A stretch of 64,000 bases of DNA from a virus (Duplodnaviria; Caudoviricetes), in the IMG/VR virus record IMGVR_UViG_3300031867_000002, positions 1 through 64,000 of that record, one strand, 5' to 3'. Below are positions 1 through 64,000 of the stretch, one piece after another. Within the stretch, counting starts at the first letter, position 1, and the number at the start of each line of letters is the position of its first letter. The notes beneath the pieces were generated by a model that worked only from the letters and a program-made list of their open reading frames with translations, was not told the DNA's origin and did not search any database. The position numbers and the translations under genes were made by a program.

Positions 1-711
1 AATAATAATCCTAATCAAAAAACAACTCCAGAAGCTGAACAAGAAAAAAAAGATGCAGCAAAAGTTGCAGAAGCTGAAAAGAATGCAAAAGAAGTTCCAA
101 AAGAAGAACAAACACCAGAAAAAGCGGCTGAAAGAGCTGAACAAGCTGAACTTGATGGTAATGGTGAATCATATAATTATTCTTTTTATAAAAATGATAC
201 AATTCTTAGTGAAATGAATATAGGTACTAACAGTTCATCTAATAATGATGCCCCTAAAGGCGCCACTGTAGCTGGAGGTGGTAATCCACAAGTTAATGCG
301 GCAAGTAAGGCTAATGAAAATATTAGTAAGCAAAATGTAAATAAACAACAAGCACAAGATGTAAACGTTTCTGGTGTTACAGATGAAAACAAAGATTCTA
401 TATCTAAAAAAGCAGAGGAGATGCTTAATAAAGATATAAATAATAGACAAGCTGAAGTTAATGCGGATGTAATGGTTTCGACAAGTATTACAAATAACTT
501 ATTTAATTCATTCAAATTAATCAATAAAGACTTCTTTTCAATTATTCAAGCACATGTTCAATGGTATCTTAGTAATCCTGGAGCTGAAAAACAGAGTGAG
601 AACATAACAACAAGAACTCATAGTCTTGATATGAACGCTACTACTGGTACTATAAATAAGAAACCTGCAGAAACACAACAAGCTCAACCATCTCCTCAAA
701 ATAATCAATAA
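1..711 (+). CDS. C-terminal part of a low-complexity (Q/N/E/K-rich) protein, probably a virion internal protein; 5' truncated by the window
   Basis: Frame 1 is open from base 1 (NNNPNQKTTPEAEQEKK...) into the listed 214-711 ORF; contains ILSE, a possible protease site. Confidence 0.6.
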   Translation, partial: NNNPNQKTTPEAEQEKKDAAKVAEAEKNAKEVPKEEQTPEKAAERAEQAELDGNGESYNYSFYKNDTILSEMNIGTNSSSNNDAPKGATVAGGGNPQVNAASKANENISKQNVNKQQAQDVNVSGVTDENKDSISKKAEEMLNKDINNRQAEVNADVMVSTSITNNLFNSFKLINKDFFSIIQAHVQWYLSNPGAEKQSENITTRTHSLDMNATTGTINKKPAETQQAQPSPQNNQ

Positions 712-718
712 AATTAAG

Positions 719-741
719 CAGGGTAGCATTTGGCTACCCTG
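719..741. terminator. Hairpin between convergent genes
   Basis: cagggtagc-atttg-gctaccctg inverted repeat. Confidence 0.7.
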
Positions 742-1951
742 TTTTATTTGACACTTTCTTAAATGATAATACTGTACTCATAATAAAGTTTTCATTCTGT
801 TTTATAAAGAGTTGTTTAGATTGGGTTAATATATATCTTCCATTATATTCATCATGTAATGGGTCTTTTATAATATACTCTTTGTTTATAGTAAATAACG
901 ATGCATCTAAATCATTCTTTACAATAGATAAAGTTATATTACTTGATTCTATATTGCTAGATATAGAATTTATAACATTTTTATCATTGTTAGATACATT
1001 CATTACTTTATTGATTATTCCTGTTATTTTAGCTTGATTATCCTCAATATCTCTTTCAAATACATCACCTTTAGAGTTTATAACAGTCACTTTATTAACT
1101 AGCTTATTAGTCACATGATTCTTATTATATTCTACTTTAGAAGCATCTATGCCAATAGTATATTTACCAGATACTATATCTACATAAGCTCCAGGTTCTT
1201 CAGATGTTTCTACATCAATCTCTTTAATATCTACTACTATTGTATATACATATTGATTTCTTGCTCGTATTGGATTACCAGCAGAAGATACTATATATGT
1301 AGCATCGAAATCTATAAAGAATCTATATTGAGTATCATAGAATACACCTAGATTATCGTTAAGATATCTGATATAATTAGATATAGAATCTAATGGCGGT
1401 ATAATAATCTGGTCATATGCTGTATCATATCTAATAGGTTCTAACAATACTTTACCAAGATAATTAGTAGTTTGTAATATCAAACTATTAGTAGATGCGT
1501 TATGATATACACCATTTATAGTTTGTCTATTATTGTTTATAGCATCTTGTTGAATTAAAAATAGATTTACTTCTTTATATTGAGTATTACCAGTCTTACT
1601 ATCTATACCATTAGGATTATCTATTTTATCAGTCTTAGATACGTCTTCATTTAGTATATAAATGAATCTATCATGAAAATACTTATCTGTAATATTATCA
1701 TTTTGATTAGTAGCATCATATTTATATATACCTAAAGTAACTATGTTGTTATCCATATTACGAATCATGTCATCTAATATATTCTTTTCTATAGAACCGA
1801 ATATAGATATGACGGGCATATTACAAGCATCAAAGTTCTTATCAATAAGTATATATTGTAATTGATTTGAATCTATCTCTACTTCTACATTAGAAGAGTT
1901 TATATACTTTAATACTATTCTATAATTATATTGTTCACCTCTACTAGCCAT
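734..1951 (-). CDS. Putative virion structural protein (possible baseplate hub-like)
   Basis: Start moved to MASRGEQ (GGAGGTG SD, AACT-N6-TA promoter 1966-1977); C-terminal NGRYILTQSKQLF is only reminiscent of hub proteins. Confidence 0.45.
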   Translation of the reverse strand: MASRGEQYNYRIVLKYINSSNVEVEIDSNQLQYILIDKNFDACNMPVISIFGSIEKNILDDMIRNMDNNIVTLGIYKYDATNQNDNITDKYFHDRFIYILNEDVSKTDKIDNPNGIDSKTGNTQYKEVNLFLIQQDAINNNRQTINGVYHNASTNSLILQTTNYLGKVLLEPIRYDTAYDQIIIPPLDSISNYIRYLNDNLGVFYDTQYRFFIDFDATYIVSSAGNPIRARNQYVYTIVVDIKEIDVETSEEPGAYVDIVSGKYTIGIDASKVEYNKNHVTNKLVNKVTVINSKGDVFERDIEDNQAKITGIINKVMNVSNNDKNVINSISSNIESSNITLSIVKNDLDASLFTINKEYIIKDPLHDEYNGRYILTQSKQLFIKQNENFIMSTVLSFKKVSNKTG

Positions 1952-1987
1952 AGTATCACCTCCATTATATGAAAGTTCAATAAGACA

Positions 1988-2070
1988 AAAAATAAGAGAG
2001 ATGACCGAAGCCATCTCTATTATTTTTCTGAAAGGGTTTAAAATATGCAATCTGTGCTTATAACTGCATT
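1988..2070 (-). ncRNA. Candidate small RNA (late promoter, anti-SD segment, UUCG terminator hairpin)
   Basis: AACT-ataaag-TA at 2070-2081; no ORF; hairpin 1997-2018 followed by a U-rich tract. Confidence 0.45.
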
Positions 2071-2082
2071 ACTTTATAGTTA

Positions 2083-3075
2083 TCACTCTAGTAAATAAAT
2101 ATAGTTCAATATATTATCTGGGTCGTTATTGAACTTGTTATCTAATAAAGATGCTAACTCTGTAATGTCACAATACTTTTTAATAGCCCAGGTATCGTCT
2201 AAGATTTCAGGAGATTCAGCATATGATAAAGCTTGTGTATTTAAATCACACATAACCCATCTAGCTTCTATACCCATTAATCCTGTAATCTCATCAAACT
2301 TTGCATATGGTGCATTATAACCTTGATAGAGATATCCTTTAGATATTAATTCTCTTACAGTATTAAGAGCTTTCTTATAAGGATACACTAATGGTAATCC
2401 GAGTTCTTTACATTTATTAAAAGCCATGATAACAGATATCAATCCAGGGTGTAAATCTGAACTCGGAGTTGTGTTACCAAACATCAAATCTATAGAGTTA
2501 TTACTTGTTACAATATACTTATGCTTTATACCTAATCTTAACATATAGCATCTTGTAAACAAAGCAGCTAGTTGATAAGCGTATACGTCATTACTTATAA
2601 CAAGTCTAGAAGGTGCATTATCGGTTATCTTACTTAATAGAAAAGATTGTATAATACATATTGGATTTACATTCTTTCTATAGATATAGTAGATATCTGG
2701 TAGATACTTACATAAAACTTCAAGTATTCTAAACATCTCTTCATTAGTTTCTAGATTGTGTATCTCACAAATGTTTCCTATTAGATTTACTTTAGAATTA
2801 ACGAGAAATACTCTTACTTGTGTTTTGAGAAGATTTCTGAAAAAATGACGATAGTGAGCTGCCATATTGAGTACGTTGACAGCGATAGTTTTTGTATCAC
2901 TACCTATAATTTCACTACTTAATACATCTTTATAGATAGATTGTATATCAATAAAGATATCTAATCCATGACCAATCATATCTTTAGTAGAAGGATTAGA
3001 ATTCAGCATTTGTTTTAATACGTCATAACGTACAAACTTATTATAGAGTATAGCTCTATTAATCATTATAATCAC
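2083..3075 (-). CDS. Putative PIN/FEN-like 5'-3' nuclease-fold protein
   Basis: IFIDIQS N-terminal acidic strand and LVISNDVYAYQL resemble the SxDxDxxQL motif of 5' nucleases. Confidence 0.45.
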   Translation of the reverse strand: MIIMINRAILYNKFVRYDVLKQMLNSNPSTKDMIGHGLDIFIDIQSIYKDVLSSEIIGSDTKTIAVNVLNMAAHYRHFFRNLLKTQVRVFLVNSKVNLIGNICEIHNLETNEEMFRILEVLCKYLPDIYYIYRKNVNPICIIQSFLLSKITDNAPSRLVISNDVYAYQLAALFTRCYMLRLGIKHKYIVTSNNSIDLMFGNTTPSSDLHPGLISVIMAFNKCKELGLPLVYPYKKALNTVRELISKGYLYQGYNAPYAKFDEITGLMGIEARWVMCDLNTQALSYAESPEILDDTWAIKKYCDITELASLLDNKFNNDPDNILNYIYLLE

Positions 3076-3914
3076 CTCTTAGTATTTCTAATCCATTCAA
3101 GACTTTCTTCGGTGTATCCATAAACAATAGTATTAACATAATCCCAGAATATCCAGGTACCACCCCATTGATTAGTTACTTTTGTTTGATTTGGAACAAA
3201 GGTAGATTTATCAGATAGAGTACCTGGTCCTTCTATTTTTACAAGGTCGCCAATATAGTCATGCTCTACAATACATAATGGAACTACTCTATTACCATTT
3301 ATAACATCTGTAACCCAAGATATAACTTCTTGGTCTTTAGATAATGCAGAGTTTCTATCCATAATATTAGTCTTAATTATATAATTATAGAAGTCATAGT
3401 CGGATTTATCATTGTGTCTATATCTAGTAAATTCATATAGGTTTAATAAAGCTGATAATCTATGCTTTACAGCTGCTTCATCTTTACCAACTCTACTACT
3501 CATACAATAAGCAATAGCTTTGATTTGAGCTTCTGTTAGATTATCTACACTACCAGCATATATATCTTCGCTAGTTGGTTTAGGTGTAGATTTGTCTCTT
3601 ATAAGATTATAAAGTTTTTCATTACAATTATTACATACTGTAGATAGCTTTATAATAGGACTTTCATTATCATTAAACTCTATGATATATTGTCTTCTAC
3701 AACAATCACATGTTTTGGTCATATTAGCGTGATGAGGGGTAGAAACTGGAAATTGTTTTAAAAGACATGTTTCAAATACACATCTTTTCTTAGACTCATC
3801 TCTATAGAGACAATTTTCTTCACAAGGTACGATGTCGACACCATCGTCGACATCGTAATTGGGAATAGCATTGTTATATTTTTTATTTGCTTGATTAGAA
3901 TCAAATACTCCCAT
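3072..3914 (-). CDS. Hypothetical protein with Cys-rich N-terminal region
   Basis: 280-aa ORF with SD; CxxC clusters (CDCC, CNNC). Confidence 0.7.
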   Translation of the reverse strand: MGVFDSNQANKKYNNAIPNYDVDDGVDIVPCEENCLYRDESKKRCVFETCLLKQFPVSTPHHANMTKTCDCCRRQYIIEFNDNESPIIKLSTVCNNCNEKLYNLIRDKSTPKPTSEDIYAGSVDNLTEAQIKAIAYCMSSRVGKDEAAVKHRLSALLNLYEFTRYRHNDKSDYDFYNYIIKTNIMDRNSALSKDQEVISWVTDVINGNRVVPLCIVEHDYIGDLVKIEGPGTLSDKSTFVPNQTKVTNQWGGTWIFWDYVNTIVYGYTEESLEWIRNTKR

Positions 3915-3915
3915 A

Positions 3916-4302
3916 TTAACCTCCTATTAAAGACTTAGGGTCATAGAAGTCATCCTCAAGAGTTCCAACTTCTTCATCAAATAATTCATCACCTTTTCCT
4001 AAAACAGAATTAAGACTCTTTCTAAAGTCATGACGTTCTTGAAGATGCGTAAGAATCTCTTTTGTGTTACCATATCCTAAATCAATGAATGCATTAATCG
4101 CATTTGCTGGTCCTTCATCAGACATAAAGGTACAACCCTTTGCTGCCTGTTCACCACCATCTGGTGTGTTTCGCCAACGACGAATCTCAAGATAGTCTTT
4201 GTCACCATCTCCCCAACGAATCTTTCTAAGTGCGGTAAATTGATTACCCTGTTCTTCAAGAGTATAATCGATATTATCAATGATTGAATACTTAAAATCC
4301 AT
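3916..4302 (-). CDS. PC4/YdbC-like single-stranded DNA-binding protein
   Basis: ALRKIRWG...YLEIRRW...KGCTF matches the YdbC/PC4 pattern (LxxxSW...YDIRxW...KGITL). Confidence 0.65.
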   Translation of the reverse strand: MDFKYSIIDNIDYTLEEQGNQFTALRKIRWGDGDKDYLEIRRWRNTPDGGEQAAKGCTFMSDEGPANAINAFIDLGYGNTKEILTHLQERHDFRKSLNSVLGKGDELFDEEVGTLEDDFYDPKSLIGG

Positions 4303-4368
4303 ATAAATTCCTCCTTAATATAAAAAAGACAGATGTGGGTAAAACCACATCTGTCTTAGCTTAGACTA

Positions 4369-5229
4369 TCAGTTATTAGAGAAAGAGACACCACTTTCAG
4401 CACTCAATTTACGACGTCTAGCTTTACTGTAACGATGGATTTCCATAAGTTCATCCATATTATTAATCTTCTTACTCTTAGTAGATAATGCAAAGATATA
4501 CTTGTTTCTATTTTCTGCAGTGCAGCAAAGTGTAGAAAGTACTTTCTCAGCATCAAGATAGATATATGCAATAATGTTATTGTATTGAATTCCGTTATAT
4601 CCAGCTTGTCTACTATTTCTAATATCATAATTTTCTCCACGAATCCATTTTCTCTTCTTATTACCAGGAGAGTAATAGAGAAGAGTTGTAAGACGTGCTT
4701 TAGCTTCTTTTGTAATGCTAGCATATTTGCAAGCATCAGAATTGCTCATATTCTGATTGTTAACAAGTGACATAAATGTTTCTGCAACACCACTTGGATT
4801 AGATGCAGGGTCAAAAGTACTTGTTACAGCTCTATAAATTTCTTCAGGACTATCATCCTTAGCAGCTTTGAACTGGTCTTCTGTAAGGAATCTAAATTCT
4901 GTAACGAACATCCACTTGTTATATTTTGTGGAATATTCAAGGTGAGCAGCATAGCAGTCAACAAACAGCTTCTGCATAATACCAAGAAGTGCATTGTTAA
5001 TTTTGCTACGTTCTTTGAAATCCGACATATGATAAACACAGTCGGGTGCATGATTGAAGAGAATGAGTTCATCCTCTTCGAGCTGAATATCATGGACTTT
5101 GAATTCTTCGTCCTTATCAGCTTCACCGAGACTTGATTCGATATAAGCTTCGCCTCCACGAATCATACTCTTCTTGAGATTTCTAAGGTTCTTTACGAGT
5201 TCCTCAGTTTGATTATTATAGTTCGACAT
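4369..5229 (-). CDS. Hypothetical early protein
   Basis: 286-aa ORF, AAGGAGG SD, early-type promoter with stem-loop at 5263-5306, terminator about 4328-4356. Confidence 0.8.
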   Translation of the reverse strand: MSNYNNQTEELVKNLRNLKKSMIRGGEAYIESSLGEADKDEEFKVHDIQLEEDELILFNHAPDCVYHMSDFKERSKINNALLGIMQKLFVDCYAAHLEYSTKYNKWMFVTEFRFLTEDQFKAAKDDSPEEIYRAVTSTFDPASNPSGVAETFMSLVNNQNMSNSDACKYASITKEAKARLTTLLYYSPGNKKRKWIRGENYDIRNSRQAGYNGIQYNNIIAYIYLDAEKVLSTLCCTAENRNKYIFALSTKSKKINNMDELMEIHRYSKARRRKLSAESGVSFSNN

Positions 5230-5318
5230 AAATAATTCCTCCTTAAGGATAATATAGTTTGTATTAAAGAGCGTCGACTCTCTTTAATCACGAAAATAAT
5301 ATACAACCGATATTGGGT

Positions 5319-6092
5319 TTACCCAAGCATAAATTGAACTATGTCGATATTCTCTTTCATGGCTTGCATTGATTCTACAGCTATTCTGGTTGTATCAATA
5401 ACGTAAAGCACTATGAAATACTTATCTTTATCTTCATCATAGATTAAGAAGTATTTCATATTTACGTTATCTATATTAACGCTATCATCAAACTCATATA
5501 CTTCATATGAAAGAATGTATGTGTTTAAATATTCTTCTGCTTTATCAAAAACAGAATCTGGTAACTTAGCATTATTATTAACAACTTCTTCCATGTCAAT
5601 ATTATCATATTGACTAATCTGCATTACATAAGCTCGTCTAGATGACATATATGAAAAATACATTCTCCATATAGTATCTAAGTCTTCCGATAACGGTTGG
5701 TAAAGGTTATTGAGTTTCAATATATAGTTAACCGTTTTATCAAATACAGCTTTTCTCATATATCTATACACTCTAAAGACTATACCAAATTCAGCATGAT
5801 GATTAACTAACCAATTTTTTATATACTCATTAAATAATAAAAGTATATGAGATACATCTCCTAATAGCATATCAAATCCAGCAATAGCAAACGGTAAACT
5901 ATCACTGAAAAGTGTATATTCATTGTCAAGCTCATTCTTATCAATGGTATGAAGTTCAAATGTTTCTTCATCCATAAATATAGCTGTATCGTTATCATTT
6001 AGTTTTACTAATGATAAGATTCTATAATCTTCATCTGTTTCAAATTTATAAAATCTCATTCCAAGTTCCATTGTTTCGTTTCTAAATTTCAT
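5319..6092 (-). CDS. Hypothetical protein
   Basis: 257-aa ORF with SD, downstream of dcd. Confidence 0.75.
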   Translation of the reverse strand: MKFRNETMELGMRFYKFETDEDYRILSLVKLNDNDTAIFMDEETFELHTIDKNELDNEYTLFSDSLPFAIAGFDMLLGDVSHILLLFNEYIKNWLVNHHAEFGIVFRVYRYMRKAVFDKTVNYILKLNNLYQPLSEDLDTIWRMYFSYMSSRRAYVMQISQYDNIDMEEVVNNNAKLPDSVFDKAEEYLNTYILSYEVYEFDDSVNIDNVNMKYFLIYDEDKDKYFIVLYVIDTTRIAVESMQAMKENIDIVQFMLG

Positions 6093-6106
6093 ATCTATCT
6101 CTCCTA

Positions 6107-6658
6107 TTATACACTATAGTGGTAACCATCAATCTTTCTAGAATCGATGTTAACCTTAGATTCTGTTGGCTCTATTTGACCTTGATATCTACCTGAATAT
6201 AGAAAATCTACTTTGCCATCAGGTTTCTCAAAGTATACTTGTGCTACAGGATAACCAGCATATACTCTAACTGGTTGTACTACAGTGATTTCCAATGTGT
6301 ATGTTCCTTGAAAACCGATATCTCCAAATCCAGCTGTAAGATGAATTTGCATACCTAATCTACCAATAGAACTTCTTCCATCAATAGCAGATATGTATTT
6401 ATCAGAGCCTATTATTTCTTTAGTAGCTCCAATATAAAGAGTATCAGGTAATAGTACAAAACCTTCTTTAGGAATAACAATTTCATTATAACACTTGTTA
6501 TCTTGTTTAAGGTCTAGTATAGCACCTCTCTCATAAACCTTTAATCTATCTCCTAATCTTACATTATAAGAGTTAGGATTTAGCTGTTCAATATTAAAAG
6601 GTTCAATGATAATATTATTCTTCTTAACCTGTTTAAGAATTTCATGTCCAGTAAGCAT
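6107..6658 (-). CDS. dcd: dCTP deaminase (possibly bifunctional dCTP deaminase/dUTPase)
   Basis: LNPNSYNVRLG, DGRSSIGRLG, AGFGDIGFQGTYTLEI and YSGRYQGQ motifs. Confidence 0.92.
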   Translation of the reverse strand: MLTGHEILKQVKKNNIIIEPFNIEQLNPNSYNVRLGDRLKVYERGAILDLKQDNKCYNEIVIPKEGFVLLPDTLYIGATKEIIGSDKYISAIDGRSSIGRLGMQIHLTAGFGDIGFQGTYTLEITVVQPVRVYAGYPVAQVYFEKPDGKVDFLYSGRYQGQIEPTESKVNIDSRKIDGYHYSV

Positions 6659-6720
6659 TGTTCATAATCCCTCCTTGCTGCGTACATTGATTACTTATAT
6701 GTTTACGATATTATAAATTT

Positions 6721-6757
6721 GTAAAAGTTTAATAGGTTCTTTATATATAATTATAGT
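6721..6757 (+). promoter_or_regulatory. Early-type phage promoter (representative copy: GTAAAAGTT...TATATATAAT...GTG)
   Basis: The GTAAAAGTT form recurs at about 38606, 39985, 40571 and 42721; the core TATAT(A/T)AT recurs at about 13410, 22047 and 42166 (+) and about 5300, 15835, 30868, 35543, 52972, 57117 and 58720 (-). Confidence 0.7.
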
Positions 6758-6773
6758 GAAAGGAGGTGATAAT

Positions 6774-7064
6774 ATGAAAGTAAAATTTCATAAAATAATA
6801 GACACTGATTTATGCACAGCACAGATATACATTTCTATTATTAATATCAACAAAGTTGAAGAGTTTCATGTTATATATATTGAGGACGTGGAACCCGAAC
6901 TCATCGACGAGGAAGAAATAAAGTACCAATTAAACTGCGCTTTATGCGCAGGTGAATTATCAGAAGAATGGTACTATTCACTCGAAGATGCTATCGAAGA
7001 TAACAACTTAGATGGCATCGAAGAAATAGTTACTGGTCTTGAAGGCCAAGAATTAGATATCTAA
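6774..7064 (+). CDS. Hypothetical acidic protein in a stand-alone early cassette
   Basis: AGGAGGTG SD; own promoter and terminator. Confidence 0.75.
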   Translation: MKVKFHKIIDTDLCTAQIYISIININKVEEFHVIYIEDVEPELIDEEEIKYQLNCALCAGELSEEWYYSLEDAIEDNNLDGIEEIVTGLEGQELDI

Positions 7065-7069
7065 TAATA

Positions 7070-7104
7070 AAAAGAAGGCGGGACTTTACATCCCGCCTTC
7101 TTTT
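7070..7104. terminator. Bidirectional intrinsic terminator
   Basis: aaaagaaggcggga-ctttaca-tcccgccttctttt. Confidence 0.85.
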
Positions 7105-10100
7105 TTATATCATACTAGCAATAGCTTTCATAGAATACTTTAATGTATTAGCTGTAATCTTAATTGAATTGTCAGAGAATGGAGTAGAGTTATAATAGTC
7201 TGAGAAGTTAAATCCTTTCTCTGCTTTCATTACATATTCTAGATTGAGCTTAAATACATTTAAACAAGTAGCTCTGTGGTCTATGAGTTCTTTATATTGG
7301 TCATTAGTAAGTTTCTTTTTTAGTTTCTTTTCAATAGAATCGTTTATGAACCAAAGCTTAGCAAGTTCATATTTCATACCTTCAATATTGTTAGTATTTC
7401 GATATGACTCTAATAACTTTACAGAATCATCAATTTCATCACCATAAGTGATAGAACCTATACGAGCCTTATAGATAATGAGATTACCGTCTTGGTCGAA
7501 TTCTACTGGGAATTGTTTTACTTCATTAAGTATAGAAGTTGATTCTCCTATATGAGTTTTAAAGTAATTAAGTTCTTTCCAATTATCCATATAAAAATCT
7601 TGTTGCCACCAGCTTTTATGTCTATTAGCAACAGTCTTTAATATATTTATAAAAGTATCATTTTTATCTATACCTGTTTGTATGGTGCGTTTCTCTCTGC
7701 GAAATTCTGTTTTGAGAGGACCATTCATTTTTATAATAACTGGATATTTAGATATCTTTGTTATCATAGTGTCTTTAGAACACATAGCAATTTGTACACC
7801 TTCTATAACGAATCTTTTATTTTTATGTGTATTAGTATATTTGATTATATATTCAAAGAAATCATTGAATTGTTTTGGACATTCAGTTTCATTAGATACT
7901 ATATCTTTCCATCTAACTTCATCTAAATCGTTTACATAAGAAAAGATATTAGTAAGACCACCTTTAGATTTAATATAATCATCCATAAGTGTAGAACCAG
8001 TATGGTCCCAGTTATCCATTTTAGCTCTTTGAAGATTATCCAGTTCTACATGTTCTATGTTATTTCCAGATATCTCTTTAGCTATAGTAGATTTTCCAGA
8101 GCCAGATAATCCAGTAACCCATAATACATTAGATTTACCAGACTCCCAATCCTCTATATTATGATATATGTCATTAGATTCTGCAGAATCTAAATCAGAT
8201 ATACCCTCTGTAATAGTTTCTTCATCAAAATCTAATAAACCTTTCATAGACCTGGCAGATATGGCTTTCTTTTTCATCTCGGCTTTCTTCTTTTCATCTT
8301 TGGTAAGATGACTTAAAGCATCATATGTTTTAGCAGTCAGTTCTAAATCCATATCAGCTTTCTTACTTCTAATCTTATCTGTTAATTTAGACTCATTGAT
8401 AGAAGCGACTCCTTTTTCTAAGAGTTTATTCATTTTCTTATCTACCTTAACACTATCATATTTATCTGCTGGTCCAGAATATACTTCGATAATCTTATTA
8501 GGCATAGACTTGGTAGCATTATATAATTCTGCTGGAGATGGCACATTAGCATCTTTATCTAACGTTACTTTACCAGACTTAAGTACAGTATCAACAAATG
8601 TAGAGCATATTTGATGATATTTATCGTTTACCACTCTAGCATTCTTATTGATTAGCTTATTAAAGATAATACCAAAGTCATATACAGTTTTCTTAGCATT
8701 GATATAATAATCCATAACGGTATCTTTCATTGTGTTATAAATATCTGTAGGAGCAAAGAATGCCATTACTGTAATGATATTATCTTTATAACCAGATAGA
8801 GTTTCTTTTACTACACCAGGTTTTGGTACCATATTATATGTGTGTACAGTATCTAATTTTGAATCAAAAGATATACCAGCATGTGAGAATGGCGAATTAG
8901 TAACCTTTTTAATAGTAGTTGATACAATAGGAGCTTTACCTTGTACAAATACCATATAGATAGGTTGATGTGTGTCTTTAGATGCATTTTCTGTAACAGG
9001 TTCATCTGTTATAGCTTCATCTGGAACTTCTTTATCAAGATTAATAAAGAGATTCATTGGACTAGATTTATCTAATAGCTTAGATACACGTTTAGATGCT
9101 AGTTGTCTATTACGTCTAGTAAATGGAATCTCTGGATTCCAACCTAAATCAAGAATAGATTGTTTGCGAGCAAGAATTTTTCCTTCATTACCAGACTCTT
9201 TAATTTCTTTAAAGTCTGAATATAAATAGTCTAATGTATCAATCCAATCTTTAGTATAGTCTTCAAATATATGGTCCATGCACATATCTTTATATGAATC
9301 GAACCATGTTGGTATTCTCACATTTGTAATAAGACCATCATTGTCAGCATCTTTACAATAATAATTATGATTACCGTGTACACCCATATCAATTAACTCA
9401 CTTGGAGTAAAATAAGGTGTATCATTAAGTCTTCTATGTTGAAGTTTAGAATTTGATTCTTGTTCATTAACAACTTGCATGTTTTTATATACTTCTGACA
9501 CAAATTCTCCTAAATGTTGTTCAGAAGAATTAGAACCGAAGTCTAATTGTGGAGTTATGTTATCTAATAATGTAGATTTGATAGAATTATATCTTTCAAC
9601 ATTAGATACACCATATATTTCTCTACATTTATCATCTGACTTTTTTCTATGCTCCTGAGATTGAGAATTCCAGTTTATAAAGGCTTTATCTAGATTAGAT
9701 AGCTTTTCTTCAGGTGTTTCTCCTTTTATTCTTCCTATAATATTGATATTTGTGTCAATTTCAAACTGGTCTGCTTCATCATCTTTAGAATCGAATATAT
9801 ATTTCTTTTTAAGACCAAGTGCATACTTCTCATTTTCTATATATTCTTTTCCATCGGTAGGAATTTCTGATTCTTCTTTCACAGGTTCAGAAATTTCATT
9901 ATCATCATCAGGAATTTCAAAATCATCAAAAGACATATTGACAAGATTAGTTGTATCGTCATCTTTTACTTCTTCATCGTCTTCTGGTTCATATTCTATA
10001 GAATTTGGTTCTTCATTATCATCAATTTCTAATGTATTCTTTAGATTATCAAGTAATTCAGCTTTTAATGCTTCATAATGCTCTTGATTAGTCATATTCC

Positions 10101-10272
10101 AGATTTGAACTGACCTATCATCACTTAATCTTTGTTGTCTTGTAGTAAGAGTAGCATTAAAGAGTTCCCATTGACGTTCTAGTTCTTCTAAATCATCAGT
10201 ATCTTTGATAATTATATAGTTAGTATCTCGCATAAACTTATTAGCTAAGATATTCTTGTACTCTTCAATCAT
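7105..10272 (-). CDS. Multidomain putative virion (ejection) protein: N-terminal internal repeat, permuted papain-like NlpC/P60 domain, P-loop kinase domain
   Basis: TNSPFSHAGISFD...YD...QICSTFV (His before Cys, permuted papain); VLWVTGLSGSGKST...VELD...FVIEG; late promoter 10298-10309. Confidence 0.7.
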   Translation of the reverse strand: MIEEYKNILANKFMRDTNYIIIKDTDDLEELERQWELFNATLTTRQQRLSDDRSVQIWNMTNQEHYEALKAELLDNLKNTLEIDDNEEPNSIEYEPEDDEEVKDDDTTNLVNMSFDDFEIPDDDNEISEPVKEESEIPTDGKEYIENEKYALGLKKKYIFDSKDDEADQFEIDTNINIIGRIKGETPEEKLSNLDKAFINWNSQSQEHRKKSDDKCREIYGVSNVERYNSIKSTLLDNITPQLDFGSNSSEQHLGEFVSEVYKNMQVVNEQESNSKLQHRRLNDTPYFTPSELIDMGVHGNHNYYCKDADNDGLITNVRIPTWFDSYKDMCMDHIFEDYTKDWIDTLDYLYSDFKEIKESGNEGKILARKQSILDLGWNPEIPFTRRNRQLASKRVSKLLDKSSPMNLFINLDKEVPDEAITDEPVTENASKDTHQPIYMVFVQGKAPIVSTTIKKVTNSPFSHAGISFDSKLDTVHTYNMVPKPGVVKETLSGYKDNIITVMAFFAPTDIYNTMKDTVMDYYINAKKTVYDFGIIFNKLINKNARVVNDKYHQICSTFVDTVLKSGKVTLDKDANVPSPAELYNATKSMPNKIIEVYSGPADKYDSVKVDKKMNKLLEKGVASINESKLTDKIRSKKADMDLELTAKTYDALSHLTKDEKKKAEMKKKAISARSMKGLLDFDEETITEGISDLDSAESNDIYHNIEDWESGKSNVLWVTGLSGSGKSTIAKEISGNNIEHVELDNLQRAKMDNWDHTGSTLMDDYIKSKGGLTNIFSYVNDLDEVRWKDIVSNETECPKQFNDFFEYIIKYTNTHKNKRFVIEGVQIAMCSKDTMITKISKYPVIIKMNGPLKTEFRREKRTIQTGIDKNDTFINILKTVANRHKSWWQQDFYMDNWKELNYFKTHIGESTSILNEVKQFPVEFDQDGNLIIYKARIGSITYGDEIDDSVKLLESYRNTNNIEGMKYELAKLWFINDSIEKKLKKKLTNDQYKELIDHRATCLNVFKLNLEYVMKAEKGFNFSDYYNSTPFSDNSIKITANTLKYSMKAIASMI

Positions 10273-10319
10273 ATAGACACTCCTTTCATAGAATTATTAC
10301 TAATTTGTTCAAAATAGGA

Positions 10320-10615
10320 GAAATGAACCCTAGCATATCGCTAGGGTTCTACTTCATGAAAGGAATCAATATTATATAGCCATGAACTCACAGGGGTTCA
10401 GATATCTTCATAATTAGGAGTAAGAATGGTAATAAGCTTAACAGCAATAAAGCTAGTGAACAGAAAGTCTTATGGTGATTTTGCATTAGATGGTACCTAT
10501 CTAACAATCAGTGCTTTGTTCTATGTCAGCAGGCGGTATAAAGCGTTTATAATTCTTACTCCCCGCGTAAATGTATTGGTAAATGTCCGAACGAATAATC
10601 TAAAACCAATACATT
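10320..10615 (-). ncRNA. Candidate structured non-coding RNA of about 295 nt
   Basis: Late promoter 10615-10626; two 11-bp perfect stems (10570/10615 and 10417/10562) with nested hairpins; terminator 10325-10349. Confidence 0.5.
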
Positions 10616-10643
10616 ACTTTATAGTTGGTAGTTTATTAAATAA

Positions 10644-11807
10644 TTATACTATATTATTATAATTATCAATTAGAATAGCATAATCTGGAATAGAAGTGAT
10701 TAGGTCAAGTACAGCTTCAGCATACTTTCTAATCTCATATTGTGCATGTGAATCTGTTCTAAGATTTAAGAAAGCAATAAGACTAGATAAAGTGAATGTC
10801 ATATATAATCTACCACAATTAATATTTGCTGGTAGGAATGCTCTTGCTTCTTCTTTATTAAGACCCTGTTTAATTAGTTGGTTATATACTTTAGTAAGAC
10901 CAGTTGCAAGTACAGTAAGAGGTGCTGTAATTTTATTACCAAAGATTTCTACAGTATATTCTTTATCATCTGTATAATCTGGTACAGGAATAGTAAATGA
11001 AGCGTTCTTAGCATTTACATATCTCTGAGATTCTTGTGTAATAGCATTTCTATGACGTACAAGTTGATGTGTTGCTGTACGAGACATATTATAGAATACT
11101 ACTGTGATAGGAAGAATATTGTAGACTACATTTCTATTAAATCCAGAATGAAGAATAATCTCTGCAATATTATCAAGTTTTGTAACAAATGGTTCATCCG
11201 CTCCAAGCATGATTCTCTTAGTATATTCTTCTCCATTAGTAGTAAGACCATCAATAGCAGTTTCTAATTTGATACTATAATCAATACCAGTATTAGGTTT
11301 ATCGATATTCAATATATCTGGCTCTACATCAACAAAGTCATCGAAATTAATATGCTTACCTGTACCATAGAGTTCTTTTACAGTATTTTCTTTAAGAATC
11401 TTACAGATGTCACGAATAATATCATTTCTATCATATACATCTGATTCAAGATTGTTAAGAAAATGCTTATATGCTCTGATACTACCATTGACAATAAGAT
11501 TATAGTTTGTATTTTCAAGTTGTACAGTATAGAATTCTAACCACTTAGAATATTCTAATCCAGTAAGTTCAATGATACTATTATGAAGACTATAAGGGAT
11601 ATCATTGAAAAGAATACAAAGTTTGCCATGTTCTAAAATAGATTCATGACCAGCATTGATTCTTTTACCGATATAATCCTTCTTTTCTAAATAATTGATA
11701 TTCTTTGTATTGTTATAACAACAAGTACAAGCCTCATAGATATTATTTACTAGACTATTCTTATAGAGCAATCTAGCATTCAGTTTGATTGAAGATAATC
11801 CGAACAT
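10644..11807 (-). CDS. thyX: Flavin-dependent thymidylate synthase (long, two-module type)
   Basis: GHESILEH; SRTATHQLVRHRNAITQESQRYV; EEARAFLP; LRTDSHAQYEIR. Confidence 0.92.
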   Translation of the reverse strand: MFGLSSIKLNARLLYKNSLVNNIYEACTCCYNNTKNINYLEKKDYIGKRINAGHESILEHGKLCILFNDIPYSLHNSIIELTGLEYSKWLEFYTVQLENTNYNLIVNGSIRAYKHFLNNLESDVYDRNDIIRDICKILKENTVKELYGTGKHINFDDFVDVEPDILNIDKPNTGIDYSIKLETAIDGLTTNGEEYTKRIMLGADEPFVTKLDNIAEIILHSGFNRNVVYNILPITVVFYNMSRTATHQLVRHRNAITQESQRYVNAKNASFTIPVPDYTDDKEYTVEIFGNKITAPLTVLATGLTKVYNQLIKQGLNKEEARAFLPANINCGRLYMTFTLSSLIAFLNLRTDSHAQYEIRKYAEAVLDLITSIPDYAILIDNYNNIV

Positions 11808-11810
11808 GTG

Positions 11811-12605
11811 TTACTCCTCCTTGTTTATAATAGATACTATTTCTTCACAGATTTTATTAGATGATTTTCTAATAGAACCTGTATCATCAAATATATTAAT
11901 ATAATAGAACTTGATTGGTAATAGATTAAATACTCTATCCTGTTCTATAAGTCCTACTATATTATTTAATGATGAGTTGATTCTAGTTTGAAGTTCTATA
12001 TTTGAATCAAAGTCTTTCTTATATTCTATAACTTCTGTTTCATCTACAATGATATCTGCTAGTAAAGGATTAGCATTATTATTTAGAATGATTACATTTA
12101 TATCATTAAATGTAGGTGGTAAGTATTTATTAATAAACTCTTTTAAATATTCAAGTTCTAAATTTTCGTTAAATTTTGATATTCCAGGCATATCTCTATA
12201 TTGATATAGATAAGTAGATAAAAATCCTCTATCACATATTTCTAATACATCATCTGGATATGTTAATATATATTTCTCATTATATAAAGTATCAAAACTT
12301 GATATCATATCACATATCATAGTATTGATAAGACTTTCTAGAATACTCTTTTTAGTTTTATAGTATTCTTCACTGTCTACTTCTTTATTAGTAAATCTAT
12401 ATTCATTCTCTTTATATAGAGTATTTAGTTTATTGATAGCATTAGTAGCATCTTGAGTAGGATACTTAGAGAATCTTATTCTATTATACTTTATAGATTC
12501 TATGAATTGATTCTGTTTAATATTAGAGATAGTAGTGGTTTTACCTACATTATCTCCTCCTTCAATAAAGAATACATGCTTCTTACTTACATTTATATTA
12601 GACAT
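11811..12605 (-). CDS. Thymidylate-kinase-like dNMP kinase
   Basis: FIEGGDNVGKTT P-loop and CDRGFLSTYLYQ (DR...S..YQ of TMK); adjacent to thyX. Confidence 0.75.
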   Translation of the reverse strand: MSNINVSKKHVFFIEGGDNVGKTTTISNIKQNQFIESIKYNRIRFSKYPTQDATNAINKLNTLYKENEYRFTNKEVDSEEYYKTKKSILESLINTMICDMISSFDTLYNEKYILTYPDDVLEICDRGFLSTYLYQYRDMPGISKFNENLELEYLKEFINKYLPPTFNDINVIILNNNANPLLADIIVDETEVIEYKKDFDSNIELQTRINSSLNNIVGLIEQDRVFNLLPIKFYYINIFDDTGSIRKSSNKICEEIVSIINKEE

Positions 12606-12699
12606 AATATCTACCTCCTTATAATATATATGTTTATTACTTAGAAGTTTTTAACTAACTATCAAATATCTAGACATGATATTATTTTACAAATTCGGG

Positions 12700-12711
12700 A
12701 ACAAATATATA
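12700..12711 (+). promoter_or_regulatory. Late-type promoter AAC(A/T)-N6-TA (representative copy)
   Basis: Same spacing at + 15869, 16527, 41226, 43293, 48659, 60514 and - 1977, 2081, 6703, 10309, 10626, 12649, 22010, 25187, 26279, 26805, 36893, 36998, 38495, 38598, 39994, 48622, 49672, 53630, 57674, 63501. Confidence 0.8.
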
Positions 12712-12936
12712 AAATAATCCTTGTAGCATTCAGGAACGGAGAACTTGGTTGGGGCGGTGCTCTTTCAAGTTAGAAAAATTTCAAAGAAAAGTGGAACGAT
12801 AGTTGAATAGGTTTTAATTATAGGTGTAGTTAAGTTTCAACGCTATCGTTTATTATTTATATTTGTGCTTACGCACTTATATTTGCCACTCGGCTTACAG
12901 CCTCGTGGCTCTTATTTATTTTTTTACCACTACAAC
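12711..12936 (+). ncRNA. Candidate structured RNA or long structured leader
   Basis: Follows a late promoter; stems aacttg/caagtt, aacgatag-ttgaa/ttcaa-cg-ctatcgtt, gtgc-ttac-gcac, gccac..ggct-tac-agcc..gtggc, possible closing ttgtag/ctacaa; no ORF. Confidence 0.45.
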
Positions 12937-12991
12937 GATTATTTTATAAGTTTCTAAGTGACGTCGTATACCGTTTTGAAAAGGAGATATT

Positions 12992-13405
12992 ATGATGGTA
13001 ATATTTGGCAGAAAAAATAATAAACAAGGGACATATGGATTTAGTAAATATGATAATGAAGGAAGAGTTATATATTCTGAATCTAAAGGTTCATTTGGAG
13101 AATTAATTAAGCATCATTATAAGTATAATGATTTGGGAATGCGTATATACTATGCTGAATATACTAATGATGAACTTACTTTAGAAGAATCTAAAACCTA
13201 TATTGGTAATCTTACTTATATAAATACTATTCTATATAAAGAGAATGTATATAATAAGAAGATTGTTAATAGTATTGGAAGAGAGATATATATCAAATCT
13301 ATAAATCTTAATGATAACTCATCTATTACTAAGATATATGACAGTGATACTTATACATATAATGTACAATATGGATTTGAAATCTTTATTCCTCAATCTG
13401 TGTGA
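12992..13405 (+). CDS. Hypothetical protein with YD-like beta repeats
   Basis: KYDNEGRVIY, KYNDLGMRIY, NSIGREIY repeats; AAGGAG SD. Confidence 0.6.
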   Translation: MMVIFGRKNNKQGTYGFSKYDNEGRVIYSESKGSFGELIKHHYKYNDLGMRIYYAEYTNDELTLEESKTYIGNLTYINTILYKENVYNKKIVNSIGREIYIKSINLNDNSSITKIYDSDTYTYNVQYGFEIFIPQSV

Positions 13406-13478
13406 TAAGTATATATAATATAAGTAGAGAGACAGGATATCCTGTCTCTCATAATTTTATTTAAAAGGAGTTTTTATT

Positions 13479-14042
13479 ATGTACGATGAAACAACAAGAC
13501 AAAGGGAAATGCTTATCAAACAAGGAGATGAAATAATAGCTATAGAACTTGACTGTTATATTGCTGACTTGATTGTAGCGTTAAACAACAAACAGTTTTA
13601 TACAGAATATTGCTGTTCTGGACATATGGAAGATGCGTTCATGGGATTCTATATTAAGTTTTATCCTATGGATTCTGTATATGAATGGATTATAAGAGCT
13701 TTTGTAAGTTCTATTTCAGATTTATATATAGAAGACAACTACACATTTAGTACAACTATTGATATATCCAGTAACTATATTCAATTAGTTGACCCTACAC
13801 CAGAAGAATTAGCTATGGCTAAACAACTTGTATTTAGAGGAATGGTTAGTAAAGAAGAAATGAAACAATGGATATCACATTCAATTACTATAAGACCAAA
13901 ATTTGTTAACGAATATATGACTAGTGATTGTTATGACTTCGACACTATGGCTGAAATAAATAAAAAGAAAGTATTTGATGCTATTGCTAGACTTGAAATG
14001 CTTACCAATAGTTTCAAGGTTTTCTCTGAACCGTTAGATTAA
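13479..14042 (+). CDS. Hypothetical early protein with TxxCCSGH motif (TYW3-like N-terminus)
   Basis: LDCYIADLIVALN...TEYCCSGH. Confidence 0.6.
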   Translation: MYDETTRQREMLIKQGDEIIAIELDCYIADLIVALNNKQFYTEYCCSGHMEDAFMGFYIKFYPMDSVYEWIIRAFVSSISDLYIEDNYTFSTTIDISSNYIQLVDPTPEELAMAKQLVFRGMVSKEEMKQWISHSITIRPKFVNEYMTSDCYDFDTMAEINKKKVFDAIARLEMLTNSFKVFSEPLD

Positions 14043-14091
14043 ATACAAAAAAGAAGGGCAAATAATCAGCACCCTTCTTTTTTTGTTATAT

Positions 14092-15771
14092 TCAGTTTTT
14101 GTCTTCAGAATCATATGTTACAACATTACCTGTGCGATTAACATAGATATTGTCCGTTATAAGGTCGGTTTCAAGATAGTCTGTTTTATTACTGATATAA
14201 ATCAGTGTTACACCGAGTCTCTTGAATTCCTCGGAGAGGTATTCAAGACAAGTCAGACTTGTCTTGATATCTAATGCGGCTGTGACTTCATCCATCACTA
14301 TGAGGGCACCTGGATGCCTTCTTGCATAGAATAATGTTCTGGCCAGATTGATTCTCTGCTTCTGACCAGTGGACAGTTTGTTGCCGTTCTCTCCTACAGA
14401 ATCCTTGACAATATCAAGGTCAACGGATACTTCTAAATTATTTAACATATCCATAATTTCTTCCAAATCTGCCTCCTCATTCATTGTGATATTGTCATAG
14501 ATGCTCATGTTGAACATCTCTGATTCAGCGAACATGTAGACAGAATCTACAGCAGGGATGGTTCCCTCAGTTGGAGCATAGGTATTTGTTAGCAGTTTAG
14601 CAAGAGTAGATTTACCGAATCCACTCTTACCAGTGACACAATAACGATGTCCTCTTTTAATTTGTAATTCATTAATGCAGAAATTTACAGCATCTTTATT
14701 TTCTGCATCATAAGAGAATTTTACATTTTTGATGACAAGTTCGTTGCCGATATTTACTCGAATCTTATCATCCTTTTCGAGATTGCCAAGTGTTTTTAAG
14801 GCATTCTTTTTCTCGGAATAGTTATCCATGACCATTCCGATATATCCGCCGATGTTATCAATGACATAAGACATCATTATAACATATAAAACTGTGCTTG
14901 TATCTTCCCAGCACATAAATGCTGAGAAAGCCGTCGGAATCCACATTATTCCGTAGAATAATGTGTTTACCGTTTGTGCGGGAATTGCAAGCATTCTTGC
15001 GAATGTTGCAATCTGCTGTTTTTCTTGCCTGTTGATACTCCAACTTTCTTTGTTGAAATACTTTACGGTTTGACTGTTCTTGATACAGTCAACCGTTACA
15101 GTACTTATTTCAGCTCTTGCAGCGGCTTGCCTTTTGTAAGACATGTAGTCTGCTGCTTTAAACGAATACCACACATATAAGAATATACATGTGCAGTTTA
15201 CAAGAACTGGAAGTATACCTGCAACTTCCCATTCTTTTTTACACAGCATGAAGAACGGGATGATATTCGGAATAATACTCATTACTGAATCGACCATTCC
15301 TTTATCACAAGAAGCAATTGTGTTTATTGCATTATTTGCTGCACCTGTTGAAACAGATGAAATGGAGCTCAACTTGCTGTTAGTGAGCTTAGTTATCCAC
15401 TTCATGTAATTATGGTCGAGAAGCCAGTGCTTCGTGACCTTGCCAATAGTCTGGTTAATTATTCTTATAATCATCCACAGAGCGATTAATTTTAATAAAG
15501 TGTAAACAAACTCCATCTTCTCATACTTTGTAATATCGGAATACAGTTCGTTTACTTTAGCAATATTCTGTCCCATCAAATAATTCGTGATTGTGGACAG
15601 AATAAGAAACACCGCAATGGGTACATTGCGACATTTCGTAATCACTGTTTCGAACTTTTCGAAAGCCTTAACTTTTTTGGCATCTCTAGCCTTCTTAGCA
15701 GCAGCAATTTTTGCTTTGAGAGATTCCTTCTTGGTGGTTGCGGATGTGGTTGTTGTCATTGTCTTTTTCAT
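14092..15771 (-). CDS. ABC exporter half-transporter (TM domain plus ATPase)
   Basis: Several hydrophobic helices; GKSGFGKS Walker A, LSTGQ signature, IVMDE Walker B, AALD D-loop. Confidence 0.9.
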   Translation of the reverse strand: MKKTMTTTTSATTKKESLKAKIAAAKKARDAKKVKAFEKFETVITKCRNVPIAVFLILSTITNYLMGQNIAKVNELYSDITKYEKMEFVYTLLKLIALWMIIRIINQTIGKVTKHWLLDHNYMKWITKLTNSKLSSISSVSTGAANNAINTIASCDKGMVDSVMSIIPNIIPFFMLCKKEWEVAGILPVLVNCTCIFLYVWYSFKAADYMSYKRQAAARAEISTVTVDCIKNSQTVKYFNKESWSINRQEKQQIATFARMLAIPAQTVNTLFYGIMWIPTAFSAFMCWEDTSTVLYVIMMSYVIDNIGGYIGMVMDNYSEKKNALKTLGNLEKDDKIRVNIGNELVIKNVKFSYDAENKDAVNFCINELQIKRGHRYCVTGKSGFGKSTLAKLLTNTYAPTEGTIPAVDSVYMFAESEMFNMSIYDNITMNEEADLEEIMDMLNNLEVSVDLDIVKDSVGENGNKLSTGQKQRINLARTLFYARRHPGALIVMDEVTAALDIKTSLTCLEYLSEEFKRLGVTLIYISNKTDYLETDLITDNIYVNRTGNVVTYDSEDKN

Positions 15772-15891
15772 AATTAATTCCTCCTAAATATATAAATTTG
15801 ACAGAGAAGACTTAACTCTATCAATATAATAATATACAGTCTTATTTTTTTTGTTTTACAATAACTATAACTTAATTATAAATGCGGGTGT

Positions 15892-15977
15892 GGGGGTGTG
15901 CTGGAATAGGCAGACAGGTTAGCATTAGAAGCTAATGTTTTTGTAGCGTATGGGTTCGAGTCCCATCACCCTCACCA
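15892..15977 (+). tRNA. tRNA-Leu (TAG)
   Basis: Acceptor gggggtg/caccctc, anticodon arm ttagc-atTAGaa-gctaa, long variable arm, GTTCGAG T-loop, CCA. Confidence 0.9.
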
Positions 15978-15993
15978 TTTATATATAACAGAG

Positions 15994-16407
15994 GTGATTA
16001 GTATGGAAATATCTAAAGTAAAAATAAATCAGGATGGCAGATTAAGAGCATATTATAAAAATGACAAAGGAGAAGATAAACTTATTTCATATCCAAAACT
16101 TATAATGGAGGAATATTTAGGGAGAAAATTATTAGATGATGAAGTAGTTCATCATATAAATGGTAATCCATTAGATAATGACATTTCTAATTTACAAGTA
16201 TTAACAAAGTCTGAACACGCTAAATTACATAATACTGTTTATCACGATAAAGAAGCTGTATGTGAAGTGTGTGGTAAAACTTTTATTTGGACTAGTATTA
16301 GACAGAGAAGATATTATACTGATTTAAAAAGAGGACTTAATAGAATAATATCATGTTCAGCTAGTTGTTCTTCTAAAAGAGCTAGAGATACTCAATTAGG
16401 AAGATAA
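15994..16407 (+). mobile_element. Free-standing HNH homing endonuclease
   Basis: LIMEEYLGRKL..DEVVHHINGNPLDNDISNLQVLTKSEHAKLH plus CxxC...CSxxC zinc finger; lies between two tRNA-Leu genes. Confidence 0.88.
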
Positions 16408-16417
16408 TTATAATGAT

Positions 16418-16506
16418 GCCGCTGTGATGAAATAGGCAGACATAACGAACTTAAAATTCGTCGGTGAAATATCCATACGGGTTCGAGTGTCCCGTCAGCA
16501 GCACCA
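16418..16506 (+). tRNA. tRNA-Leu (TAA), atypical T-loop
   Basis: acgaa-ctTAAaa-ttcgt; T-loop ttcgagtgt (9 nt); C-A mismatch in acceptor stem; CCA. Confidence 0.75.
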
Positions 16507-16540
16507 TCATATTTTATTAAATATATAACTTATTTATAAT

Positions 16541-16615
16541 GGCCCCTTGGTCAAGCGGTTAAGACTCCAGATTCTCATTCTGGCATCATGGGTTCGATTC
16601 CCGTAGGGGTCACCA
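16541..16615 (+). tRNA. tRNA-Glu (CTC)
   Basis: ggcccct/aggggtc acceptor, ccaga-ttCTCat-tctgg, CCA; own late promoter at 16527. Confidence 0.9.
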
Positions 16616-16696
16616 TCAGCTTATTAAAAGCTGACAATTTCCACGTTTTGTTTCAACATTTTCTCCAATATTTTATTTTATAATTCTCTGATTTTA

Positions 16697-16733
16697 ACCC
16701 CGCAGGAACATAGAGTCCTGCGGGGTCTTTTTA
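16697..16733. terminator. Intrinsic terminator
   Basis: accccgcagga-acataga-g-tcctgcggggt followed by a T tract. Confidence 0.8.
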
Positions 16734-19700
16734 TTAAAATTTGTGTCTTACTGAGTATTCTTGTTTGATACCCATAATATCTTTAACCTGACGGTCTAGT
16801 TCAACTAGACCCTTACCCATTAATGTGTATTGTAATGGAGCACAGCACATACGTTTATCGAAGCTAACCATAGATGCAATAGCATCAATTGGTTCATTAG
16901 GTCTATAAGAAGATGTAGGTTCTTCCCCTTCAGGTATTACTTCTTTAGCTACACCCTTTTGTGCACCTAAGAAGATTAGCTTATCTCCTACAGAGAAGTC
17001 GTCTTTATATGCTACAAAGATTTCAATCAATACACCATCTTCTACACCTTTAAGCTTACCATCTTGCTCAAGCTTTTGTGCTTTATATTGTTTAGAAAGA
17101 GTTTCATCGTATTTAGCAACCTGAGATGCTTTACGATTTTCTTTCTTTTCATATTCAGATACAATCTTCTTTAAAGAAGGAGACATCTCGTCAAGTTCAC
17201 AAGTACGATATATTCTAATATCTTCTACTATACCAGTATTATGAGATTTAATAGGAATACGTCCAAGAGAAGTAACCGTATCTTCATCATCTACAAGATT
17301 CTTTAAGAGTACGTTTACATCATTATCTTCAAATGTATTCTGAATAATTAATAATGGGTCACCTTCTTGTACAGGTTCTCCTACTTTAACCATGTTAAAT
17401 ACGTTAGTATTTTTAGATAATGTTACTGGTACTTCCATGATAACGCTAGAAGAAAGAGCGTCAGATATATAGCTTGACACCACACAAGAGTCTTCGAAAC
17501 CTTTATCTGATGTGATAATGGCAATCTTTGCAAGAGTACCTTGATTATAAGTAGCATTATCGTCATAACCACAATTAACAGTGTAAGACTTTGGGTCATA
17601 TGCAATCAACTGTCCTTTCTTTACAGTTTTACCTAATCCTTTTGCTGGTTCAAGTTTAATAGATGTATAAAAACCGCCATCAGAGTTTTTATAGACTTTA
17701 TTATTAAGGTCTACATAGTCTATATTACCATTATCATATTGTACTACAATATGGTCTTCATCTCTTTCAATGATTCTACCATCTGATTTAGCATTGAATG
17801 TAAATACATCTGGAGTAAATACAGAAAGAGCATCATCCATGCCGTTTGTAATAAGTAATGGGTCACCACCATCTACTCTCATATCATGCTTAGTTCTTTG
17901 TACATATGACATTGCAAGACGGAATGGGTCATCGTGTGTAGTACACATTGGAGTAAGATTTTCTGCAGTAGTCATAGTATTTACATCATTCATTGTATTA
18001 TTTTTAGCATCACCAGAGATATAACCACGTTTACTATTTACATTAGCATTAGTAGTAGCAACACGAGTAACACCAACAGTACCAGCAAAACCAGTAGACA
18101 TTCCTAATACATTAGTCATAGATTCATCATAAGTACGCTTTTCAAGAGAATAAGAACGGTCACTATTAAGACCAGATAATCCCTTAAAAGATACAGTATT
18201 ATTTGCTTCAGCATACCAAAGGTCATTAATTGTAGATGCATCAGAAGCTGTAGAGTCTGCCATAATAGCATCTATAATTGCAGATTGTTTAATTGTCATT
18301 GTAGCTTTACCTTGTTTCTTAAGCTTAGTTCTGTAATCAGCATAAGCTTTAGAAAGCTCCTTATAAGTATAACCAGCAATGATTTCATTTGTTCTAAATC
18401 TATTACCAGAGATATCTGTATGTTTATTAAACTTAGTATCGGAGAGTAAGTTATTAGAATAAATTAATCCCTCTACAAACTCTTCTGGAAGTTTATACAT
18501 TCTACATACACGCTGAGTAATAGGGTCAAACATTAAGTCATAGAAGTTATCAAGACCATCTGCTTTAATACGTCCACCAAAGTTGTCAAGCTGTTCTGTC
18601 CACATAGTTTTAGTATTAATATCCTTAATAGAATAGTCTTCCGTATCACATTCTTTAAGACCATTCATTAAGAGAGAAGAATTATAGTTAATTTTATAAG
18701 AAAGATAACCATCCTTGAATCTAATAGTATCCCATTCTGTTACGTCAAGTTTCTCTCTCTTATCAGAAATCTTATATTCAATTGCTGCCTTATTAAGAGT
18801 CTTGATAAGACCTTCGCAGTATGCACAAATAACAATTACTGGCATTTTAGTATTAAGAATAGATGCTTGAGAATATGCATACTTGACAGATGGCTTAGCA
18901 GCATCATAATGTTCTGCGAATTCTTTATCTTCACAAAGAGTTTCCGCAATAATGGTAGCACAGAATTTAGAACCATCGGAATAAATAATCTGTTTACCAT
19001 CATATCCAATTGGAAGACCCTTAGACAGGTCAATCTTATCAGCATACTTTTCTCTAATCTCATCTTGGTCAAAATAAAATGTGGTATTCTTATAAGAGAT
19101 TGTTACATATCCTTTACCAATATCAGCATAGTCCATCGGAATCTCATATTTAAGAGCAGTAATATTATTACTACCATTTCTAGTCATGATAGATTTACCA
19201 GAATATTTATCTAATGCTTTGATAAGTTTACCAGTAACTACATTAGACTTACCAATAGCAGAACCAAACTGATAGAAGAAAATCTTATTATAGTTTGTAG
19301 TAATCTGTGTAGTATCAGCTTCAGTCTTAATGATAGGAAGATTCATTAACTGAGCGTTAATAGTTTTATCATTGCCTTTGATTCTCATAAAGCGATTATT
19401 CTTAAGTAACGGAATATCAAATTTAAGATTGAATCTTGTACCAGAGATATCTTCGCATTGTACAGTCCATGTTTCTTTAAGGTCTTCAGATGTAGTAGTA
19501 TTTTCTACCTGCACATCTCTAATACCTACAGGAACTGTTCTAGTAGCAAAGAAATCTAAGATAGCCATAATATCTTCGTCTACATCATATTCTTCGTTGA
19601 AATTAATATATTGTAGATTATCCCATTGGTCATTATTGATACTATTAATATTAGCAGATGTAACTTCAAGCGGTTTATCATCACTTATATCTTCAGACTT

Positions 19701-21971
19701 TTCAATTAGTTCTCTAACTGATTTACCCTTAACTTTCTTAGACTTAAGGTCATCACTAAGAGAATTAATTCTAGCTTTACGAGTAGCAGAAGCTTTAATC
19801 TCAGTAGATTCTTCGTCAGAAATATCCTGAATAAGATTAGCAATATATTCATCATTATCAAGTTTATCTAGTGCTTCTTCTGTAGATGTAGAAGTAGCTG
19901 CAGCATCTTGAATCTTTGCAACAAGTTCTTCTTTTTTCTTTTCCGTAACTTCTTTAGAAACTTGTTTTTCAGTCTTAGGCTTATCGTCTTTATCTTTTAC
20001 CTTTACTGGTTTAGAAGATGTAGTCTTTTTAATTTCACTACTCTTTTGTGGTTTAGTTTGCGTTTCCTTTTCTCCATCTTTAGCCTTATTATCTGGTTCT
20101 GGTTTTTCTTCAAGTTTAGAAAGAATACTAAGCTTTCCTAGTGCTCCATAAAGTTCAATATTTTGAGACTTTTCAAGCTTATCAACAATATCAGTTACTA
20201 TTGCATCTGGAGAGTCCTGAACCATTTCATCATCTACAGGAACAGCTCTATTAAAGATATTATTGATATTAGAAATGAATCTTTGTAGTTGAGACTTTTG
20301 GAATTCTGTAAAGTTTACTTTGAAGTAAGTGTTATATCCAAAGAAGATTACATTATTATTTCCGAAGATTTTCTTAATCTGTTCAAAATTACCTTTCTTA
20401 ACAAGACGCACTATGGCACTTATAGGATTAAGGTCTTTGTTGTAATCAAATACATTAACATCTTTATTATAATAGTCCAGTACAGGAATAAAAATTGTTT
20501 TAGTCTTGTATTCTTTATCAATAGATTTATTATTAAGAAAACGATGTAGAGTTTCGGAGTACACTTTAAGTCCTTGTTCACCAAGCTTATTATTGTTTTC
20601 AATGAATAGCTTATTGTAATAAGAGATATCAAAGAATAGATTTAATCCTTTATATGCTGATACATTTACTTTAGTAAACTTAATAGCTGGACATTGAGAC
20701 TTTACAACACTATATACGTCAAATAATTCTTTTTGTGTACGAATTCTATCATCATACATATAGCGTCTAAGTTTGTTATCTACAGCATCTTCGTAAAATA
20801 TATCATCGTTAGGGAAATACACATTCTCACCAATCTGAATATATGTCTCTCCTATTACATTATTAAGAGAGAATGATTCTTTTACTTCTTGCTCTCCAAG
20901 TTTCTTCATGTCAATATAAATGACTGGATACTTTTCAGTTTTATTATAAGTCTTACCTAAAGCTTTTAGTGATGTAGCTCTATCTAGAACAGAACCATTT
21001 TGAATATATGATGTCTTAAGTCTTTTAATCAATACTTTATCTCTGTTAAGAGAATATACAGGAACTATTCTATCTTTAGTTTGATTAGCATACATGAAAT
21101 CTCTAAATACATAGATTAGATACTTAGTAATTTCTTCTTTAGCATCTTCATTATCAAAGCTATCATCTTCAAGATATATACAATATTCTAATCCATATAC
21201 TGGATGTTTATATGCTACTGCAAATCCAGCAAGATTATTTTCTTGGTCATGACATTTTACTAGAAACTTAGCTTTAACAAATAAATCTCCTACATATTTA
21301 AAATCTATAGGGTTCTTTACAATACTAAGACATTCTTTTGTTTCAGCTTTGATTTCTTTCTCACTCTTATAATAAGAGAATCTATAGTCTGTAAGATATT
21401 CTATAGGAAATGGCCATGTTGTGTACTTAGCTTCTTTAATAGGTTTCCAAAAAGCATGAAGTCTGTTTTCTTCACTCACTTCAATATCAGTAATGCCATA
21501 CTGTTTTACTTTCTTAATGATATTCTTAGCAAGCTTCTTTTCATATTCTACAGGACAATGGTTAAACATTCTGATTGCAGCTTTAACATGAGCTACATCA
21601 TTAAGAGGAAAAGAACGAGTCTCTGGAATACCAAATTCTGAATCTGGAAGTTCTTTTCTATCTTTAGAAGCTAACTTACCTTCATTAATAAAAGCTTGTA
21701 CTGTTTCATCTTCATACTGTACAAACTCTTGAATTTCTCCAGTATCAGCTTTAATAATAGCATTAATAGATTTATCTACATAGTATGACCTAAACCAGTT
21801 ACGATTAATAACCATAGGACAATTAATCATATCAATAGAAGAACTGATGTCAGGTGTTAAAAGATATATAAGACTCCCTTTTTTATTATTGTCTTTATCT
21901 AGAGGAATGAATAACTTATTACTTCCTCTATACATCTTAAGATTCTTTAAATCATTAACATGAATAGCCAT
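16734..21971 (-). CDS. Putative virion RNA polymerase beta subunit (large N-terminal part) with long N-terminal extension
   Basis: HDDPFRLAMS, GFEDSCVVS, GDKLIFLGAQKGV and PIDAI are RpoB motifs; ends before the RpoB C-terminal region; start moved to MAIHVNDL (AAAGGAG SD, late promoter 21999-22010). Confidence 0.85.
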   Translation of the reverse strand: MAIHVNDLKNLKMYRGSNKLFIPLDKDNNKKGSLIYLLTPDISSSIDMINCPMVINRNWFRSYYVDKSINAIIKADTGEIQEFVQYEDETVQAFINEGKLASKDRKELPDSEFGIPETRSFPLNDVAHVKAAIRMFNHCPVEYEKKLAKNIIKKVKQYGITDIEVSEENRLHAFWKPIKEAKYTTWPFPIEYLTDYRFSYYKSEKEIKAETKECLSIVKNPIDFKYVGDLFVKAKFLVKCHDQENNLAGFAVAYKHPVYGLEYCIYLEDDSFDNEDAKEEITKYLIYVFRDFMYANQTKDRIVPVYSLNRDKVLIKRLKTSYIQNGSVLDRATSLKALGKTYNKTEKYPVIYIDMKKLGEQEVKESFSLNNVIGETYIQIGENVYFPNDDIFYEDAVDNKLRRYMYDDRIRTQKELFDVYSVVKSQCPAIKFTKVNVSAYKGLNLFFDISYYNKLFIENNNKLGEQGLKVYSETLHRFLNNKSIDKEYKTKTIFIPVLDYYNKDVNVFDYNKDLNPISAIVRLVKKGNFEQIKKIFGNNNVIFFGYNTYFKVNFTEFQKSQLQRFISNINNIFNRAVPVDDEMVQDSPDAIVTDIVDKLEKSQNIELYGALGKLSILSKLEEKPEPDNKAKDGEKETQTKPQKSSEIKKTTSSKPVKVKDKDDKPKTEKQVSKEVTEKKKEELVAKIQDAAATSTSTEEALDKLDNDEYIANLIQDISDEESTEIKASATRKARINSLSDDLKSKKVKGKSVRELIEKSEDISDDKPLEVTSANINSINNDQWDNLQYINFNEEYDVDEDIMAILDFFATRTVPVGIRDVQVENTTTSEDLKETWTVQCEDISGTRFNLKFDIPLLKNNRFMRIKGNDKTINAQLMNLPIIKTEADTTQITTNYNKIFFYQFGSAIGKSNVVTGKLIKALDKYSGKSIMTRNGSNNITALKYEIPMDYADIGKGYVTISYKNTTFYFDQDEIREKYADKIDLSKGLPIGYDGKQIIYSDGSKFCATIIAETLCEDKEFAEHYDAAKPSVKYAYSQASILNTKMPVIVICAYCEGLIKTLNKAAIEYKISDKREKLDVTEWDTIRFKDGYLSYKINYNSSLLMNGLKECDTEDYSIKDINTKTMWTEQLDNFGGRIKADGLDNFYDLMFDPITQRVCRMYKLPEEFVEGLIYSNNLLSDTKFNKHTDISGNRFRTNEIIAGYTYKELSKAYADYRTKLKKQGKATMTIKQSAIIDAIMADSTASDASTINDLWYAEANNTVSFKGLSGLNSDRSYSLEKRTYDESMTNVLGMSTGFAGTVGVTRVATTNANVNSKRGYISGDAKNNTMNDVNTMTTAENLTPMCTTHDDPFRLAMSYVQRTKHDMRVDGGDPLLITNGMDDALSVFTPDVFTFNAKSDGRIIERDEDHIVVQYDNGNIDYVDLNNKVYKNSDGGFYTSIKLEPAKGLGKTVKKGQLIAYDPKSYTVNCGYDDNATYNQGTLAKIAIITSDKGFEDSCVVSSYISDALSSSVIMEVPVTLSKNTNVFNMVKVGEPVQEGDPLLIIQNTFEDNDVNVLLKNLVDDEDTVTSLGRIPIKSHNTGIVEDIRIYRTCELDEMSPSLKKIVSEYEKKENRKASQVAKYDETLSKQYKAQKLEQDGKLKGVEDGVLIEIFVAYKDDFSVGDKLIFLGAQKGVAKEVIPEGEEPTSSYRPNEPIDAIASMVSFDKRMCCAPLQYTLMGKGLVELDRQVKDIMGIKQEYSVRHKF

Positions 21972-22106
21972 ATACATACTCCTTTCGTAGTTTGATATTA
22001 TGTGAATGTTCAAGATACATATTTGTAATGATTGTTTAACATAATTGTATATAATTATAGTAGTAACAAGTATAAAAATAAAAGTAAACAAAAAGGAGGA
22101 TTTACT

Positions 22107-22466
22107 ATGTTACAGAAGGAATATCAGATTAATTATGCCGACATTAGAACTAATAAATCTGAGGTCGGCGAACTTTTTATCATCCAGACTGATAAAAGAA
22201 GAATGGATGATGTTCATCGACTTCAGCCTATAGAGGTTGAAGTCGAAGCCGAAGCTGTAGAAGAAAATTTTGATGCAGATAAATGCATTAATACATCTGT
22301 ATCAATATTTATGCTATTTTCATTTCTCGCCGTTATATTCGGATGCTTTTACCTGCATCCAGTAGCTTCTACAGTTGTTGCTGTTGCTACTAGTATTTCA
22401 GCTCTGTTTATTAACAGAGCTGTAAGATTACACGATATTCGTGTAGCTAAGAAACAGCGGGATTGA
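22107..22466 (+). CDS. Small membrane protein in an early cassette
   Basis: AAGGAGG SD; two C-terminal hydrophobic helices; terminator about 22476-22507. Confidence 0.7.
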   Translation: MLQKEYQINYADIRTNKSEVGELFIIQTDKRRMDDVHRLQPIEVEVEAEAVEENFDADKCINTSVSIFMLFSFLAVIFGCFYLHPVASTVVAVATSISALFINRAVRLHDIRVAKKQRD

Positions 22467-22506
22467 CAGGACAATAAAGAAGCGGGATGATAGTCCCGCT
22501 TCTTTT

Positions 22507-25143
22507 TTATCTGTAAGACCAAATAATATTACCATCTGTAATTATATCGTTATCATTTTTAAGAAGTATTACATCACACTCACTCATCTGTATTTCAGAG
22601 TTATGACTAATCAATACACACTGAGAAGCTTTTACTAAAGACATGAGTTTATAAAGAATAGTTATAAACTCTCTTCTGTTTTCTGAATCAAACGGAGCAT
22701 CAATTTCGTCTCCAACAATAATGTTTAATTTAGTAGATGTTTGACTCAATAGAGCAATAGATATAATCATAGAGATTAAGGATACTTGTGCTGAAGACAT
22801 ACTTGTAATATCATCATGATTGATACCACCATTTACAGCAACAGGAATTCTAAATTCACTTTCTGTTACTACTAATGGTAACAATGCAAAGACACCTCCA
22901 AATAATCCACTCAGTATATTATTAGCGCTAGCGAGAATCTTATTAAGATACATATTAGCAAACAGTAATTGGATACCTGTAGTAGGAGAACAGTAATATC
23001 TAAGAGTATCAATCTTTTCATACATTGTTTGATACTTGTTTAATTCTTCTGTGTACTCTATACTATTTCTAATCTTATAGTTTAAAGATTCTCTTTCTTC
23101 TCTTAAAGGTTTGAGATGTTCTTTAAGTTCTTTAATATTTATTTCTAGTTTTGATAAGTCTTCGTTTATTTTTTGTAGTCTATCTATATTAGTTCTATTA
23201 GTTTCAATCTCATCTTTTAGTATTCTAATAGAATCATCTAGATTATTTATCATAGCAGTCTTTTCTAAATAACTATCATACAAGTCTATTGTAACACTTA
23301 TTCTTTTGAAATCAGAGTTGATATCATTTAATACTCTATTGAGTTCTGTAATAGTTTTAGTATCAGATTCTAGTTGATTCTGAAGTCTAGATATATCAGA
23401 AACAATCATATTAACGAAATCTTCTTGAGATGATAAAGCGTGATACTTGTTTTCAATATCACTAAGAGATTTAGAAATCTTCCTGTATTCTTCTATATCG
23501 TTTATATAATCCAATACACCTCTAATAGTAATCATTATGTTATTACTATCATATTTAAGCTGTTGTATACAATTCTCAAAAGTATCAAATCCAAAGTTAA
23601 GAAGTCTAAATATTCTTTGATTAACTGTATATAGTTTAAGAAGATATCTATTGTTACTAATTATATCAAGTCTTTGTTGATACACATCTTTATCTCTATT
23701 AAGCTGAGATATAGATTTAGTATTCTTTTTAATACTAATCATGTTATCTAGTATAGTCTTTGCTTTTAATGCATCTGCTATAAAGGGACAAGAATCATCT
23801 CTACAAGTAGATGGACGTTTTTCTAATATAGATACTTTATCTTCTGCTGATGCTATACGATTATTATCATTCACAAGTTGTTCTATACTATCTTCTATAT
23901 TCTTGATTTCTGATATACACATTCTATATTCGTTATCTAAATCTCCAGATATAATATCTGTAGTAGACAATATATCAATCATCTCTTTTATGATTTTATA
24001 TATACTTATGAATTCATCTGAAGTTATATTGTTAAGACTTACAATACTACCCCATCTACTTTCAATCTTACGTTTCTTATCATTTAATTCTTCTTTAACT
24101 CTTTTTACATCTGACAACGAACCAGCAGAATTAATAGATTTAAGTTTTGTTGTTTTAACTTGAAGCTCTTCGCTATCTACTCTACGAGATTCGGTTAACA
24201 TAGTTATCTTACTATTAATTGAGCTAGCTTTATTAGACAACTCAATTAATTTTGCTCTAAGTTCTGTAACAAGTTCTGGTGTTATATTCATTGTTATTAT
24301 ATCAGGATACTTGGTGTATATTTTTCTAAGCTCCTTGTCAACTTCATTGCGTTTTTCTTGATATTCAGACAAACTAGAAACAAGTCTATCTATACGCTCT
24401 CTAATCTTATTATCTGGGTCTATAGACTGGAGCATTCCTTTTTCTTTATTCATTATTTCAGTTTGTCTTTCAATAGCAGATTCATACTCTTCTATCCTTG
24501 TATCAAGAGCACTAATTGACTGTTCTAATTGAGTTACATTACCTATATTATCAATCTTAGCAGCAATTGATTGTACAAGTGCTTTCAGATTAGATGCTTT
24601 CTTACTTAATACTTTATACATATCATTATATACATCGGTAGCTGATAAGATAGCATTAACATAACGCTTTCTATCTCCAGGTTTTAAATCTGCAATACCA
24701 CGTTTAGTACTAGATAATTGAGTAAGAGCTATATAGTTAGGGTCTAGTTGTAATTCTTCATATATCACGTCTTTACATCCAGTAATATTACCAGAAGGAT
24801 TTAGTTCTGATATAAATCCATTAACACTTTTTGATATATAACCTTTTGTAGTTCTAGAAGACACACCTTTACATTCATGAATAAATCTAATAGAATATAC
24901 AGTTCCAGTAATCTCATCTATATATTCAATTTCTTTCATAGCATTCTTACCAGCAATAAAAGCACTATTATCATCTGGTAATGGTTTAAGTGCACTTTCG
25001 ATAGTGCTTTTACCAGAACCATTATCTCCTTTGATAAGAATAATTCTGTGTTGACATTTGGTAAAATCAATTTCGATTTCATTAAGACCAAGACCATTGT
25101 ATATACCACCATAGTTCACGAGTTTTAATCTTTTTAATAACAT
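22507..25143 (-). CDS. sbcC: SbcC/Rad50-like ATPase
   Basis: GDNGSGKST Walker A, coiled coils with central CxxxxC (CRDDSCPF) hook, MSSAQ signature, IVGDEID Walker B, ISH. Confidence 0.88.
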   Translation of the reverse strand: MLLKRLKLVNYGGIYNGLGLNEIEIDFTKCQHRIILIKGDNGSGKSTIESALKPLPDDNSAFIAGKNAMKEIEYIDEITGTVYSIRFIHECKGVSSRTTKGYISKSVNGFISELNPSGNITGCKDVIYEELQLDPNYIALTQLSSTKRGIADLKPGDRKRYVNAILSATDVYNDMYKVLSKKASNLKALVQSIAAKIDNIGNVTQLEQSISALDTRIEEYESAIERQTEIMNKEKGMLQSIDPDNKIRERIDRLVSSLSEYQEKRNEVDKELRKIYTKYPDIITMNITPELVTELRAKLIELSNKASSINSKITMLTESRRVDSEELQVKTTKLKSINSAGSLSDVKRVKEELNDKKRKIESRWGSIVSLNNITSDEFISIYKIIKEMIDILSTTDIISGDLDNEYRMCISEIKNIEDSIEQLVNDNNRIASAEDKVSILEKRPSTCRDDSCPFIADALKAKTILDNMISIKKNTKSISQLNRDKDVYQQRLDIISNNRYLLKLYTVNQRIFRLLNFGFDTFENCIQQLKYDSNNIMITIRGVLDYINDIEEYRKISKSLSDIENKYHALSSQEDFVNMIVSDISRLQNQLESDTKTITELNRVLNDINSDFKRISVTIDLYDSYLEKTAMINNLDDSIRILKDEIETNRTNIDRLQKINEDLSKLEINIKELKEHLKPLREERESLNYKIRNSIEYTEELNKYQTMYEKIDTLRYYCSPTTGIQLLFANMYLNKILASANNILSGLFGGVFALLPLVVTESEFRIPVAVNGGINHDDITSMSSAQVSLISMIISIALLSQTSTKLNIIVGDEIDAPFDSENRREFITILYKLMSLVKASQCVLISHNSEIQMSECDVILLKNDNDIITDGNIIWSYR

Positions 25144-25319
25144 CGTAATTCCTCCTTATTGCGTACGCTGACGTTTATATATTAGTTCTAGATAGTGTAA
25201 AAGCAGACTAAATCCCATGAGGATAACCTCATGGGATTAGACTTCGTTAAAAAAGGAGTCATTTTTTATGAATTCTTTACAACGATTGTAGGAATTGGTG
25301 GCTGGTTTATGGAAACCAG

Positions 25320-25395
25320 TGGTCGAGATGGCTGGGCTCGAACCAGCGACCAGCCCCTTATAAGGAGGCCGTTCTACCGACTGAACTACACCTCG
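25320..25395 (-). tRNA. tRNA-Ile (TAT)
   Basis: cgaggtg/catctcg acceptor, gcctc-ctTATaa-ggggc, GTTCGAG T-loop, CCA. Confidence 0.85.
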
Positions 25396-25401
25396 AATAA
25401 A

Positions 25402-25475
25402 TCGGGATGACAGGACTCGAACCTGCGGCATCTTGGTCCCAAACCAAGCACTCTGCCAAACTGAGTTACATCCCG
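25402..25475 (-). tRNA. tRNA-Pro (TGG), CCA not encoded
   Basis: cgggatg/catcccg acceptor, cttgg-ttTGGga-ccaag. Confidence 0.9.
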
Positions 25476-25481
25476 TTCTAG

Positions 25482-25687
25482 GGTTGTTATAAAACTAGGT
25501 AGTTCAGTATCCGAATGTGGATACCTTATACAAAATCTCAAACATCAGTATCTAGAATGATGATGACTATCGCTAGCGTTAATAGTCAAGCTTTTGGATT
25601 CTATCTCTTAACTAAATTTCTCAATCCCAATAAAGGATATATTGAAAGATAATAAAGTGTTTTGATTAAACTAAGTTTATAACAACC
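25482..25687 (-). ncRNA. Candidate structured RNA of about 206 nt directly upstream of tRNA-Pro
   Basis: Ends form a 12-bp perfect stem GGTTGTTATAAA/TTTATAACAACC; internal hairpins gtatcc/ggatac and tgactat/atagtca; no ORF. Confidence 0.5.
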
Positions 25688-25843
25688 AATGGACATTAAT
25701 ACAAGGAGTTATCTTATATTAATGATGTATGACCCAGCAACTAAGTTACTGGGTCGCCTAGACTGTCTAGACAAGTAGGAGGTCACATTGGCACACCATG
25801 GCAGGAAACCAATGTTTATGTCAAACCGTGAGGTTGTAGCAGG

Positions 25844-26221
25844 TTATTTCATATTTTCTACGATATCGAGAATATGTTTATTAATAGATTCTACATTGTT
25901 AGAATTCTTTCTAATCATATCGTCAATATCTTTTTCAGCATTATCAAGAATATGTCTTTCCTTTTTAAAACAGTTAAGTACGTATTTATAATACTGACGT
26001 TCCATTTTAGATTCAGCAATATGAATTGCTTCTCTTACATTATCAGCATCACCGTCTTTAAGTCTAGCAATACCTTCAAATAGTTTAGCTTTTTCAAAGA
26101 ATCTAGCAGGTGATGTAACTAAATAAGAATTATCGAAGTCACTGTATTCTACTACTGCGTGTACAACAATTCTATCTTTCTGGACATCAACGGATTTCTT
26201 ATCTTTGAGTACATGTGTCAT
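25844..26221 (-). CDS. Hypothetical phage protein
   Basis: 125 aa, SD, late promoter at 26279. Confidence 0.75.
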   Translation of the reverse strand: MTHVLKDKKSVDVQKDRIVVHAVVEYSDFDNSYLVTSPARFFEKAKLFEGIARLKDGDADNVREAIHIAESKMERQYYKYVLNCFKKERHILDNAEKDIDDMIRKNSNNVESINKHILDIVENMK

Positions 26222-26389
26222 ATTATTCGCTCCTTTAAAATAATTGTGTTAGATTTTACCTAATGATTACTTATATGTTTATATAGTATTTAAAAAATAA
26301 AATACCGCCTTGACCATTGCCAAGGCGGTGTGTATGTTTGGAGGTACTCGTTCAAATATATCACTCTTGTATGCCATATTACTATTGTT

Positions 26390-26779
26390 TTAGGAATCAG
26401 TCCCATCTGTTTGATTATTTGATTCTTGGTCCTCCTCGTTATAGTCGTCAGAAGTATTTACTATATTGTTGTATATTTTGTTAATGTCAATACTAAATCT
26501 GTTTTTAACAGTAGTACAAATAGCTTCATAGAATCCAACTGAAGATAAACCTAGAAATGCTAAGATTATTATCTTAGAAACTACAGGTTCATCATCATAT
26601 GTACCAGGAATTAAAAATCCTAGAACTATAGCTACTAACGCATTAATATATGGAATATATTTATTTGGTAGTTTCTTTAAGCTGCCCTTAAGAAACATTC
26701 CAACGACAAAGCATCCTAAAATGATAATAATACCATTACCTAAAAACAAATCGGCTATATAAGTTGAGATATTGTCCAT
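26390..26779 (-). CDS. Putative holin
   Basis: Three TM segments, LPNKYIP motif typical of Firmicute phage holins, hydrophilic tail; late promoter at 26805. Confidence 0.65.
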   Translation of the reverse strand: MDNISTYIADLFLGNGIIIILGCFVVGMFLKGSLKKLPNKYIPYINALVAIVLGFLIPGTYDDEPVVSKIIILAFLGLSSVGFYEAICTTVKNRFSIDINKIYNNIVNTSDDYNEEDQESNNQTDGTDS

Positions 26780-26843
26780 AACATCATCTCCTTTATACAA
26801 ATGTTAAAAAATAAGAGGGTAGTGAGAACTACCCTCTTATTAA

Positions 26844-27206
26844 TTAGAATGGACAATCGTCATCATCTGAAATATTTACAAATGGATTACCATCACTTTC
26901 AAGAAGTTTAATACCTAATGCTGAAGAACGTTTAGTATTATCTTTATAGATATCCTGAAACATAGCTAAAACGAATTTATCATCTGGATATACTGTATAA
27001 CCTCCATTTGAATTAGGAGCTACATATAAACATTTTTTACAATGCATACAATATGCAGCAACTCTATAATTCTCGCTATGAAGAAACTCAGGAATTCCAT
27101 CTCTATTGATAGTATAATCGTATACCATTCCTTCTACAATATTAACAATTCCTCCACAATATGGGCAAGAGCCATTATATGGACGGAACATATTACCAGC
27201 AACCAT
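26844..27206 (-). CDS. Zinc-ribbon protein
   Basis: CPYC...CMHC. Confidence 0.65.
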   Translation of the reverse strand: MVAGNMFRPYNGSCPYCGGIVNIVEGMVYDYTINRDGIPEFLHSENYRVAAYCMHCKKCLYVAPNSNGGYTVYPDDKFVLAMFQDIYKDNTKRSSALGIKLLESDGNPFVNISDDDDCPF

Positions 27207-27217
27207 ATTATCTCTCC

Positions 27218-27463
27218 TTAAGTTGGGTCAGTGTAACGAATCTTACGAATATCTCCAGACATAATAACTCTAGCATCGCTATATCTAGAAGAATAGGATT
27301 CTGGGTCACGTGTCATAAAGGTATATCTTTTATAATTACCAGCAACCATAACTTTACCTAGTTGTGGATTCTTAATGCCATTCTTATCAGCAAGTTCTTT
27401 AATCTTGTTGTAATGCTCATACGAAAACATAAAGTATCTCGTATATAAACTATCAGATGCCAT
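27218..27463 (-). CDS. Hypothetical protein
   Basis: 81 aa, AAAGGAGGTG SD. Confidence 0.75.
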   Translation of the reverse strand: MASDSLYTRYFMFSYEHYNKIKELADKNGIKNPQLGKVMVAGNYKRYTFMTRDPESYSSRYSDARVIMSGDIRKIRYTDPT

Positions 27464-27494
27464 AAAGACACCTCCTTTCTTGATTATTTAAAAG

Positions 27495-29225
27495 TTACTC
27501 ATAGACATCTGTTCCTACTGTAAATTGTACTAGATTCTTAATAGCTCTTTCTATGGGTTCTAATAATTCTTTTCCTTCTTTAGTACCTAAGAGTTCTTCT
27601 CTAGTTTGAAATACAGAACGCATAGAAGTTATTCTACGATAATCTTCCATTACACTTTCTTGTACTTCTTTCCAATTACATGGTTCTTTAAATTCTCCAA
27701 GATAATTACCAACTCCAATATCTGCATAAGGACAAATAAGACCAGTCATACCAGGGTCACCAGCAGGACTAGTATCACAGTCAACTTTGCCTATATGAGA
27801 TGGGTTTGCAAGTCTATATTTTACAGGTACTGCACTAGCTTTATTTTCACCAATACCAGATACACCTTTAAAAGTATACTTAAGAACACTGAAGATATCA
27901 TCATCATTTACAGAGTTCTTGTAAGATACAAGATTACCTTTCTTAAGATTATCAAGAATATAATCGTGTTGAATAGTAAGACTCTTAAGAAGTTTTTCTG
28001 CTGTAAGACTATTAATAGATTTAGATGCATTGATAAGATTATAGGATAATTTGCTTGCATAATAACCTGCGATATAACTTGAAATCTTAAGTTTCTTATA
28101 AGTCATATCATAATTATCCTTGTTCCAAAGAGCATCAAATTCATACATCTCCCAACGAAAGATATCAATAAGATTTCTTTTATTATCATCAGGTAATCTA
28201 AGCTCTTCTTTCATGGAGATATCATAATTTCTCATAACAGAATCAAGCATAGCCTGTCCCTTTTCAATAGACTTGTTTTTAAAGTCCATACCGAGCATCA
28301 TAAGCCAGTAATCTCTATTGAGTACATCGTCTACATTATCACACTTCTTAGGAAGATTCAATACTACTGCATATATAAACGATTGTACTACTGGACAATT
28401 AGCAAAGAAGTATCTTGGTACAGATATCCATAAAGTATCTTTATTGAAATATACATATTCTGCTTCAGAACCAATATATGGTTTATTAAGAGTAATATGA
28501 ATCTCAGGAAGACAAAGATATTGAATTGCTCCAATATAACCATACATTGCAAGGAAATATTTACAAAGTGGAATATTATTACCAAACAAGTCAATTGTAT
28601 AATTGATACATTCTTGAACTGTTGGAACTAATTCTCCAGACTTCATATCAAGTTCGTACATTTCAAGTTTACTATGCTTTTCATAGATATTATATTTCTG
28701 GAATACTTGTCTAAAAGAAACATGTCTATCTCTCTTTTTACTTTGAGCATTGTTATAAGTGCTCGCATCAGCAATCTGATATAACGTACTATAGATTGTT
28801 CCAGCAATTCTAAAGTAATACTTGTTTACAACTTTAGGAATATCGATGAATACAGAACCATCTGCAGAGGTACCATTTACTTCTACATGATAATTAACCT
28901 CAAGAAGGATTACATCACTATCTTTAAGATTAATAAATTCATGAATGTTATAATCGATTCTTTTGTTTCTTCTTTTTTCTTCAGATTCCAGTTCAAAGAG
29001 AATCTCTTTAACCTTCATATAATCATCAATTACATTGAAGTAATTTACTTTGATTATAAATCTGCTATCCATGTTATCGTCCTGATTTGTAACAGACAGA
29101 ATTACATTTTTAATAGCATCTATAATTTTAGCTTCACTTCTAATAAAGAGAGCCTCATTAAAAGGCTCTCTGTGTTCTTTAGAATAAGAAGCTAAAAACT
29201 GTCTCATATCAAACATATAATTCAC
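27495..29225 (-). CDS. Putative non-virion RNA polymerase beta subunit, N-terminal part
   Basis: IDIPKVV..YFRIAG...LYQI; RLANPSHIGKVDCDTSPAGDPGMTG (RpoB HYGRxCPIETPEG region); in an early operon. Confidence 0.8.
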   Translation of the reverse strand: MNYMFDMRQFLASYSKEHREPFNEALFIRSEAKIIDAIKNVILSVTNQDDNMDSRFIIKVNYFNVIDDYMKVKEILFELESEEKRRNKRIDYNIHEFINLKDSDVILLEVNYHVEVNGTSADGSVFIDIPKVVNKYYFRIAGTIYSTLYQIADASTYNNAQSKKRDRHVSFRQVFQKYNIYEKHSKLEMYELDMKSGELVPTVQECINYTIDLFGNNIPLCKYFLAMYGYIGAIQYLCLPEIHITLNKPYIGSEAEYVYFNKDTLWISVPRYFFANCPVVQSFIYAVVLNLPKKCDNVDDVLNRDYWLMMLGMDFKNKSIEKGQAMLDSVMRNYDISMKEELRLPDDNKRNLIDIFRWEMYEFDALWNKDNYDMTYKKLKISSYIAGYYASKLSYNLINASKSINSLTAEKLLKSLTIQHDYILDNLKKGNLVSYKNSVNDDDIFSVLKYTFKGVSGIGENKASAVPVKYRLANPSHIGKVDCDTSPAGDPGMTGLICPYADIGVGNYLGEFKEPCNWKEVQESVMEDYRRITSMRSVFQTREELLGTKEGKELLEPIERAIKNLVQFTVGTDVYE

Positions 29226-29230
29226 GCTCC

Positions 29231-29986
29231 TTAAAATTCATTTATTGTATCTGCAGTAACAATCTGACCATTATTAGATTCTACAACACCATTATCATTT
29301 AATACAGGCATACCTCTAATGGCATGACGGTAGAAATCTTCATAATCAGAATCATGTTCCCCATCGCCAACCCAAGTGAGAATAATTCTCTTACCCATCG
29401 GATTAGCTACATTAGGATTCATATCTTCAATAATCAAAGTAGTTCTGATATCAAGATTTCCTGATATTGAACTATACTTTGCTGCAGTGATATCATTACC
29501 ATTAAACTTTCTTCTATCATTATTAAAGTCAGGACCAAACTTTTCTGCATAGCGATTAATATCACATTGTTTTTCTGTTACAGCCATCTTAAGACCAAGA
29601 ATTAAAGCTTTATCGTTAACAGGGTCAATAACAGGAGTAAATACATTACTACTATTAACAAGATGATTGAATTCATCTTTTTCAAGTTTTTCTTTTGCTG
29701 CTACTACATCTTTAAAAGTTGAAGCAGATACAAAATATGCTAGATGGACCGTAGAATAATCTAATGCTTCATTATCATCTCTTGGATATACTGGATACCA
29801 AAATATCCCGTCAAAATAGATTCCAGGTTTTATTACTTGAGAAGTATTTCTAACAGGTAAAATATAGTTACCCATATTAACTGCAAGAGCATCTCCGTTA
29901 TAAGATATCCATCCAAAATCTTTCTGTTCAATGACATCATAGATACGACCATCTATGAATGCCTTATTAAATACTGCCTGATTCAT
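29231..29986 (-). CDS. Hypothetical protein in the nvRNAP operon
   Basis: 251 aa, AAAGGAG SD. Confidence 0.8.
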   Translation of the reverse strand: MNQAVFNKAFIDGRIYDVIEQKDFGWISYNGDALAVNMGNYILPVRNTSQVIKPGIYFDGIFWYPVYPRDDNEALDYSTVHLAYFVSASTFKDVVAAKEKLEKDEFNHLVNSSNVFTPVIDPVNDKALILGLKMAVTEKQCDINRYAEKFGPDFNNDRRKFNGNDITAAKYSSISGNLDIRTTLIIEDMNPNVANPMGKRIILTWVGDGEHDSDYEDFYRHAIRGMPVLNDNGVVESNNGQIVTADTINEF

Positions 29987-30058
29987 TTAATATCGACTCC
30001 TTTAATATTAAAAATAATGCAGGTTGACCGAAGCCAACCTGCATCTTTAGACTATACC

Positions 30059-30796
30059 TTAGGATTGCATATCATTGCTACCCTTAGCGATAGCCTTTAA
30101 TTCTTCAGCAAATTGAATCGACATCTTTTTGACATCTTTATTTGTTTCAACTGTTGCTGTTGCTACTGGTACGAGTGCTGCTGCATACATATCAGCTGTC
30201 ATATTCTTATCATATTTTCCAACATAATCATCGATTACAAGTTCAACTACTTCACCATCTACAGCGTTAGTGTCAAGCCAGTGATATAAGCATTCGATTG
30301 CTGTAATGATAAGAGTATCAAGTACATTGTAATCAGTGATTGCAATGTTATGTGCTGCACAGTAATTCTTATTGATAAGCTGTGCAAAGTTAATCTGAAT
30401 TTCTTCGTCTTTGAAATCTTTGTAGTTAACTATATTTTTGATTCCTTTTACGTCTTCTGGATTAAAGGTGAAGTTATAGAAATAATTTTCACCATCATCG
30501 TCATATTCTGAAATACAAGCTGCAATGATTTCGCCATTATCAGCTTTGTTAAAGACAAGAGCACTCTTGTCTTTGTTCTTGAATTTTGCAGACGCCATTA
30601 CATCTGCACAAGATTTCATAAGTGCACCAAAGATGTCTACACTGCTATTGCCGTGAGACTCGGGGTCTGGATTAAGACCAATCTGAACTGGTGTAGGTTT
30701 ACCAGTTGCGGGATGAATAAATGTTGGAGCCTTCTCTTCTACCTTGTACTTGAAGGCTGCAGGGATTGTACTGTTTCTTAAAATTGTTGTTGACAT
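30059..30796 (-). CDS. Hypothetical early protein
   Basis: 245 aa, AAGGAGG SD, early promoter with stem-loop at 30837-30874. Confidence 0.8.
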   Translation of the reverse strand: MSTTILRNSTIPAAFKYKVEEKAPTFIHPATGKPTPVQIGLNPDPESHGNSSVDIFGALMKSCADVMASAKFKNKDKSALVFNKADNGEIIAACISEYDDDGENYFYNFTFNPEDVKGIKNIVNYKDFKDEEIQINFAQLINKNYCAAHNIAITDYNVLDTLIITAIECLYHWLDTNAVDGEVVELVIDDYVGKYDKNMTADMYAAALVPVATATVETNKDVKKMSIQFAEELKAIAKGSNDMQS

Positions 30797-30904
30797 AATG
30801 ATTCCTCCTTAACGAAATCAGAAATTAAAATTTATTGTATGAGATGTCTTCTCATTACACCATAATTATATATGATTATAATCTTGTTTAGACAGGTTTA
30901 ATTT

Positions 30905-33229
30905 TCAACTCTTAAGATATGAAGTCTCGTTGAGTTTGAACTCATCTAAAGTCATAATCATAATTTTGTGATTAGGATTCTTAGCATTATAATCTAGTGC
31001 TTTACTTACTTTACCACTAGAGAATCCTACAAATGGAATAATCAAAAAGTCTGTATCTTTAGTTACAGAACCGTCTGAACAGTCATGACCTTTAGCAGTT
31101 AGTCTTTGTTCAAGGTCTTTGTCTCTAACACCAGAGAATCTAATCTTTTTACCAAGTTCGATAACTTCATCATTACTATCCTTAGTAAATACTACATTAG
31201 GCATGTTGTAAATATAAAGTAAGTCTTTCTTGAATATATCTCTTTCTTGAATTATTGTTGTAGCTGTTTTACTACCTATTCCTCTACCAGAAGAGTTAAG
31301 CTTAAAGAATAACTCATTATTAGAAAGCTTGATAATATCAGCTAAGTTAACAGTTTTAAGAATACTCTTCCATTTGCCAGATGCGATATTAGTAAATCCA
31401 AGAGCTCCTATAAGAATATAATCTGGTACTCTAGAATTATATAAATACTCAATAGCATCTATAAGATTCTTAGAGTTTGTCGGACCAAGAATACTTGTTC
31501 TTTCTTCTGTTAATGTCATAAGGTCAGAGAATGATTGAATATCAAGCTGTTTAATAGTTTCTTCAGAAAATCCTTTGAATCCTAATTTAGATACCATATT
31601 GGTCATTCTAGCTCTCACTCTACCTGGACACATCATATTATTACAAGTTACGTTCTTGCCAGTTTCTGATAAAAACAGTCTTGAACCGCATTCTGGACAA
31701 GTTTCTGTGAAAGTAAACGGTCTTAATGGATTGAAATGATTCTCAGGAATAGCAGCTTTTCTAACATACGCAATGACGTCATTTACATACTCTATTTCTA
31801 AGATATCATTTGGATGAAGATTTAATTCTTGAAATCTTGCAAAGCTATGACCAGAACTTTTAGTATTAATCATCCCATAGAACTCTATAGGGTCATAGTG
31901 AATCATAGGTGTAATATCTCCATTAGCACCTACAGTATAACTGATACCTCTACAACGAGTTAGTTTCTTCTTAGTATTAAACTTAATTGCAATAGAGTAT
32001 TCATTAATACTATTTACTCTACCAAGGGTATTTCTAATTTGAGGATTAAGATAAGATACAACAACACCATCATACATAAACGGCATTACTTCTCTAATAG
32101 ATTCTGCTTCTTCTACGAATTTCTTCACTTGGAATAATACAGAATTATAATCTCCTCTAATAACAGCATATCTACAAAGTTCACCTGTAGAATAATATCT
32201 ATTCATAAAGATAAGTTCTTCTTCTCTGGTCATATTATCATGACTTGTACCTAAAGGAACTAACGTAATATACTTAGCATACTTAGCGGCTTCAGAATTA
32301 CCAAGAATACCAATGATAGCGTTTCTAGGATTTACATATTGTTTACCACAAGCTATGCTAAGTTCTTGTAATGAACGATAAGATATTACCGCTTCAAATT
32401 TCATACCAAAAGGTTTGATATCAAATCCAGCAGCTTTAGTAAATCTATATCCTTGAAGAATAGGAGTTAAGTCAGATGCTTTATCCATCTGAGTATCACC
32501 TCTTGTTCTTGCAGATAATATTCTATCAGTTACCTCGGCTTCAATTGATACACCATCATATTTAAGTTCAAGCACTAATTCAATATAATTAGGATTTACT
32601 ATACCAGCTTGTACATGTTTTCTTAAGAAATCTCTTTCAAAAATTCTTACATTAGAATCATCATACACACCTTTTTGTTGAGCTTCTATATCTAATACAA
32701 ACTTTGCTTTATGCAGAGTTCCCACCAATTGAGGATATTTATGACTAGTATTTTTTAATCTTTTAGATACAGTCTTAATACCACTATTATCAATAAGTGC
32801 ATTTCCATAGAAGTCAGATTGTCTTAATTCATCACCAAACATATAACCAGACGTGTCTACATAAGGTTGAAACATAAACAATGCATCTCTTTCAATCTCA
32901 TCAACATCATTGATTACATCTGTTGTACCAAAGTTTCCAATCTGTATTGGCTCAGCACCAACTTGGAAATTTGGATTATATTTCTTATACTTCTCTAAAA
33001 GTAAATCATATACTCCATCTTCTAATACAAGAATACTTCTATCTGTATTATTATAAATAAGGTTTGAAATATGCAGGATATCGTTAACGATATCCTGCTC
33101 TACTTTAGTAAGCGGTTCTTTGTTTATAAGTGAAACTACAATATTATTGATATTATAGATGACATCTTGTGTTAAACAGGATGCATCGCCTTTCATTAAT
33201 TGTTCTACAATTGAATGCATAGGATTCAT
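30905..33229 (-). CDS. ligA: NAD-dependent DNA ligase
   Basis: ELKYDGVS, TRGD, NPRN, DGVVV, AIKF, CPECGS zinc finger, BRCT-like end; start moved to MNPMHS (AAGGAG SD). Confidence 0.93.
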   Translation of the reverse strand: MNPMHSIVEQLMKGDASCLTQDVIYNINNIVVSLINKEPLTKVEQDIVNDILHISNLIYNNTDRSILVLEDGVYDLLLEKYKKYNPNFQVGAEPIQIGNFGTTDVINDVDEIERDALFMFQPYVDTSGYMFGDELRQSDFYGNALIDNSGIKTVSKRLKNTSHKYPQLVGTLHKAKFVLDIEAQQKGVYDDSNVRIFERDFLRKHVQAGIVNPNYIELVLELKYDGVSIEAEVTDRILSARTRGDTQMDKASDLTPILQGYRFTKAAGFDIKPFGMKFEAVISYRSLQELSIACGKQYVNPRNAIIGILGNSEAAKYAKYITLVPLGTSHDNMTREEELIFMNRYYSTGELCRYAVIRGDYNSVLFQVKKFVEEAESIREVMPFMYDGVVVSYLNPQIRNTLGRVNSINEYSIAIKFNTKKKLTRCRGISYTVGANGDITPMIHYDPIEFYGMINTKSSGHSFARFQELNLHPNDILEIEYVNDVIAYVRKAAIPENHFNPLRPFTFTETCPECGSRLFLSETGKNVTCNNMMCPGRVRARMTNMVSKLGFKGFSEETIKQLDIQSFSDLMTLTEERTSILGPTNSKNLIDAIEYLYNSRVPDYILIGALGFTNIASGKWKSILKTVNLADIIKLSNNELFFKLNSSGRGIGSKTATTIIQERDIFKKDLLYIYNMPNVVFTKDSNDEVIELGKKIRFSGVRDKDLEQRLTAKGHDCSDGSVTKDTDFLIIPFVGFSSGKVSKALDYNAKNPNHKIMIMTLDEFKLNETSYLKS

Positions 33230-33233
33230 AAAA

Positions 33234-35480
33234 TCAATCTCCTTTATATTTGAAAAGTTCACGTTCATAATTCTCAACTGGAGCGAATAAAAGTTTCTCG
33301 TAATCTTGTACTGGGACAAATAACTTCTTTTCTTCTCTAGTTACATCTACGAACAATTCATCTTTCTTTGGGTCTAAGAAATAGAATAGCTGGTCTTTGC
33401 TAGGGTCTAAGAAGTAGAATAAATCTTCACTATTTTCATAAACAATCGGAATCTTATTGAATACAAATCTAGCTCCCATAGCTTTGATAATAGCGTTTAG
33501 TATCTCAGCACTTCTTGACTTAGCATCTTCACTCAATTGTACATCAAATTTATATGATGTCAACATCTGTTTAGCATCTCTTCTACCAGTAGGAGAGTTA
33601 CTATAAATCATCATGTTGATACAATCAATCTCAGCACCCATAGCTTTAAGAATATTACCTTCCATTTCACCAAAACGAATTGGTGTATTAGAATGTATTC
33701 TAATATACATCTTGGATGCTTTAGATTTAGAATTCATGTTTCTAATATTAGTTGCTGATAAAGAAGTAGCAGAATGTTTTTCTTCAGCATTCTGTTTCAT
33801 TCTATAGATATATTGTTTAGCAACAATACTAGGCTTTTGAGATTGTACGAATCTAATCTGTCCTCTAGAACCTACAATAGGAACATCAAGAAATACAGGT
33901 TTAATCCATGAATAATCTCCATAGATTTTCATAAGCTGTTCAAATGTTACTGCTTCTGAAATAGGTTTGAGAGCAACGTATAATCCATCACCATTAGGAG
34001 TTAACATATTTGCTACAGCCAACAAAGCATCATCATCTGAAGTTTGTAAGTTAACACATTCAAGAAAACTCATTGCAAATTCTGGAGATAAATGATTATA
34101 GAATCCATATAACAATTCTATTGTTTGTTCTACATCAAACATCTCTGTCATTATTGTATCAACAAGATTACTTGCAATAAAGTTAATTGACAGTTCGAAT
34201 AACTGACCTGGATTCAATCTGTTTACGCAAGTAGCTTGATTCCATATAAGGTCAACTCTTTCATCTGTACCGCTTATTCTAGGCATTTGTTCATCAGGAA
34301 TTACTTTAGATATAACTCCTTTACCTCCAGTTCTAGAAGTAATCTTATCTCCTACATCTAGAGGTGCTTCTTCATATAATGTAATCTCAAGTATGATATT
34401 AGAGAATACATTATCTTTGAAATATTGTTTACCTTGAACTACACTTAAACAGAGACTATATAATTTGCTAAGCTCATAAGATTTATGATAGTCGCTATTG
34501 TTAATATAATTCTTCATTACATTTACAAACTCTTGACAGAATCTTTTATAGTTATTATCATAGAACTGTAATTGCCCTTCATAGATTCCGTTATTGGAAG
34601 TTGCTATATCTTTATTGCAATATACATCGATATCAACAACTTGACCTTTAGCTTTAAATGTGATGTCATTAATCATCGGAACTTTGAGCCTTTCTGCACT
34701 TTGGGTAAAGAATGACTCATCGTTTCTTTCTGTTCTAGTACCACAAAGGATACCATTCTTAACATGTTCACTGATATCTGGTATAAACTTGTAGGAGTTA
34801 TTGTCTCCGTATAAGTTAAGTGGTATATCGTTATCATTAATAAGAATTGTTACTTTCTTAAGTTCTGTTCTAGCCAATGCTTTAGAAGCACTTACAGATA
34901 TTTCTATAGCATCTTCAGTTGTATTTGCATCAGCTACATACATTGCTGTCAGGTTCTTACCAGGCATATAATTATCATAGCTATCAAAAGATGTAGACTT
35001 TTTGATAGTTTGACCTGTTGGAATAGTAGAACCTTGTACAAGTGAATCGAGATATTTATTATCATACATAAAACCATAAGTTTCAGTATTATGACAATAA
35101 GATACCCTTTCAATAACATCCATGTTATTGAACTCATCTGTTACAATCAGATAATAATGATGCCCTGGTTTATTTACAAACTTTTCAATCTTTGCAAATA
35201 CTCTCCAGTTTCTATCTGATTCTATAAAAGATGATGAATGCCATCCAAACAGATTTTCATAACCTGTTGAGACATACGGGATTTCTGGATTAACCAGACA
35301 AACATGTTGCTGATACTGAGAAGAGAACATGTTTTTTCTTGCTGCAGAGTTCTCACTCTCACAAGGCATGTTAAGACCAACGCCAATCATACGTTCCATA
35401 TTGTCGTTGTACTTTTTACCTGCTGCATCGATATGTTTATCTATAGCAGGGTCTGAATAAAGTTTTTCGTATACTACCAT
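33234..35480 (-). CDS. Putative non-virion RNA polymerase beta subunit, C-terminal part
   Basis: NSAARKNM, TEDAIEIS, GDKITSRTGGKGVIS, NRLNPGQLFE, RFGEME; early promoter upstream. Confidence 0.9.
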   Translation of the reverse strand: MVVYEKLYSDPAIDKHIDAAGKKYNDNMERMIGVGLNMPCESENSAARKNMFSSQYQQHVCLVNPEIPYVSTGYENLFGWHSSSFIESDRNWRVFAKIEKFVNKPGHHYYLIVTDEFNNMDVIERVSYCHNTETYGFMYDNKYLDSLVQGSTIPTGQTIKKSTSFDSYDNYMPGKNLTAMYVADANTTEDAIEISVSASKALARTELKKVTILINDNDIPLNLYGDNNSYKFIPDISEHVKNGILCGTRTERNDESFFTQSAERLKVPMINDITFKAKGQVVDIDVYCNKDIATSNNGIYEGQLQFYDNNYKRFCQEFVNVMKNYINNSDYHKSYELSKLYSLCLSVVQGKQYFKDNVFSNIILEITLYEEAPLDVGDKITSRTGGKGVISKVIPDEQMPRISGTDERVDLIWNQATCVNRLNPGQLFELSINFIASNLVDTIMTEMFDVEQTIELLYGFYNHLSPEFAMSFLECVNLQTSDDDALLAVANMLTPNGDGLYVALKPISEAVTFEQLMKIYGDYSWIKPVFLDVPIVGSRGQIRFVQSQKPSIVAKQYIYRMKQNAEEKHSATSLSATNIRNMNSKSKASKMYIRIHSNTPIRFGEMEGNILKAMGAEIDCINMMIYSNSPTGRRDAKQMLTSYKFDVQLSEDAKSRSAEILNAIIKAMGARFVFNKIPIVYENSEDLFYFLDPSKDQLFYFLDPKKDELFVDVTREEKKLFVPVQDYEKLLFAPVENYERELFKYKGD

Positions 35481-35561
35481 AATTGATTCCTCCTTATAAA
35501 TAGATTATTGGTGTGAGATGATTGCTCATCTCACACTAATAATATACACTCATTCCTCTGT

Positions 35562-36842
35562 TTACATTTTATTCATAGCTCTTATTCTATCAATAATCAT
35601 ACTAGTTGCTTGAGATGCTGGCATAGACTTAAGTCTTTCAAACTCAGCAAGTTCTGTTTTAAGATGCGTTACAACTTCTTCTACAAAGATATTAAGAAAT
35701 TCTGGGTCTTCATAAAGTTTATTCTTAAATGCTCTTTGAGAGAACTTATGGTCACTTCTATCCCCAAGATATAAATAAGCTCCAGCACCATTTACCTTAC
35801 CAGCATTCTTAAGCATTGTATAAAGAGATAAGTCTGGGTCGAATCCAGTAACATAGTTAAATACTAAATCTACTGCTGATGCTGTACCAGAAATACCAGA
35901 ACGAGACTTTACATTAGAAATAGTTACGTAGCAACCATTGATACCAAAGTCTTTATCTGAAGTAAGTTTAGAACCATCATCCATTCTAAAGATTGTAGAT
36001 GAATAAACAGGTGCATTACCACCAGGAAGAGTTTCATTCTGTTTTAAGAACTGAGTTTTAGATTTGGTATGAACAATTCCAGTTTCTACTTTCTCATTAA
36101 TATGATTTATTGCAACGAAGATTATATTAGCTTCTTTACAAACTTGAGTAGTTCTTCTATAGAACTGAGCAAGTGCTTTTGCATTTGCTGTTACAGACAT
36201 TTGACCAGACATCTCTTCTTCTTCGGCAATCTTTTCTGTAGTAAAATAAGGAATTGAATCTACTAAATAAATAGTTGGTTGAAACTTATAGATTTTATTA
36301 CCAAAACAATCTACTAATCCAGTATCGTATTTATACTTATCAGGATTATCAATCTTAATGTCATGGATTACTTTAATACGTTTATATACGTTTTCAATAG
36401 TAATACCAGCATTTCTCATTTTTACTTTCTTATTAAACTCTTCATCAGTAAATCCAGTTAATTCTTGAAGTCTATCTTTCATCATACCAGTAGCTTCAGT
36501 AATATCAACAAACATGAGACCATTGGGAAAGTTACGAATAACATTAGCTGAAATCTGAATACCATATGTTGATTTACCACATCCAGAACGACCGATAATC
36601 ATATACATTGACCCATCAACAAGACCTATAGAATCATAACTAAATTTACTACCGTCAGGAAAATTTACATTAATAATTTTTCCACACGCCTTGTAGTCAA
36701 ATGAGAGAAATCCTGTTGGATATTGAACATCGAACTCTGCATCATTTGTCATAGAATAATCTTTTGTCTTTTCGAATGCATCTGTTACTTCACTCATTAA
36801 AAGTCCATCAGACACTTCAAAATTTGTTGTTGTTTTTGCCAT
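35562..36842 (-). CDS. RecA/UvsX-like recombinase
   Basis: YPTGFLSFD, GRSGCGKST, YLVDSI, AINHIN, LPGGNAPVY. Confidence 0.88.
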   Translation of the reverse strand: MAKTTTNFEVSDGLLMSEVTDAFEKTKDYSMTNDAEFDVQYPTGFLSFDYKACGKIINVNFPDGSKFSYDSIGLVDGSMYMIIGRSGCGKSTYGIQISANVIRNFPNGLMFVDITEATGMMKDRLQELTGFTDEEFNKKVKMRNAGITIENVYKRIKVIHDIKIDNPDKYKYDTGLVDCFGNKIYKFQPTIYLVDSIPYFTTEKIAEEEEMSGQMSVTANAKALAQFYRRTTQVCKEANIIFVAINHINEKVETGIVHTKSKTQFLKQNETLPGGNAPVYSSTIFRMDDGSKLTSDKDFGINGCYVTISNVKSRSGISGTASAVDLVFNYVTGFDPDLSLYTMLKNAGKVNGAGAYLYLGDRSDHKFSQRAFKNKLYEDPEFLNIFVEEVVTHLKTELAEFERLKSMPASQATSMIIDRIRAMNKM

Positions 36843-36904
36843 ATAAAAACCTCCTATACGTACCCAATAGGTACAATTATTTATAAGATAGTTGTAGATA
36901 GTAT

Positions 36905-36987
36905 TAAAAGAAAAAGTATGTCAGACTGGGTGTGGACCAGTCTGACATTAATATCAAAATGTGTTGTGTGAAATCTTTACTATCATT
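36905..36987 (-). ncRNA. Candidate small RNA (late promoter, CA-rich segment, terminator)
   Basis: AACA-tataat-TA at 36987-36998; hairpin atgtcagactgg/ccagtctgacat followed by a U tract; no ORF; recA has its own promoter at 36893. Confidence 0.4.
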
Positions 36988-36996
36988 AATTATATG

Positions 36997-38292
36997 TTAA
37001 TATTTGTCGATTGTATCCTCAGAATACGGGGTTTCATTGTTATTTGTTTTCTTTGCAGTAAAACCACGTTTCTTTTCATAGCCACCACTGCTCTCTACTT
37101 TAGAATCTGGTGTACCAGAAGAACCTGTAGGTCTTCTTCTTTTACTACGTCTAATAACAAGTTCATCTTCTTCAGTAGTTTCTTCATTATCAAACTGAGC
37201 AAAGAAATCATTATTATCATTCTTCTTTCTTCCAAGTGTAGAGCTTTGAGTTACCGTCTCCATATTTGAGATAGCACCAAAAAAATCATCATCTTTTGTA
37301 CTAGAAGTAAGATTCTTTTGATATTTAGAATACATATCTTGAAGCTCTTCTTTAGGAAGATTCATGCCAGATGCGATAATTCTAACAAATTCAGGTTCAT
37401 CTACTTTATACTGTCTATGAACAAAGAACTCTTCAATGTTATTATTACCACAAAGCTTCTTCTTGATAGAAGAAAAACTTGTATCAATAACACTAAGATT
37501 ATCGTCAGAGATATTCATGAATACACCAATCTTTGTTGCAGACGGTTCAAAGTCAAGAGAAGAGGAATAATCAATAGCATCAGATACAATCTGGTCAAAT
37601 TGATTAGGATTCTTGAGCTTCTTATCAATTTTAACTTCTGTTACAAACATCATACCTGGATTAGTAATAAGCTTGTAATGGTCTGTGTCATCGATATTCT
37701 GTTCAGAATCTATAATATCAAATGCGTTTACTACTTTAATTCCTGTAGAGATATCTTGATTAGCAAGTTTTTCTGCCACAAAGGTATTGGAAGTCTTTTC
37801 AAGAAATCTTTTATTACTAACTGTTTTGATAACATAGTTACCTCCTTCAAGGTCTTTAAAATACTCAATAGTATTCTGAAGACCTCTGGTATCAGATTCG
37901 AATCCACAGATAAGAGTGATGATTACTGGTAAATCAAGTTGAGATTCAATATATTTTGCAAGTACTACAGATGCACCAGAACCAGATGCACCTTCTGTGG
38001 TAGTAATAATATTTATATATTGTATATCATCTGGAATAAGTTCATTAATGACATTAGGATTATTTCTAAGATAAGTAAGCATGAGCTTTTTAGCAGCAGA
38101 ACGTACTTTACCACATCCTGCATCTGGGTCTTCAGAGATGATAATACAATTATCTCTATAATCTTCTGGAATGTCTTTAATAGTAGAGTTTACAATACAA
38201 CACTCATCTCTATCAAGTGTACCATTCTCAATGCAATAAATCATTGCTTTGGTTGCACCTTGTCCACAACCAAATGTAAAGCTTCTGTTCAT
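36997..38292 (-). CDS. Tubulin/FtsZ-family GTPase (PhuZ/TubZ-like)
   Basis: FGCGQGA, VNST, GCGK, TTEGASGSGAS (variant of GGGTGSG), NIDDTD T7 loop; charged C-terminal tail. Confidence 0.85.
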   Translation of the reverse strand: MNRSFTFGCGQGATKAMIYCIENGTLDRDECCIVNSTIKDIPEDYRDNCIIISEDPDAGCGKVRSAAKKLMLTYLRNNPNVINELIPDDIQYINIITTTEGASGSGASVVLAKYIESQLDLPVIITLICGFESDTRGLQNTIEYFKDLEGGNYVIKTVSNKRFLEKTSNTFVAEKLANQDISTGIKVVNAFDIIDSEQNIDDTDHYKLITNPGMMFVTEVKIDKKLKNPNQFDQIVSDAIDYSSSLDFEPSATKIGVFMNISDDNLSVIDTSFSSIKKKLCGNNNIEEFFVHRQYKVDEPEFVRIIASGMNLPKEELQDMYSKYQKNLTSSTKDDDFFGAISNMETVTQSSTLGRKKNDNNDFFAQFDNEETTEEDELVIRRSKRRRPTGSSGTPDSKVESSGGYEKKRGFTAKKTNNNETPYSEDTIDKY

Positions 38293-38298
38293 ATTAAA

Positions 38299-38457
38299 TT
38301 ACTCCTTTTCATTCTTAGTATCGTCCTTTTCATCAGAATCCTTCTTAGCATTCTCTTCAAGAACCTTACGATTGTCTTCCTCATTGAGAGGTTTGTATCC
38401 ATAGCTACCAGGCATTGGATAACCCTGCTCAGTGATAACACCAAACTTATCAGACAT
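38299..38457 (-). CDS. 52-aa charged peptide (absent from the ORF track)
   Basis: MSDKFGVITEQGYPMPGSYGYKPLNEEDNRKVLEENAKKDSDEKDDTKNEKE*; GAAAGGAGG SD; late promoter at 38495. Confidence 0.7.
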   Translation of the reverse strand: MSDKFGVITEQGYPMPGSYGYKPLNEEDNRKVLEENAKKDSDEKDDTKNEKE

Positions 38458-38499
38458 TCTAAACCCTCCTTTCATCATAGATTTATATATTAGTTATTA

Positions 38500-38587
38500 A
38501 AGCAGTATATATCCACACATGACTAGCATGTGTGGATATATACCGAATAGGAGATTTTATTTGCGTATTTGCGAATTTCTAGTCATT
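38500..38587 (-). ncRNA. Candidate small RNA (late promoter, anti-SD segment, 17-bp hairpin)
   Basis: AACA-tataaa-TA at 38587-38598; perfect stem 38505-38521/38527-38543; no ORF. Confidence 0.5.
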
Positions 38588-38796
38588 ATTTATATGTTAT
38601 AGATTTGTAAAAGTTGAATATATTAGTTATATACAATTTAAGTGAGTAAGAGATAATATCTCAAGCTCCAGGAATAAGCAAGCTAGGATAAAACCTATGT
38701 TCCTGAGAAAACATATCAAATTTACTTTATGGTGTGGAGATAATATCAAGAGCACCAGCAGCTCTAAGAAGCTGCATCACCCTAAGGAGGGTTATT

Positions 38797-39186
38797 ATGA
38801 TGATGTACGAACCTAAAATGAAAAACGTAATCGACGCAACTGCAGCTGAACTCGATGCAATGAACTCGTTGAGAATGGCACTTATTCAGAAAGTGCTCGC
38901 TAACACTGCTAGACATATGCAGTTTGAGCAAGTTCCTAATTGCATTACTGAAACTATCGAAAAAGCAATCGCTGCTGATTCAATTGTTATCACTGTTGGT
39001 GACATTCAGACTCGCTTTGAAAGATTTTCGTTCATGGCTAAATGGGACAGAGATAGATGGTTTGATGAAATGTCGAATCTTTTTATCGTTATTGCTAAAG
39101 AAAATTGCTGGTTTGAAGATAAGATTGCTAGCGGATTTTGTTGGAAAAATCAGAAAGGAGAATTCTGCAAGCTCGAAATCGAGTAA
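38797..39186 (+). CDS. Hypothetical early protein
   Basis: AAGGAGG SD before ATG 38797; early promoter about 38606; terminator 39205-39240. Confidence 0.75.
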   Translation: MMMYEPKMKNVIDATAAELDAMNSLRMALIQKVLANTARHMQFEQVPNCITETIEKAIAADSIVITVGDIQTRFERFSFMAKWDRDRWFDEMSNLFIVIAKENCWFEDKIASGFCWKNQKGEFCKLEIE

Positions 39187-39234
39187 AGCAGAGTAGTCTT
39201 AACCAAAAAATAAAGCGCCCTTGGGCAAGGCGCT

Positions 39235-39957
39235 TTATTTCTTGTCTATTCTCATCTTTTTCATGCTTAATGTATATGGTGTCATATAGTCTTGTTCTAA
39301 TAGATTACTCATAATACCGCTACCAATTAGATATACATCTACAGTATTACGTGCAACTTGGTTAGACTTATCACTCTCTAAGTCTTTCAATGATACTTGA
39401 CCAGTTGTATTAATCTGATTATACATTTTATTTTTTGCTTCCATATCATCTGCTTTAGCACGAGTAAACTCTTTTATTGTAGCATCCATATTCTGTAATA
39501 CCAAAGACTCTAACTCTCTATCAGATTCAACACCTTTTGCATTGCCAACAATTTGGCCTGTCTTAGGATTACGTACATCGATATTAGTATTATAACCAGA
39601 TTTCTTGGTTACAATCTGCTTGAGCTTTTTAAGGTTCAAGTAACCGACCATAGCTTCATTAGAATTAGTTACAGGTACACCATCTTTATTCTTATATATA
39701 CTAGGAAAAGATACCTTTTCTAATACAGGTACATTAATAGCCTTTAAAGCATCAATACATTTCTTAGGATTTGTTTCTCTGTCAAATGCGGTAGTTTGAA
39801 GTCTAAATGGTAATTTACGTTTACAAAATTCCATAAACTGTTGGTCAGACATCTTAGCAAACATTTCCTTATAAAAGTTTGAATTAGCCTTTGTTGGGTC
39901 AGCTGCATCAAAAAACTTATAAATTAAAGCCTCAGCTTTCTTACGATTAGCATTCAT
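39235..39957 (-). CDS. Putative virion RNA polymerase beta subunit, C-terminal part
   Basis: VGYLNLKKLKQ...RNPKTGQ...SDRELESL aligns with RpoB VGYMYxxKLxH...TQQP...GEMEVWAL, the part missing from 16734-21971. Confidence 0.7.
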   Translation of the reverse strand: MNANRKKAEALIYKFFDAADPTKANSNFYKEMFAKMSDQQFMEFCKRKLPFRLQTTAFDRETNPKKCIDALKAINVPVLEKVSFPSIYKNKDGVPVTNSNEAMVGYLNLKKLKQIVTKKSGYNTNIDVRNPKTGQIVGNAKGVESDRELESLVLQNMDATIKEFTRAKADDMEAKNKMYNQINTTGQVSLKDLESDKSNQVARNTVDVYLIGSGIMSNLLEQDYMTPYTLSMKKMRIDKK

Positions 39958-40097
39958 AATATCTATGCTCCTTTCTGGTTATTATGTAAAAGTTGATTTA
40001 TGCATATATATATTATAATAGTGATAGCAACACAATGGTTCTATCTGAACTAGCGAGGAAACTAGATAGCAATAAAAATTTTTAAGGAGGGGTACCT

Positions 40098-40439
40098 ATG
40101 TTCGGTATCGTTAATTATGTAAATTTGACAAATGGCGTCTTAAGCGCCTATAAACACAAGACAGAGAAACACATGGAGGCAAATAACCCGAAAAAGGTTG
40201 CTATGTATATTTCTATTTACTATAGTATCAACCCTGTAGCTATAGCTGATGACAGAAACATGCATTCAATAAAGGAATCTGTTCGTAGAGATTTTGGGAC
40301 TGAGATTGAATATCTAAAAGAAAACGGATATAAAATTCGTCTTTATCCAGATTCTAATGGACAGATGCAGATTTTATTCGAGATTCCAGATGGGAAATTC
40401 TATTCAAGTACCTATCCAGAATGTGATGTTGAGTGGTAA
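40098..40439 (+). CDS. Hypothetical early cassette protein
   Basis: 113 aa, AAGGAGG SD. Confidence 0.75.
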   Translation: MFGIVNYVNLTNGVLSAYKHKTEKHMEANNPKKVAMYISIYYSINPVAIADDRNMHSIKESVRRDFGTEIEYLKENGYKIRLYPDSNGQMQILFEIPDGKFYSSTYPECDVEW

Positions 40440-40660
40440 CGTAACGTAAGTTTAAAAAAGAATACGACTGTCGTGAGACAGGCGTTTCTTTTTTGTACTT
40501 AATATCATTATAATATAAATATTCACATAAGGAGGCAATACATGATATCTATGCTCCTTTCTAGTTTATATGTAAAAGTTGATTTATATACATATATATT
40601 ATAGATGTGTAAGTATAAGTTAATCATCTCATTTATAAAATATTAAAGGAGGAAAAAACA

Positions 40661-41155
40661 ATGAGAATTAAACTTTACACCGATTATGTAGACGGACGGA
40701 AAGTCTGCTACATAGCAAAAATGAAGAAGTCCGCCACTGAATCAAATATTGAATTTGACTATTATGTCAAAATCAATAGAGACCGCAATATCAAAAAAAT
40801 GACCGCTGTCGTAATCGATGATGACGATAAAGTCATTTGTAAAGATATGGTTAAAAAATGTTGGTCCGATGAAAAATCCACAAAGCAGTGTTATTTCGGA
40901 ATTACTGTATGTGGTAACCGCATTGTATCCGACACGGTATCAAATCTTCAGAATAAATCTGAAGGGAAAAATGTAGGCTTTATCGTCGAATATATCAAAG
41001 ACGAAAACGGGAACCAAATATATGATAGAGAGGGAAATCCCGTTTCAAACACGAGAAGAGTTATCCTTAATGGAAGAGTAAAAAATGTGGACTCTTCCAA
41101 AATGAGTTTCAAAATGCAAAAACTCATTCACGGGTACAACAAGTGGCACCTTTAA
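40661..41155 (+). CDS. Hypothetical early cassette protein
   Basis: 164 aa, AAAGGAGG SD. Confidence 0.75.
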   Translation: MRIKLYTDYVDGRKVCYIAKMKKSATESNIEFDYYVKINRDRNIKKMTAVVIDDDDKVICKDMVKKCWSDEKSTKQCYFGITVCGNRIVSDTVSNLQNKSEGKNVGFIVEYIKDENGNQIYDREGNPVSNTRRVILNGRVKNVDSSKMSFKMQKLIHGYNKWHL

Positions 41156-41269
41156 TGAATGAGCTTCAATACTGATAATAAAAAGAATACGACTGTCGTG
41201 AGATAGGCGTTTCTTTTTTGTCTTTAACATCATTATAATATAAATCCACATAAGGAGGTAATATGTATT

Positions 41270-42127
41270 ATGAATAATCAAGTTATTGGTAATATTATTC
41301 TAGAATCATCTCAAGAGGTTCCAGAAGTTACTATTATAGCAGAAAAAAATAATAAGGTTACTGGTACTGGTATCATTCAGACTATTGGTGACGAGAACCG
41401 TAATGGTCGTATATATGAACTTAAAGATATGAAACCTGAAGTAGAAGGAGATAGAATCCAGAAAGAGCTCATTCCTACAGGCAATATGCGTGGTCATGAC
41501 GGACATCCTGCATCAACAGAACTATCGGTTCAATCTGTTATCAATCCTATGTTGTGCTCAGTTAAGTATAAAAAGATTTGGATTGAAGGAAATGAAATTC
41601 ATGCTAATTTCTGTGGTACCAACAATGAACCTGGTAAGGCATTTAATGCTGACTTATTAGATGGTGATAGACCTTCTTTTTCTCTTCGTGCATTAGGTTC
41701 TGTAGATAGAGAAAGAAATGGTAAATGTTATGTACGTAATATCAGAATCATTACATGGGATAGAGTTATCTTCCCTAGTCATAAGAGAGCATATACACAG
41801 GGATTAATAACATCTAAGAATGAAGCTGCTGTATTAGAATCTTGTGGATATGATATGCCACAATATGAAAAATTTAATGGTCCTAAAGCACTAAATGAGG
41901 GTGTTATTATTCCAATTGTAAATCAGCAGGTAGTAGACTATATTAAACAAGAGTCTGTTAATGTAAAGAGTATTCTTAATACATTTGATACATTATATGA
42001 ATCAGCAATTATCTGTGGAAATGGTAAACAAGTACAACTCAATCTTTCTGATAACAGAGGTAAGATTCTTGTTAACCTTGAACAGTATATCCAAGATGAG
42101 ATTATGAATTATTGTTGGAATAGTTAA
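41270..42127 (+). CDS. Prohead core protease (T4 gp21-like)
   Basis: ENRNGRIY, GHDGHP, FSLRALGS, ITWDRVIFPSH motifs; late promoter at 41226. Confidence 0.9.
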   Translation: MNNQVIGNIILESSQEVPEVTIIAEKNNKVTGTGIIQTIGDENRNGRIYELKDMKPEVEGDRIQKELIPTGNMRGHDGHPASTELSVQSVINPMLCSVKYKKIWIEGNEIHANFCGTNNEPGKAFNADLLDGDRPSFSLRALGSVDRERNGKCYVRNIRIITWDRVIFPSHKRAYTQGLITSKNEAAVLESCGYDMPQYEKFNGPKALNEGVIIPIVNQQVVDYIKQESVNVKSILNTFDTLYESAIICGNGKQVQLNLSDNRGKILVNLEQYIQDEIMNYCWNS

Positions 42128-42232
42128 TTATTTGGGATGCTATCATAGCATCCCAAATTTCTTTTGTATATTATTAATGTGTAAGAGGTTACTGAAAACA
42201 GTTATAAAGACTACGACCTCTGGAGGTATATT

Positions 42233-42667
42233 ATGTTTGACATTATTCGTATTACATCTATTGGTTCGACTCCTGAAACTTTATATCAGGAACTTGAAAC
42301 AGAAGAAAAAGAATCTTCTCTTACAAGAGAAGAGTTCTGGAACGATATGACTACTGACACTATTTCAGAAGAGCACTTTAATTTTCAAGCTCTTTATAAC
42401 TCCGCTGAAGATGTTATTGTTATGCGGAGATTTATAAACAGACACACTGGGAAATCAACTAATCAAATCACCAATGCTGATGAGATTGAAAGAATTCTTA
42501 CAGATTTTCTTAATGGAAAACCTGTATACGATGATGACTACTCCATTTCAAGATGTAGGGTAATGCAGATTAGAGAAAGATATTATAGATATATCTGCCG
42601 TACAACTAAATCTATACTTTACCGTAGCTACCATGAGTTCTTAAAATGGGTGAAGAATATGAAATGA
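42233..42667 (+). CDS. Hypothetical early cassette protein
   Basis: GGAGGT SD; terminator 42674-42710. Confidence 0.75.
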   Translation: MFDIIRITSIGSTPETLYQELETEEKESSLTREEFWNDMTTDTISEEHFNFQALYNSAEDVIVMRRFINRHTGKSTNQITNADEIERILTDFLNGKPVYDDDYSISRCRVMQIRERYYRYICRTTKSILYRSYHEFLKWVKNMK

Positions 42668-42822
42668 TAGTATAAAAGAATCCGCTTTTATAAAAGCGGA
42701 TTCTTTTTTTGCTATGCTCCGTAAAAGTTTACTATGTTACTTATATATTATTTAAGTAAGAAGAGAGTCATATTGTTTAACAATGACTCAAAAAATATTG
42801 CTTTTGAAAGGAGCAGATTACT

Positions 42823-43239
42823 ATGATGACTACAATTAAAATTAACTCTAAAGAAATAAAAAGATTCAACGAAGAGGAAAAAAGAAACCATGAAAATATT
42901 TTTATGGTTTTAACCGATATTAAGGGTGATAAGTATTTAATAGCCCACGGCATTGGCGGTTACATAATCGCTGATGACGGTATCGGAAGAACACCGAGCC
43001 AGACTTATGCAAGATTAGTAAAGCTAGGTAAAATCGAAAACGGTGAGCATTTAAATATTGCTTGCTGTTTTGGAGGCGATATTGACAATGATTCTGAAAA
43101 TGTATCTATTGTCAATAATGAATCGGCACCATTATTCATAACACGTCAAGTGTTAAATAATGGCATAGGCAGATTAACGATGTTCACGAAAACAAAAATT
43201 CGTGACAGAGTTAAGGCTGCAATTTCAGTATTTATATAA
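42823..43239 (+). CDS. Early cassette protein, possible caspase/CHAT-like His-Cys fold
   Basis: YLIAHG...LNIACCFGG. Confidence 0.5.
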   Translation: MMTTIKINSKEIKRFNEEEKRNHENIFMVLTDIKGDKYLIAHGIGGYIIADDGIGRTPSQTYARLVKLGKIENGEHLNIACCFGGDIDNDSENVSIVNNESAPLFITRQVLNNGIGRLTMFTKTKIRDRVKAAISVFI

Positions 43240-43314
43240 TAAAAGAAAACGACTGTCGGGAGATAGGCGTTTCTTTTTTGTCTCACTAGCACAACTTTTT
43301 AGTAATGAAAGGAG

Positions 43315-44520
43315 ATGATTCCTAACATGGCTAATAACGCTAATTTGAAGATTACTGAGGTTATTGATAAAGAGATATATCCTATTGTACAAGGTGTATT
43401 GTCTAAGTCATTAAACAAGTATAAAGCACTCATGTCTAAGTTTATGAATGCTAGGTCTACATCTCTCTATGATACTTTCCCTGCAACTCGTTGTACTTAT
43501 GGACAACAAGATGCGGATGAGTTATATGCTGTTTTTGGTAAATCAGAAAGGGAATTACAAGAGATTATTAATAAGACTTACTATTCTCAAATTCCAAATT
43601 TTAATCCACGTACTGCTAAGAGTCCAGTAACTGTATTATGTATTACTATTATTAAGTATTTCATATCTAAGAATGATAAGAAGAATCTTGATGTAGCTAT
43701 TATATACATGTCTTTTTCTGGTGGATTTTATCCATCTATTCATTATGGCTCTTATCCTACTGCAGTACCAGCGGATTATAGATTCGTATGTGACTATGTA
43801 GTTAATAATGAGTTGTCTAATAAGTTTGATTTAAAAAGAACAGGTTCTGTAGTTGGAACCATTCAATCCATCGGTGCTACATGGGTTGATGCATATAAGG
43901 ATAAGTTCAAGGGAGTTACAGATGATGAAGAATATGTATATGTAATTCAACAGTTACATATGCGTATTAAGTCGTTTATTCAGAATACAGCAGAAATCTA
44001 TTATAAGTGTTATAAGAATCGTGAATATCTCACATATGATAGTGATGATATGTCTGAAGATAATTTTAGACTTACAGAGAATGATAGCACTAAGATTGAG
44101 GCTATTACTAACCGTGCAATGACATGGATTACTACACATGATGTAGATTATCGTCTATGTAAGATGTGTAGCGATAGTAATGTAAAGACAGAAGAAATCA
44201 AATCTATCATTGAGAGTATTGTTAAGAATACTGATAATATAGACACTGTAAGAGAGTTAGTTGCTCTTATTACAGCAAACTATTTTAAAGCTAGTAAGAA
44301 TAAAGATGTAAGAGATATTGAGTTTATCTCTTTCTCTATTAAGGCTAAGCCTAATACAAAAGACAAAGATATTCTACGACAGAATGAAATTATAGATACA
44401 TTCTTGTGTGAGAATAGTATTGCATATAATCGTCGTAAAAGTAGAGAAGCAACAAAGAATAGTTATAACAGAGCAGTTTTAACATACTTTGTTCTAGTAA
44501 TCAATCAATCTAATAAGTGA
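43315..44520 (+). CDS. Hypothetical late protein
   Basis: 401 aa; late promoter at 43293. Confidence 0.8.
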   Translation: MIPNMANNANLKITEVIDKEIYPIVQGVLSKSLNKYKALMSKFMNARSTSLYDTFPATRCTYGQQDADELYAVFGKSERELQEIINKTYYSQIPNFNPRTAKSPVTVLCITIIKYFISKNDKKNLDVAIIYMSFSGGFYPSIHYGSYPTAVPADYRFVCDYVVNNELSNKFDLKRTGSVVGTIQSIGATWVDAYKDKFKGVTDDEEYVYVIQQLHMRIKSFIQNTAEIYYKCYKNREYLTYDSDDMSEDNFRLTENDSTKIEAITNRAMTWITTHDVDYRLCKMCSDSNVKTEEIKSIIESIVKNTDNIDTVRELVALITANYFKASKNKDVRDIEFISFSIKAKPNTKDKDILRQNEIIDTFLCENSIAYNRRKSREATKNSYNRAVLTYFVLVINQSNK

Positions 44521-44529
44521 GGCGTCGGT

Positions 44530-44979
44530 ATGGATTTTTATAATGATTTATTAAATGAATCGATTGTAGATAAATTTAAAGAAGGTAACTATTATTCAAG
44601 ATTTACGGTGGCTATATCGGAAGCTTTAGCTAATGGTGAATCAATTAATATAGAAGTAACTTTAAAATCTAAAGATAATAAAGGATATCTTAAAACTACT
44701 TTTTATTCTAAAAACGAATACTTATATAGAAAACAAGAAATCAAAGATAAGGTCATTAAAGATTCTTATACCACAGATTCTATATGTAATATTCCTAATA
44801 GAACTGTGTTCAATAATATCATATCAAGATATATTAGTAACGATGAATTTAAATTAACTATTAAAAAAGTTGTTTCATTTGATTCATATGAAGACTTAAT
44901 TAAAGAACCAGAATATCAAAATCATTTGAATTACGAAACTGTTAATTTTAATCCTATTGCTGAAACAAAAATTATATAA
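44530..44979 (+). CDS. Hypothetical protein, probable internal head protein
   Basis: N-terminal LLNES putative protease site. Confidence 0.6.
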   Translation: MDFYNDLLNESIVDKFKEGNYYSRFTVAISEALANGESINIEVTLKSKDNKGYLKTTFYSKNEYLYRKQEIKDKVIKDSYTTDSICNIPNRTVFNNIISRYISNDEFKLTIKKVVSFDSYEDLIKEPEYQNHLNYETVNFNPIAETKII

Positions 44980-44990
44980 AAATAAGTGAG

Positions 44991-46346
44991 GTGTGTAAGT
45001 TGGGTATATATGCAGATAGAGCTTTATTAGAGCAAAAGTCTGACCAAGCTTTTATACAAGCTGTTAATGAAGTATACTTTGGTAGAACAGCCAGTATAAA
45101 TTCTTTATTTAATGCATACTGTGATTGGAGAGAACCATTTATATCTAGTACAAAATACTACACAGGTGAATATAAAAATGTGTATAATAAAGATATGCAA
45201 GTATTTAGAGATATGGTATGTAAACAGTTTGGTTTTAAAACATTCTCATATAATGTATTACCTATGGCTGAGCCTAATTCTTTTACATTGGGTTCATTTT
45301 TTCCGTTAAGTAATAGAACACCTGATAAGATTATAATAGATAAGAACGGATATAGATTCAAAGACAATACTATAGTAAGTTCTATAGTAGCAGTATTTCC
45401 AGAATTAATTTTTAATCCAGAGTATTCTAATGAAGAAAATTTTTCTATATTTTTGCATGAAATAGGGCATAATTTTCAAAGTGCTGCAAACAATACTATG
45501 TTTGGATTAACAGTTGGTGAAGATATAATACTTGCATTTATGGGAGCTCTACCTAGTTTATTATTATATAATGACTATACTTATACTGCAGTAAATTTTA
45601 TACAAAATAAATTGTCTGATATTAAAGTGTTATCTACGTTATATGCATGTGTATCTATGATAATATATGCTTTAACAAGATGTAAAACTTTTATACAGGG
45701 TTGGAGTTCTGTACTCTTGATTCCTATAGGGGGTATATTATCATTCGCAAAGCGTCTTGAATCATTTTTAAGGAGTATACTTAACCTTTCTGCTATAAGA
45801 GGTTATTATGGTGAAAGATTTGCTGATGGATTTGCAGCTTCTTATGGATTTGGAGAAGCGTTATCATCAGCTTTAAGAAAAATGGATACTGTTATAACAG
45901 CAGAACCAACAGTAGATGATTTAATTAATAAAGCACCAATAATAGGTCATATAATGAATGCAGCATGTTTACCAGGTATGATGCTTTGTGGTATTATTGA
46001 CGTACATCCTAACACAGCATCGAGATGCTATTCTGTTATTAAAGACTTAAAAACAGATTTAAACGACCCTAGTCTTTCTCCAGAATTAAAAAAACAATTG
46101 AAAAAAGAAATAGATTCTTATGAAAACACAATGCATAAATTTTTCGATGTTGCTACTAAAGCTGAAAATCCAAGATTATTACCTACAATTATACAAAAGT
46201 GGATGTATGAAAAAGGTGGAGACCTTAAATTTAAGATATCCGAACTTCCGTTTAATAATATTGGTGGATTTAGGGCAGAAACTAATAAAACGAGAGATTA
46301 TATTAAAAATGATAGATATAGTATAAAAACTGCAAAAATTATATAA
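44991..46346 (+). CDS. Zinc metalloprotease (M48-like), probably virion-associated
   Basis: FLHEIGH, GERFADGFA, HPNTASR; hydrophobic segments; start codon uncertain. Confidence 0.75.
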   Translation: MCKLGIYADRALLEQKSDQAFIQAVNEVYFGRTASINSLFNAYCDWREPFISSTKYYTGEYKNVYNKDMQVFRDMVCKQFGFKTFSYNVLPMAEPNSFTLGSFFPLSNRTPDKIIIDKNGYRFKDNTIVSSIVAVFPELIFNPEYSNEENFSIFLHEIGHNFQSAANNTMFGLTVGEDIILAFMGALPSLLLYNDYTYTAVNFIQNKLSDIKVLSTLYACVSMIIYALTRCKTFIQGWSSVLLIPIGGILSFAKRLESFLRSILNLSAIRGYYGERFADGFAASYGFGEALSSALRKMDTVITAEPTVDDLINKAPIIGHIMNAACLPGMMLCGIIDVHPNTASRCYSVIKDLKTDLNDPSLSPELKKQLKKEIDSYENTMHKFFDVATKAENPRLLPTIIQKWMYEKGGDLKFKISELPFNNIGGFRAETNKTRDYIKNDRYSIKTAKII

Positions 46347-46359
46347 GGGAGGTTTTATT

Positions 46360-47274
46360 ATGGACTTTAATATAAACGATTTCTTCTTCTTACTGGAAGC
46401 TGATGATGAAGGTAAGAAAGAAGAAGATGAAAAGAAGGACGATGAGAAGAAAGAATCTGAATCTAAAGAAGATAAAAAAGAAGAGGATGATAAGTCCTCT
46501 GATGAAGATGATTCTGAATATAACGACCTTATGGATGATGATAATGCTGATTCTGAGTTATCTGATGATACCGATACTGATAGTGATTCATCCGATGACA
46601 TTGATAGCGATTCATCTGATGATGATGAATACAATGACTTAATGGATGATGATATTGGAGACTTATCTACAGATGATGATGAACCAGTAGCAGATGATTC
46701 TTCTGATGATTATAATACTCTTATTGTTGTAAAAGAACCTGATGGTAGTGAATCTTCTTCTGGAGATGTATTTGAGAAGCTTGCTAAATATGCATATGCT
46801 TCTCAAGTAGTTGCTAATAATTTTTCTCATATTGCTACTAATGCATGTGGACCTAATTATGACACAATTAATCAGATTTGTAGTACACTATCAGATAGAT
46901 TAAATTGGGGTGTTAGAGATATTCTTAGTACTGCATCTGAATCTCCTCTTGTTAAGATTGATAACTTAACTAGAGCTAAAGAACATGTAGAAGATATTGA
47001 AGTAGAAGATAAAGATTCTTATGATATTTCTTTAGCGTGTGAAAGAATTAATAACAATCTTACTATTCTCATTAAGTATGCTAAAGATGCAGCTGATGCA
47101 GCTGGTAACAGAACAGACATTCAACGTAAAGTAGATGATGATATTTCATATTTCTCTAAGGAAATGAATGGTAGAATTAGAAAGATTATGACTACTCCAT
47201 CATCTGCTATTGATGATTGTGGTGGATGCGAAGAAGTAGAACCTGCTATGGAATCTTATAATATATTATTCTAA
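46360..47274 (+). CDS. Highly acidic protein with possible Dps/ferritin-like C-terminal bundle
   Basis: N-terminal LLEA, D/E/S-rich tract, NFSHIATNACGPNYDTINQ. Confidence 0.6.
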   Translation: MDFNINDFFFLLEADDEGKKEEDEKKDDEKKESESKEDKKEEDDKSSDEDDSEYNDLMDDDNADSELSDDTDTDSDSSDDIDSDSSDDDEYNDLMDDDIGDLSTDDDEPVADDSSDDYNTLIVVKEPDGSESSSGDVFEKLAKYAYASQVVANNFSHIATNACGPNYDTINQICSTLSDRLNWGVRDILSTASESPLVKIDNLTRAKEHVEDIEVEDKDSYDISLACERINNNLTILIKYAKDAADAAGNRTDIQRKVDDDISYFSKEMNGRIRKIMTTPSSAIDDCGGCEEVEPAMESYNILF

Positions 47275-47309
47275 AAGAAAGTCCCACTGGATATAACCAG
47301 TGGGACATT

Positions 47310-47609
47310 TTAACTTTCAATTTCAACAATAGGTAATCCGTTAGATATGTCGTAACTACAAACTAGCATAGCATACATTACAGCATCTTTACCAGCTTCC
47401 CATAAACAAGTATCTACAAGTTCTTTATCATACTTATCATCTATAGAAATAGTAATCTCATTTCCAGATAATAAGATGTTAGAATTTATATTATTCTCAT
47501 TTAGTTTACCTCTATAGATATCAATGATATCCATAGAGGTATTTACAGATGGCTCTAGTCTGTTTAAATTAAGAGTTAAAGTCAATTTCAACACCCTCCA
47601 CATTAGCAC
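47310..47609 (-). CDS. Hypothetical protein (start uncertain)
   Basis: ORF fills the gap to terminator 47281-47306; no clear SD. Confidence 0.45.
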   Translation of the reverse strand: MLMWRVLKLTLTLNLNRLEPSVNTSMDIIDIYRGKLNENNINSNILLSGNEITISIDDKYDKELVDTCLWEAGKDAVMYAMLVCSYDISNGLPIVEIES

Positions 47610-47826
47610 GCAATACTAAAATGTCGAGATAATGATTCATAGCTTTAAGTTGGTCATTATAAAGACCTCTAGGACAAGTAGGCTTGAATTCTAATGTACC
47701 ATCATCCCATTTTTTAAGCATTGCTTCAAGTCCATCAATACGTGTTTTAAGCTGATAGAATTCAGCTTTAAATCTTTCTTTATAATCGCTACTATTCATC
47801 ATATTTACAGTTTCATTAAGTTTCAT
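47569..47826 (-). CDS. Conserved small phage protein (crAss001_48-like)
   Basis: MNSSDYKERFKAEFYQLKTR...FKPTCP...QLKAM..YL.IL..RA. Confidence 0.7.
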   Translation of the reverse strand: MKLNETVNMMNSSDYKERFKAEFYQLKTRIDGLEAMLKKWDDGTLEFKPTCPRGLYNDQLKAMNHYLDILVLRANVEGVEIDFNS

Positions 47827-47840
47827 TATAATTACCTCCA

Positions 47841-48368
47841 TTAATCAAGTGTTGTCCAATTGGGACAAGGAGAAGAAACCTTAAGTCCTTCATGTGCAGG
47901 AATGATAGTTTCAGCCTTTTCGTATCTAGGTGTTCCATCATCATTCACACCAGTCTTCATCGGGAACTTCTTTTGAGATTCAGGAATTTCTTTAATTTGA
48001 ATTGAGATATTAGATTTTTCTGTAGCTCCAAGATTAATCTTTCTACCTGTTCTAAGAGCACAGTTGAAGAAATCCTTAGACAGAGTAACCATAGTCTCTG
48101 CATCAGATTTTTTAACATCATAATTATCAGCAATAGACTGAGCTTCAATTTTAGGCATCTTAGTTGTAGATGCAATGATATTAGCTGTCATATCTCTAAA
48201 ATCTTTTGCTGGACAATGTTGTTCATGAGTAGCATAATCTGTAACAATAAAATCTTTGTCGTTAAGCATAGCTCTCATAACAGTTACTTCATCACGTTTA
48301 GATGCAGATTTCTGTTTAAGATTATCGTGAATATCCTTGATAAGGTCTTGTACGTTCATAGATTCCAT
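47841..48368 (-). CDS. Hypothetical protein, weakly HU/IHF-like C-terminus
   Basis: GRKINLG...IIPAHEGLKVS. Confidence 0.6.
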   Translation of the reverse strand: MESMNVQDLIKDIHDNLKQKSASKRDEVTVMRAMLNDKDFIVTDYATHEQHCPAKDFRDMTANIIASTTKMPKIEAQSIADNYDVKKSDAETMVTLSKDFFNCALRTGRKINLGATEKSNISIQIKEIPESQKKFPMKTGVNDDGTPRYEKAETIIPAHEGLKVSSPCPNWTTLD

Positions 48369-48383
48369 AATGGTATCCTCCTA

Positions 48384-48572
48384 TTAATTATTAATGATTT
48401 GTATATGTTTATTGTCTTTCTTTAGATTATCCCATTGAAAGGCGAATAAAGCATCGTTAGCATTGTTCTTTCCATTCTTTTTAATGTATTCGTTCAATTC
48501 TTCTGGTGTTGAACTAGCTAAAAAAGAAATAAAATCTTCTCGTTCATTTTTAGTCATTGGTGACTTTTTCAT
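48384..48572 (-). CDS. Hypothetical protein
   Basis: 62 aa, AAGGAGGT SD, late promoter at 48622. Confidence 0.7.
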   Translation of the reverse strand: MKKSPMTKNEREDFISFLASSTPEELNEYIKKNGKNNANDALFAFQWDNLKKDNKHIQIINN

Positions 48573-48688
48573 ATAATTACCTCCTTAAGTAGTCTGAGAG
48601 ACTACTCATTTATAAATATGTTTCTCGCTTAGTAAAAAACATACGTATTGCGTCGTTTAACATTCATATAATAAGGAGGCTGATATAT

Positions 48689-49456
48689 ATGATTAGCGAA
48701 AATTCTATGATGAGTATTCCAGTAAATGAAAATGATATAATCAAGATTCCAAAAGATTTACCTGATATGGAATTAGAAGATTATGATTTGATAGATGATA
48801 AAGATAGAGAAAAGTATATTACTGATTTAGAACGACATATTAGAGCTTCTTTTGAATACCGTCAAATGGTTCAATATCTAAGAGAATATATGAACATGAA
48901 TTCTTGTGCATTTATTCCTAATGTAACTAATGAGTTTAGTAGAAAGGTTAGAATAGAATTACATCATTCTCCATTTACATTAAGAGATATTTGTTGTATT
49001 ATTCTAAATAAGAGAATGAAAAATGGAGAAATGTTAACTATTGAATCTGTAGCATATGAAGTTATGTTTAATCATTATTGTCTTATGGTAGGATTGATTC
49101 CTTTATCTGAGACAGTACATGAATTAGTACACACTCAATACTTATTCATTCCTACAAATAAAGTATATGGGTATTATAAAGCATTTCTAAGTGTATACAA
49201 AGAATACATTGACCAAGAGTTATTAGATAAGCTAGATGAATTAGAAAAGCTTACTATTGCTGGTACTTATAATGATACTTATAAACAAGTATTAGAAAAG
49301 AAGTATATTACTATTGATATGGAAGGTAATAACCAATTTGAACAGCTTCATGATTTACAAGATATACTTAAACAAAGATTGAGTGAGATTAAAGAAGCTG
49401 AAAAACCTCAAGGTACTTTTGCTAATTCTAATATAATGCATCCAGATAATTTATAA
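48689..49456 (+). CDS. HNH-like nuclease-fold protein
   Basis: IELHHSPF...GLIPLSETVHELVH; late promoter at 48659. Confidence 0.6.
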   Translation: MISENSMMSIPVNENDIIKIPKDLPDMELEDYDLIDDKDREKYITDLERHIRASFEYRQMVQYLREYMNMNSCAFIPNVTNEFSRKVRIELHHSPFTLRDICCIILNKRMKNGEMLTIESVAYEVMFNHYCLMVGLIPLSETVHELVHTQYLFIPTNKVYGYYKAFLSVYKEYIDQELLDKLDELEKLTIAGTYNDTYKQVLEKKYITIDMEGNNQFEQLHDLQDILKQRLSEIKEAEKPQGTFANSNIMHPDNL

Positions 49457-49579
49457 GAGAGATAATAACTCCCAGGGCATGGAGACCCTGGGAGTTATCT
49501 TTTAAAGGAGTCATATTATGAACAGCATCCGCCAAACGAGGAAAAACAAATGTACCACTCCATGCCCTAAGAGTGGTTT

Positions 49580-49654
49580 TGGTTGGGGTAGCGGGATTTG
49601 AACCCACGCGTGACAGAGTCAAAGTCTGTTGCCTTACCGCTTGGCTATACCCCA
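49580..49654 (-). tRNA. tRNA-Gln (TTG)
   Basis: tggggta/tacccca acceptor, acaga-ctTTGac-tctgt, CCA; late promoter at 49672. Confidence 0.92.
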
Positions 49655-49726
49655 ATATATTATTATTTAGTTGTATCATTATTAAAAAATAAACCTCAGT
49701 TTACCTGAGGTTTATTTATAATAATG

Positions 49727-50134
49727 CTAAAATACCTCTTCTGCGATAGGATTTCTATCTGCAAGTGTAAGTCTAGTTATTTTAGTGATTATTATATTAC
49801 CATTCTCTATTGTACAGTATCCATTAATCTTAATACATGGATTTCTTAGCTTATGATAGTATAAGCTGTCTAATAATTCTATATTAAGATAGTTATCATC
49901 ATATCCTTCTATATATTGCAGAGCTTTTGCTACTACAGTATCATTAATATCTGGATATTCGGATAATAATGGTCTATTTGGGTCATTAGCTCTAGGAACA
50001 TAGATATTATGTCCAGATTGGAATAACATTTTCTCATGAACCTCGTTTAGATTGATAATTTTGGCTCCACTAAGTAGATATTCCATATTATTATCATTTA
50101 TAAAGAATGGTACTTTAACTATTGCTTGTTTCAT
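49727..50134 (-). CDS. Hypothetical protein
   Basis: 135 aa, AAGGAG SD. Confidence 0.7.
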   Translation of the reverse strand: MKQAIVKVPFFINDNNMEYLLSGAKIINLNEVHEKMLFQSGHNIYVPRANDPNRPLLSEYPDINDTVVAKALQYIEGYDDNYLNIELLDSLYYHKLRNPCIKINGYCTIENGNIIITKITRLTLADRNPIAEEVF

Positions 50135-50517
50135 ATTGATAAACTCCTTTCTTGCTTATATTCGTTAACAATATCTTTAAATAACTTAAGATATACGTCA
50201 CCACATTTCTTAGCATCTGTTTTCTTAATAGTATTATTGTTATTTTTAATGAAATAATTGATTACATTGATATTATTGTCTTTATCAACTTCATACAATA
50301 ATCTAATCTGAAGATTTACTACACAACACTTATAAACATAGAAATGCCCATCTATAATATCATGAATAATAACGCTATCACCAAATATATTGGTGATAGC
50401 GATGTTTTGCTTCTTATATTCGTTATATCTTTTAGTGAGTTTACTAATAGCTTTACCTATCATGTTTTTACTATTCTTATCAAGCTTCTTATAAGATTTA
50501 TCCTTGTGAATAGTCAT
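50131..50517 (-). CDS. Possible RelE/ParE-fold protein
   Basis: KSYKKLDKN..NMIGKAISKL...FYVYK...IRLLYEV...VINYFIK layout. Confidence 0.45.
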   Translation of the reverse strand: MTIHKDKSYKKLDKNSKNMIGKAISKLTKRYNEYKKQNIAITNIFGDSVIIHDIIDGHFYVYKCCVVNLQIRLLYEVDKDNNINVINYFIKNNNNTIKKTDAKKCGDVYLKLFKDIVNEYKQERSLSI

Positions 50518-50535
50518 ATTGATTCCTCATTTCTA

Positions 50536-52908
50536 TTATTTTTTGTATACCTTAACTACTTCTCCACCCTTAATCATCTTATTACCAGTACTAATGCTAG
50601 TACCATTAGCAATAGTAACAACTGGGATTTCGATAGCTTCTCCAGTAGGGGCAATTAGGCATACTAGAGTGTCATTATTATTAACACCATAGATTGAAAC
50701 AATATTATCTGTTTTACCTAACTTGATAACATTGCTACCTGCTTTAGAACGACCTTTAATAACAGAATCTGGAATGATTCTATTAATATAACCGTTCTTT
50801 GTTACAATTACAATATCTGAGAATTGTTTATTCATTGCAGACATTCCTTCTACATTAGTAGTTTTAGAAGACATAGATACACATCCTCTAGCATTACGTT
50901 TTAGAATCGGAATATCGTTAATATCAATTCTTAATGCTTTCTTAGAGCCATACACGACAATCTCTGCATTATTACCAAACAATAACAAATCAATTATTCT
51001 ATCGTTATCATCAAGTTTGCAATATACAAGACCAGATGTTGGAACTGCTAAGAAATCTGTTGTAGTCATTCTCTTAATAAAACCTTGTTTAGTAAGAGTT
51101 ACAATAAAGCCTTTCTTGAATTGCTCTAATATAGGCTCATAGATAACTGCAGTAATCTGGCTATTGATATACTTATTAATAAGTCTAATATCAACACCGT
51201 TACTATTCTTATCTGCAAACGGTATTTTAGAGATTGGAATATTATATACTTTACCAAGGTTGTCAAATAATAGAATACTCTTGCTATTATCACCAGTGAT
51301 AACAAATTTGATTACGTCATTCTTAGGTTTAGTAAGAGCTTCAGTTTCTCCAATCTTCTTAATGAAGTTACCTTCTGTTAATACTATTTTGAATATGCCA
51401 GCAGTAACTCCATTAACTTCTGATTCATTAATGAGTCTACATTTTCTAGGCTCACCATATTTTGCCTTGATATCCAATAATTCTTGAATGATGATATTTT
51501 CAATAGCACCATCTTGAAGAATACAATCACGACAATAGTTTGTTTCTTTAGTAAGTTTATCTTGTTCTGCTTTATAACTTGCAAGATATCCTTTACTAAG
51601 TTTCTTAATTTCACAATTGATAAAGAATTTTGCTTGTATATCTGTAATATTACATTTCTTGATAAGAGTCTCAATAATTACAGAATCGTCTGTTGTCTTA
51701 TTAGACTTTATGATTTTAATAATATCATCAGCTTTACCAGATTCAATTGCCCAGATATAAAGCTGAATCATATGAAGTCTAGTCATTTTCTTTTGAAGCG
51801 TATTTTCAAGCAGTCTAAACTTTGTAAGTTTTCTAAAGTCAATCCAAGCCTGAAGATATCCTTTATATGATAATCTTTTTGCTGGATGTTCTTTATCATT
51901 TATATCTAATACTTTGAGATTTACTCTCATTGTTTGCATAAGAGATGTGTTCTTATATAACTCATTACGCACATAGTTCGGGTCTGTTCCTGGTTTAAGA
52001 ATCAATACGAATCTCATATTATTTTCAGAAGATTGTTCTTCCATATCAATAATACCAGTAATCTTATTTTCTTTAACCATATTTTCAAGCTTTTCAATTA
52101 CTGTTTCTAAGAATGTGAGATTAGGACAAGACTTGATGACAAGTGTTTGACAATCTCTATATTTCTTTTCTACTCCATTATAAGGTTCGATATCTACAAT
52201 ACCTCTAACCTTAAAATTACCAAATCCCATTTTTGAAATTGATGCCCAGTCTGTATCAACAATCTCACACGATTGACACATATCTGGAACAAGAACAATA
52301 TTTACTTTTGGATTCTGTATTAACGCTATAGTAGCATCAATAACTTCACAAATGTTATGACTTGGCACATCTACTCTATCACCTACTGCGATACCATTAC
52401 AACCATTCATAAGAAGTAATGGTACTTTACAAGGTAAGAAACTAGGTTCTGGTCTAGAGTTATCGTAGTTTGGTTCCCAATCGATAATCTCTTTACACTT
52501 TACAAGTTCATCAAGAATACATTCTTGTGTAAACTTACTTAAACGTACTTCAGTATAACGTGTTGCAGCTGGAATATTTTGATAAGTGTTCCCAAAGTTA
52601 CCTCTACCATTAAACAATGGAATTTTAGTTTGAAACCAATTTACCATTGTATAGAGTGCTCCTTGAATAGAGGTGTCACCATGAGGATGATATTTCCCCA
52701 TTGTACTACCTACAATGTCTGCAGACTTTCTATTATTGTCTGCTGCATCACAGATAAATCTTGCGGTATAAATAATTCTTCTTTGTACAGGTTTGAGTCC
52801 ATCTCTAAACTCTGGTACTGTACGATGCCGTTCTACATACAGAGCATATTCTCTATAATCATCATGGAATTGCTCCGCTGCCTTCTTTTGAATAATTTTT
52901 TCAGCCAT
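50536..52908 (-). CDS. Type IIA topoisomerase subunit A (GyrA/ParC family)
   Basis: DGLKPVQRRI, KYHPHGD, AATRYTE, GIAVG; beta-pinwheel CTD with no clear QxRGGKG GyrA box. Confidence 0.93.
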   Translation of the reverse strand: MAEKIIQKKAAEQFHDDYREYALYVERHRTVPEFRDGLKPVQRRIIYTARFICDAADNNRKSADIVGSTMGKYHPHGDTSIQGALYTMVNWFQTKIPLFNGRGNFGNTYQNIPAATRYTEVRLSKFTQECILDELVKCKEIIDWEPNYDNSRPEPSFLPCKVPLLLMNGCNGIAVGDRVDVPSHNICEVIDATIALIQNPKVNIVLVPDMCQSCEIVDTDWASISKMGFGNFKVRGIVDIEPYNGVEKKYRDCQTLVIKSCPNLTFLETVIEKLENMVKENKITGIIDMEEQSSENNMRFVLILKPGTDPNYVRNELYKNTSLMQTMRVNLKVLDINDKEHPAKRLSYKGYLQAWIDFRKLTKFRLLENTLQKKMTRLHMIQLYIWAIESGKADDIIKIIKSNKTTDDSVIIETLIKKCNITDIQAKFFINCEIKKLSKGYLASYKAEQDKLTKETNYCRDCILQDGAIENIIIQELLDIKAKYGEPRKCRLINESEVNGVTAGIFKIVLTEGNFIKKIGETEALTKPKNDVIKFVITGDNSKSILLFDNLGKVYNIPISKIPFADKNSNGVDIRLINKYINSQITAVIYEPILEQFKKGFIVTLTKQGFIKRMTTTDFLAVPTSGLVYCKLDDNDRIIDLLLFGNNAEIVVYGSKKALRIDINDIPILKRNARGCVSMSSKTTNVEGMSAMNKQFSDIVIVTKNGYINRIIPDSVIKGRSKAGSNVIKLGKTDNIVSIYGVNNNDTLVCLIAPTGEAIEIPVVTIANGTSISTGNKMIKGGEVVKVYKK

Positions 52909-53051
52909 TGTGCATGACCTCCTTTTAAAATATTATTAAGCTGTTGTTACTCAGCTTATTCGTAATTATAATATATAATGAGAACAAAGTTTTCCTCACT
53001 AGGGCAAAGCCTAGTGAGGAAACACAACAGAATGGAGGTAAAAAGTAATGA

Positions 53052-53561
53052 TTATTTGTCTACGTCTACATTAATTGGTTCATCAATAACATCTTCAGTC
53101 TCTTCTTTATCAGAAAAAGCTTCAGCGATGTCTTTGAAGTGTTCATCAATAGATTCAAATCTATCTGTAATACTAAGTTCTGTAATATATGTGACTTCAC
53201 CAGTTCCCATATCTTTATAACATCTGATATTCATAACACTCTTATCAGTGATAGCTTCAGAGTTTTCTTTTGTCATAGAAACAGTGAATGTATTGTCATT
53301 GTTAAACTTAGATACGCTACCAATAACTACACTACCCTTAGCTGTCTTATCTCCGAGAAGCTCAGCTCTAGACATCTTTACAGGTACAGAAATCTTGTCC
53401 CAAGAAATCTGTGCAAGAAGATTATAGAGAGAATCAAGTGTTTCAGCATAGAAATCTGTATACGCAATCGGAATCTGAACTTTAACGTATGTAGGTTTCT
53501 TTCTGTAAACCTTCTTAGTGGAATCCTTCTTGTCGAACTTTTTGTTGTTGTAATTAGCCAT
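53052..53561 (-). CDS. Hypothetical protein
   Basis: 169 aa, AAGGAG SD. Confidence 0.75.
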   Translation of the reverse strand: MANYNNKKFDKKDSTKKVYRKKPTYVKVQIPIAYTDFYAETLDSLYNLLAQISWDKISVPVKMSRAELLGDKTAKGSVVIGSVSKFNNDNTFTVSMTKENSEAITDKSVMNIRCYKDMGTGEVTYITELSITDRFESIDEHFKDIAEAFSDKEETEDVIDEPINVDVDK

Positions 53562-53676
53562 GATAAATTACTCCTTTTTTATAAATTATATTTTTAGGTT
53601 TAGTACTTCTAAACCATTTACATTTAAGTTAGTATGTTAGTAAAAAATAACGGGTCTATATCAGACCCGTTATAAA

Positions 53677-55977
53677 TTAATCTTTGAGAAGAAGGTCTTT
53701 GTTGGAATTGATATATCGCATTTCCTCAAGTTCTTTCTCAAAGTTTTCAAAAGTATACTGTACCAACAGTCTATCTCCATCGGGTCTAAGTGTGCTAGGT
53801 CCAAGCATTGCTGGGTCCATTTCACCAAGACCTTTAAATCTATCTAACTTAGGAGGCATGAATCTATTAAACTCATGCATTACTGTATACAGTGATACTG
53901 CTTGACCATTAAGAATATATTCATTATCAGAGTTATCAATATAAGGAATTATATCTTTACATTCAGCAAATAAACGTTCTGTAACGAATACTTCATGATA
54001 CTTTTCATTTGCTACTCCTTTAATGATAACTATATTTCCATTTTGTTCAAGCTCTAAGAATCTGAATTTCTTCTTGATTGTAGATTTGAATTTAGTAAAT
54101 GGAAGTTTTCTATTAACAAGAATCTCTTCTAACAGATAAGAGTCAATTGCATATGTGTTAGCAATCTTATCGAGTTCTGCTACATAATCTGCATTATTAT
54201 AGAGAAGTCTTGTTACTTCTTTAGGACTTAAGTCTTTATTCTTAATAGTCTTAATAATATAAGCTTTACTAAACTCTTTCTGAATAAACTTAACAAAGTC
54301 AAGTTTATCTGTAAAGAATCTATAACCTTTCTTTTCTGGAATACCATATAATGGTGGTAATGCTGCATATACTCTACCAGCCATTACAAGTGGTTTACAA
54401 TACATTGCAAGGAATCTAAGGACAAGTGTTCTAATATGAGCACCATCAGGGTCTGCATCAGCCATGATAATTACTCTATCTACTTTACACTTATCTAAAT
54501 CAAAATTTCTACCATATCCTCCTCCAATGATTGTTAGAATACCAGCAATCTCTGCATTGGCTAGCACATCTGCACGAGACTTTTCAAACACGTTAGGTAT
54601 TTTACCTCTAATAGGAAATATACCTTGTATAGCTTGGTCTCGTACATTTCTTGCACTACCGAACGCAGAATCGCCCTCAACTATTACGAGTTCACAGTTA
54701 CGTCTACCATTTGGCTTCAAGTATTTAGCTGGAAGCCCAGATATAGAGCTAGCTTCAAACTTCGTAGATAGCTTGACCTTCTCTTTGTCTTGTCTCATTC
54801 TAATTTCAATTATTTCTTTAAAGTATTTACATAACTTCTGTAAATCATTAGCATGAGTTTTAGACCACTCATTCAATCCATTAATAACAGATTGAGAGCA
54901 GAAGGGTTTCATATCAGGATTTGCTAATGTTTCTTTAGCTTGACCATTATAAGATGCGTTAAGATGACAGCTACAAACTGCAAGCTTAAGACCTTGTCTT
55001 ATATCATTAACTGTACAAGTAAGTTTACTCTTAGTATTAGCTAAGAAAATCTTATTCATATAGTCCCTGAAGAATCTAGTTATCCCATCAATACAACCAT
55101 CAATATGAGTACCACCGTCTGTTGGACAAGTGTTATTTAATCCAATTATAGCTTCTTCACCATTTTCAACGCTAGTATCATAGGTAAATGCAGCTTGTAA
55201 TCTATGCTCGCCATCATCATTGAATATTAATACAGGTTCGATAAAAGGTCTTGTTGTCATATTGATAAGATATGTCATAATACCGTCACGATTCTCAATT
55301 GTTTCGATATGCTTCTTACCAGTCTTATCAATACCAGTATATTCTACATGAGTTCCTAATGCAGCTGATGGTGTTATAATAGCTAATAAATCATATACAT
55401 CTTTCCAAGTAGTAACAACTTCTCCAATTACAGATTCATTTGGAATGAAAGTAATTAAAGTACCTTGTGCATCACTAGGACATTTAATATTAACTTCACC
55501 TTTTTTCCAAAGATGCCCTTCAATGAATTCAGCATGAACTGCCTTTCCAACTACATAGCTGTCTACTGTAAATAATGATGATAAAGCACATGTTACAGAT
55601 GCACCACAACCATTTTTACCAGCAGAATAGTTATATGGTTGTTTCTTATAATTAGAACTTGTATGAGATGAACCGAAGATAATTCCAATCTTACCGTGAG
55701 GAACGCCTCTACCATTATCTAATACTGTAATCTGATGATTTCTTTCATCATAGGTTACAAATATATTTGGAGAAAAGGCATTGCCTTTGAGAATCTCATC
55801 TACAGAGTTTTGGAATATTTCTCTTGTCATTGTAAGAAAAGCTTTAGACCCAAATACTTTACCAATATACATATCTGGTGTCTGTCTTACCTGCTCAACG
55901 AAATCAGATAATTGAACTATTTCGTTACCATAATTTTTGGCTCTTTCTTCAAGAGAAGTTTCTTGTTTCTTTGACAT
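53677..55977 (-). CDS. Type IIA topoisomerase subunit B (GyrB/ParE family)
   Basis: EIFQNSVDE, DNGRGVP, GGTH, VEGDSA, PIRGK, DADPDGAHI, RFKGLGEM; start moved to MSKKQET. Confidence 0.93.
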   Translation of the reverse strand: MSKKQETSLEERAKNYGNEIVQLSDFVEQVRQTPDMYIGKVFGSKAFLTMTREIFQNSVDEILKGNAFSPNIFVTYDERNHQITVLDNGRGVPHGKIGIIFGSSHTSSNYKKQPYNYSAGKNGCGASVTCALSSLFTVDSYVVGKAVHAEFIEGHLWKKGEVNIKCPSDAQGTLITFIPNESVIGEVVTTWKDVYDLLAIITPSAALGTHVEYTGIDKTGKKHIETIENRDGIMTYLINMTTRPFIEPVLIFNDDGEHRLQAAFTYDTSVENGEEAIIGLNNTCPTDGGTHIDGCIDGITRFFRDYMNKIFLANTKSKLTCTVNDIRQGLKLAVCSCHLNASYNGQAKETLANPDMKPFCSQSVINGLNEWSKTHANDLQKLCKYFKEIIEIRMRQDKEKVKLSTKFEASSISGLPAKYLKPNGRRNCELVIVEGDSAFGSARNVRDQAIQGIFPIRGKIPNVFEKSRADVLANAEIAGILTIIGGGYGRNFDLDKCKVDRVIIMADADPDGAHIRTLVLRFLAMYCKPLVMAGRVYAALPPLYGIPEKKGYRFFTDKLDFVKFIQKEFSKAYIIKTIKNKDLSPKEVTRLLYNNADYVAELDKIANTYAIDSYLLEEILVNRKLPFTKFKSTIKKKFRFLELEQNGNIVIIKGVANEKYHEVFVTERLFAECKDIIPYIDNSDNEYILNGQAVSLYTVMHEFNRFMPPKLDRFKGLGEMDPAMLGPSTLRPDGDRLLVQYTFENFEKELEEMRYINSNKDLLLKD

Positions 55978-56078
55978 AATATACCTCCTAAAAAAGAGAA
56001 TCGTATTTAAACGACTCTCTATTTTTAAAGGAAATGTACACTCGACATAAGCCGAGTGCACATCCTTTAATTATTAAA

Positions 56079-57044
56079 TTAGAACGGTGCTGCAGTAGTT
56101 GTTGCTGTATTAGCTGCAGGATTATTAACAGGCTGTCCAATCGGAGGATTGAATGTTGTACCCTGCTGAGTCTGCTGCTGTTGATTGTTAGGAGTTCCAG
56201 GGAACGGTACACTAGGAGTGTTGTTCATCTGAGGAACAGCTTGAGGCTGACCACCCTGTACAAATGGATTACCACCCATCATTGTACCACCAGTAGGCTG
56301 AGTAGGAACACCCATCTGATTTGCAGCTTGAAGAATATATGCTGCCTGCTGAATTGTGCTAGGGTCAAACATATTCTGTTGCATCATAGGTTGAGCACCA
56401 TTATAATTAGGAACAAATCCCATATTAGGTGCAGAACTAGAATCATTTACAAAGTAATTTGGTGCTTGACCGTACTGACCAGCAAACATCATTCCGTTCT
56501 GTCCGAAATTACCCTGATAACCAACAGCACCAACTTGCTGTCTGCACTGAGCAATAACGTTATTATAGTTTTTACGTCCATTAGCATATGCTGTAGGAAG
56601 GAGCTTAAATAAAACACCTGCAGCAATATAAATCTGCTTTGATACATCTTTATCGAGAGATGTATTAAGCAATTTTGTTGTATCAACAATATTCTTGAGC
56701 ATATCAAGAACTTCTGCTACAACTGCGTCTTCTACTAAGACTACGTTAAATTCTTCATTTGTCCACTTAGCTCTAACTCTGTCTGTCGCAGTGTCAATAA
56801 GTTCGAGACAAAGCAGTGTTCCATCACGGAAATCCCAACCTGCGATTGCCTGGTCGTCTAAGTCAAACTTGAAATTTGTACCACCCATAGATTTAATTTT
56901 CTGAAGTTCTTCCTGGGTGGAAGATGTGGATTTAGCAGGAGCTACGTTATTGAAAGCCAGACCACTCTGAACTCCAAATCCGTTAGGGTTCACCTGCTGT
57001 CCAAAATAAGAATTACTAAAGCCGTTGAATGCATTGTTCATCAT
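56079..57044 (-). CDS. Early protein with Q/N/G/P-rich low-complexity termini
   Basis: 321 aa; AAGGAGGT SD; early promoter with stem-loop at about 57083-57123. Confidence 0.8.
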   Translation of the reverse strand: MMNNAFNGFSNSYFGQQVNPNGFGVQSGLAFNNVAPAKSTSSTQEELQKIKSMGGTNFKFDLDDQAIAGWDFRDGTLLCLELIDTATDRVRAKWTNEEFNVVLVEDAVVAEVLDMLKNIVDTTKLLNTSLDKDVSKQIYIAAGVLFKLLPTAYANGRKNYNNVIAQCRQQVGAVGYQGNFGQNGMMFAGQYGQAPNYFVNDSSSAPNMGFVPNYNGAQPMMQQNMFDPSTIQQAAYILQAANQMGVPTQPTGGTMMGGNPFVQGGQPQAVPQMNNTPSVPFPGTPNNQQQQTQQGTTFNPPIGQPVNNPAANTATTTAAPF

Positions 57045-57157
57045 AACAATGACCTCCTTATAATTAATAATTTTTATAGAATAGAGAATGGCTAGTTCTC
57101 TGATTCACATGAATGATATATAACCATTTACATTTTTGTTAAGGTGAATGTAAATGA

Positions 57158-57646
57158 TTAAAGAAATTTAGTAGCGTTCTTGTCTACGATTTCGTCATCG
57201 GGACGTAAACCACGCTTCTCAGTTGTAGGACTTGGCTGACCCATGAAATAAGTATGCTCATCAAATAGGTCGGTCATATTCTGGAAGTATCTCTTACGAG
57301 TTTCTTCATTAGTCATACCATTAGAAACCTTGTCTTTAAAGAAGTTATCTAGACTTAATCTATCTACTGCAACTTCCATAAAAGTAATAGCTTCGTAATT
57401 TAGTGTAATAATACACATTGGATATAATCTAGAATCTGTAGTTTGTGTTTGAATAGAATTTCCACAAACAATATATAGAATCTCAGCATCATCATCCCAT
57501 AGGAAACATGCTGTAGATTCATCCCACATATAATTTGTCGTAGGACCCATTACTCTAATAGGTAGATTCATTTCTCTATCCGAACCTGGTAAGTGATGGA
57601 ATTCCTTACGAAGTTTGATTACTTGTTCTTTTGTCATAGTAAGCAA
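57158..57646 (-). CDS. Hypothetical protein
   Basis: AAGGAGG SD, late promoter at 57674. Confidence 0.75.
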   Translation of the reverse strand: MLTMTKEQVIKLRKEFHHLPGSDREMNLPIRVMGPTTNYMWDESTACFLWDDDAEILYIVCGNSIQTQTTDSRLYPMCIITLNYEAITFMEVAVDRLSLDNFFKDKVSNGMTNEETRKRYFQNMTDLFDEHTYFMGQPSPTTEKRGLRPDDEIVDKNATKFL

Positions 57647-57687
57647 CCTCCTTATAACTAATTATAAGAAAGTTGCTTACTTATCTT

Positions 57688-58149
57688 TTAGATAAATCTA
57701 TTAGGACAAATTAGATTCTTAAATTTCTGATTTGATGCTAATAGATATAAATTAATCATACATGTCGGGTCATGAGTCATTCTATACATTTCGAGATATT
57801 GTCTAGCAGTATCATAGAAAACATAGCAGTTATAAACATTTTCCCATACTACATTATTTATAGCATTATCTCCACCATTAAAGAATGCTGTCTGAGTGTT
57901 TCTATACTCATCCATGCATCTTACAATATATCCAAGATTGCCGCATCTAATTTTACAAAATTCGATTAGAGCATTTTGAATAGGTTCTGATACAAGATAC
58001 CACTTATCTTCATTTGACGAGAGATTACCGTAAGAAATATCGCTAAAGATATTCTCCGCCATTTTAATAAGTTCATCAGGTTTTACTTCATTAACCCAAT
58101 TTGTACCACGCTCACGTTTTTTGCGAGCAAATATAGATTCTCTTGCCAT
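57688..58149 (-). CDS. Hypothetical protein
   Basis: 153 aa, GAGGAGG SD. Confidence 0.75.
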   Translation of the reverse strand: MARESIFARKKRERGTNWVNEVKPDELIKMAENIFSDISYGNLSSNEDKWYLVSEPIQNALIEFCKIRCGNLGYIVRCMDEYRNTQTAFFNGGDNAINNVVWENVYNCYVFYDTARQYLEMYRMTHDPTCMINLYLLASNQKFKNLICPNRFI

Positions 58150-58151
58150 AA

Positions 58152-58655
58152 TTATTCCTCCTCGTTCATGAGTGTTCCTGCATTACCACCGAATCCAGTA
58201 GCAGTTTTTTCAGATTTTTTTACAGCATTATTAATATCATAAGGCTGAGCATTATGATATGCTATAAACTCTTCACTAATAGCTTCATCAGGATAAGCCT
58301 GATCGCATAGAGTCAAAAAGCGATAAAGTGATACACTCTTTGCTACATCTACACCTTCTACCATTACAATGGATTCTCTAAGACTAGTACCTCCTTCTCC
58401 ATCGTTTAAGAGATATTCTTTGATTTTATCAAAGATATTCTTTCTTCCGACGGCGATTAATACTTCGCCGTCAATTTCAATGTCTTGTTCTCCAGATGCT
58501 TGACTGTACATATAAAACATTTCGTTTTTCATGATAGCATAGTACAGTTTATCATCTACTGATTTAAGATTGGATGGAACAACTCCAGTTTTTGCAATTT
58601 CCATCACTTGTTCCTGAGTGATGTCTCCATTAATTTTCTGAAATAATCCAGACAT
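58152..58655 (-). CDS. Hypothetical early protein
   Basis: AGGAGGT SD; early promoter with stem-loop at 58688-58726. Confidence 0.75.
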   Translation of the reverse strand: MSGLFQKINGDITQEQVMEIAKTGVVPSNLKSVDDKLYYAIMKNEMFYMYSQASGEQDIEIDGEVLIAVGRKNIFDKIKEYLLNDGEGGTSLRESIVMVEGVDVAKSVSLYRFLTLCDQAYPDEAISEEFIAYHNAQPYDINNAVKKSEKTATGFGGNAGTLMNEEE

Positions 58656-58739
58656 TTTAATTACCTCCTACGGTATTTTATAATATAGTGTGACAAACCA
58701 TTGGTTCATCACATTAATAATATACAGATATAACCTATT

Positions 58740-59960
58740 TTAATAATACTTTCTAGGTCTAGGCTTTACATATATACAATGAAATCTAAATCTTGTTATA
58801 CCAACATAGTTAAGATTTCTATTGATATTCTTATTAAGATATTCTTCTATATAAATACCTTGGTCGAATTCGGCACCTTGAGACATATGTGTGGTAATAG
58901 CATAACCGTATTCAAATTTATTACCTTTAGAGAATCTTGTAGTCATGATAGAATCTCTAATAGCTTTATCGCCGTTAAGATATCTATAATCTACATCTAT
59001 GTCATGAAAGTAATCTGAATTATTGATAAGGTCTGGTTTGAAATCAAGTTTAAATGTCTTATCTATTCTATCAAATACAGACATATCTGGTCTAGATATA
59101 CAACTTCCTAACAATCCATTAGTTAAATTAATACCTCCAGCTTCAACATGCCAATTATTCTTTCTACAAACAAGTCTTTCCCCATAATTAGGAAACTCTC
59201 CATGGAATCCTAACATGTCATGTCTTATGTGATTAATAAACTTATCACGAGTTATATTCTTACCACATATTACTATTCTTGAATTAGCAATCATTTCATC
59301 GGTTAACTGGTCTTCATATATTACATCTACGTTCTTATAACTACCTATAGGAATTTCTCTTCCTTGTATAGCTAATTGAGAGAATGTAATAATAGTATTT
59401 CCCTCAGCTTGTCTCATAATCTCTGTTAAGAAGTGAATAGTATTAGGATTTGTAAGATATCCAGGATTACCAGCAATAGGAGGTAATTGGTCTATATCTC
59501 CCATTGCTATAACTGGTATTCCCATACTATCAATAACTTTTCTCATATCTTCAGGAACCATACCTGCTTCGTCTACAATAATAAGGTCTACGCCTATTAA
59601 TGCTTTCTTAGGCACAAATTCAAGTCTTGTTTTAACTTTATTGAATACTGGGTCTACAATAGGCAACCCATTAATACCAAACATAGGCTTCTCTTCAAAG
59701 TCGTATAACCAAGAAAAAATAGTACTAGCATTTGTCATTCCTTTTGTTCTCATATTAATAGCTGCAGAACCAGTATATGCCATTGGAGCTATTCTACTTC
59801 TATCGATATGAAGAGTGTCAATAATATGATTGACAATCCATGTTTTACCACTTCCAGGTGGTCCAGAAATTTCGAATGTCTGATAATTCCTATGACGCCA
59901 CCATTGGATGGCGTCAAATACAAGTTGGTTTTGTCCGTTGTTCAGCGTTGCATCATTCAT
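58740..59960 (-). CDS. SF1B DNA helicase (Dda/RecD-like)
   Basis: GPPGSGKT, IVDEAGM, GDIDQLPP, LTEIMRQ, YAITTHMSQG, YVGITR. Confidence 0.92.
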   Translation of the reverse strand: MNDATLNNGQNQLVFDAIQWWRHRNYQTFEISGPPGSGKTWIVNHIIDTLHIDRSRIAPMAYTGSAAINMRTKGMTNASTIFSWLYDFEEKPMFGINGLPIVDPVFNKVKTRLEFVPKKALIGVDLIIVDEAGMVPEDMRKVIDSMGIPVIAMGDIDQLPPIAGNPGYLTNPNTIHFLTEIMRQAEGNTIITFSQLAIQGREIPIGSYKNVDVIYEDQLTDEMIANSRIVICGKNITRDKFINHIRHDMLGFHGEFPNYGERLVCRKNNWHVEAGGINLTNGLLGSCISRPDMSVFDRIDKTFKLDFKPDLINNSDYFHDIDVDYRYLNGDKAIRDSIMTTRFSKGNKFEYGYAITTHMSQGAEFDQGIYIEEYLNKNINRNLNYVGITRFRFHCIYVKPRPRKYY

Positions 59961-60469
59961 TACTTTAATACCCCCGATGTTCTTATAAAAGTGATTGCTT
60001 GGTCGAGATAATAAAAATCCTTATAAGGATACTGACATCTTTCCATTTTGTAAATAAGGTCAATCCAACTAGTTGTCTCATTTACAAAACTATTGGATGT
60101 AATATCTCCTCTATTAGTTCTACAAACAGCAAATGATTCATTTGGGCGAATGAGTTCAGCTGTAAGGAAAAATGATGAGATTTCTAATCCAGGATTTTCT
60201 CTCATATAGATATACACGTATCTTTGAAATAGAAAGTTACAGAGCTTTCTATTAAAGAACGGGTCGAATTTAATGATATTATAATCATTAAATGCTGTCT
60301 TAGGATAACAGATAGGTTTATTATCCAATTGTACGAGTGTTCTACTGTCTTGTTCTGTACAGATGTTATTGTTTACTCCGAGTTCGAGTTTAAAGATTAA
60401 ATCATACTCGATTTCATCAATCATCTGTAATGCATTTGTTAAATCAAACTGTTCTTTTTTCTTAGCCAT
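59960..60469 (-). CDS. Hypothetical protein
   Basis: AAAGGAG SD before MAKKKE. Confidence 0.7.
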   Translation of the reverse strand: MAKKKEQFDLTNALQMIDEIEYDLIFKLELGVNNNICTEQDSRTLVQLDNKPICYPKTAFNDYNIIKFDPFFNRKLCNFLFQRYVYIYMRENPGLEISSFFLTAELIRPNESFAVCRTNRGDITSNSFVNETTSWIDLIYKMERCQYPYKDFYYLDQAITFIRTSGVLK

Positions 60470-60545
60470 AATATCGGCTCCTTTACATTTATTTGTCACA
60501 AGTTGAACCTTGTAACACTTTTATAATATACAAATTGAGGGAGGT

Positions 60546-60920
60546 TTGAGTATGTATAAGGACTACTCCAATTATAATTTTGTTCACGAAGCCATATTAT
60601 ATGAAACCATAGACAAATATGAGGAACAAGGTATCAAACATCCTTTTTATATAAAGGCATTAGTACCACTTGAAAAAGAAGCAGGACAAACCATTAATAT
60701 TAACAAGTCTAATGTTTATAATAAAGACTTATCATGGCTATCTACTTATACAATGACTAGCGAGATTACAATAGATTTGTATCTACCTAAATATCTTATG
60801 ATGGATTACCCTAAGAAATACATACCTAAAGGAACTAAATTTTTGGTAGCATTTGTTGGCGGTAATCTAAATAATTGTCAAATTATCGGGAGGTGTTACG
60901 ATGAGTACGAAAATGAGTAG
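60546..60920 (+). CDS. Putative baseplate protein (gp5/GpV OB-fold-like)
   Basis: PKGTKFLVAFVGGNLNNCQIIG; late promoter at 60514. Confidence 0.55.
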   Translation: MSMYKDYSNYNFVHEAILYETIDKYEEQGIKHPFYIKALVPLEKEAGQTININKSNVYNKDLSWLSTYTMTSEITIDLYLPKYLMMDYPKKYIPKGTKFLVAFVGGNLNNCQIIGRCYDEYENE

Positions 60921-61332
60921 TACATTTACTCTAGACCAATTTGCTGACAGTAAATCTTCTAATACAATTTCATATTATAGTATGAGCTTATTAGAAAAAG
61001 ACCCTCAGAATAATATAGAGTATGATGTATTTAATGTAGTATCAGATTATATGAATGAACTAAAAGCTATGGCAAAGGAAGTAACTCTATCTGAATCAGA
61101 GTACTATACGTACAGGTTTAAACCAAAGCTATTAGCAAATTATCTATACGGAAATTGTGAACTTTACTTTATCATTCTTTGGTTAAATGATATGTGGTCT
61201 GTAAAAGACTTTAATCTTAGAACTATTAAACTTATTAAGAATAGTGAACTCGCACAAGCCTTGAGTTCTATAAATGCATCCGAGAGGTCATTTATCAAGG
61301 CTTATAACGAATCCGCACTTGCTAGTTATTAA
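60901..61332 (+). CDS. Putative baseplate wedge protein (T4 gp53-like)
   Basis: KPKLLANYLYGNCELYFIILWLN. Confidence 0.6.
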   Translation: MSTKMSSTFTLDQFADSKSSNTISYYSMSLLEKDPQNNIEYDVFNVVSDYMNELKAMAKEVTLSESEYYTYRFKPKLLANYLYGNCELYFIILWLNDMWSVKDFNLRTIKLIKNSELAQALSSINASERSFIKAYNESALASY

Positions 61333-63463
61333 TAGAATTAATATAATTTAGATATGCTTGTTGGTCAATTCTAGGCACATATACAAACAGACCATTTGAA
61401 GACATATCTTCTTCTTGTTTATATGATTTACTAGGCTCTATGAATTTATCTGTATCTTCCATTTCACCATTCTTTAACATCATGAAGTGTGAGTATAGCA
61501 TATCAAAATCTTTAACATCAAACTTTATACCATATCTTATGCTATAATCATGTGCTAAGCGTTCTTCTTTACTACCACTAGGGTCATAGAGTCTAGTATA
61601 CATATCCGAGTATCTAGAAATACCATTGAGTTGATTAATCATATTACTCATAACATTTCCGAACTCCTTTCTTTTTATTTTTGCTCTGAGTTGTTTCTCT
61701 GGACACATAGCATTAATATTGGTAATGCCATTAATTTTTGTAGGCTGAGTTCTCCAATATACATCATATAACGGTTTAGTTCCATCATCATATAATGCAA
61801 CTGGGTTCTGCTCTTGCGGAACCTCTTCTTTTTGCCCCTCAAGAATAGGAACTCGTTTACTGTTATCAGGAAGCGGTACATTTGTATCTTCTTCACATTC
61901 TACTTTCTTATGAGACAAGTCTAATAAGAATGCTGGTTCATTAGCATTAACATCATTAACCAATTTAATACCATCAATGCTATCATAAGGATGATAAACT
62001 CCATAGCTATAATTGAGAGGTTTGATATTAGGTGTATATCTCTGCTTTACAAGCTGAATAGTCAGATACTTTTCATTTGTACTTTTAACCATAGACGGCA
62101 TGATAATGAAAGCTGCATCAAGATTATTAAGAATAAGCATAGACTCACCTAAATTACTTCTATCAATTGCTCCCAAAAGATTAAGACTACCCTTATTTCT
62201 CAATTCATCAACCTTTTTATTTGCTTCTCTATTCAACTGACCTGCTGTAAGAATCGGAATATCCATAGTAGATGCAATTGTCTTGAATTCATTGATAATT
62301 GAACCGAGTCTAAGACGTTCTTCTGAAGCAGAAAAAGATTCTACAGAACGAATTACATTGATATAGTCAACGATATAACAAATAACCTCGTAGTTATATT
62401 CTGCGAGTTCATCTGCTAATTCATACAGATATGCTGTTGTAACAGTATTACTCGGCTTATACTTGATAATGATATCAATCGGGTTATCATCTGTAACCTT
62501 AAGACCACTTTCTCTCATCATCTTGATGCTATCTTCTGCATCATAATCAATCATTCTACCCTTACCAGTAGACATAGAGAACAAACGAGTGAAAGTTTCT
62601 CTCTTCGTATTTTCAAGTGTCAAGTATACCACAGCAGGCTTCTTGGTGGGGTCTTTTGTTTTATACTTCTTATTGAAATCTTTAATCTGAGTTGCAAAGT
62701 TAAGTAATGTAGTAGACTTACCTTCACCCTGAAGACCAAAGAATCCGTATACACGACCATTCTCAAATCCACCACCGAGAAGACAATTCATTGCATACAT
62801 ACCAGTAGCAAGTCTAGAAGAAGAATTAGAAATATATGCATGTGTATCCTTAGCATAATCTTCAAAGATTCCTTCTCTAAGAGATACGAACTCCTCTTCA
62901 GCTTTATTAACCTTATTGTTTCTAATCATTGTGTTACAAGTAGCAATTTGTTGTTTCCACTGGTCAATAATCTGTTTCTTCTGATAAGAATTAGCATTAT
63001 CAAAATCTTTACCAAAGTTATCAAAAGAATGAATATATGCAGCAAACGAAGCACTATCTAATAAATTAGATACCGTTTCATCTACATAGGTTACATCCTT
63101 ATTAGACATTTCTTGTAGATTAATATTATAACGTCCAGCATGATTTACATCATTAGAAAAGATATAGTCTTTAACTTGTGCTCCATTAACAAGTCCAAAT
63201 CTGATTCTTGCATCGAGTCCAAATCTAATAAAGTCTAATCTTTCAATATCTGATTCAGTCTTATAATCTTCCATATTAATAAGACTAATAAGAGTTTCTA
63301 TATTAGCATATCCTTTAGTTCTGATACTACGGTTATCAGAGATGAGATAAGAACAAATTAAGTCTAATAATACATAGCTAAGTTTCTGAGTTAAAATTCT
63401 AATAGGTTCAGAGCTATGATTTGTATTGATATTATTATATCGTCTTGAAATTTTCATTAGCAA
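61322..63463 (-). CDS. Replicative DnaB-like helicase
   Basis: LATGM..MNCLLGGG, GLQGEGKS, YLTLEN, VDYI, TAGQLNR. Confidence 0.88.
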   Translation of the reverse strand: MLMKISRRYNNINTNHSSEPIRILTQKLSYVLLDLICSYLISDNRSIRTKGYANIETLISLINMEDYKTESDIERLDFIRFGLDARIRFGLVNGAQVKDYIFSNDVNHAGRYNINLQEMSNKDVTYVDETVSNLLDSASFAAYIHSFDNFGKDFDNANSYQKKQIIDQWKQQIATCNTMIRNNKVNKAEEEFVSLREGIFEDYAKDTHAYISNSSSRLATGMYAMNCLLGGGFENGRVYGFFGLQGEGKSTTLLNFATQIKDFNKKYKTKDPTKKPAVVYLTLENTKRETFTRLFSMSTGKGRMIDYDAEDSIKMMRESGLKVTDDNPIDIIIKYKPSNTVTTAYLYELADELAEYNYEVICYIVDYINVIRSVESFSASEERLRLGSIINEFKTIASTMDIPILTAGQLNREANKKVDELRNKGSLNLLGAIDRSNLGESMLILNNLDAAFIIMPSMVKSTNEKYLTIQLVKQRYTPNIKPLNYSYGVYHPYDSIDGIKLVNDVNANEPAFLLDLSHKKVECEEDTNVPLPDNSKRVPILEGQKEEVPQEQNPVALYDDGTKPLYDVYWRTQPTKINGITNINAMCPEKQLRAKIKRKEFGNVMSNMINQLNGISRYSDMYTRLYDPSGSKEERLAHDYSIRYGIKFDVKDFDMLYSHFMMLKNGEMEDTDKFIEPSKSYKQEEDMSSNGLFVYVPRIDQQAYLNYINSINN

Positions 63464-63585
63464 ACAACCTCCCTGTACGTAAGTTCCTTTAAGTGATTGT
63501 TTGCATAGTAGTAGTTTAATACAAAATTCGTCACTCAGAGTACTTATTTCGTAAGCTGATGAAAGAGAGTGAATAAATCACTCTC

Positions 63586-64000
63586 TTATAACGAGCCAAG
63601 AATTTCCATTAGTTCATCTATAGATATAAATGTTTCTCCTTTAGATTGATTTACATATTGGACAAAGATTTCTTGTGGGCTCATATTATTATCTAAGATA
63701 TAACTATACTCAGAGAATTTATCATCATTCTTTTGATTCTCTTGTATAGTTTGTTTAAAACCACTATCATCTATATCAATGATGATATCGGTCTTATTTG
63801 AAAAATACTGTTTTATTACATCAGTTGTAGCATTAACTTCTGAGAATCTAATCTTTATAAAGTCAATACCTTGAGATTTTAAATACAAGATATGTTGTAT
63901 AATATCTTTAGGCTCGCTGTTTAACATATCATCTAAATTGACAGTATCATATCTAAAAGATTCTATAGTTTCAAAGTGTACATAATACTGATGTGATTCT
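63586..64000 (-). CDS. C-terminal part of a gene running off the window (possibly SbcD/Mre11 nuclease)
   Basis: Frame open to the window end (ESHQYYVHFETIESFRYDTVNLDD...); no catalytic motif visible. Confidence 0.4.
   Translation of the reverse strand, partial: ESHQYYVHFETIESFRYDTVNLDDMLNSEPKDIIQHILYLKSQGIDFIKIRFSEVNATTDVIKQYFSNKTDIIIDIDDSGFKQTIQENQKNDDKFSEYSYILDNNMSPQEIFVQYVNQSKGETFISIDELMEILGSL

Follow-up and report, generated by a model that had tools for sequence, protein, structure and literature searches.

RsaE/RoxS of the Bacillota are small RNAs that base-pair through C-rich seeds. The 3′ UTR of the Staphylococcus aureus icaR mRNA has an anti-Shine-Dalgarno (anti-SD) motif that pairs with the SD of the same mRNA. 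Among phages, the c4 antisense RNA of P1 and P7 masks the ribosome-binding site of an antirepressor operon; phage T4 silences its lysozyme (e), soc and I-TevI genes in early read-through RNA by SD occlusion, and T4 RegB destroys SD sites enzymatically. The Rsa RNAs of S. aureus carry a UCCC motif (PMC2790875). The small regulatory RNAs of virulent phages, jumbo phages especially, are almost uncharted; in a primary-transcriptome study of ΦKZ a single sRNA was predicted and was not detected (PMC8244752). In Bacillus phage AR9, the mapped late promoter is AACA-N6-TA/G, with its last base being the start site (PMC5312081). The AR9 late start site with the highest signal in Table S3 (3757), mapped experimentally at 75478 on the - strand, gives an RNA listed there as 'g090 antisense', which the authors described as an antisense RNA with no function assigned (PMC5312081).

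We analysed a window of 64,000 nucleotides from an uncultured giant phage related to AR9, in which several short protein-less genes, as well as the tails of some genes and tRNAs, carry a C/U-rich stretch, here and in the relatives of this phage. As a single conserved and exposed C/U stretch mirrors ribosome-binding sites, these units and tails probably act as small RNAs masking such sites in host or phage mRNAs. A near-identity DNA search of the phage collection with this DNA gave no match. With Rfam, we saw only tRNAs in the whole window at the gathering score, and only tRNAs in the two largest spacers at E-values up to 5, where no match to RsaE/RoxS or another described family appeared.

Stand-alone late units and tail sites

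A sequence-only reading of the window had listed nine non-coding sites where the reverse complement of an SD precedes a terminator-like hairpin. We found all nine at their positions (given below); they are on the transcribed strand, with a strong hairpin 5-35 nt further 3′. Most also have, as had been claimed, a start codon at typical spacing on the opposite strand; sites 10359 and 26340 lack one, and at 16657 the spacer is 3 nt. What had been called a dispersed family is held together by a common design, but the units have no sequence homology to one another.

The sites form two classes, stand-alone late units and sites in 3′ UTRs or tRNA trailers. A stand-alone unit is made of an AR9-type AACW-N6-TA promoter, a body of 55-300 nt and a terminator. 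The AAC(A/T)-N6-TA motif is three times denser in spacers, is located 8-25 nt before SDs and equals the AR9 late consensus; units A, B and C carry it, as do the families in relatives. The three ORF-less promoters reported earlier were indeed found (2070-2081, 10615-10626 and 38587-38598), as was a separate promoter for each next gene (1966-1977, 10298-10309 and 38484-38495). Units A, B and C are stand-alone; the remaining six listed sites form part of 3′ UTRs or tRNA trailers and are not separate units.

Unit A (1997..2081, - strand) starts with the late promoter AACTATAAAGTA at 2070-2081, continues with a 5′ hairpin (2045-2069) and an exposed CCCUUUC at 2030-2036 (site 2030, CCCTTTC in the DNA), and ends with a terminator at 1997-2018 and a U tract; it is ∼81 nt long and has no ORF. 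In the closest relative (L016), the promoter-plus-body segment is missing and the stop codon abuts the same terminator. Unit B (10325..10626, - strand) has its late promoter at 10615-10626, a structured body of ∼290 nt, UUCCUUUCAU at 10356-10365 (site 10359, TTCCTTTCAT) and a terminator at 10325-10349; in the gene after it, the late promoter at 10298-10309 is followed by the SD ATGAAAGGAG at 10280-10289. A unit of 110-330 nt occupies this position in 5/5 genomes, and unit B gave no Rfam match. Unit C (38503..38598, - strand), ∼92 nt long and without an ORF, combines the late promoter AACATATAAATA (38587-38598), an exposed CUCCU at 38549-38553 (site 38549, CTCCT) and a terminator at 38503-38545, with the next promoter at 38484-38495; it is kept, with a covarying hairpin, in G000 and G002-G004. 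Further stand-alone units, namely D, E, U167 and S77, are located elsewhere in the genome.

Three tail sites belong to tRNA trailers. The tRNA-Glu trailer (site 16657; 16663..16726, + strand) has CTCC, CUCC in the RNA, at 16663-16666 and a terminator at 16697-16726; with its CUCC 30 nt from the hairpin, it is the weakest of the nine, and its counterpart in G001 has CUCCU 6 nt ahead of the same hairpin. The tRNA-Ile trailer (site 25253; 25212..25258, - strand) carries CTCCTTTTTT (RNA CUCCUUUUUU) at 25249-25258 before a terminator at 25212-25237; in L009 the motif and the 21 nt preceding it are identical, while the hairpin is replaced. In the tRNA-Gln trailer (site 49504; 49466..49510, - strand), CTCCTTT (CUCCUUU) at 49504-49510 precedes a bidirectional terminator at 49466-49497, after which the - strand has no gene; L011 and L012 retain the motif CUCCUUUCAU, and L010 lacks it.

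The other three sites are also on the - strand. Site 25777 (25731..25784), with GACCTCCTA (RNA GACCUCCUA) at 25776-25784 and a hairpin at 25731-25755, is part of a conserved 370-nt non-coding stretch ahead of tRNA-Pro; its motif CGACCUCCUA is kept in 5/5 genomes with differing hairpins. Site 26340 (26304..26345), in the 3′ UTR of a holin-family gene, has ACCTCC (ACCUCC) at 26340-26345 and a terminator at 26304-26329; in a relative, CCUCCU is found ahead of a different hairpin. Site 53034 (52993..53039), in another 3′ UTR, has ACCTCC (ACCUCC) at 53034-53039 and a hairpin at 52993-53020, and early-type (TATATATTAT) and late promoters of a GyrA-like gene come next. Its relatives show ACCUCC in L010, CUCCU in L013 and L014, the motif within a stem in L012 and L015, and no motif in L011. 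At some sites the motif resembles the 5′ arm of the hairpin that follows it; this is not general.

Position, conservation and accessibility of the C/U stretch

We counted anti-SD pentamers located ≤30 nt 5′ of the first hairpin in non-coding tails of ≥20 nt, and took dinucleotide-preserving shuffles as the null. The predicted excess over shuffled DNA was observed in this genome, with 7 of 24 tails against 0.98 expected (Poisson 7e-5). It extends to related phages with a weaker bias: 6/27 versus 1.25 in G001, 3/34 versus 1.24 in G002, 4/31 versus 1.53 in G003, 4/43 versus 1.57 in G004 and 2/16 versus 0.58 in AR9, i.e. 19 versus 6.2 for the four related whole genomes and AR9 pooled. In more distant relatives the enrichment is just ∼2.5-fold. 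The enrichment 5′ of hairpins is strand-specific, with the mirrored SD control at chance (9 versus 8.8). Tandem spacers as a whole contain only slightly more anti-SDs than expected (21 versus 14.5 ± 3.8), and the signal is positional, not global. Complete antisense modules of SD, spacer and ATG in tandem spacers are enriched here (10 versus 2.6, p = 0.005) and number 6 versus 2.2 in G003; no enrichment of such modules was seen in G001, G002, G004 or AR9.

Across genomes with a protein identity of only ∼60%, we found six families of ORF-less units, each present in four or five of the genomes. Their hairpins are either replaced or covarying, and the motifs persist even where flanks and hairpins can no longer be aligned. 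For three families the longest k-mer found in every member includes the C/U motif or is identical to it (TTTCCTCT, TCCTTTCT and AAGGTATACCTCCA). One family has CCUCC in a hairpin loop, and one conserved unit family has no C/U motif. The predicted probability of the C/U motif being unpaired is mostly 0.5-0.96 (0.76-0.93 in the unit C family) versus an RNA-wide mean of 0.3-0.5. Folding models and alignments together support the view that the anti-SD stretch is the most conserved and the most accessible part of the stand-alone units.

Mode of action and alternative explanations

Masking of SDs in trans is a plausible candidate reading. In our estimate there is an even chance that these are late phage small RNAs with an exposed C/U seed that pairs with SD regions, and thereby lowers translation or changes stability. 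The stand-alone units would be transcribed late from AR9-type promoters of the non-virion polymerase, while the RNAs of the remaining sites could only be generated as 3′ ends of mRNAs and tRNA precursors, protected by the terminator. Each RNA would expose a single-stranded C/U stretch copying a part of the 16S rRNA tail (CCUCC, CUCCU, UCCUCU or UUCCUUUCU), and this stretch would pair with purine-rich SD regions of mRNAs; such pairing may lower translation of the mRNA or alter its stability, similarly to the C-rich-seed sRNAs of Bacillota. We infer that the RNAs accumulate in this phage, act in trans and have host or phage targets. A wider version is distinctly more tentative: AR9-like jumbo phages of gut Bacillota might possess a conserved battery of at least six late RNAs mimicking the 16S tail that, together with the anti-SD 3′ ends, would compete with ribosomes for SDs.

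The earlier suggestion that late anti-SD RNAs occlude initiation gains from the promoter and terminator design, the motif conservation and the accessibility, but no phage target pairs above the null. The null in the target searches consisted of reverse complements of real initiation regions, compared with non-self ones. Considering all 189 phage initiation regions, neither ungapped matches nor duplex energies were better than the null. No target stands out in a ranking of orthologous targets over five genomes, where the best mean rank of 0.08-0.10 is borderline against a null 5% point of 0.109. The top target of S77 in that ranking was rejected as an artefact of the palindromic promoter core ACTATATAGT. 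The C/U motifs showed no preference for early versus late genes. AGGAG is carried by 134 of the 189 phage genes; hence an anti-SD seed as generic as this would not spare the late mRNAs of the phage itself.

The C/U stretch could instead act in cis, pairing with the SD of the next gene. Because this pairing would be confined to read-through transcripts, the next gene would be translated only from its own promoter. We consider such insulation unlikely, yet it is the most probable of the alternatives and a serious competitor at tandem sites. The predicted pairing is 0.64-0.99 at 5/6 tandem sites: in modelled read-through RNA, the probability of pairing with the next SD is 0.98 for unit C, 0.975 for unit B (with a 9-10 nt match of TTCCTTTCAT to ATGAAAGGAG), 0.89 for site 53034, 0.66 for site 25253 and 0.64 for site 26340, and promoters are always located between the C/U stretch and its SD partner. 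For the sites in 3′ UTRs and trailers, masking of the following SD in cis, within read-through RNA, is an equally good explanation. Still, any anti-SD/SD pair in AT-rich RNA folds together; unit A pairs with the next SD at a probability of 0.02, and sites 49504 and 16657 are convergent, with no downstream gene on their strand, which makes such pairing impossible. In families E and U167, the invariant motifs (UUCCUUUCU and UUUCCUCU, respectively) neither match nor covary with downstream SDs, which vary from GGAGGAA to GGAGGTT, and the own promoter of the ORF-less units is left unexplained.

It is rather improbable that the C/U stretch, instead of being a pairing seed, serves recognition or processing, for instance by binding a pyrimidine-binding protein, by being cut by an RNase or by helping the phage polymerase to terminate. 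The motif is generic and short, the target searches yielded no specific RNA, and the feature that stays constant is the location of the motif immediately 5′ of hairpins; nevertheless, a match of ≥5 nt to the 16S tail is present in just 10 of 77 terminators, the motif-hairpin distance ranges from 2 to 37 nt, and the motifs of family S77 and of AR9 are found in a loop or at the 5′ end rather than beside the terminator.

We find it still harder to regard the stretches as non-functional, either inverted initiation regions left by gene-cassette turnover or chance C/U runs selected by eye. Unit A is an indel, site 16657 is weak, and an excess of full antisense SD-spacer-ATG modules is seen only here and in G003, all of which would agree with such an origin; on the other hand, the motifs outlast the divergence of flanks and hairpins, the family-wide shared k-mers are the motifs themselves, and the enrichment is strand-specific with its control at chance.

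Finally, real initiation on the opposite strand (mini-ORFs or ribosome loading on antisense transcripts) is very improbable: 8 of ∼14 motifs here do have CAT 7-9 nt upstream, the usual start spacing on the other strand, but the ORFs of 6-27 aa change in length or are lost in relatives (e.g. 7 aa here, whereas the frame reads on in L009 and is 3 aa long or absent in L011 and L012), a 78-aa ORF opposite unit B is lost in L005, no late-promoter motif is found near the sites on that strand, distant relatives retain the anti-SD without CAT, and we rejected these ORFs as genes since they are not conserved.

Comparison with described systems

The absence of a jumbo-phage equivalent, as initially supposed, is accurate in that none has been described as such, but the AR9 start-site table holds one, listed as an antisense RNA. 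The unit at 75478 in AR9 lies in a spacer between two genes and has an AACA-N6-TA promoter, AAUGUCCUCCUGU, a 16-bp hairpin and a U-rich tail; its RNA would be ∼70 nt long, with no ORF and with an exposed CCUCCU at the 5′ end. We rejected the possibility that it is a mere reverse of a real initiation region, as the mapped start is 60 nt from the next gene. A second AR9 site, at 115851, has an ∼85-nt RNA with CCCCUC and a terminator. The 75478 unit is similar to those described here in its late promoter, lack of ORF, exposed C/U stretch, strong hairpin with U-rich tail and spacer location; it differs in having no sequence homology to them and in carrying the motif at the 5′ end, not beside the terminator. 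Among units of this design, the AR9 analogue is the only one with a mapped start. Since AR9 thus has a mapped and very abundant RNA of this design, a cultured model is available for immediate tests of the set.

The C-rich-seed sRNAs of Bacillota share with the units an own promoter, an intrinsic terminator and an exposed SD-complementary motif, and they too are several RNAs with a common motif and differing overall sequences. Those sRNAs are chromosomal and stress-regulated, whereas the RNAs here are phage-encoded under a phage-polymerase promoter, have CUCC/UCCU motifs nearer to the 16S tail and have no Rfam match. Sites 26340 and 53034 resemble icaR in that a 3′ UTR carries an anti-SD stretch immediately ahead of its terminator; however, the target of the icaR element is the 5′ UTR of the same mRNA, while the design here is also found in tRNA trailers and in ORF-less units with no SD of their own.

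In T4, the complementary segment precedes the late promoter of the gene itself, so that masking is limited to long transcripts; a geometry of this kind is predicted at five tandem sites here. The T4 partners form a local hairpin, whereas here the pair would enclose the whole terminator and one or two promoters, and a T4-type model fails at the convergent sites and in families E and U167. The c4 RNA is likewise a phage-encoded small RNA with exposed segments complementary to a ribosome-binding region, but it is made by a temperate phage and has defined, specific targets in one operon, while the seed here is generic and no cognate target was found among the phage genes.

For annotation, these spacers should be seen neither as empty nor as noise from antisense transcription, and the very short ORFs on the opposite strand should be left out of gene calls. 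If trans-acting masking is correct, a conserved multi-gene set of late RNAs directed against ribosome-binding sites would add a post-transcriptional layer to gene control in jumbo phages. Such RNA-based reshaping of host or phage translation late in infection would be an RNA counterpart of T4 RegB.

Anti-SD motifs upstream of terminators

The virus record, whose first 64 kb make up the window, has 224,632 bp with direct terminal repeats and a GC content of ∼31%; the minus strand carries most genes. Its split RNA-polymerase subunits are ∼25% identical to the counterparts in Bacillus phages AR9 and PBS1, and no close relative of this virus was found in the phage collection searched. Shine-Dalgarno sequences (SDs) are strong, with AGGAG ahead of 134 of the 189 called genes.

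The sequence-only reading had proposed a dispersed family of late RNAs that expose the reverse complement of an SD (anti-SD) and could occlude translation initiation. All its motifs were found at the positions given: a C/U-rich SD reverse complement lies on the transcribed strand, with a stable hairpin 5–35 nt to the 3′ side. Using called genes, tRNAs and located hairpins, we counted non-coding tails (≥20 nt) with an anti-SD pentamer (CCTCC, CTCCT, TCCTT or CCTTT) ≤30 nt 5′ of the first hairpin; expectations came from dinucleotide-preserving shuffles. Such pentamers were enriched, as the proposal implied, occurring in 7 of 24 tails against 0.98 expected, and relatives exceeded expectation too: 6/27 versus 1.25, 3/34 versus 1.24, 4/31 versus 1.53 and 4/43 versus 1.57 in four related complete genomes, and 2/16 versus 0.58 in AR9. 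The mirrored control with SD pentamers was at chance (9 versus 8.8). Counted globally across spacers, anti-SD pentamers showed merely a mild excess; thus, the signal is positional.

Complete antisense modules (SD, 3–9 nt, ATG) between same-strand genes numbered 10 here versus 2.6 expected (p = 0.005) and 6 versus 2.2 in one relative, with no enrichment in the three other related genomes or in AR9. Taken across genomes, these tests show that the anti-SD bias extends across the clade, whereas the start-codon component is largely peculiar to this genome.

Stand-alone units with late promoters

The sites form two classes: stand-alone units versus sites in 3′ UTRs, tRNA trailers or the stretch before tRNA-Pro. 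In a stand-alone unit, a late promoter at or just past the upstream stop codon is followed by a body of 55–300 nt that often begins with a 5′ hairpin, by an unpaired C/U stretch and by a terminator with a U tract. Three such units lie inside the window on the minus strand: A (1997..2081), B (10325..10626) and C (38503..38598). Their AAC(A/T)-N6-TA motifs (2070–2081, 10615–10626 and 38587–38598) are present with no ORF following, and a separate copy of the motif precedes every downstream gene, in agreement with the sequence-only reading. Further units of this class are S77, U167, E and D (at 77.8, 167.0, 184.1 and 206.8 kb of the genome, respectively).

The AAC(A/T)-N6-TA motif, whose density in spacers is three times that in coding DNA and which mostly lies 8–25 nt before an SD, equals the late promoter mapped experimentally in AR9 (AACA-N6-TA/G, with the last base as start site; PMC5312081). 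Many hairpins are followed by TATATATTAT elements, which correspond to the AR9 early promoter (PMC5312081). Among AR9 late start sites the highest signal (3757) belongs to 75478 on the minus strand, listed as ‘antisense’ to g090 (Table S3 in PMC5312081); it is situated in a spacer between two plus-strand genes (NC_031039.1). The RNA starts with AAUGUCCUCCUGU, exposes CCUCCU and continues into a 16-bp hairpin with a U-rich tail, being ∼70 nt long if its 3′ end is placed from sequence. A second published ‘antisense’ late start site, 115851 (+) (Table S3 in PMC5312081), would, with the 3′ end placed likewise, give an RNA of ∼85 nt with an exposed CCCCUC and a terminator. Thus, late activity of promoters at the head of units with such a design is documented in a cultured relative, and for one of them it is very strong; the authors of PMC5312081 did not read these transcripts as sRNAs.

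Families B, E, U167 and S77 are present in all five genomes, C and D in four; in the three more distant genomes protein identity to this genome is ∼60%. Promoter position is conserved across the families, and the hairpin is either replaced or covarying. The longest k-mers common to all members are TTTCCTCT (U167), TCCTTTCT (E) and AAGGTATACCTCCA (S77). Predicted probabilities of being unpaired are 0.5–0.96 for the C/U stretch in nearly every family member; the CCUCC of S77 is placed in a hairpin loop. Unit A is missing from the closest relative by a clean indel.

Several neighbouring features were noted. A ThyX-type thymidylate synthase gene (Pfam Thy1, E-value 5e-34) lies upstream of unit B at 10644–11807 (−); it is of note in that the late promoters of this phage match those of AR9, a uracil-DNA phage with a polymerase that reads template-strand deoxyuridine. 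The gene downstream of the small ORF of unit C (36997–38292, −) has a weak tubulin/FtsZ GTPase match (E-value 3e-4, below the Pfam cut-off). In another ORF-less late unit, at 36911–36998 (−), promoter AACATATAATTA is followed by a ∼45-nt body and a terminator; its family, kept in four genomes with UUUCACAC in common, is a different candidate sRNA, since it has no C/U anti-SD motif. In the divergent 386-nt spacer at 12606–12991 (+), a plus-strand AACTATCAAATA motif precedes an ORF-free stretch of ∼250 nt and two hairpins; the terminator is not preceded by an anti-SD motif, and this could be a further non-coding unit.

Sites in 3′ UTRs and around tRNAs

The second class comprises the 3′ UTR sites 26340 and 53034, the tRNA trailer sites 16657, 25253 and 49504, and site 25777, in a conserved non-coding stretch of 370 nt that lies before tRNA-Pro. 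Their motifs are mostly kept in relatives although hairpins change; the exceptions are 49504 and 53034, whose motifs are absent in the relatives' loci L010 and L011, respectively. The gene after site 53034 (50536–52908, −) encodes a GyrA/ParC-type topoisomerase subunit (E-value 4e-97).

The 370-nt stretch (25476–25843, −), bounded by a 125-aa gene and tRNA-Pro, shows good conservation in the closest relative and shares with distant relatives CGACCUCCUA and a second, UAACUNCCU-like block. It had no Rfam match and could represent a structured leader or else a longer ncRNA. The 808-nt spacer homologous in position to site 25777 in related genome G003 (L021 13526–14333) holds five CTTCCTTCTA copies ∼85–125 nt apart (C1:27513–27903), each followed by a TATAAT-like sequence; this 10-mer has zero copies in the genome studied here. 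The tRNA sets at 25320–25475 and 49580–49654 differ from those of an 82%-identical relative (L009/L010). In that relative no tRNA-Ile follows tRNA-Pro, an additional tRNA-Met comes after tRNA-Gln, and there is one more tRNA-Lys; conservation of the trailer motifs there is partial.

Possible modes of action

The exposed C/U stretch of a phage RNA could pair with SDs of other RNAs, thereby masking them in trans. For phage mRNAs, which the sequence-only reading envisaged as targets besides those of the host, predicted duplexes with the phage's own initiation regions were no better than a null controlling for likeness to an initiation region. Ranking of orthologous targets over five genomes was borderline, predicted targeting did not distinguish early- from late-promoter genes, and covariation with targets was not reproduced for this genome's families.

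The main rival, which we consider unlikely, is cis insulation, the motif pairing with the SD of the next gene in read-through RNA. Modelled read-through RNA does form this pairing at five of the six tandem sites, and the unit B motif matches the next SD over 9–10 nt; however, two sites have no downstream gene, the unit A motif does not pair with the next SD, and the invariant E and U167 motifs neither match nor covary with downstream SDs. It is rather doubtful that the C/U stretch is a protein-binding or processing element. That the motifs are non-functional leftovers or chance occurrences is improbable; on comparative evidence the genes of the ORF-less units look real. Initiation on the opposite strand at the SD-ATG modules is highly improbable, and genes there were rejected: the ORFs behind the modules (6–27 aa) change length or are lost in relatives, the 78-aa ORF opposite unit B is not conserved, and no late-promoter motif was found on that strand near the sites.

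The literature searched yielded no description of such RNAs for jumbo phages; the primary-transcriptome study of ΦKZ predicted one sRNA, and its detection failed (PMC8244752). The units described here share the architecture of the Bacillota base-pairing sRNAs, which carry C-rich seeds (PMC2790875), and because of this likeness we favour masking of SDs in trans, a role that by analogy the units have about an even prospect of playing.

Follow-up and report, generated by a model that had tools for sequence, protein, structure and literature searches.

The stretch of DNA analysed here (the window) comprises 64,000 nucleotides, positions 1 to 64,000 of the IMG/VR record IMGVR_UViG_3300031867_000002, and belongs to the 224,632-bp (~225 kb) genome of an uncultivated gut or rumen phage, an AR9-like jumbo phage. 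Using ARAGORN and Rfam, we found that the tRNA complement of this genome consists of tRNA-Glu, tRNA-Pro, tRNA-Ile, tRNA-Gln and two tRNA-Leu, with no others. At the Glu, Pro/Ile and Gln loci, the last tRNA is followed by a stretch, here called the tail, which extends to a terminator. The features of the three loci are as follows.

16527-16539, + strand: AAC-N7-TAA promoter motif, ending 1 nt before tRNA-Glu
16541-16615, + strand: tRNA-Glu (CTC), CCA encoded (ARAGORN, Rfam)
16616-16634, + strand: Glu tail hairpin, 7 bp (TCAGCTT/AAGCTGA), from the first base past CCA
16635-16696, + strand: open U-rich stretch of the Glu tail, 62 nt, predicted by folding to be fully unpaired, with CUCC at 16663-16666 (P(unpaired) 0.97)
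16697-16736, + strand: Glu terminator hairpin (16697-16726) plus T run, abutting the stop codon of a convergent 1785-aa gene (16734-22091, - strand)
25320-25475, - strand: tRNA-Pro and tRNA-Ile (ARAGORN, Rfam)
25302-25319, - strand: Ile tail hairpin, 7 bp (CTGGTTT/AAACCAG), immediately 3' of CCA
25249-25279, - strand: putative mirror start-site module of the Ile tail, TAAAGAATTCAT-N9-CTCCTTTTTT, with CTCC at 25255-25258
25198-25238, - strand: Ile terminator hairpin (25211-25238) plus U-rich tail, overlapping the upstream part of the SbcC promoter region
25175-25187, - strand: AACTAATATATAA promoter motif of the SbcC-like gene (22507-25143, - strand), the downstream limit of the Ile tail
49660-49672, - strand: AACTAAATAATAA promoter motif, ending 5 nt before tRNA-Gln
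49580-49654, - strand: tRNA-Gln (ARAGORN, Rfam)
49554-49577, - strand: Gln tail hairpin, 7 bp (ACCACTC/GAGTGGT), 2 nt past CCA; 8 bp by RNAfold
49501-49525, - strand: putative mirror start-site module of the Gln tail, GTTCAT-N7-CTCCTTTAAA, predicted unpaired, with CTCC at 49507-49510
49464-49499, - strand: two-way terminator hairpin of the Gln tail, common to the convergent gene 48689-49456 (+ strand)

The original prediction had described a hairpin, a CUCC word and a terminator in each of the three tails, and all of them were located at these positions. Folding predicted the same arrangement in all three, a hairpin, an open middle and a terminator. The late promoter consensus of AR9 is AACA-N6-TA/G, and the single tRNA gene of AR9 is a late gene (PMC5312081). 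When this phage and its relatives are counted together, 30 of 64 tRNAs have an AR9-type promoter motif ending 1-16 nt upstream of the first tRNA; the same placement of AAC-N7-TAA was found 0 times in the reversed-sequence control. With a promoter motif before, a terminator after and no gene between, the conclusion that the three tails are part of the tRNA transcription units is supported. The suggestion that the phage has three tRNA operons, all with such a tail, stands for the tails themselves and not for the number of units: there are at least four tRNA transcription units. tRNA-Glu has a promoter motif of its own, and what comes after tRNA-Leu(tag) is not a tail but a gene for an HNH endonuclease.

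The nearest named phages are AR9 and PBS1, with an SbcC identity of only ~26%, and a megablast search of 10.5 kb against GenBank phages gave no match. A search identified 645 relatives. Comparisons were made within a set of relatives, for which a search for further Gln-locus relatives returned no genomes beyond those already compared. We analysed the word content of 20 representative tails, which are not fully independent by descent. CTCC is present in 11 of them, as compared with 2.2 +/- 1.3 in shuffles. It ranks first among all 256 4-mers (z 6.6), as TCTCC does among the 5-mers (z 7.6). The permutations CCTC, TCCC and CCCT occur twice each, which is at expectation, and GGAG also occurs twice. 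The density of CTCC is ~10 per kb in tails versus 1.3 per kb on the sense strand of the other co-directional spacers in the genome of this phage. After removal of the three tails of this phage, CTCC was still found in 8 of 17 tails (~1.7 expected), and a rough recount by clade and locus gave ~9 of 20 (~2 expected). Most of these words are predicted to be open, with a mean P(unpaired) of 0.79 for CUCC and 8 of 12 words above 0.7.

A perfect stem of at least 6 bp within 3 nt of the tRNA end is present in 7 of the 20 tails versus 0.25 expected. Hairpin sequences at the same locus are unrelated between relatives, and their position stays 0-3 nt from the tRNA end whichever tRNA precedes them. One stem shows a compensatory double change (TTGGAT/ATCCAA versus TCGGAT/ATCCGA), and the relatives G001, L065 and L066 retain the stem of the Glu locus with a variable loop. 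Roughly one in two representative tails lacks a hairpin, a similar share lacks CTCC, and the two features do not co-occur preferentially. Once relatives are counted, both hairpins and CTCC are far above chance. The sequence comparison also supports the view that the tail design recurs in relatives despite unrelated tail sequences, and in these respects the tails resemble functional small RNAs.

The Ile and Gln tails had been noted to share a motif, and this was confirmed: TTCATAA-N(1-3)-ATGACTCCTTT is present at 25252-25272 and 49504-49522 and nowhere else, with 0.00 occurrences expected by chance. Judged by its sequence, this motif is the mirror image of a generic start site. At the Ile locus, the two words of the module ATTCAT-N(7-12)-ACTCCTT are invariant in 10 relatives whose SbcC identity ranges from 60 to 100%. 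The sequence around these words has diverged, both in the spacer and flanks and in the terminator stem, which stays paired. The module also persists in L036, L068, L037 and L038, where the tRNA has been lost or has decayed, and it is therefore independent of an immediately upstream tRNA. It is absent from the Pro/Ile locus in L033, L040 and most of the 56% clade.

Conservation of the tails in relatives, which the original prediction had left to be checked, is mixed: the Ile module is kept in 10 relatives, and losses are seen at the other two loci. The Gln-locus module is absent in G001, where the core CTCCCAGGGTCTCCATGCCCTGGGAG of the Gln terminator hairpin is identical. The CAU..CUCC segment of the Glu tail, which had been put forward as an anti-Shine-Dalgarno (anti-SD) element, falls in a 10-nt deletion in G001, the closest relative. 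Among the four closest genomes, the Glu-locus CTCC lies at a differing site in G001 and is absent in L065 and L066.

Outside the tRNA loci, a promoter-to-terminator unit near 167.0 kb in the same genome contains tandem CAT-spacer-TTCCTCTT modules, and no protein is coded on its transcribed strand. Like the tails, this unit has a CAT, a spacer and a pyrimidine anti-SD word between a promoter motif and a terminator. Unlike the tails, it stands alone with its tandem TTCCTCTT modules and no tRNA attached, and it is a predicted small RNA only. A dispersed family of orphan mirror start sites was also considered and rejected: besides the two tails, the 167-kb unit, an SD/anti-SD palindrome at ~40.5 kb and the reverse complement of a 10-aa ORF start at ~147.3 kb, a strict genome scan found few real orphans. 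A motif scan of IMG/VR yielded 20 matches, all of which were either reverse complements of ordinary gene starts or intragenic, and none was linked to a tRNA. Among the covariance models of Rfam 15, only those of tRNAs passed; the best scores of the tails were 17-27 bits versus cut-offs of 39-72.

The Gln tail had been proposed to pair with the SD region of the gene at 29986. The 11-nt complement is exact (GACTCCTTTAA at 49502-49512, - strand, versus TTAAAGGAGTC at 29995-30005, - strand). The proposal that this gene is a particular target did not survive, as the match is no better than expected of start-site-like sequences in general: with gene 29986 the mirror of the module reaches a score of 34, and a real start site paired with its best-scoring other start site reaches 32.7 +/- 4.7. 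Gene 29986 ranked second for the Gln tail, within the shuffle range. In addition, the SD of its homologue reads AAAGGAA in the close relatives G001, L065 and L066, where the module is unchanged, and hence the pairing is not conserved.

As a whole, the Ile and Gln tails are predicted to have a higher affinity for the 185 start sites than their shuffled counterparts (z ~-2.8 and ~-4, respectively). The Glu tail bound start sites no better than its own shuffled copies, and no specific partner among the 185 start sites rose above shuffled controls. The predicted pairing is generic and is not directed at gene 29986. GGAG is present in 163 of the 185 start sites, and 75% of the SD sequences of the phage are GGAGG. 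The word in the tails is UCUCC or ACUCC and almost never CCUCC. Since a general anti-SD would be expected to match the majority GGAGG, this form of the word counts against a regulatory role of the tail RNAs. Two narrower target models were rejected. Genes with a GGAGT-type SD, taken as a target class, showed no link to the promoter motif. In the case of pairing in cis with the SbcC ribosome-binding site (RBS) on read-through transcripts, the fold pairs the SD with AAUUCCU, a part of the tail outside the module that is not kept in G001, and the invariant A of the module mismatches GGAGG.

We tentatively favor the hypothesis that tRNA maturation sets free tail RNAs whose 5' end is shielded and whose anti-SD seed is unpaired, as a phage variant of the kind represented by 3'ETS-leuZ. 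In its favor are the layout of the units, the extra length of the tails, the enrichment of CTCC and of hairpins, the predicted openness of CUCC, the conservation of the Ile module, the generic affinity of the Ile and Gln tails for start sites, the 167-kb unit and the precedents in bacteria. Each tRNA unit would be transcribed from AAC-N7-TAA, probably by the phage's own non-virion RNA polymerase, and transcription would cross the tRNA or tRNAs and an extra tail of 80-115 nt up to the intrinsic terminator. A cut at the tRNA 3' end may then free the tail as a separate small RNA, whose new 5' end would lie 0-3 nt ahead of the hairpin. Decay by RNase J depends on the 5' end (PMC3997798), and a hairpin in this position might be expected to shield the RNA from 5'-to-3' decay. 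The 3' end of the tail RNA would be the terminator hairpin, with an open, A/U-rich stretch bearing CUCC between the two hairpins. What suggests that such an RNA is stable is the design, with its 5' hairpin and 3' terminator. In the Ile and Gln tails, CUCC sits within a full mirror of the consensus start site (AUUCAU, a spacer and ACUCCUUU). The open CUCC could pair with SD regions (GGAG), and the two full modules could also pair with AUGAA start regions; such pairing may lower ribosome loading on a set of messages. Besides the form of the word, several observations speak against this hypothesis: the turnover of CTCC at the Glu locus, the missing module at the Gln locus of G001 and at the Pro/Ile locus of other relatives, its persistence where the tRNA is gone, the many tails lacking one of the two features, and the failure of any target among the 185 start sites to exceed shuffled controls. 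A broader version of this idea, which appears somewhat doubtful, is that this clade of gut and rumen jumbo phages attaches an anti-RBS RNA to each late tRNA unit, that one transcript thus provides the tRNAs as well, and that the processed, abundant tail, protected by its 5' hairpin, titrates SD regions and thereby re-weights late translation.

The tails might instead be spacers that serve tRNA processing or insulation and have no action of their own, the CCA-adjacent hairpin and a minimum distance to the terminator aiding tRNA folding and 3' maturation. Such a role would suit a hairpin placed 0-3 nt from the end of any tRNA, and also the length of the tails, since the distance from tRNA to terminator is never below 36 nt in any relative. 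In this genome, ordinary spacers between convergent genes measure 35-60 nt and those containing a tRNA 118-123 nt. The tails, 80-115 nt in this phage and its relatives, exceed the ordinary spacers by ~80 nt, which fits the tail-RNA hypothesis. Up to 80-90 nt precede the terminator, and a spacer would need less. The Pro/Ile module is also invariant in relatives without the tRNA, where a role in tRNA processing would not keep it. As for the word itself, UCUCC would here not be a pairing seed; it would be recognised by a nuclease or another protein, or simply result from a U-rich make-up with C over G. The preference for UCUCC over the SD-matching CCUCC, the accompanying enrichment of TCTC and CTCT (13 and 10 tails versus 4.8 expected), the empty target search and the rapid turnover of features among close relatives all point in this direction. 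On the other hand, composition alone does not account for CTCC, given that its permutations are at expectation, and UCUCC is not known to us as the recognition site of any nuclease or other protein, which also counts against this explanation. We consider it unlikely.

Another reading concerns the Ile and Gln motif only and places its function on the opposite strand, where it would be an RBS and start codon (AAAGGAGTC, 5-7 nt, ATGAA); either the act of translating a micro-ORF would matter or ribosome binding would stabilise an antisense transcript. In this genome, AAGGAG followed by ATG after 5-11 nt is highly specific for gene starts (103 of 123 sites), and the mirror of the module resembles the average start site of the phage. 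The arrangement AAGGAGT, 6-11 nt, ATGAAT is found in 10 relatives, with ATGAAT invariant and the distance from GGAG to ATG held at 7-12 nt despite drift of the spacer, and in unrelated phages every occurrence of the exact motif corresponds to an ordinary gene start in reverse complement. Nevertheless, the resulting ORFs range from 6 to 58 aa and have only Met-Asn in common, so that no conserved peptide emerged across the 10 relatives, and nucleotide conservation extends across a 1-nt indel that puts the ORF into another frame. At the Gln locus, and also in the G001 group, the ORF continues antisense into a tRNA gene. Moreover, no AAC-N7-TAA (late-type) motif is present on that strand near either site, and the Gln-locus site lies directly past the convergent gene's terminator. 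In the module, GGAG is invariably followed by T, whereas G takes this position in 75% of real sites, and other tails have CTCC without a mirrored ATG. Taken together, these observations render an opposite-strand function improbable.

It could also be argued that gain and loss of tRNA cassettes by recombination left inverted gene-start remnants and stray palindromes, in which case the common design would reflect descent and a reader's eye for CTCC. The loci are certainly labile: tRNA content differs among close relatives at all three, a direct repeat (CACCATCA) flanks the tRNA-Glu cassette, an HNH endonuclease gene lies within the cluster, the nearest relatives have lost the CTCC of the Glu tail, and the representative tails have common ancestry. 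Yet we give this explanation little weight, because the enrichment survives removal of the phage's own three tails and CTCC topped a scan of all 4-mers that was unbiased. ACTCCTT and ATTCAT form invariant islands amid diverged flanks, where a scar would decay, and the hairpins vary in sequence and not in position, with one compensatory change. Finally, the possibility that a tail is a decayed tRNA was rejected, as no tail matched a tRNA model at E-values up to 10, although the 80-81 nt that precede the terminator are about the length of one tRNA.

Phage tRNA genes are usually treated as codon suppliers only. If the tails are working RNAs, each tRNA unit would yield two products, and the cut at the tRNA 3' end would double as the step that makes a small RNA. 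This would allow jumbo phages with their own RNA polymerases to time a translation regulator with late transcription and without a promoter of its own. Even if the tails are not regulators, the strict spacing and the hairpin rule of phage tRNA units would still want explaining.

Several known systems share features with the tails. Gram-positive anti-RBS small RNAs carry an unpaired UCCC (RsaE and RNAIII of Staphylococcus aureus) or CU-rich motifs (LhrC of Listeria) (PMC8383071). The tails resemble them in having, near the terminator hairpin and surrounded by A/U-rich sequence, a short C-containing word that is predicted to be unpaired and would be able to pair with the G-rich RBS. They differ in that the word is CUCC (mostly UCUCC) rather than UCCC or CCCC, usually lies in an open linker rather than an apical loop, and occurs once per tail. 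As predicted by folding, the CUCC words of the tails have the unpaired, C-containing seed against the SD core that characterises this class; a longer, evolutionarily maintained match to one particular start site was not found, the match to gene 29986 being typical of any start site.

In T4, the small RNAs RNAC and RNAD come from the tRNA gene region of the phage (PMC3014915). Like the tails, they are encoded beside tRNAs, and the comparison with the tails is one of location only. T4 uses the host polymerase, and no anti-SD feature is known in its RNAs. The T4 region also includes a homing-endonuclease gene, segB, just as an HNH endonuclease gene lies in the tRNA cluster here.

The closest parallel in position is 3'ETS-leuZ of Escherichia coli. 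This RNA (Lalaouna et al. 2015, as cited in PMC8383071) derives from the glyW-cysT-leuZ tRNA operon, of which it is the 3' external transcribed spacer; it is chromosomal and Hfq-bound and sponges the small RNAs RyhB and RybB. It is a noncoding stretch from the last tRNA to the intrinsic terminator, and the phage tails occupy the same position. Its release by tRNA maturation and its action by base pairing are features of 3'ETS-leuZ itself and are only proposed for the tails. In contrast to 3'ETS-leuZ, the tails have a phage-type promoter, a word that appears to mirror an RBS rather than a small-RNA seed, and a 5' hairpin. If they are functional RNAs, 3'ETS-leuZ, the single well-studied bacterial case, would be extended to viruses, and if the clade-wide anti-RBS reading is true, the tails would represent the first phage regulator of the 3'ETS type, with the tRNA as a processing handle.

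The virus record (224,632 bp with direct terminal repeats, 31.7% G+C; the window is its first 64 kb) encodes six tRNA genes, all of which are located within the window. Its SbcC-like ATPase shows approximately 26% identity to the counterparts in Bacillus phages AR9 and PBS1, and hundreds of closer relatives (55–99% identity) were detected in gut and rumen assemblies. Three of the tRNA genes had been predicted to be followed by similar trailers (hereafter tails, from the CCA end to the terminator). We confirmed in the sequence that each tail contains a hairpin after the CCA, an open stretch with CTCC, and a strong terminator hairpin at its end.

16616-16634 (+): 7-bp hairpin after tRNA-Glu; CTCC at 16663
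25302-25319 (-): 7-bp hairpin after tRNA-Ile; CTCC at 25258
49554-49577 (-): 7-bp hairpin after tRNA-Gln; CTCC at 49510
22507-25143 (-): gene for the SbcC-like ATPase, downstream of the Ile tail
29231-29986: gene in the nvRNAP operon, proposed target of the Gln tail

Using RNAfold, we found that all three tails fold into hairpin, open middle, and terminator (z-scores -4.5 to -7.1). The sequence TTCATAA-N(1-3)-ATGACTCCTTT is indeed common to the Ile and Gln tails and has no other site in the window (0.00 matches expected).

An AAC-N7-TAA motif ends 10, 1, and 5 nt upstream of tRNA-Leu(tag), tRNA-Glu, and tRNA-Gln, respectively. In the phage and its relatives, it ends 1–16 nt 5' of 30 out of 64 tRNAs (0 in the reversed-sequence control), essentially all tRNAs that are first in their unit except tRNA-Pro, and none was found on the opposite strand near the tails. 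This motif fits the late promoter of AR9 (AACA-N6-TA/G), whose single tRNA gene is late (PMC5312081). Its location 5' of the tRNAs indicates that the tails are transcribed together with them. In this compact genome, ordinary convergent spacers measure 35–60 nt, compared with 118 and 123 nt for the two that contain a tRNA tail.

A different box, (C)TACAC-N6-9-AATAATATATAA, recurs genome-wide (e.g., 125620, 128881, 135905, and 156154, + strand), often with a hairpin approximately 10 nt downstream, and resembles a second class of promoter, of early type. Both motifs are matched in the SbcC promoter region. The SbcC 5' region (25144-25200, -), which reads AACTWATATATAA, then ACGTCAGCGTACG (including the palindrome GCGTACGC), and then AAGGAGGAAT, is near-invariant in relatives down to 55% protein identity, a conservation far above that of the SbcC protein, and may be an operator.

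Three syntenic loci were compared in the closest relative, G001 (83% SbcC identity), and approximately 40 more contigs (37–85% identity). The tRNA content of each locus varies freely: Pro, Pro-Ile, Pro-Met, Pro plus a tRNA called Tyr(ata) by ARAGORN, a decayed tRNA, or none before SbcC; Gln or Gln-Met at the Gln locus; and Leu-Leu-Glu, Leu-Leu-Met, or Leu-Leu at the Glu locus. Whichever tRNA is last in the unit carries the tail; in contig L065, for example, tRNA-Leu(taa) directly precedes the Glu-type tail.

Several observations concern the tRNA loci themselves. The tRNA-Glu cassette (16499-16622, +; own promoter motif plus tRNA) has a direct repeat, CACCATCA, on both sides, to which tRNA-Leu(taa) and tRNA-Glu each contribute their CCA end, and exactly this cassette is missing in L065; this suggests that recombination at the 3' ends of tRNA genes brings about their gain and loss. 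An HNH_3 endonuclease ORF (15994-16407, +; Pfam E-value 1.6e-11, also with a treble-clef zinc domain) located between tRNA-Leu(tag) and tRNA-Leu(taa) is probably a homing endonuclease of the tRNA cluster; it is absent from G001, where the two tRNA-Leu genes are adjacent, and a similar ORF is found 3' of tRNA-Leu(tag) in L046 and L066. A tRNA-Lys(ttt) absent from this phage is present at L041:8352-8470 and in the same place in L033, L035, L039, L040, L042-L049, L065, L066, L076, and L082, with an SD sequence and a gene within 15–35 nt 3' of it, so that it acts as an mRNA 5' leader and has no tail. At the tRNA-Pro site, remnants of approximately 45 nt, containing only acceptor stem and T arm (CGGGAC...GAGTTCGAATCTCGGAGTCCCG), are located at L037:9300-9400 and L038:9300-9400 and received no ARAGORN call. 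Upstream of tRNA-Pro, 368 nt without an ORF (25476-25843, -), with several hairpins, CTCC at two sites, and no promoter motif nearby, may hold another noncoding RNA; relatives keep 400–840 nt of structured noncoding sequence there (e.g., L036).

The hairpin next to the CCA differs in sequence among relatives at one locus while occupying the same position (TCTGAC/GTCAGG, GAGTGTT/AACACTC, CCTTGAT/ATCAAGG, ACCCTC/GAGGGT, TTGGAT/ATCCAA, ACCAGATAG/CTATCTGGT, GCTGTTCT/AGAACAGC, and an 11-bp stem in L040). A compensatory double change was also observed (TTGGAT/ATCCAA vs. TCGGAT/ATCCGA), and the stem is kept at the Glu locus where the loop varies. A perfect stem of at least 6 bp starting no more than 3 nt from the tRNA end was present in 7 of 20 representative tails (0.25 in shuffles), or 9 of 20 when longer loops were allowed; it is common, not universal. 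According to work by Bechhofer, a 5' stem-loop is reportedly protective only with at most a few nucleotides before the stem, which the offset of 0–3 nt matches. RNase J decay in Bacillus is governed by the RNA 5' end (PMC3997798).

Between tRNA end and terminator stem, CTCC occurs in 11 of the 20 representative tails, which share ancestry (approximately 9/20 in a rough clade-by-locus recount), versus 2.2 ± 1.3 expected. It ranks first among all 4-mers (z 6.6), as does TCTCC among 5-mers (z 7.6); TCTC and CTCT are enriched as well. Its permutations CCTC, TCCC, and CCCT occur at expectation (2 each) and GGAG also twice. Leaving out the three tails of this phage gave 8/17. The density is approximately 10 per kb in tails versus 1.3 per kb in other co-directional spacers (sense strand), and the words are predicted to be open (mean P(unpaired) 0.79). 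The tail word is UCUCC or ACUCC, whereas 75% of the SD sequences of this phage read GGAGG, for which CCUCC would be the expected form of a general anti-SD, though U-G wobble is possible. A pure processing or spacer role of the tails is a rather unlikely alternative.

The module common to the Ile and Gln tails (ATTCAT or GTTCAT, a spacer, and an ACTCCTT-type word) reads on the opposite strand as AAAGGAGTC, 5–7 nt, and ATGAA, as in a textbook case of a start site. Every exact occurrence of the motif in unrelated phages is a gene start in reverse complement, and of the 123 sites in this genome with AAGGAG followed by 5–11 nt and ATG, 103 are real starts. Ten relatives (60–100% SbcC identity) retain ACTCCTT and ATTCAT unchanged at the Pro/Ile locus, and the spacer (7–12 nt from GGAG to ATG), flanks, and terminator stem all vary. 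The opposite-strand ORFs encode 6–58 amino acids with only Met-Asn in common, some pass antisense through a tRNA gene, and a frame-shifting indel is tolerated inside the conserved nucleotides. Conservation therefore concerns a nucleotide element, not a peptide. Promoter and terminator are present on the sense strand, neither was found on the opposite strand, and many other tails contain CTCC without a mirrored ATG; these features favor a sense-strand role, and an opposite-strand start site is improbable. The module is kept in relatives without a tRNA (L036, L068) or with a decayed one (L037, L038), and thus needs no tRNA immediately before it.

Two start-like sequences were noted elsewhere. 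The gap between two + strand genes contains a palindromic AAGGAGG..CATG..CTCCTT (40525-40560, both strands), in which the SD would pair with its own mirror. Outside the window, a convergent spacer of unusual length (147229-147436, 208 nt) includes a strong SD with an ORF of 10 codons at 147338 (-).

Two parts of the original prediction are not supported: the anti-SD of the Glu tail and the target gene that was named. The Glu CAU..CUCC stretch is lost in G001 as a 10-nt deletion; a CTCC is located 25 nt beyond it in G001, at a site that reads CTCT in this phage; L065 and L066 have no CTCC, and binding of the Glu tail to start sites was no better than that of its own shuffles. At the Gln locus of G001, the module is absent and an additional tRNA(CAT) takes its place. 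Over 11 nt, the Gln tail is perfectly complementary to the ribosome-binding site of gene 29231-29986, yet this gene ranks second, inside the shuffled range; the module mirror scores 34 against it, compared with 32.7 ± 4.7 for real start sites, each scored against the best other one. It was dropped as a target because such a complement is typical of start sites and the SD of its homologue is changed (AAAGGAA in G001, L065, and L066, where the module is unchanged).

The common tail design is real and selected, and an anti-SD reading is plausible, both for the entire tail family and for the modules in the Ile and Gln tails. We tentatively propose that the tails are released, protected RNAs with an anti-RBS seed. 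Scars and shared descent, consistent with the common ancestry of the tails, are as improbable a source of features that include a compensated stem as is an opposite-strand start site.

An Rfam search of the tails revealed no family and no remaining trace of a tRNA. Gram-positive sRNAs are characterized by unpaired UCCC or CU-rich anti-RBS motifs (PMC8383071), and RNAC and RNAD, two small RNAs whose role is unknown, come from the tRNA region of T4 (PMC3014915). The closest known system to the tails is 3'ETS-leuZ of E. coli, which, as outlined in PMC8383071, is a tRNA-operon spacer that is freed by maturation and acts by pairing.
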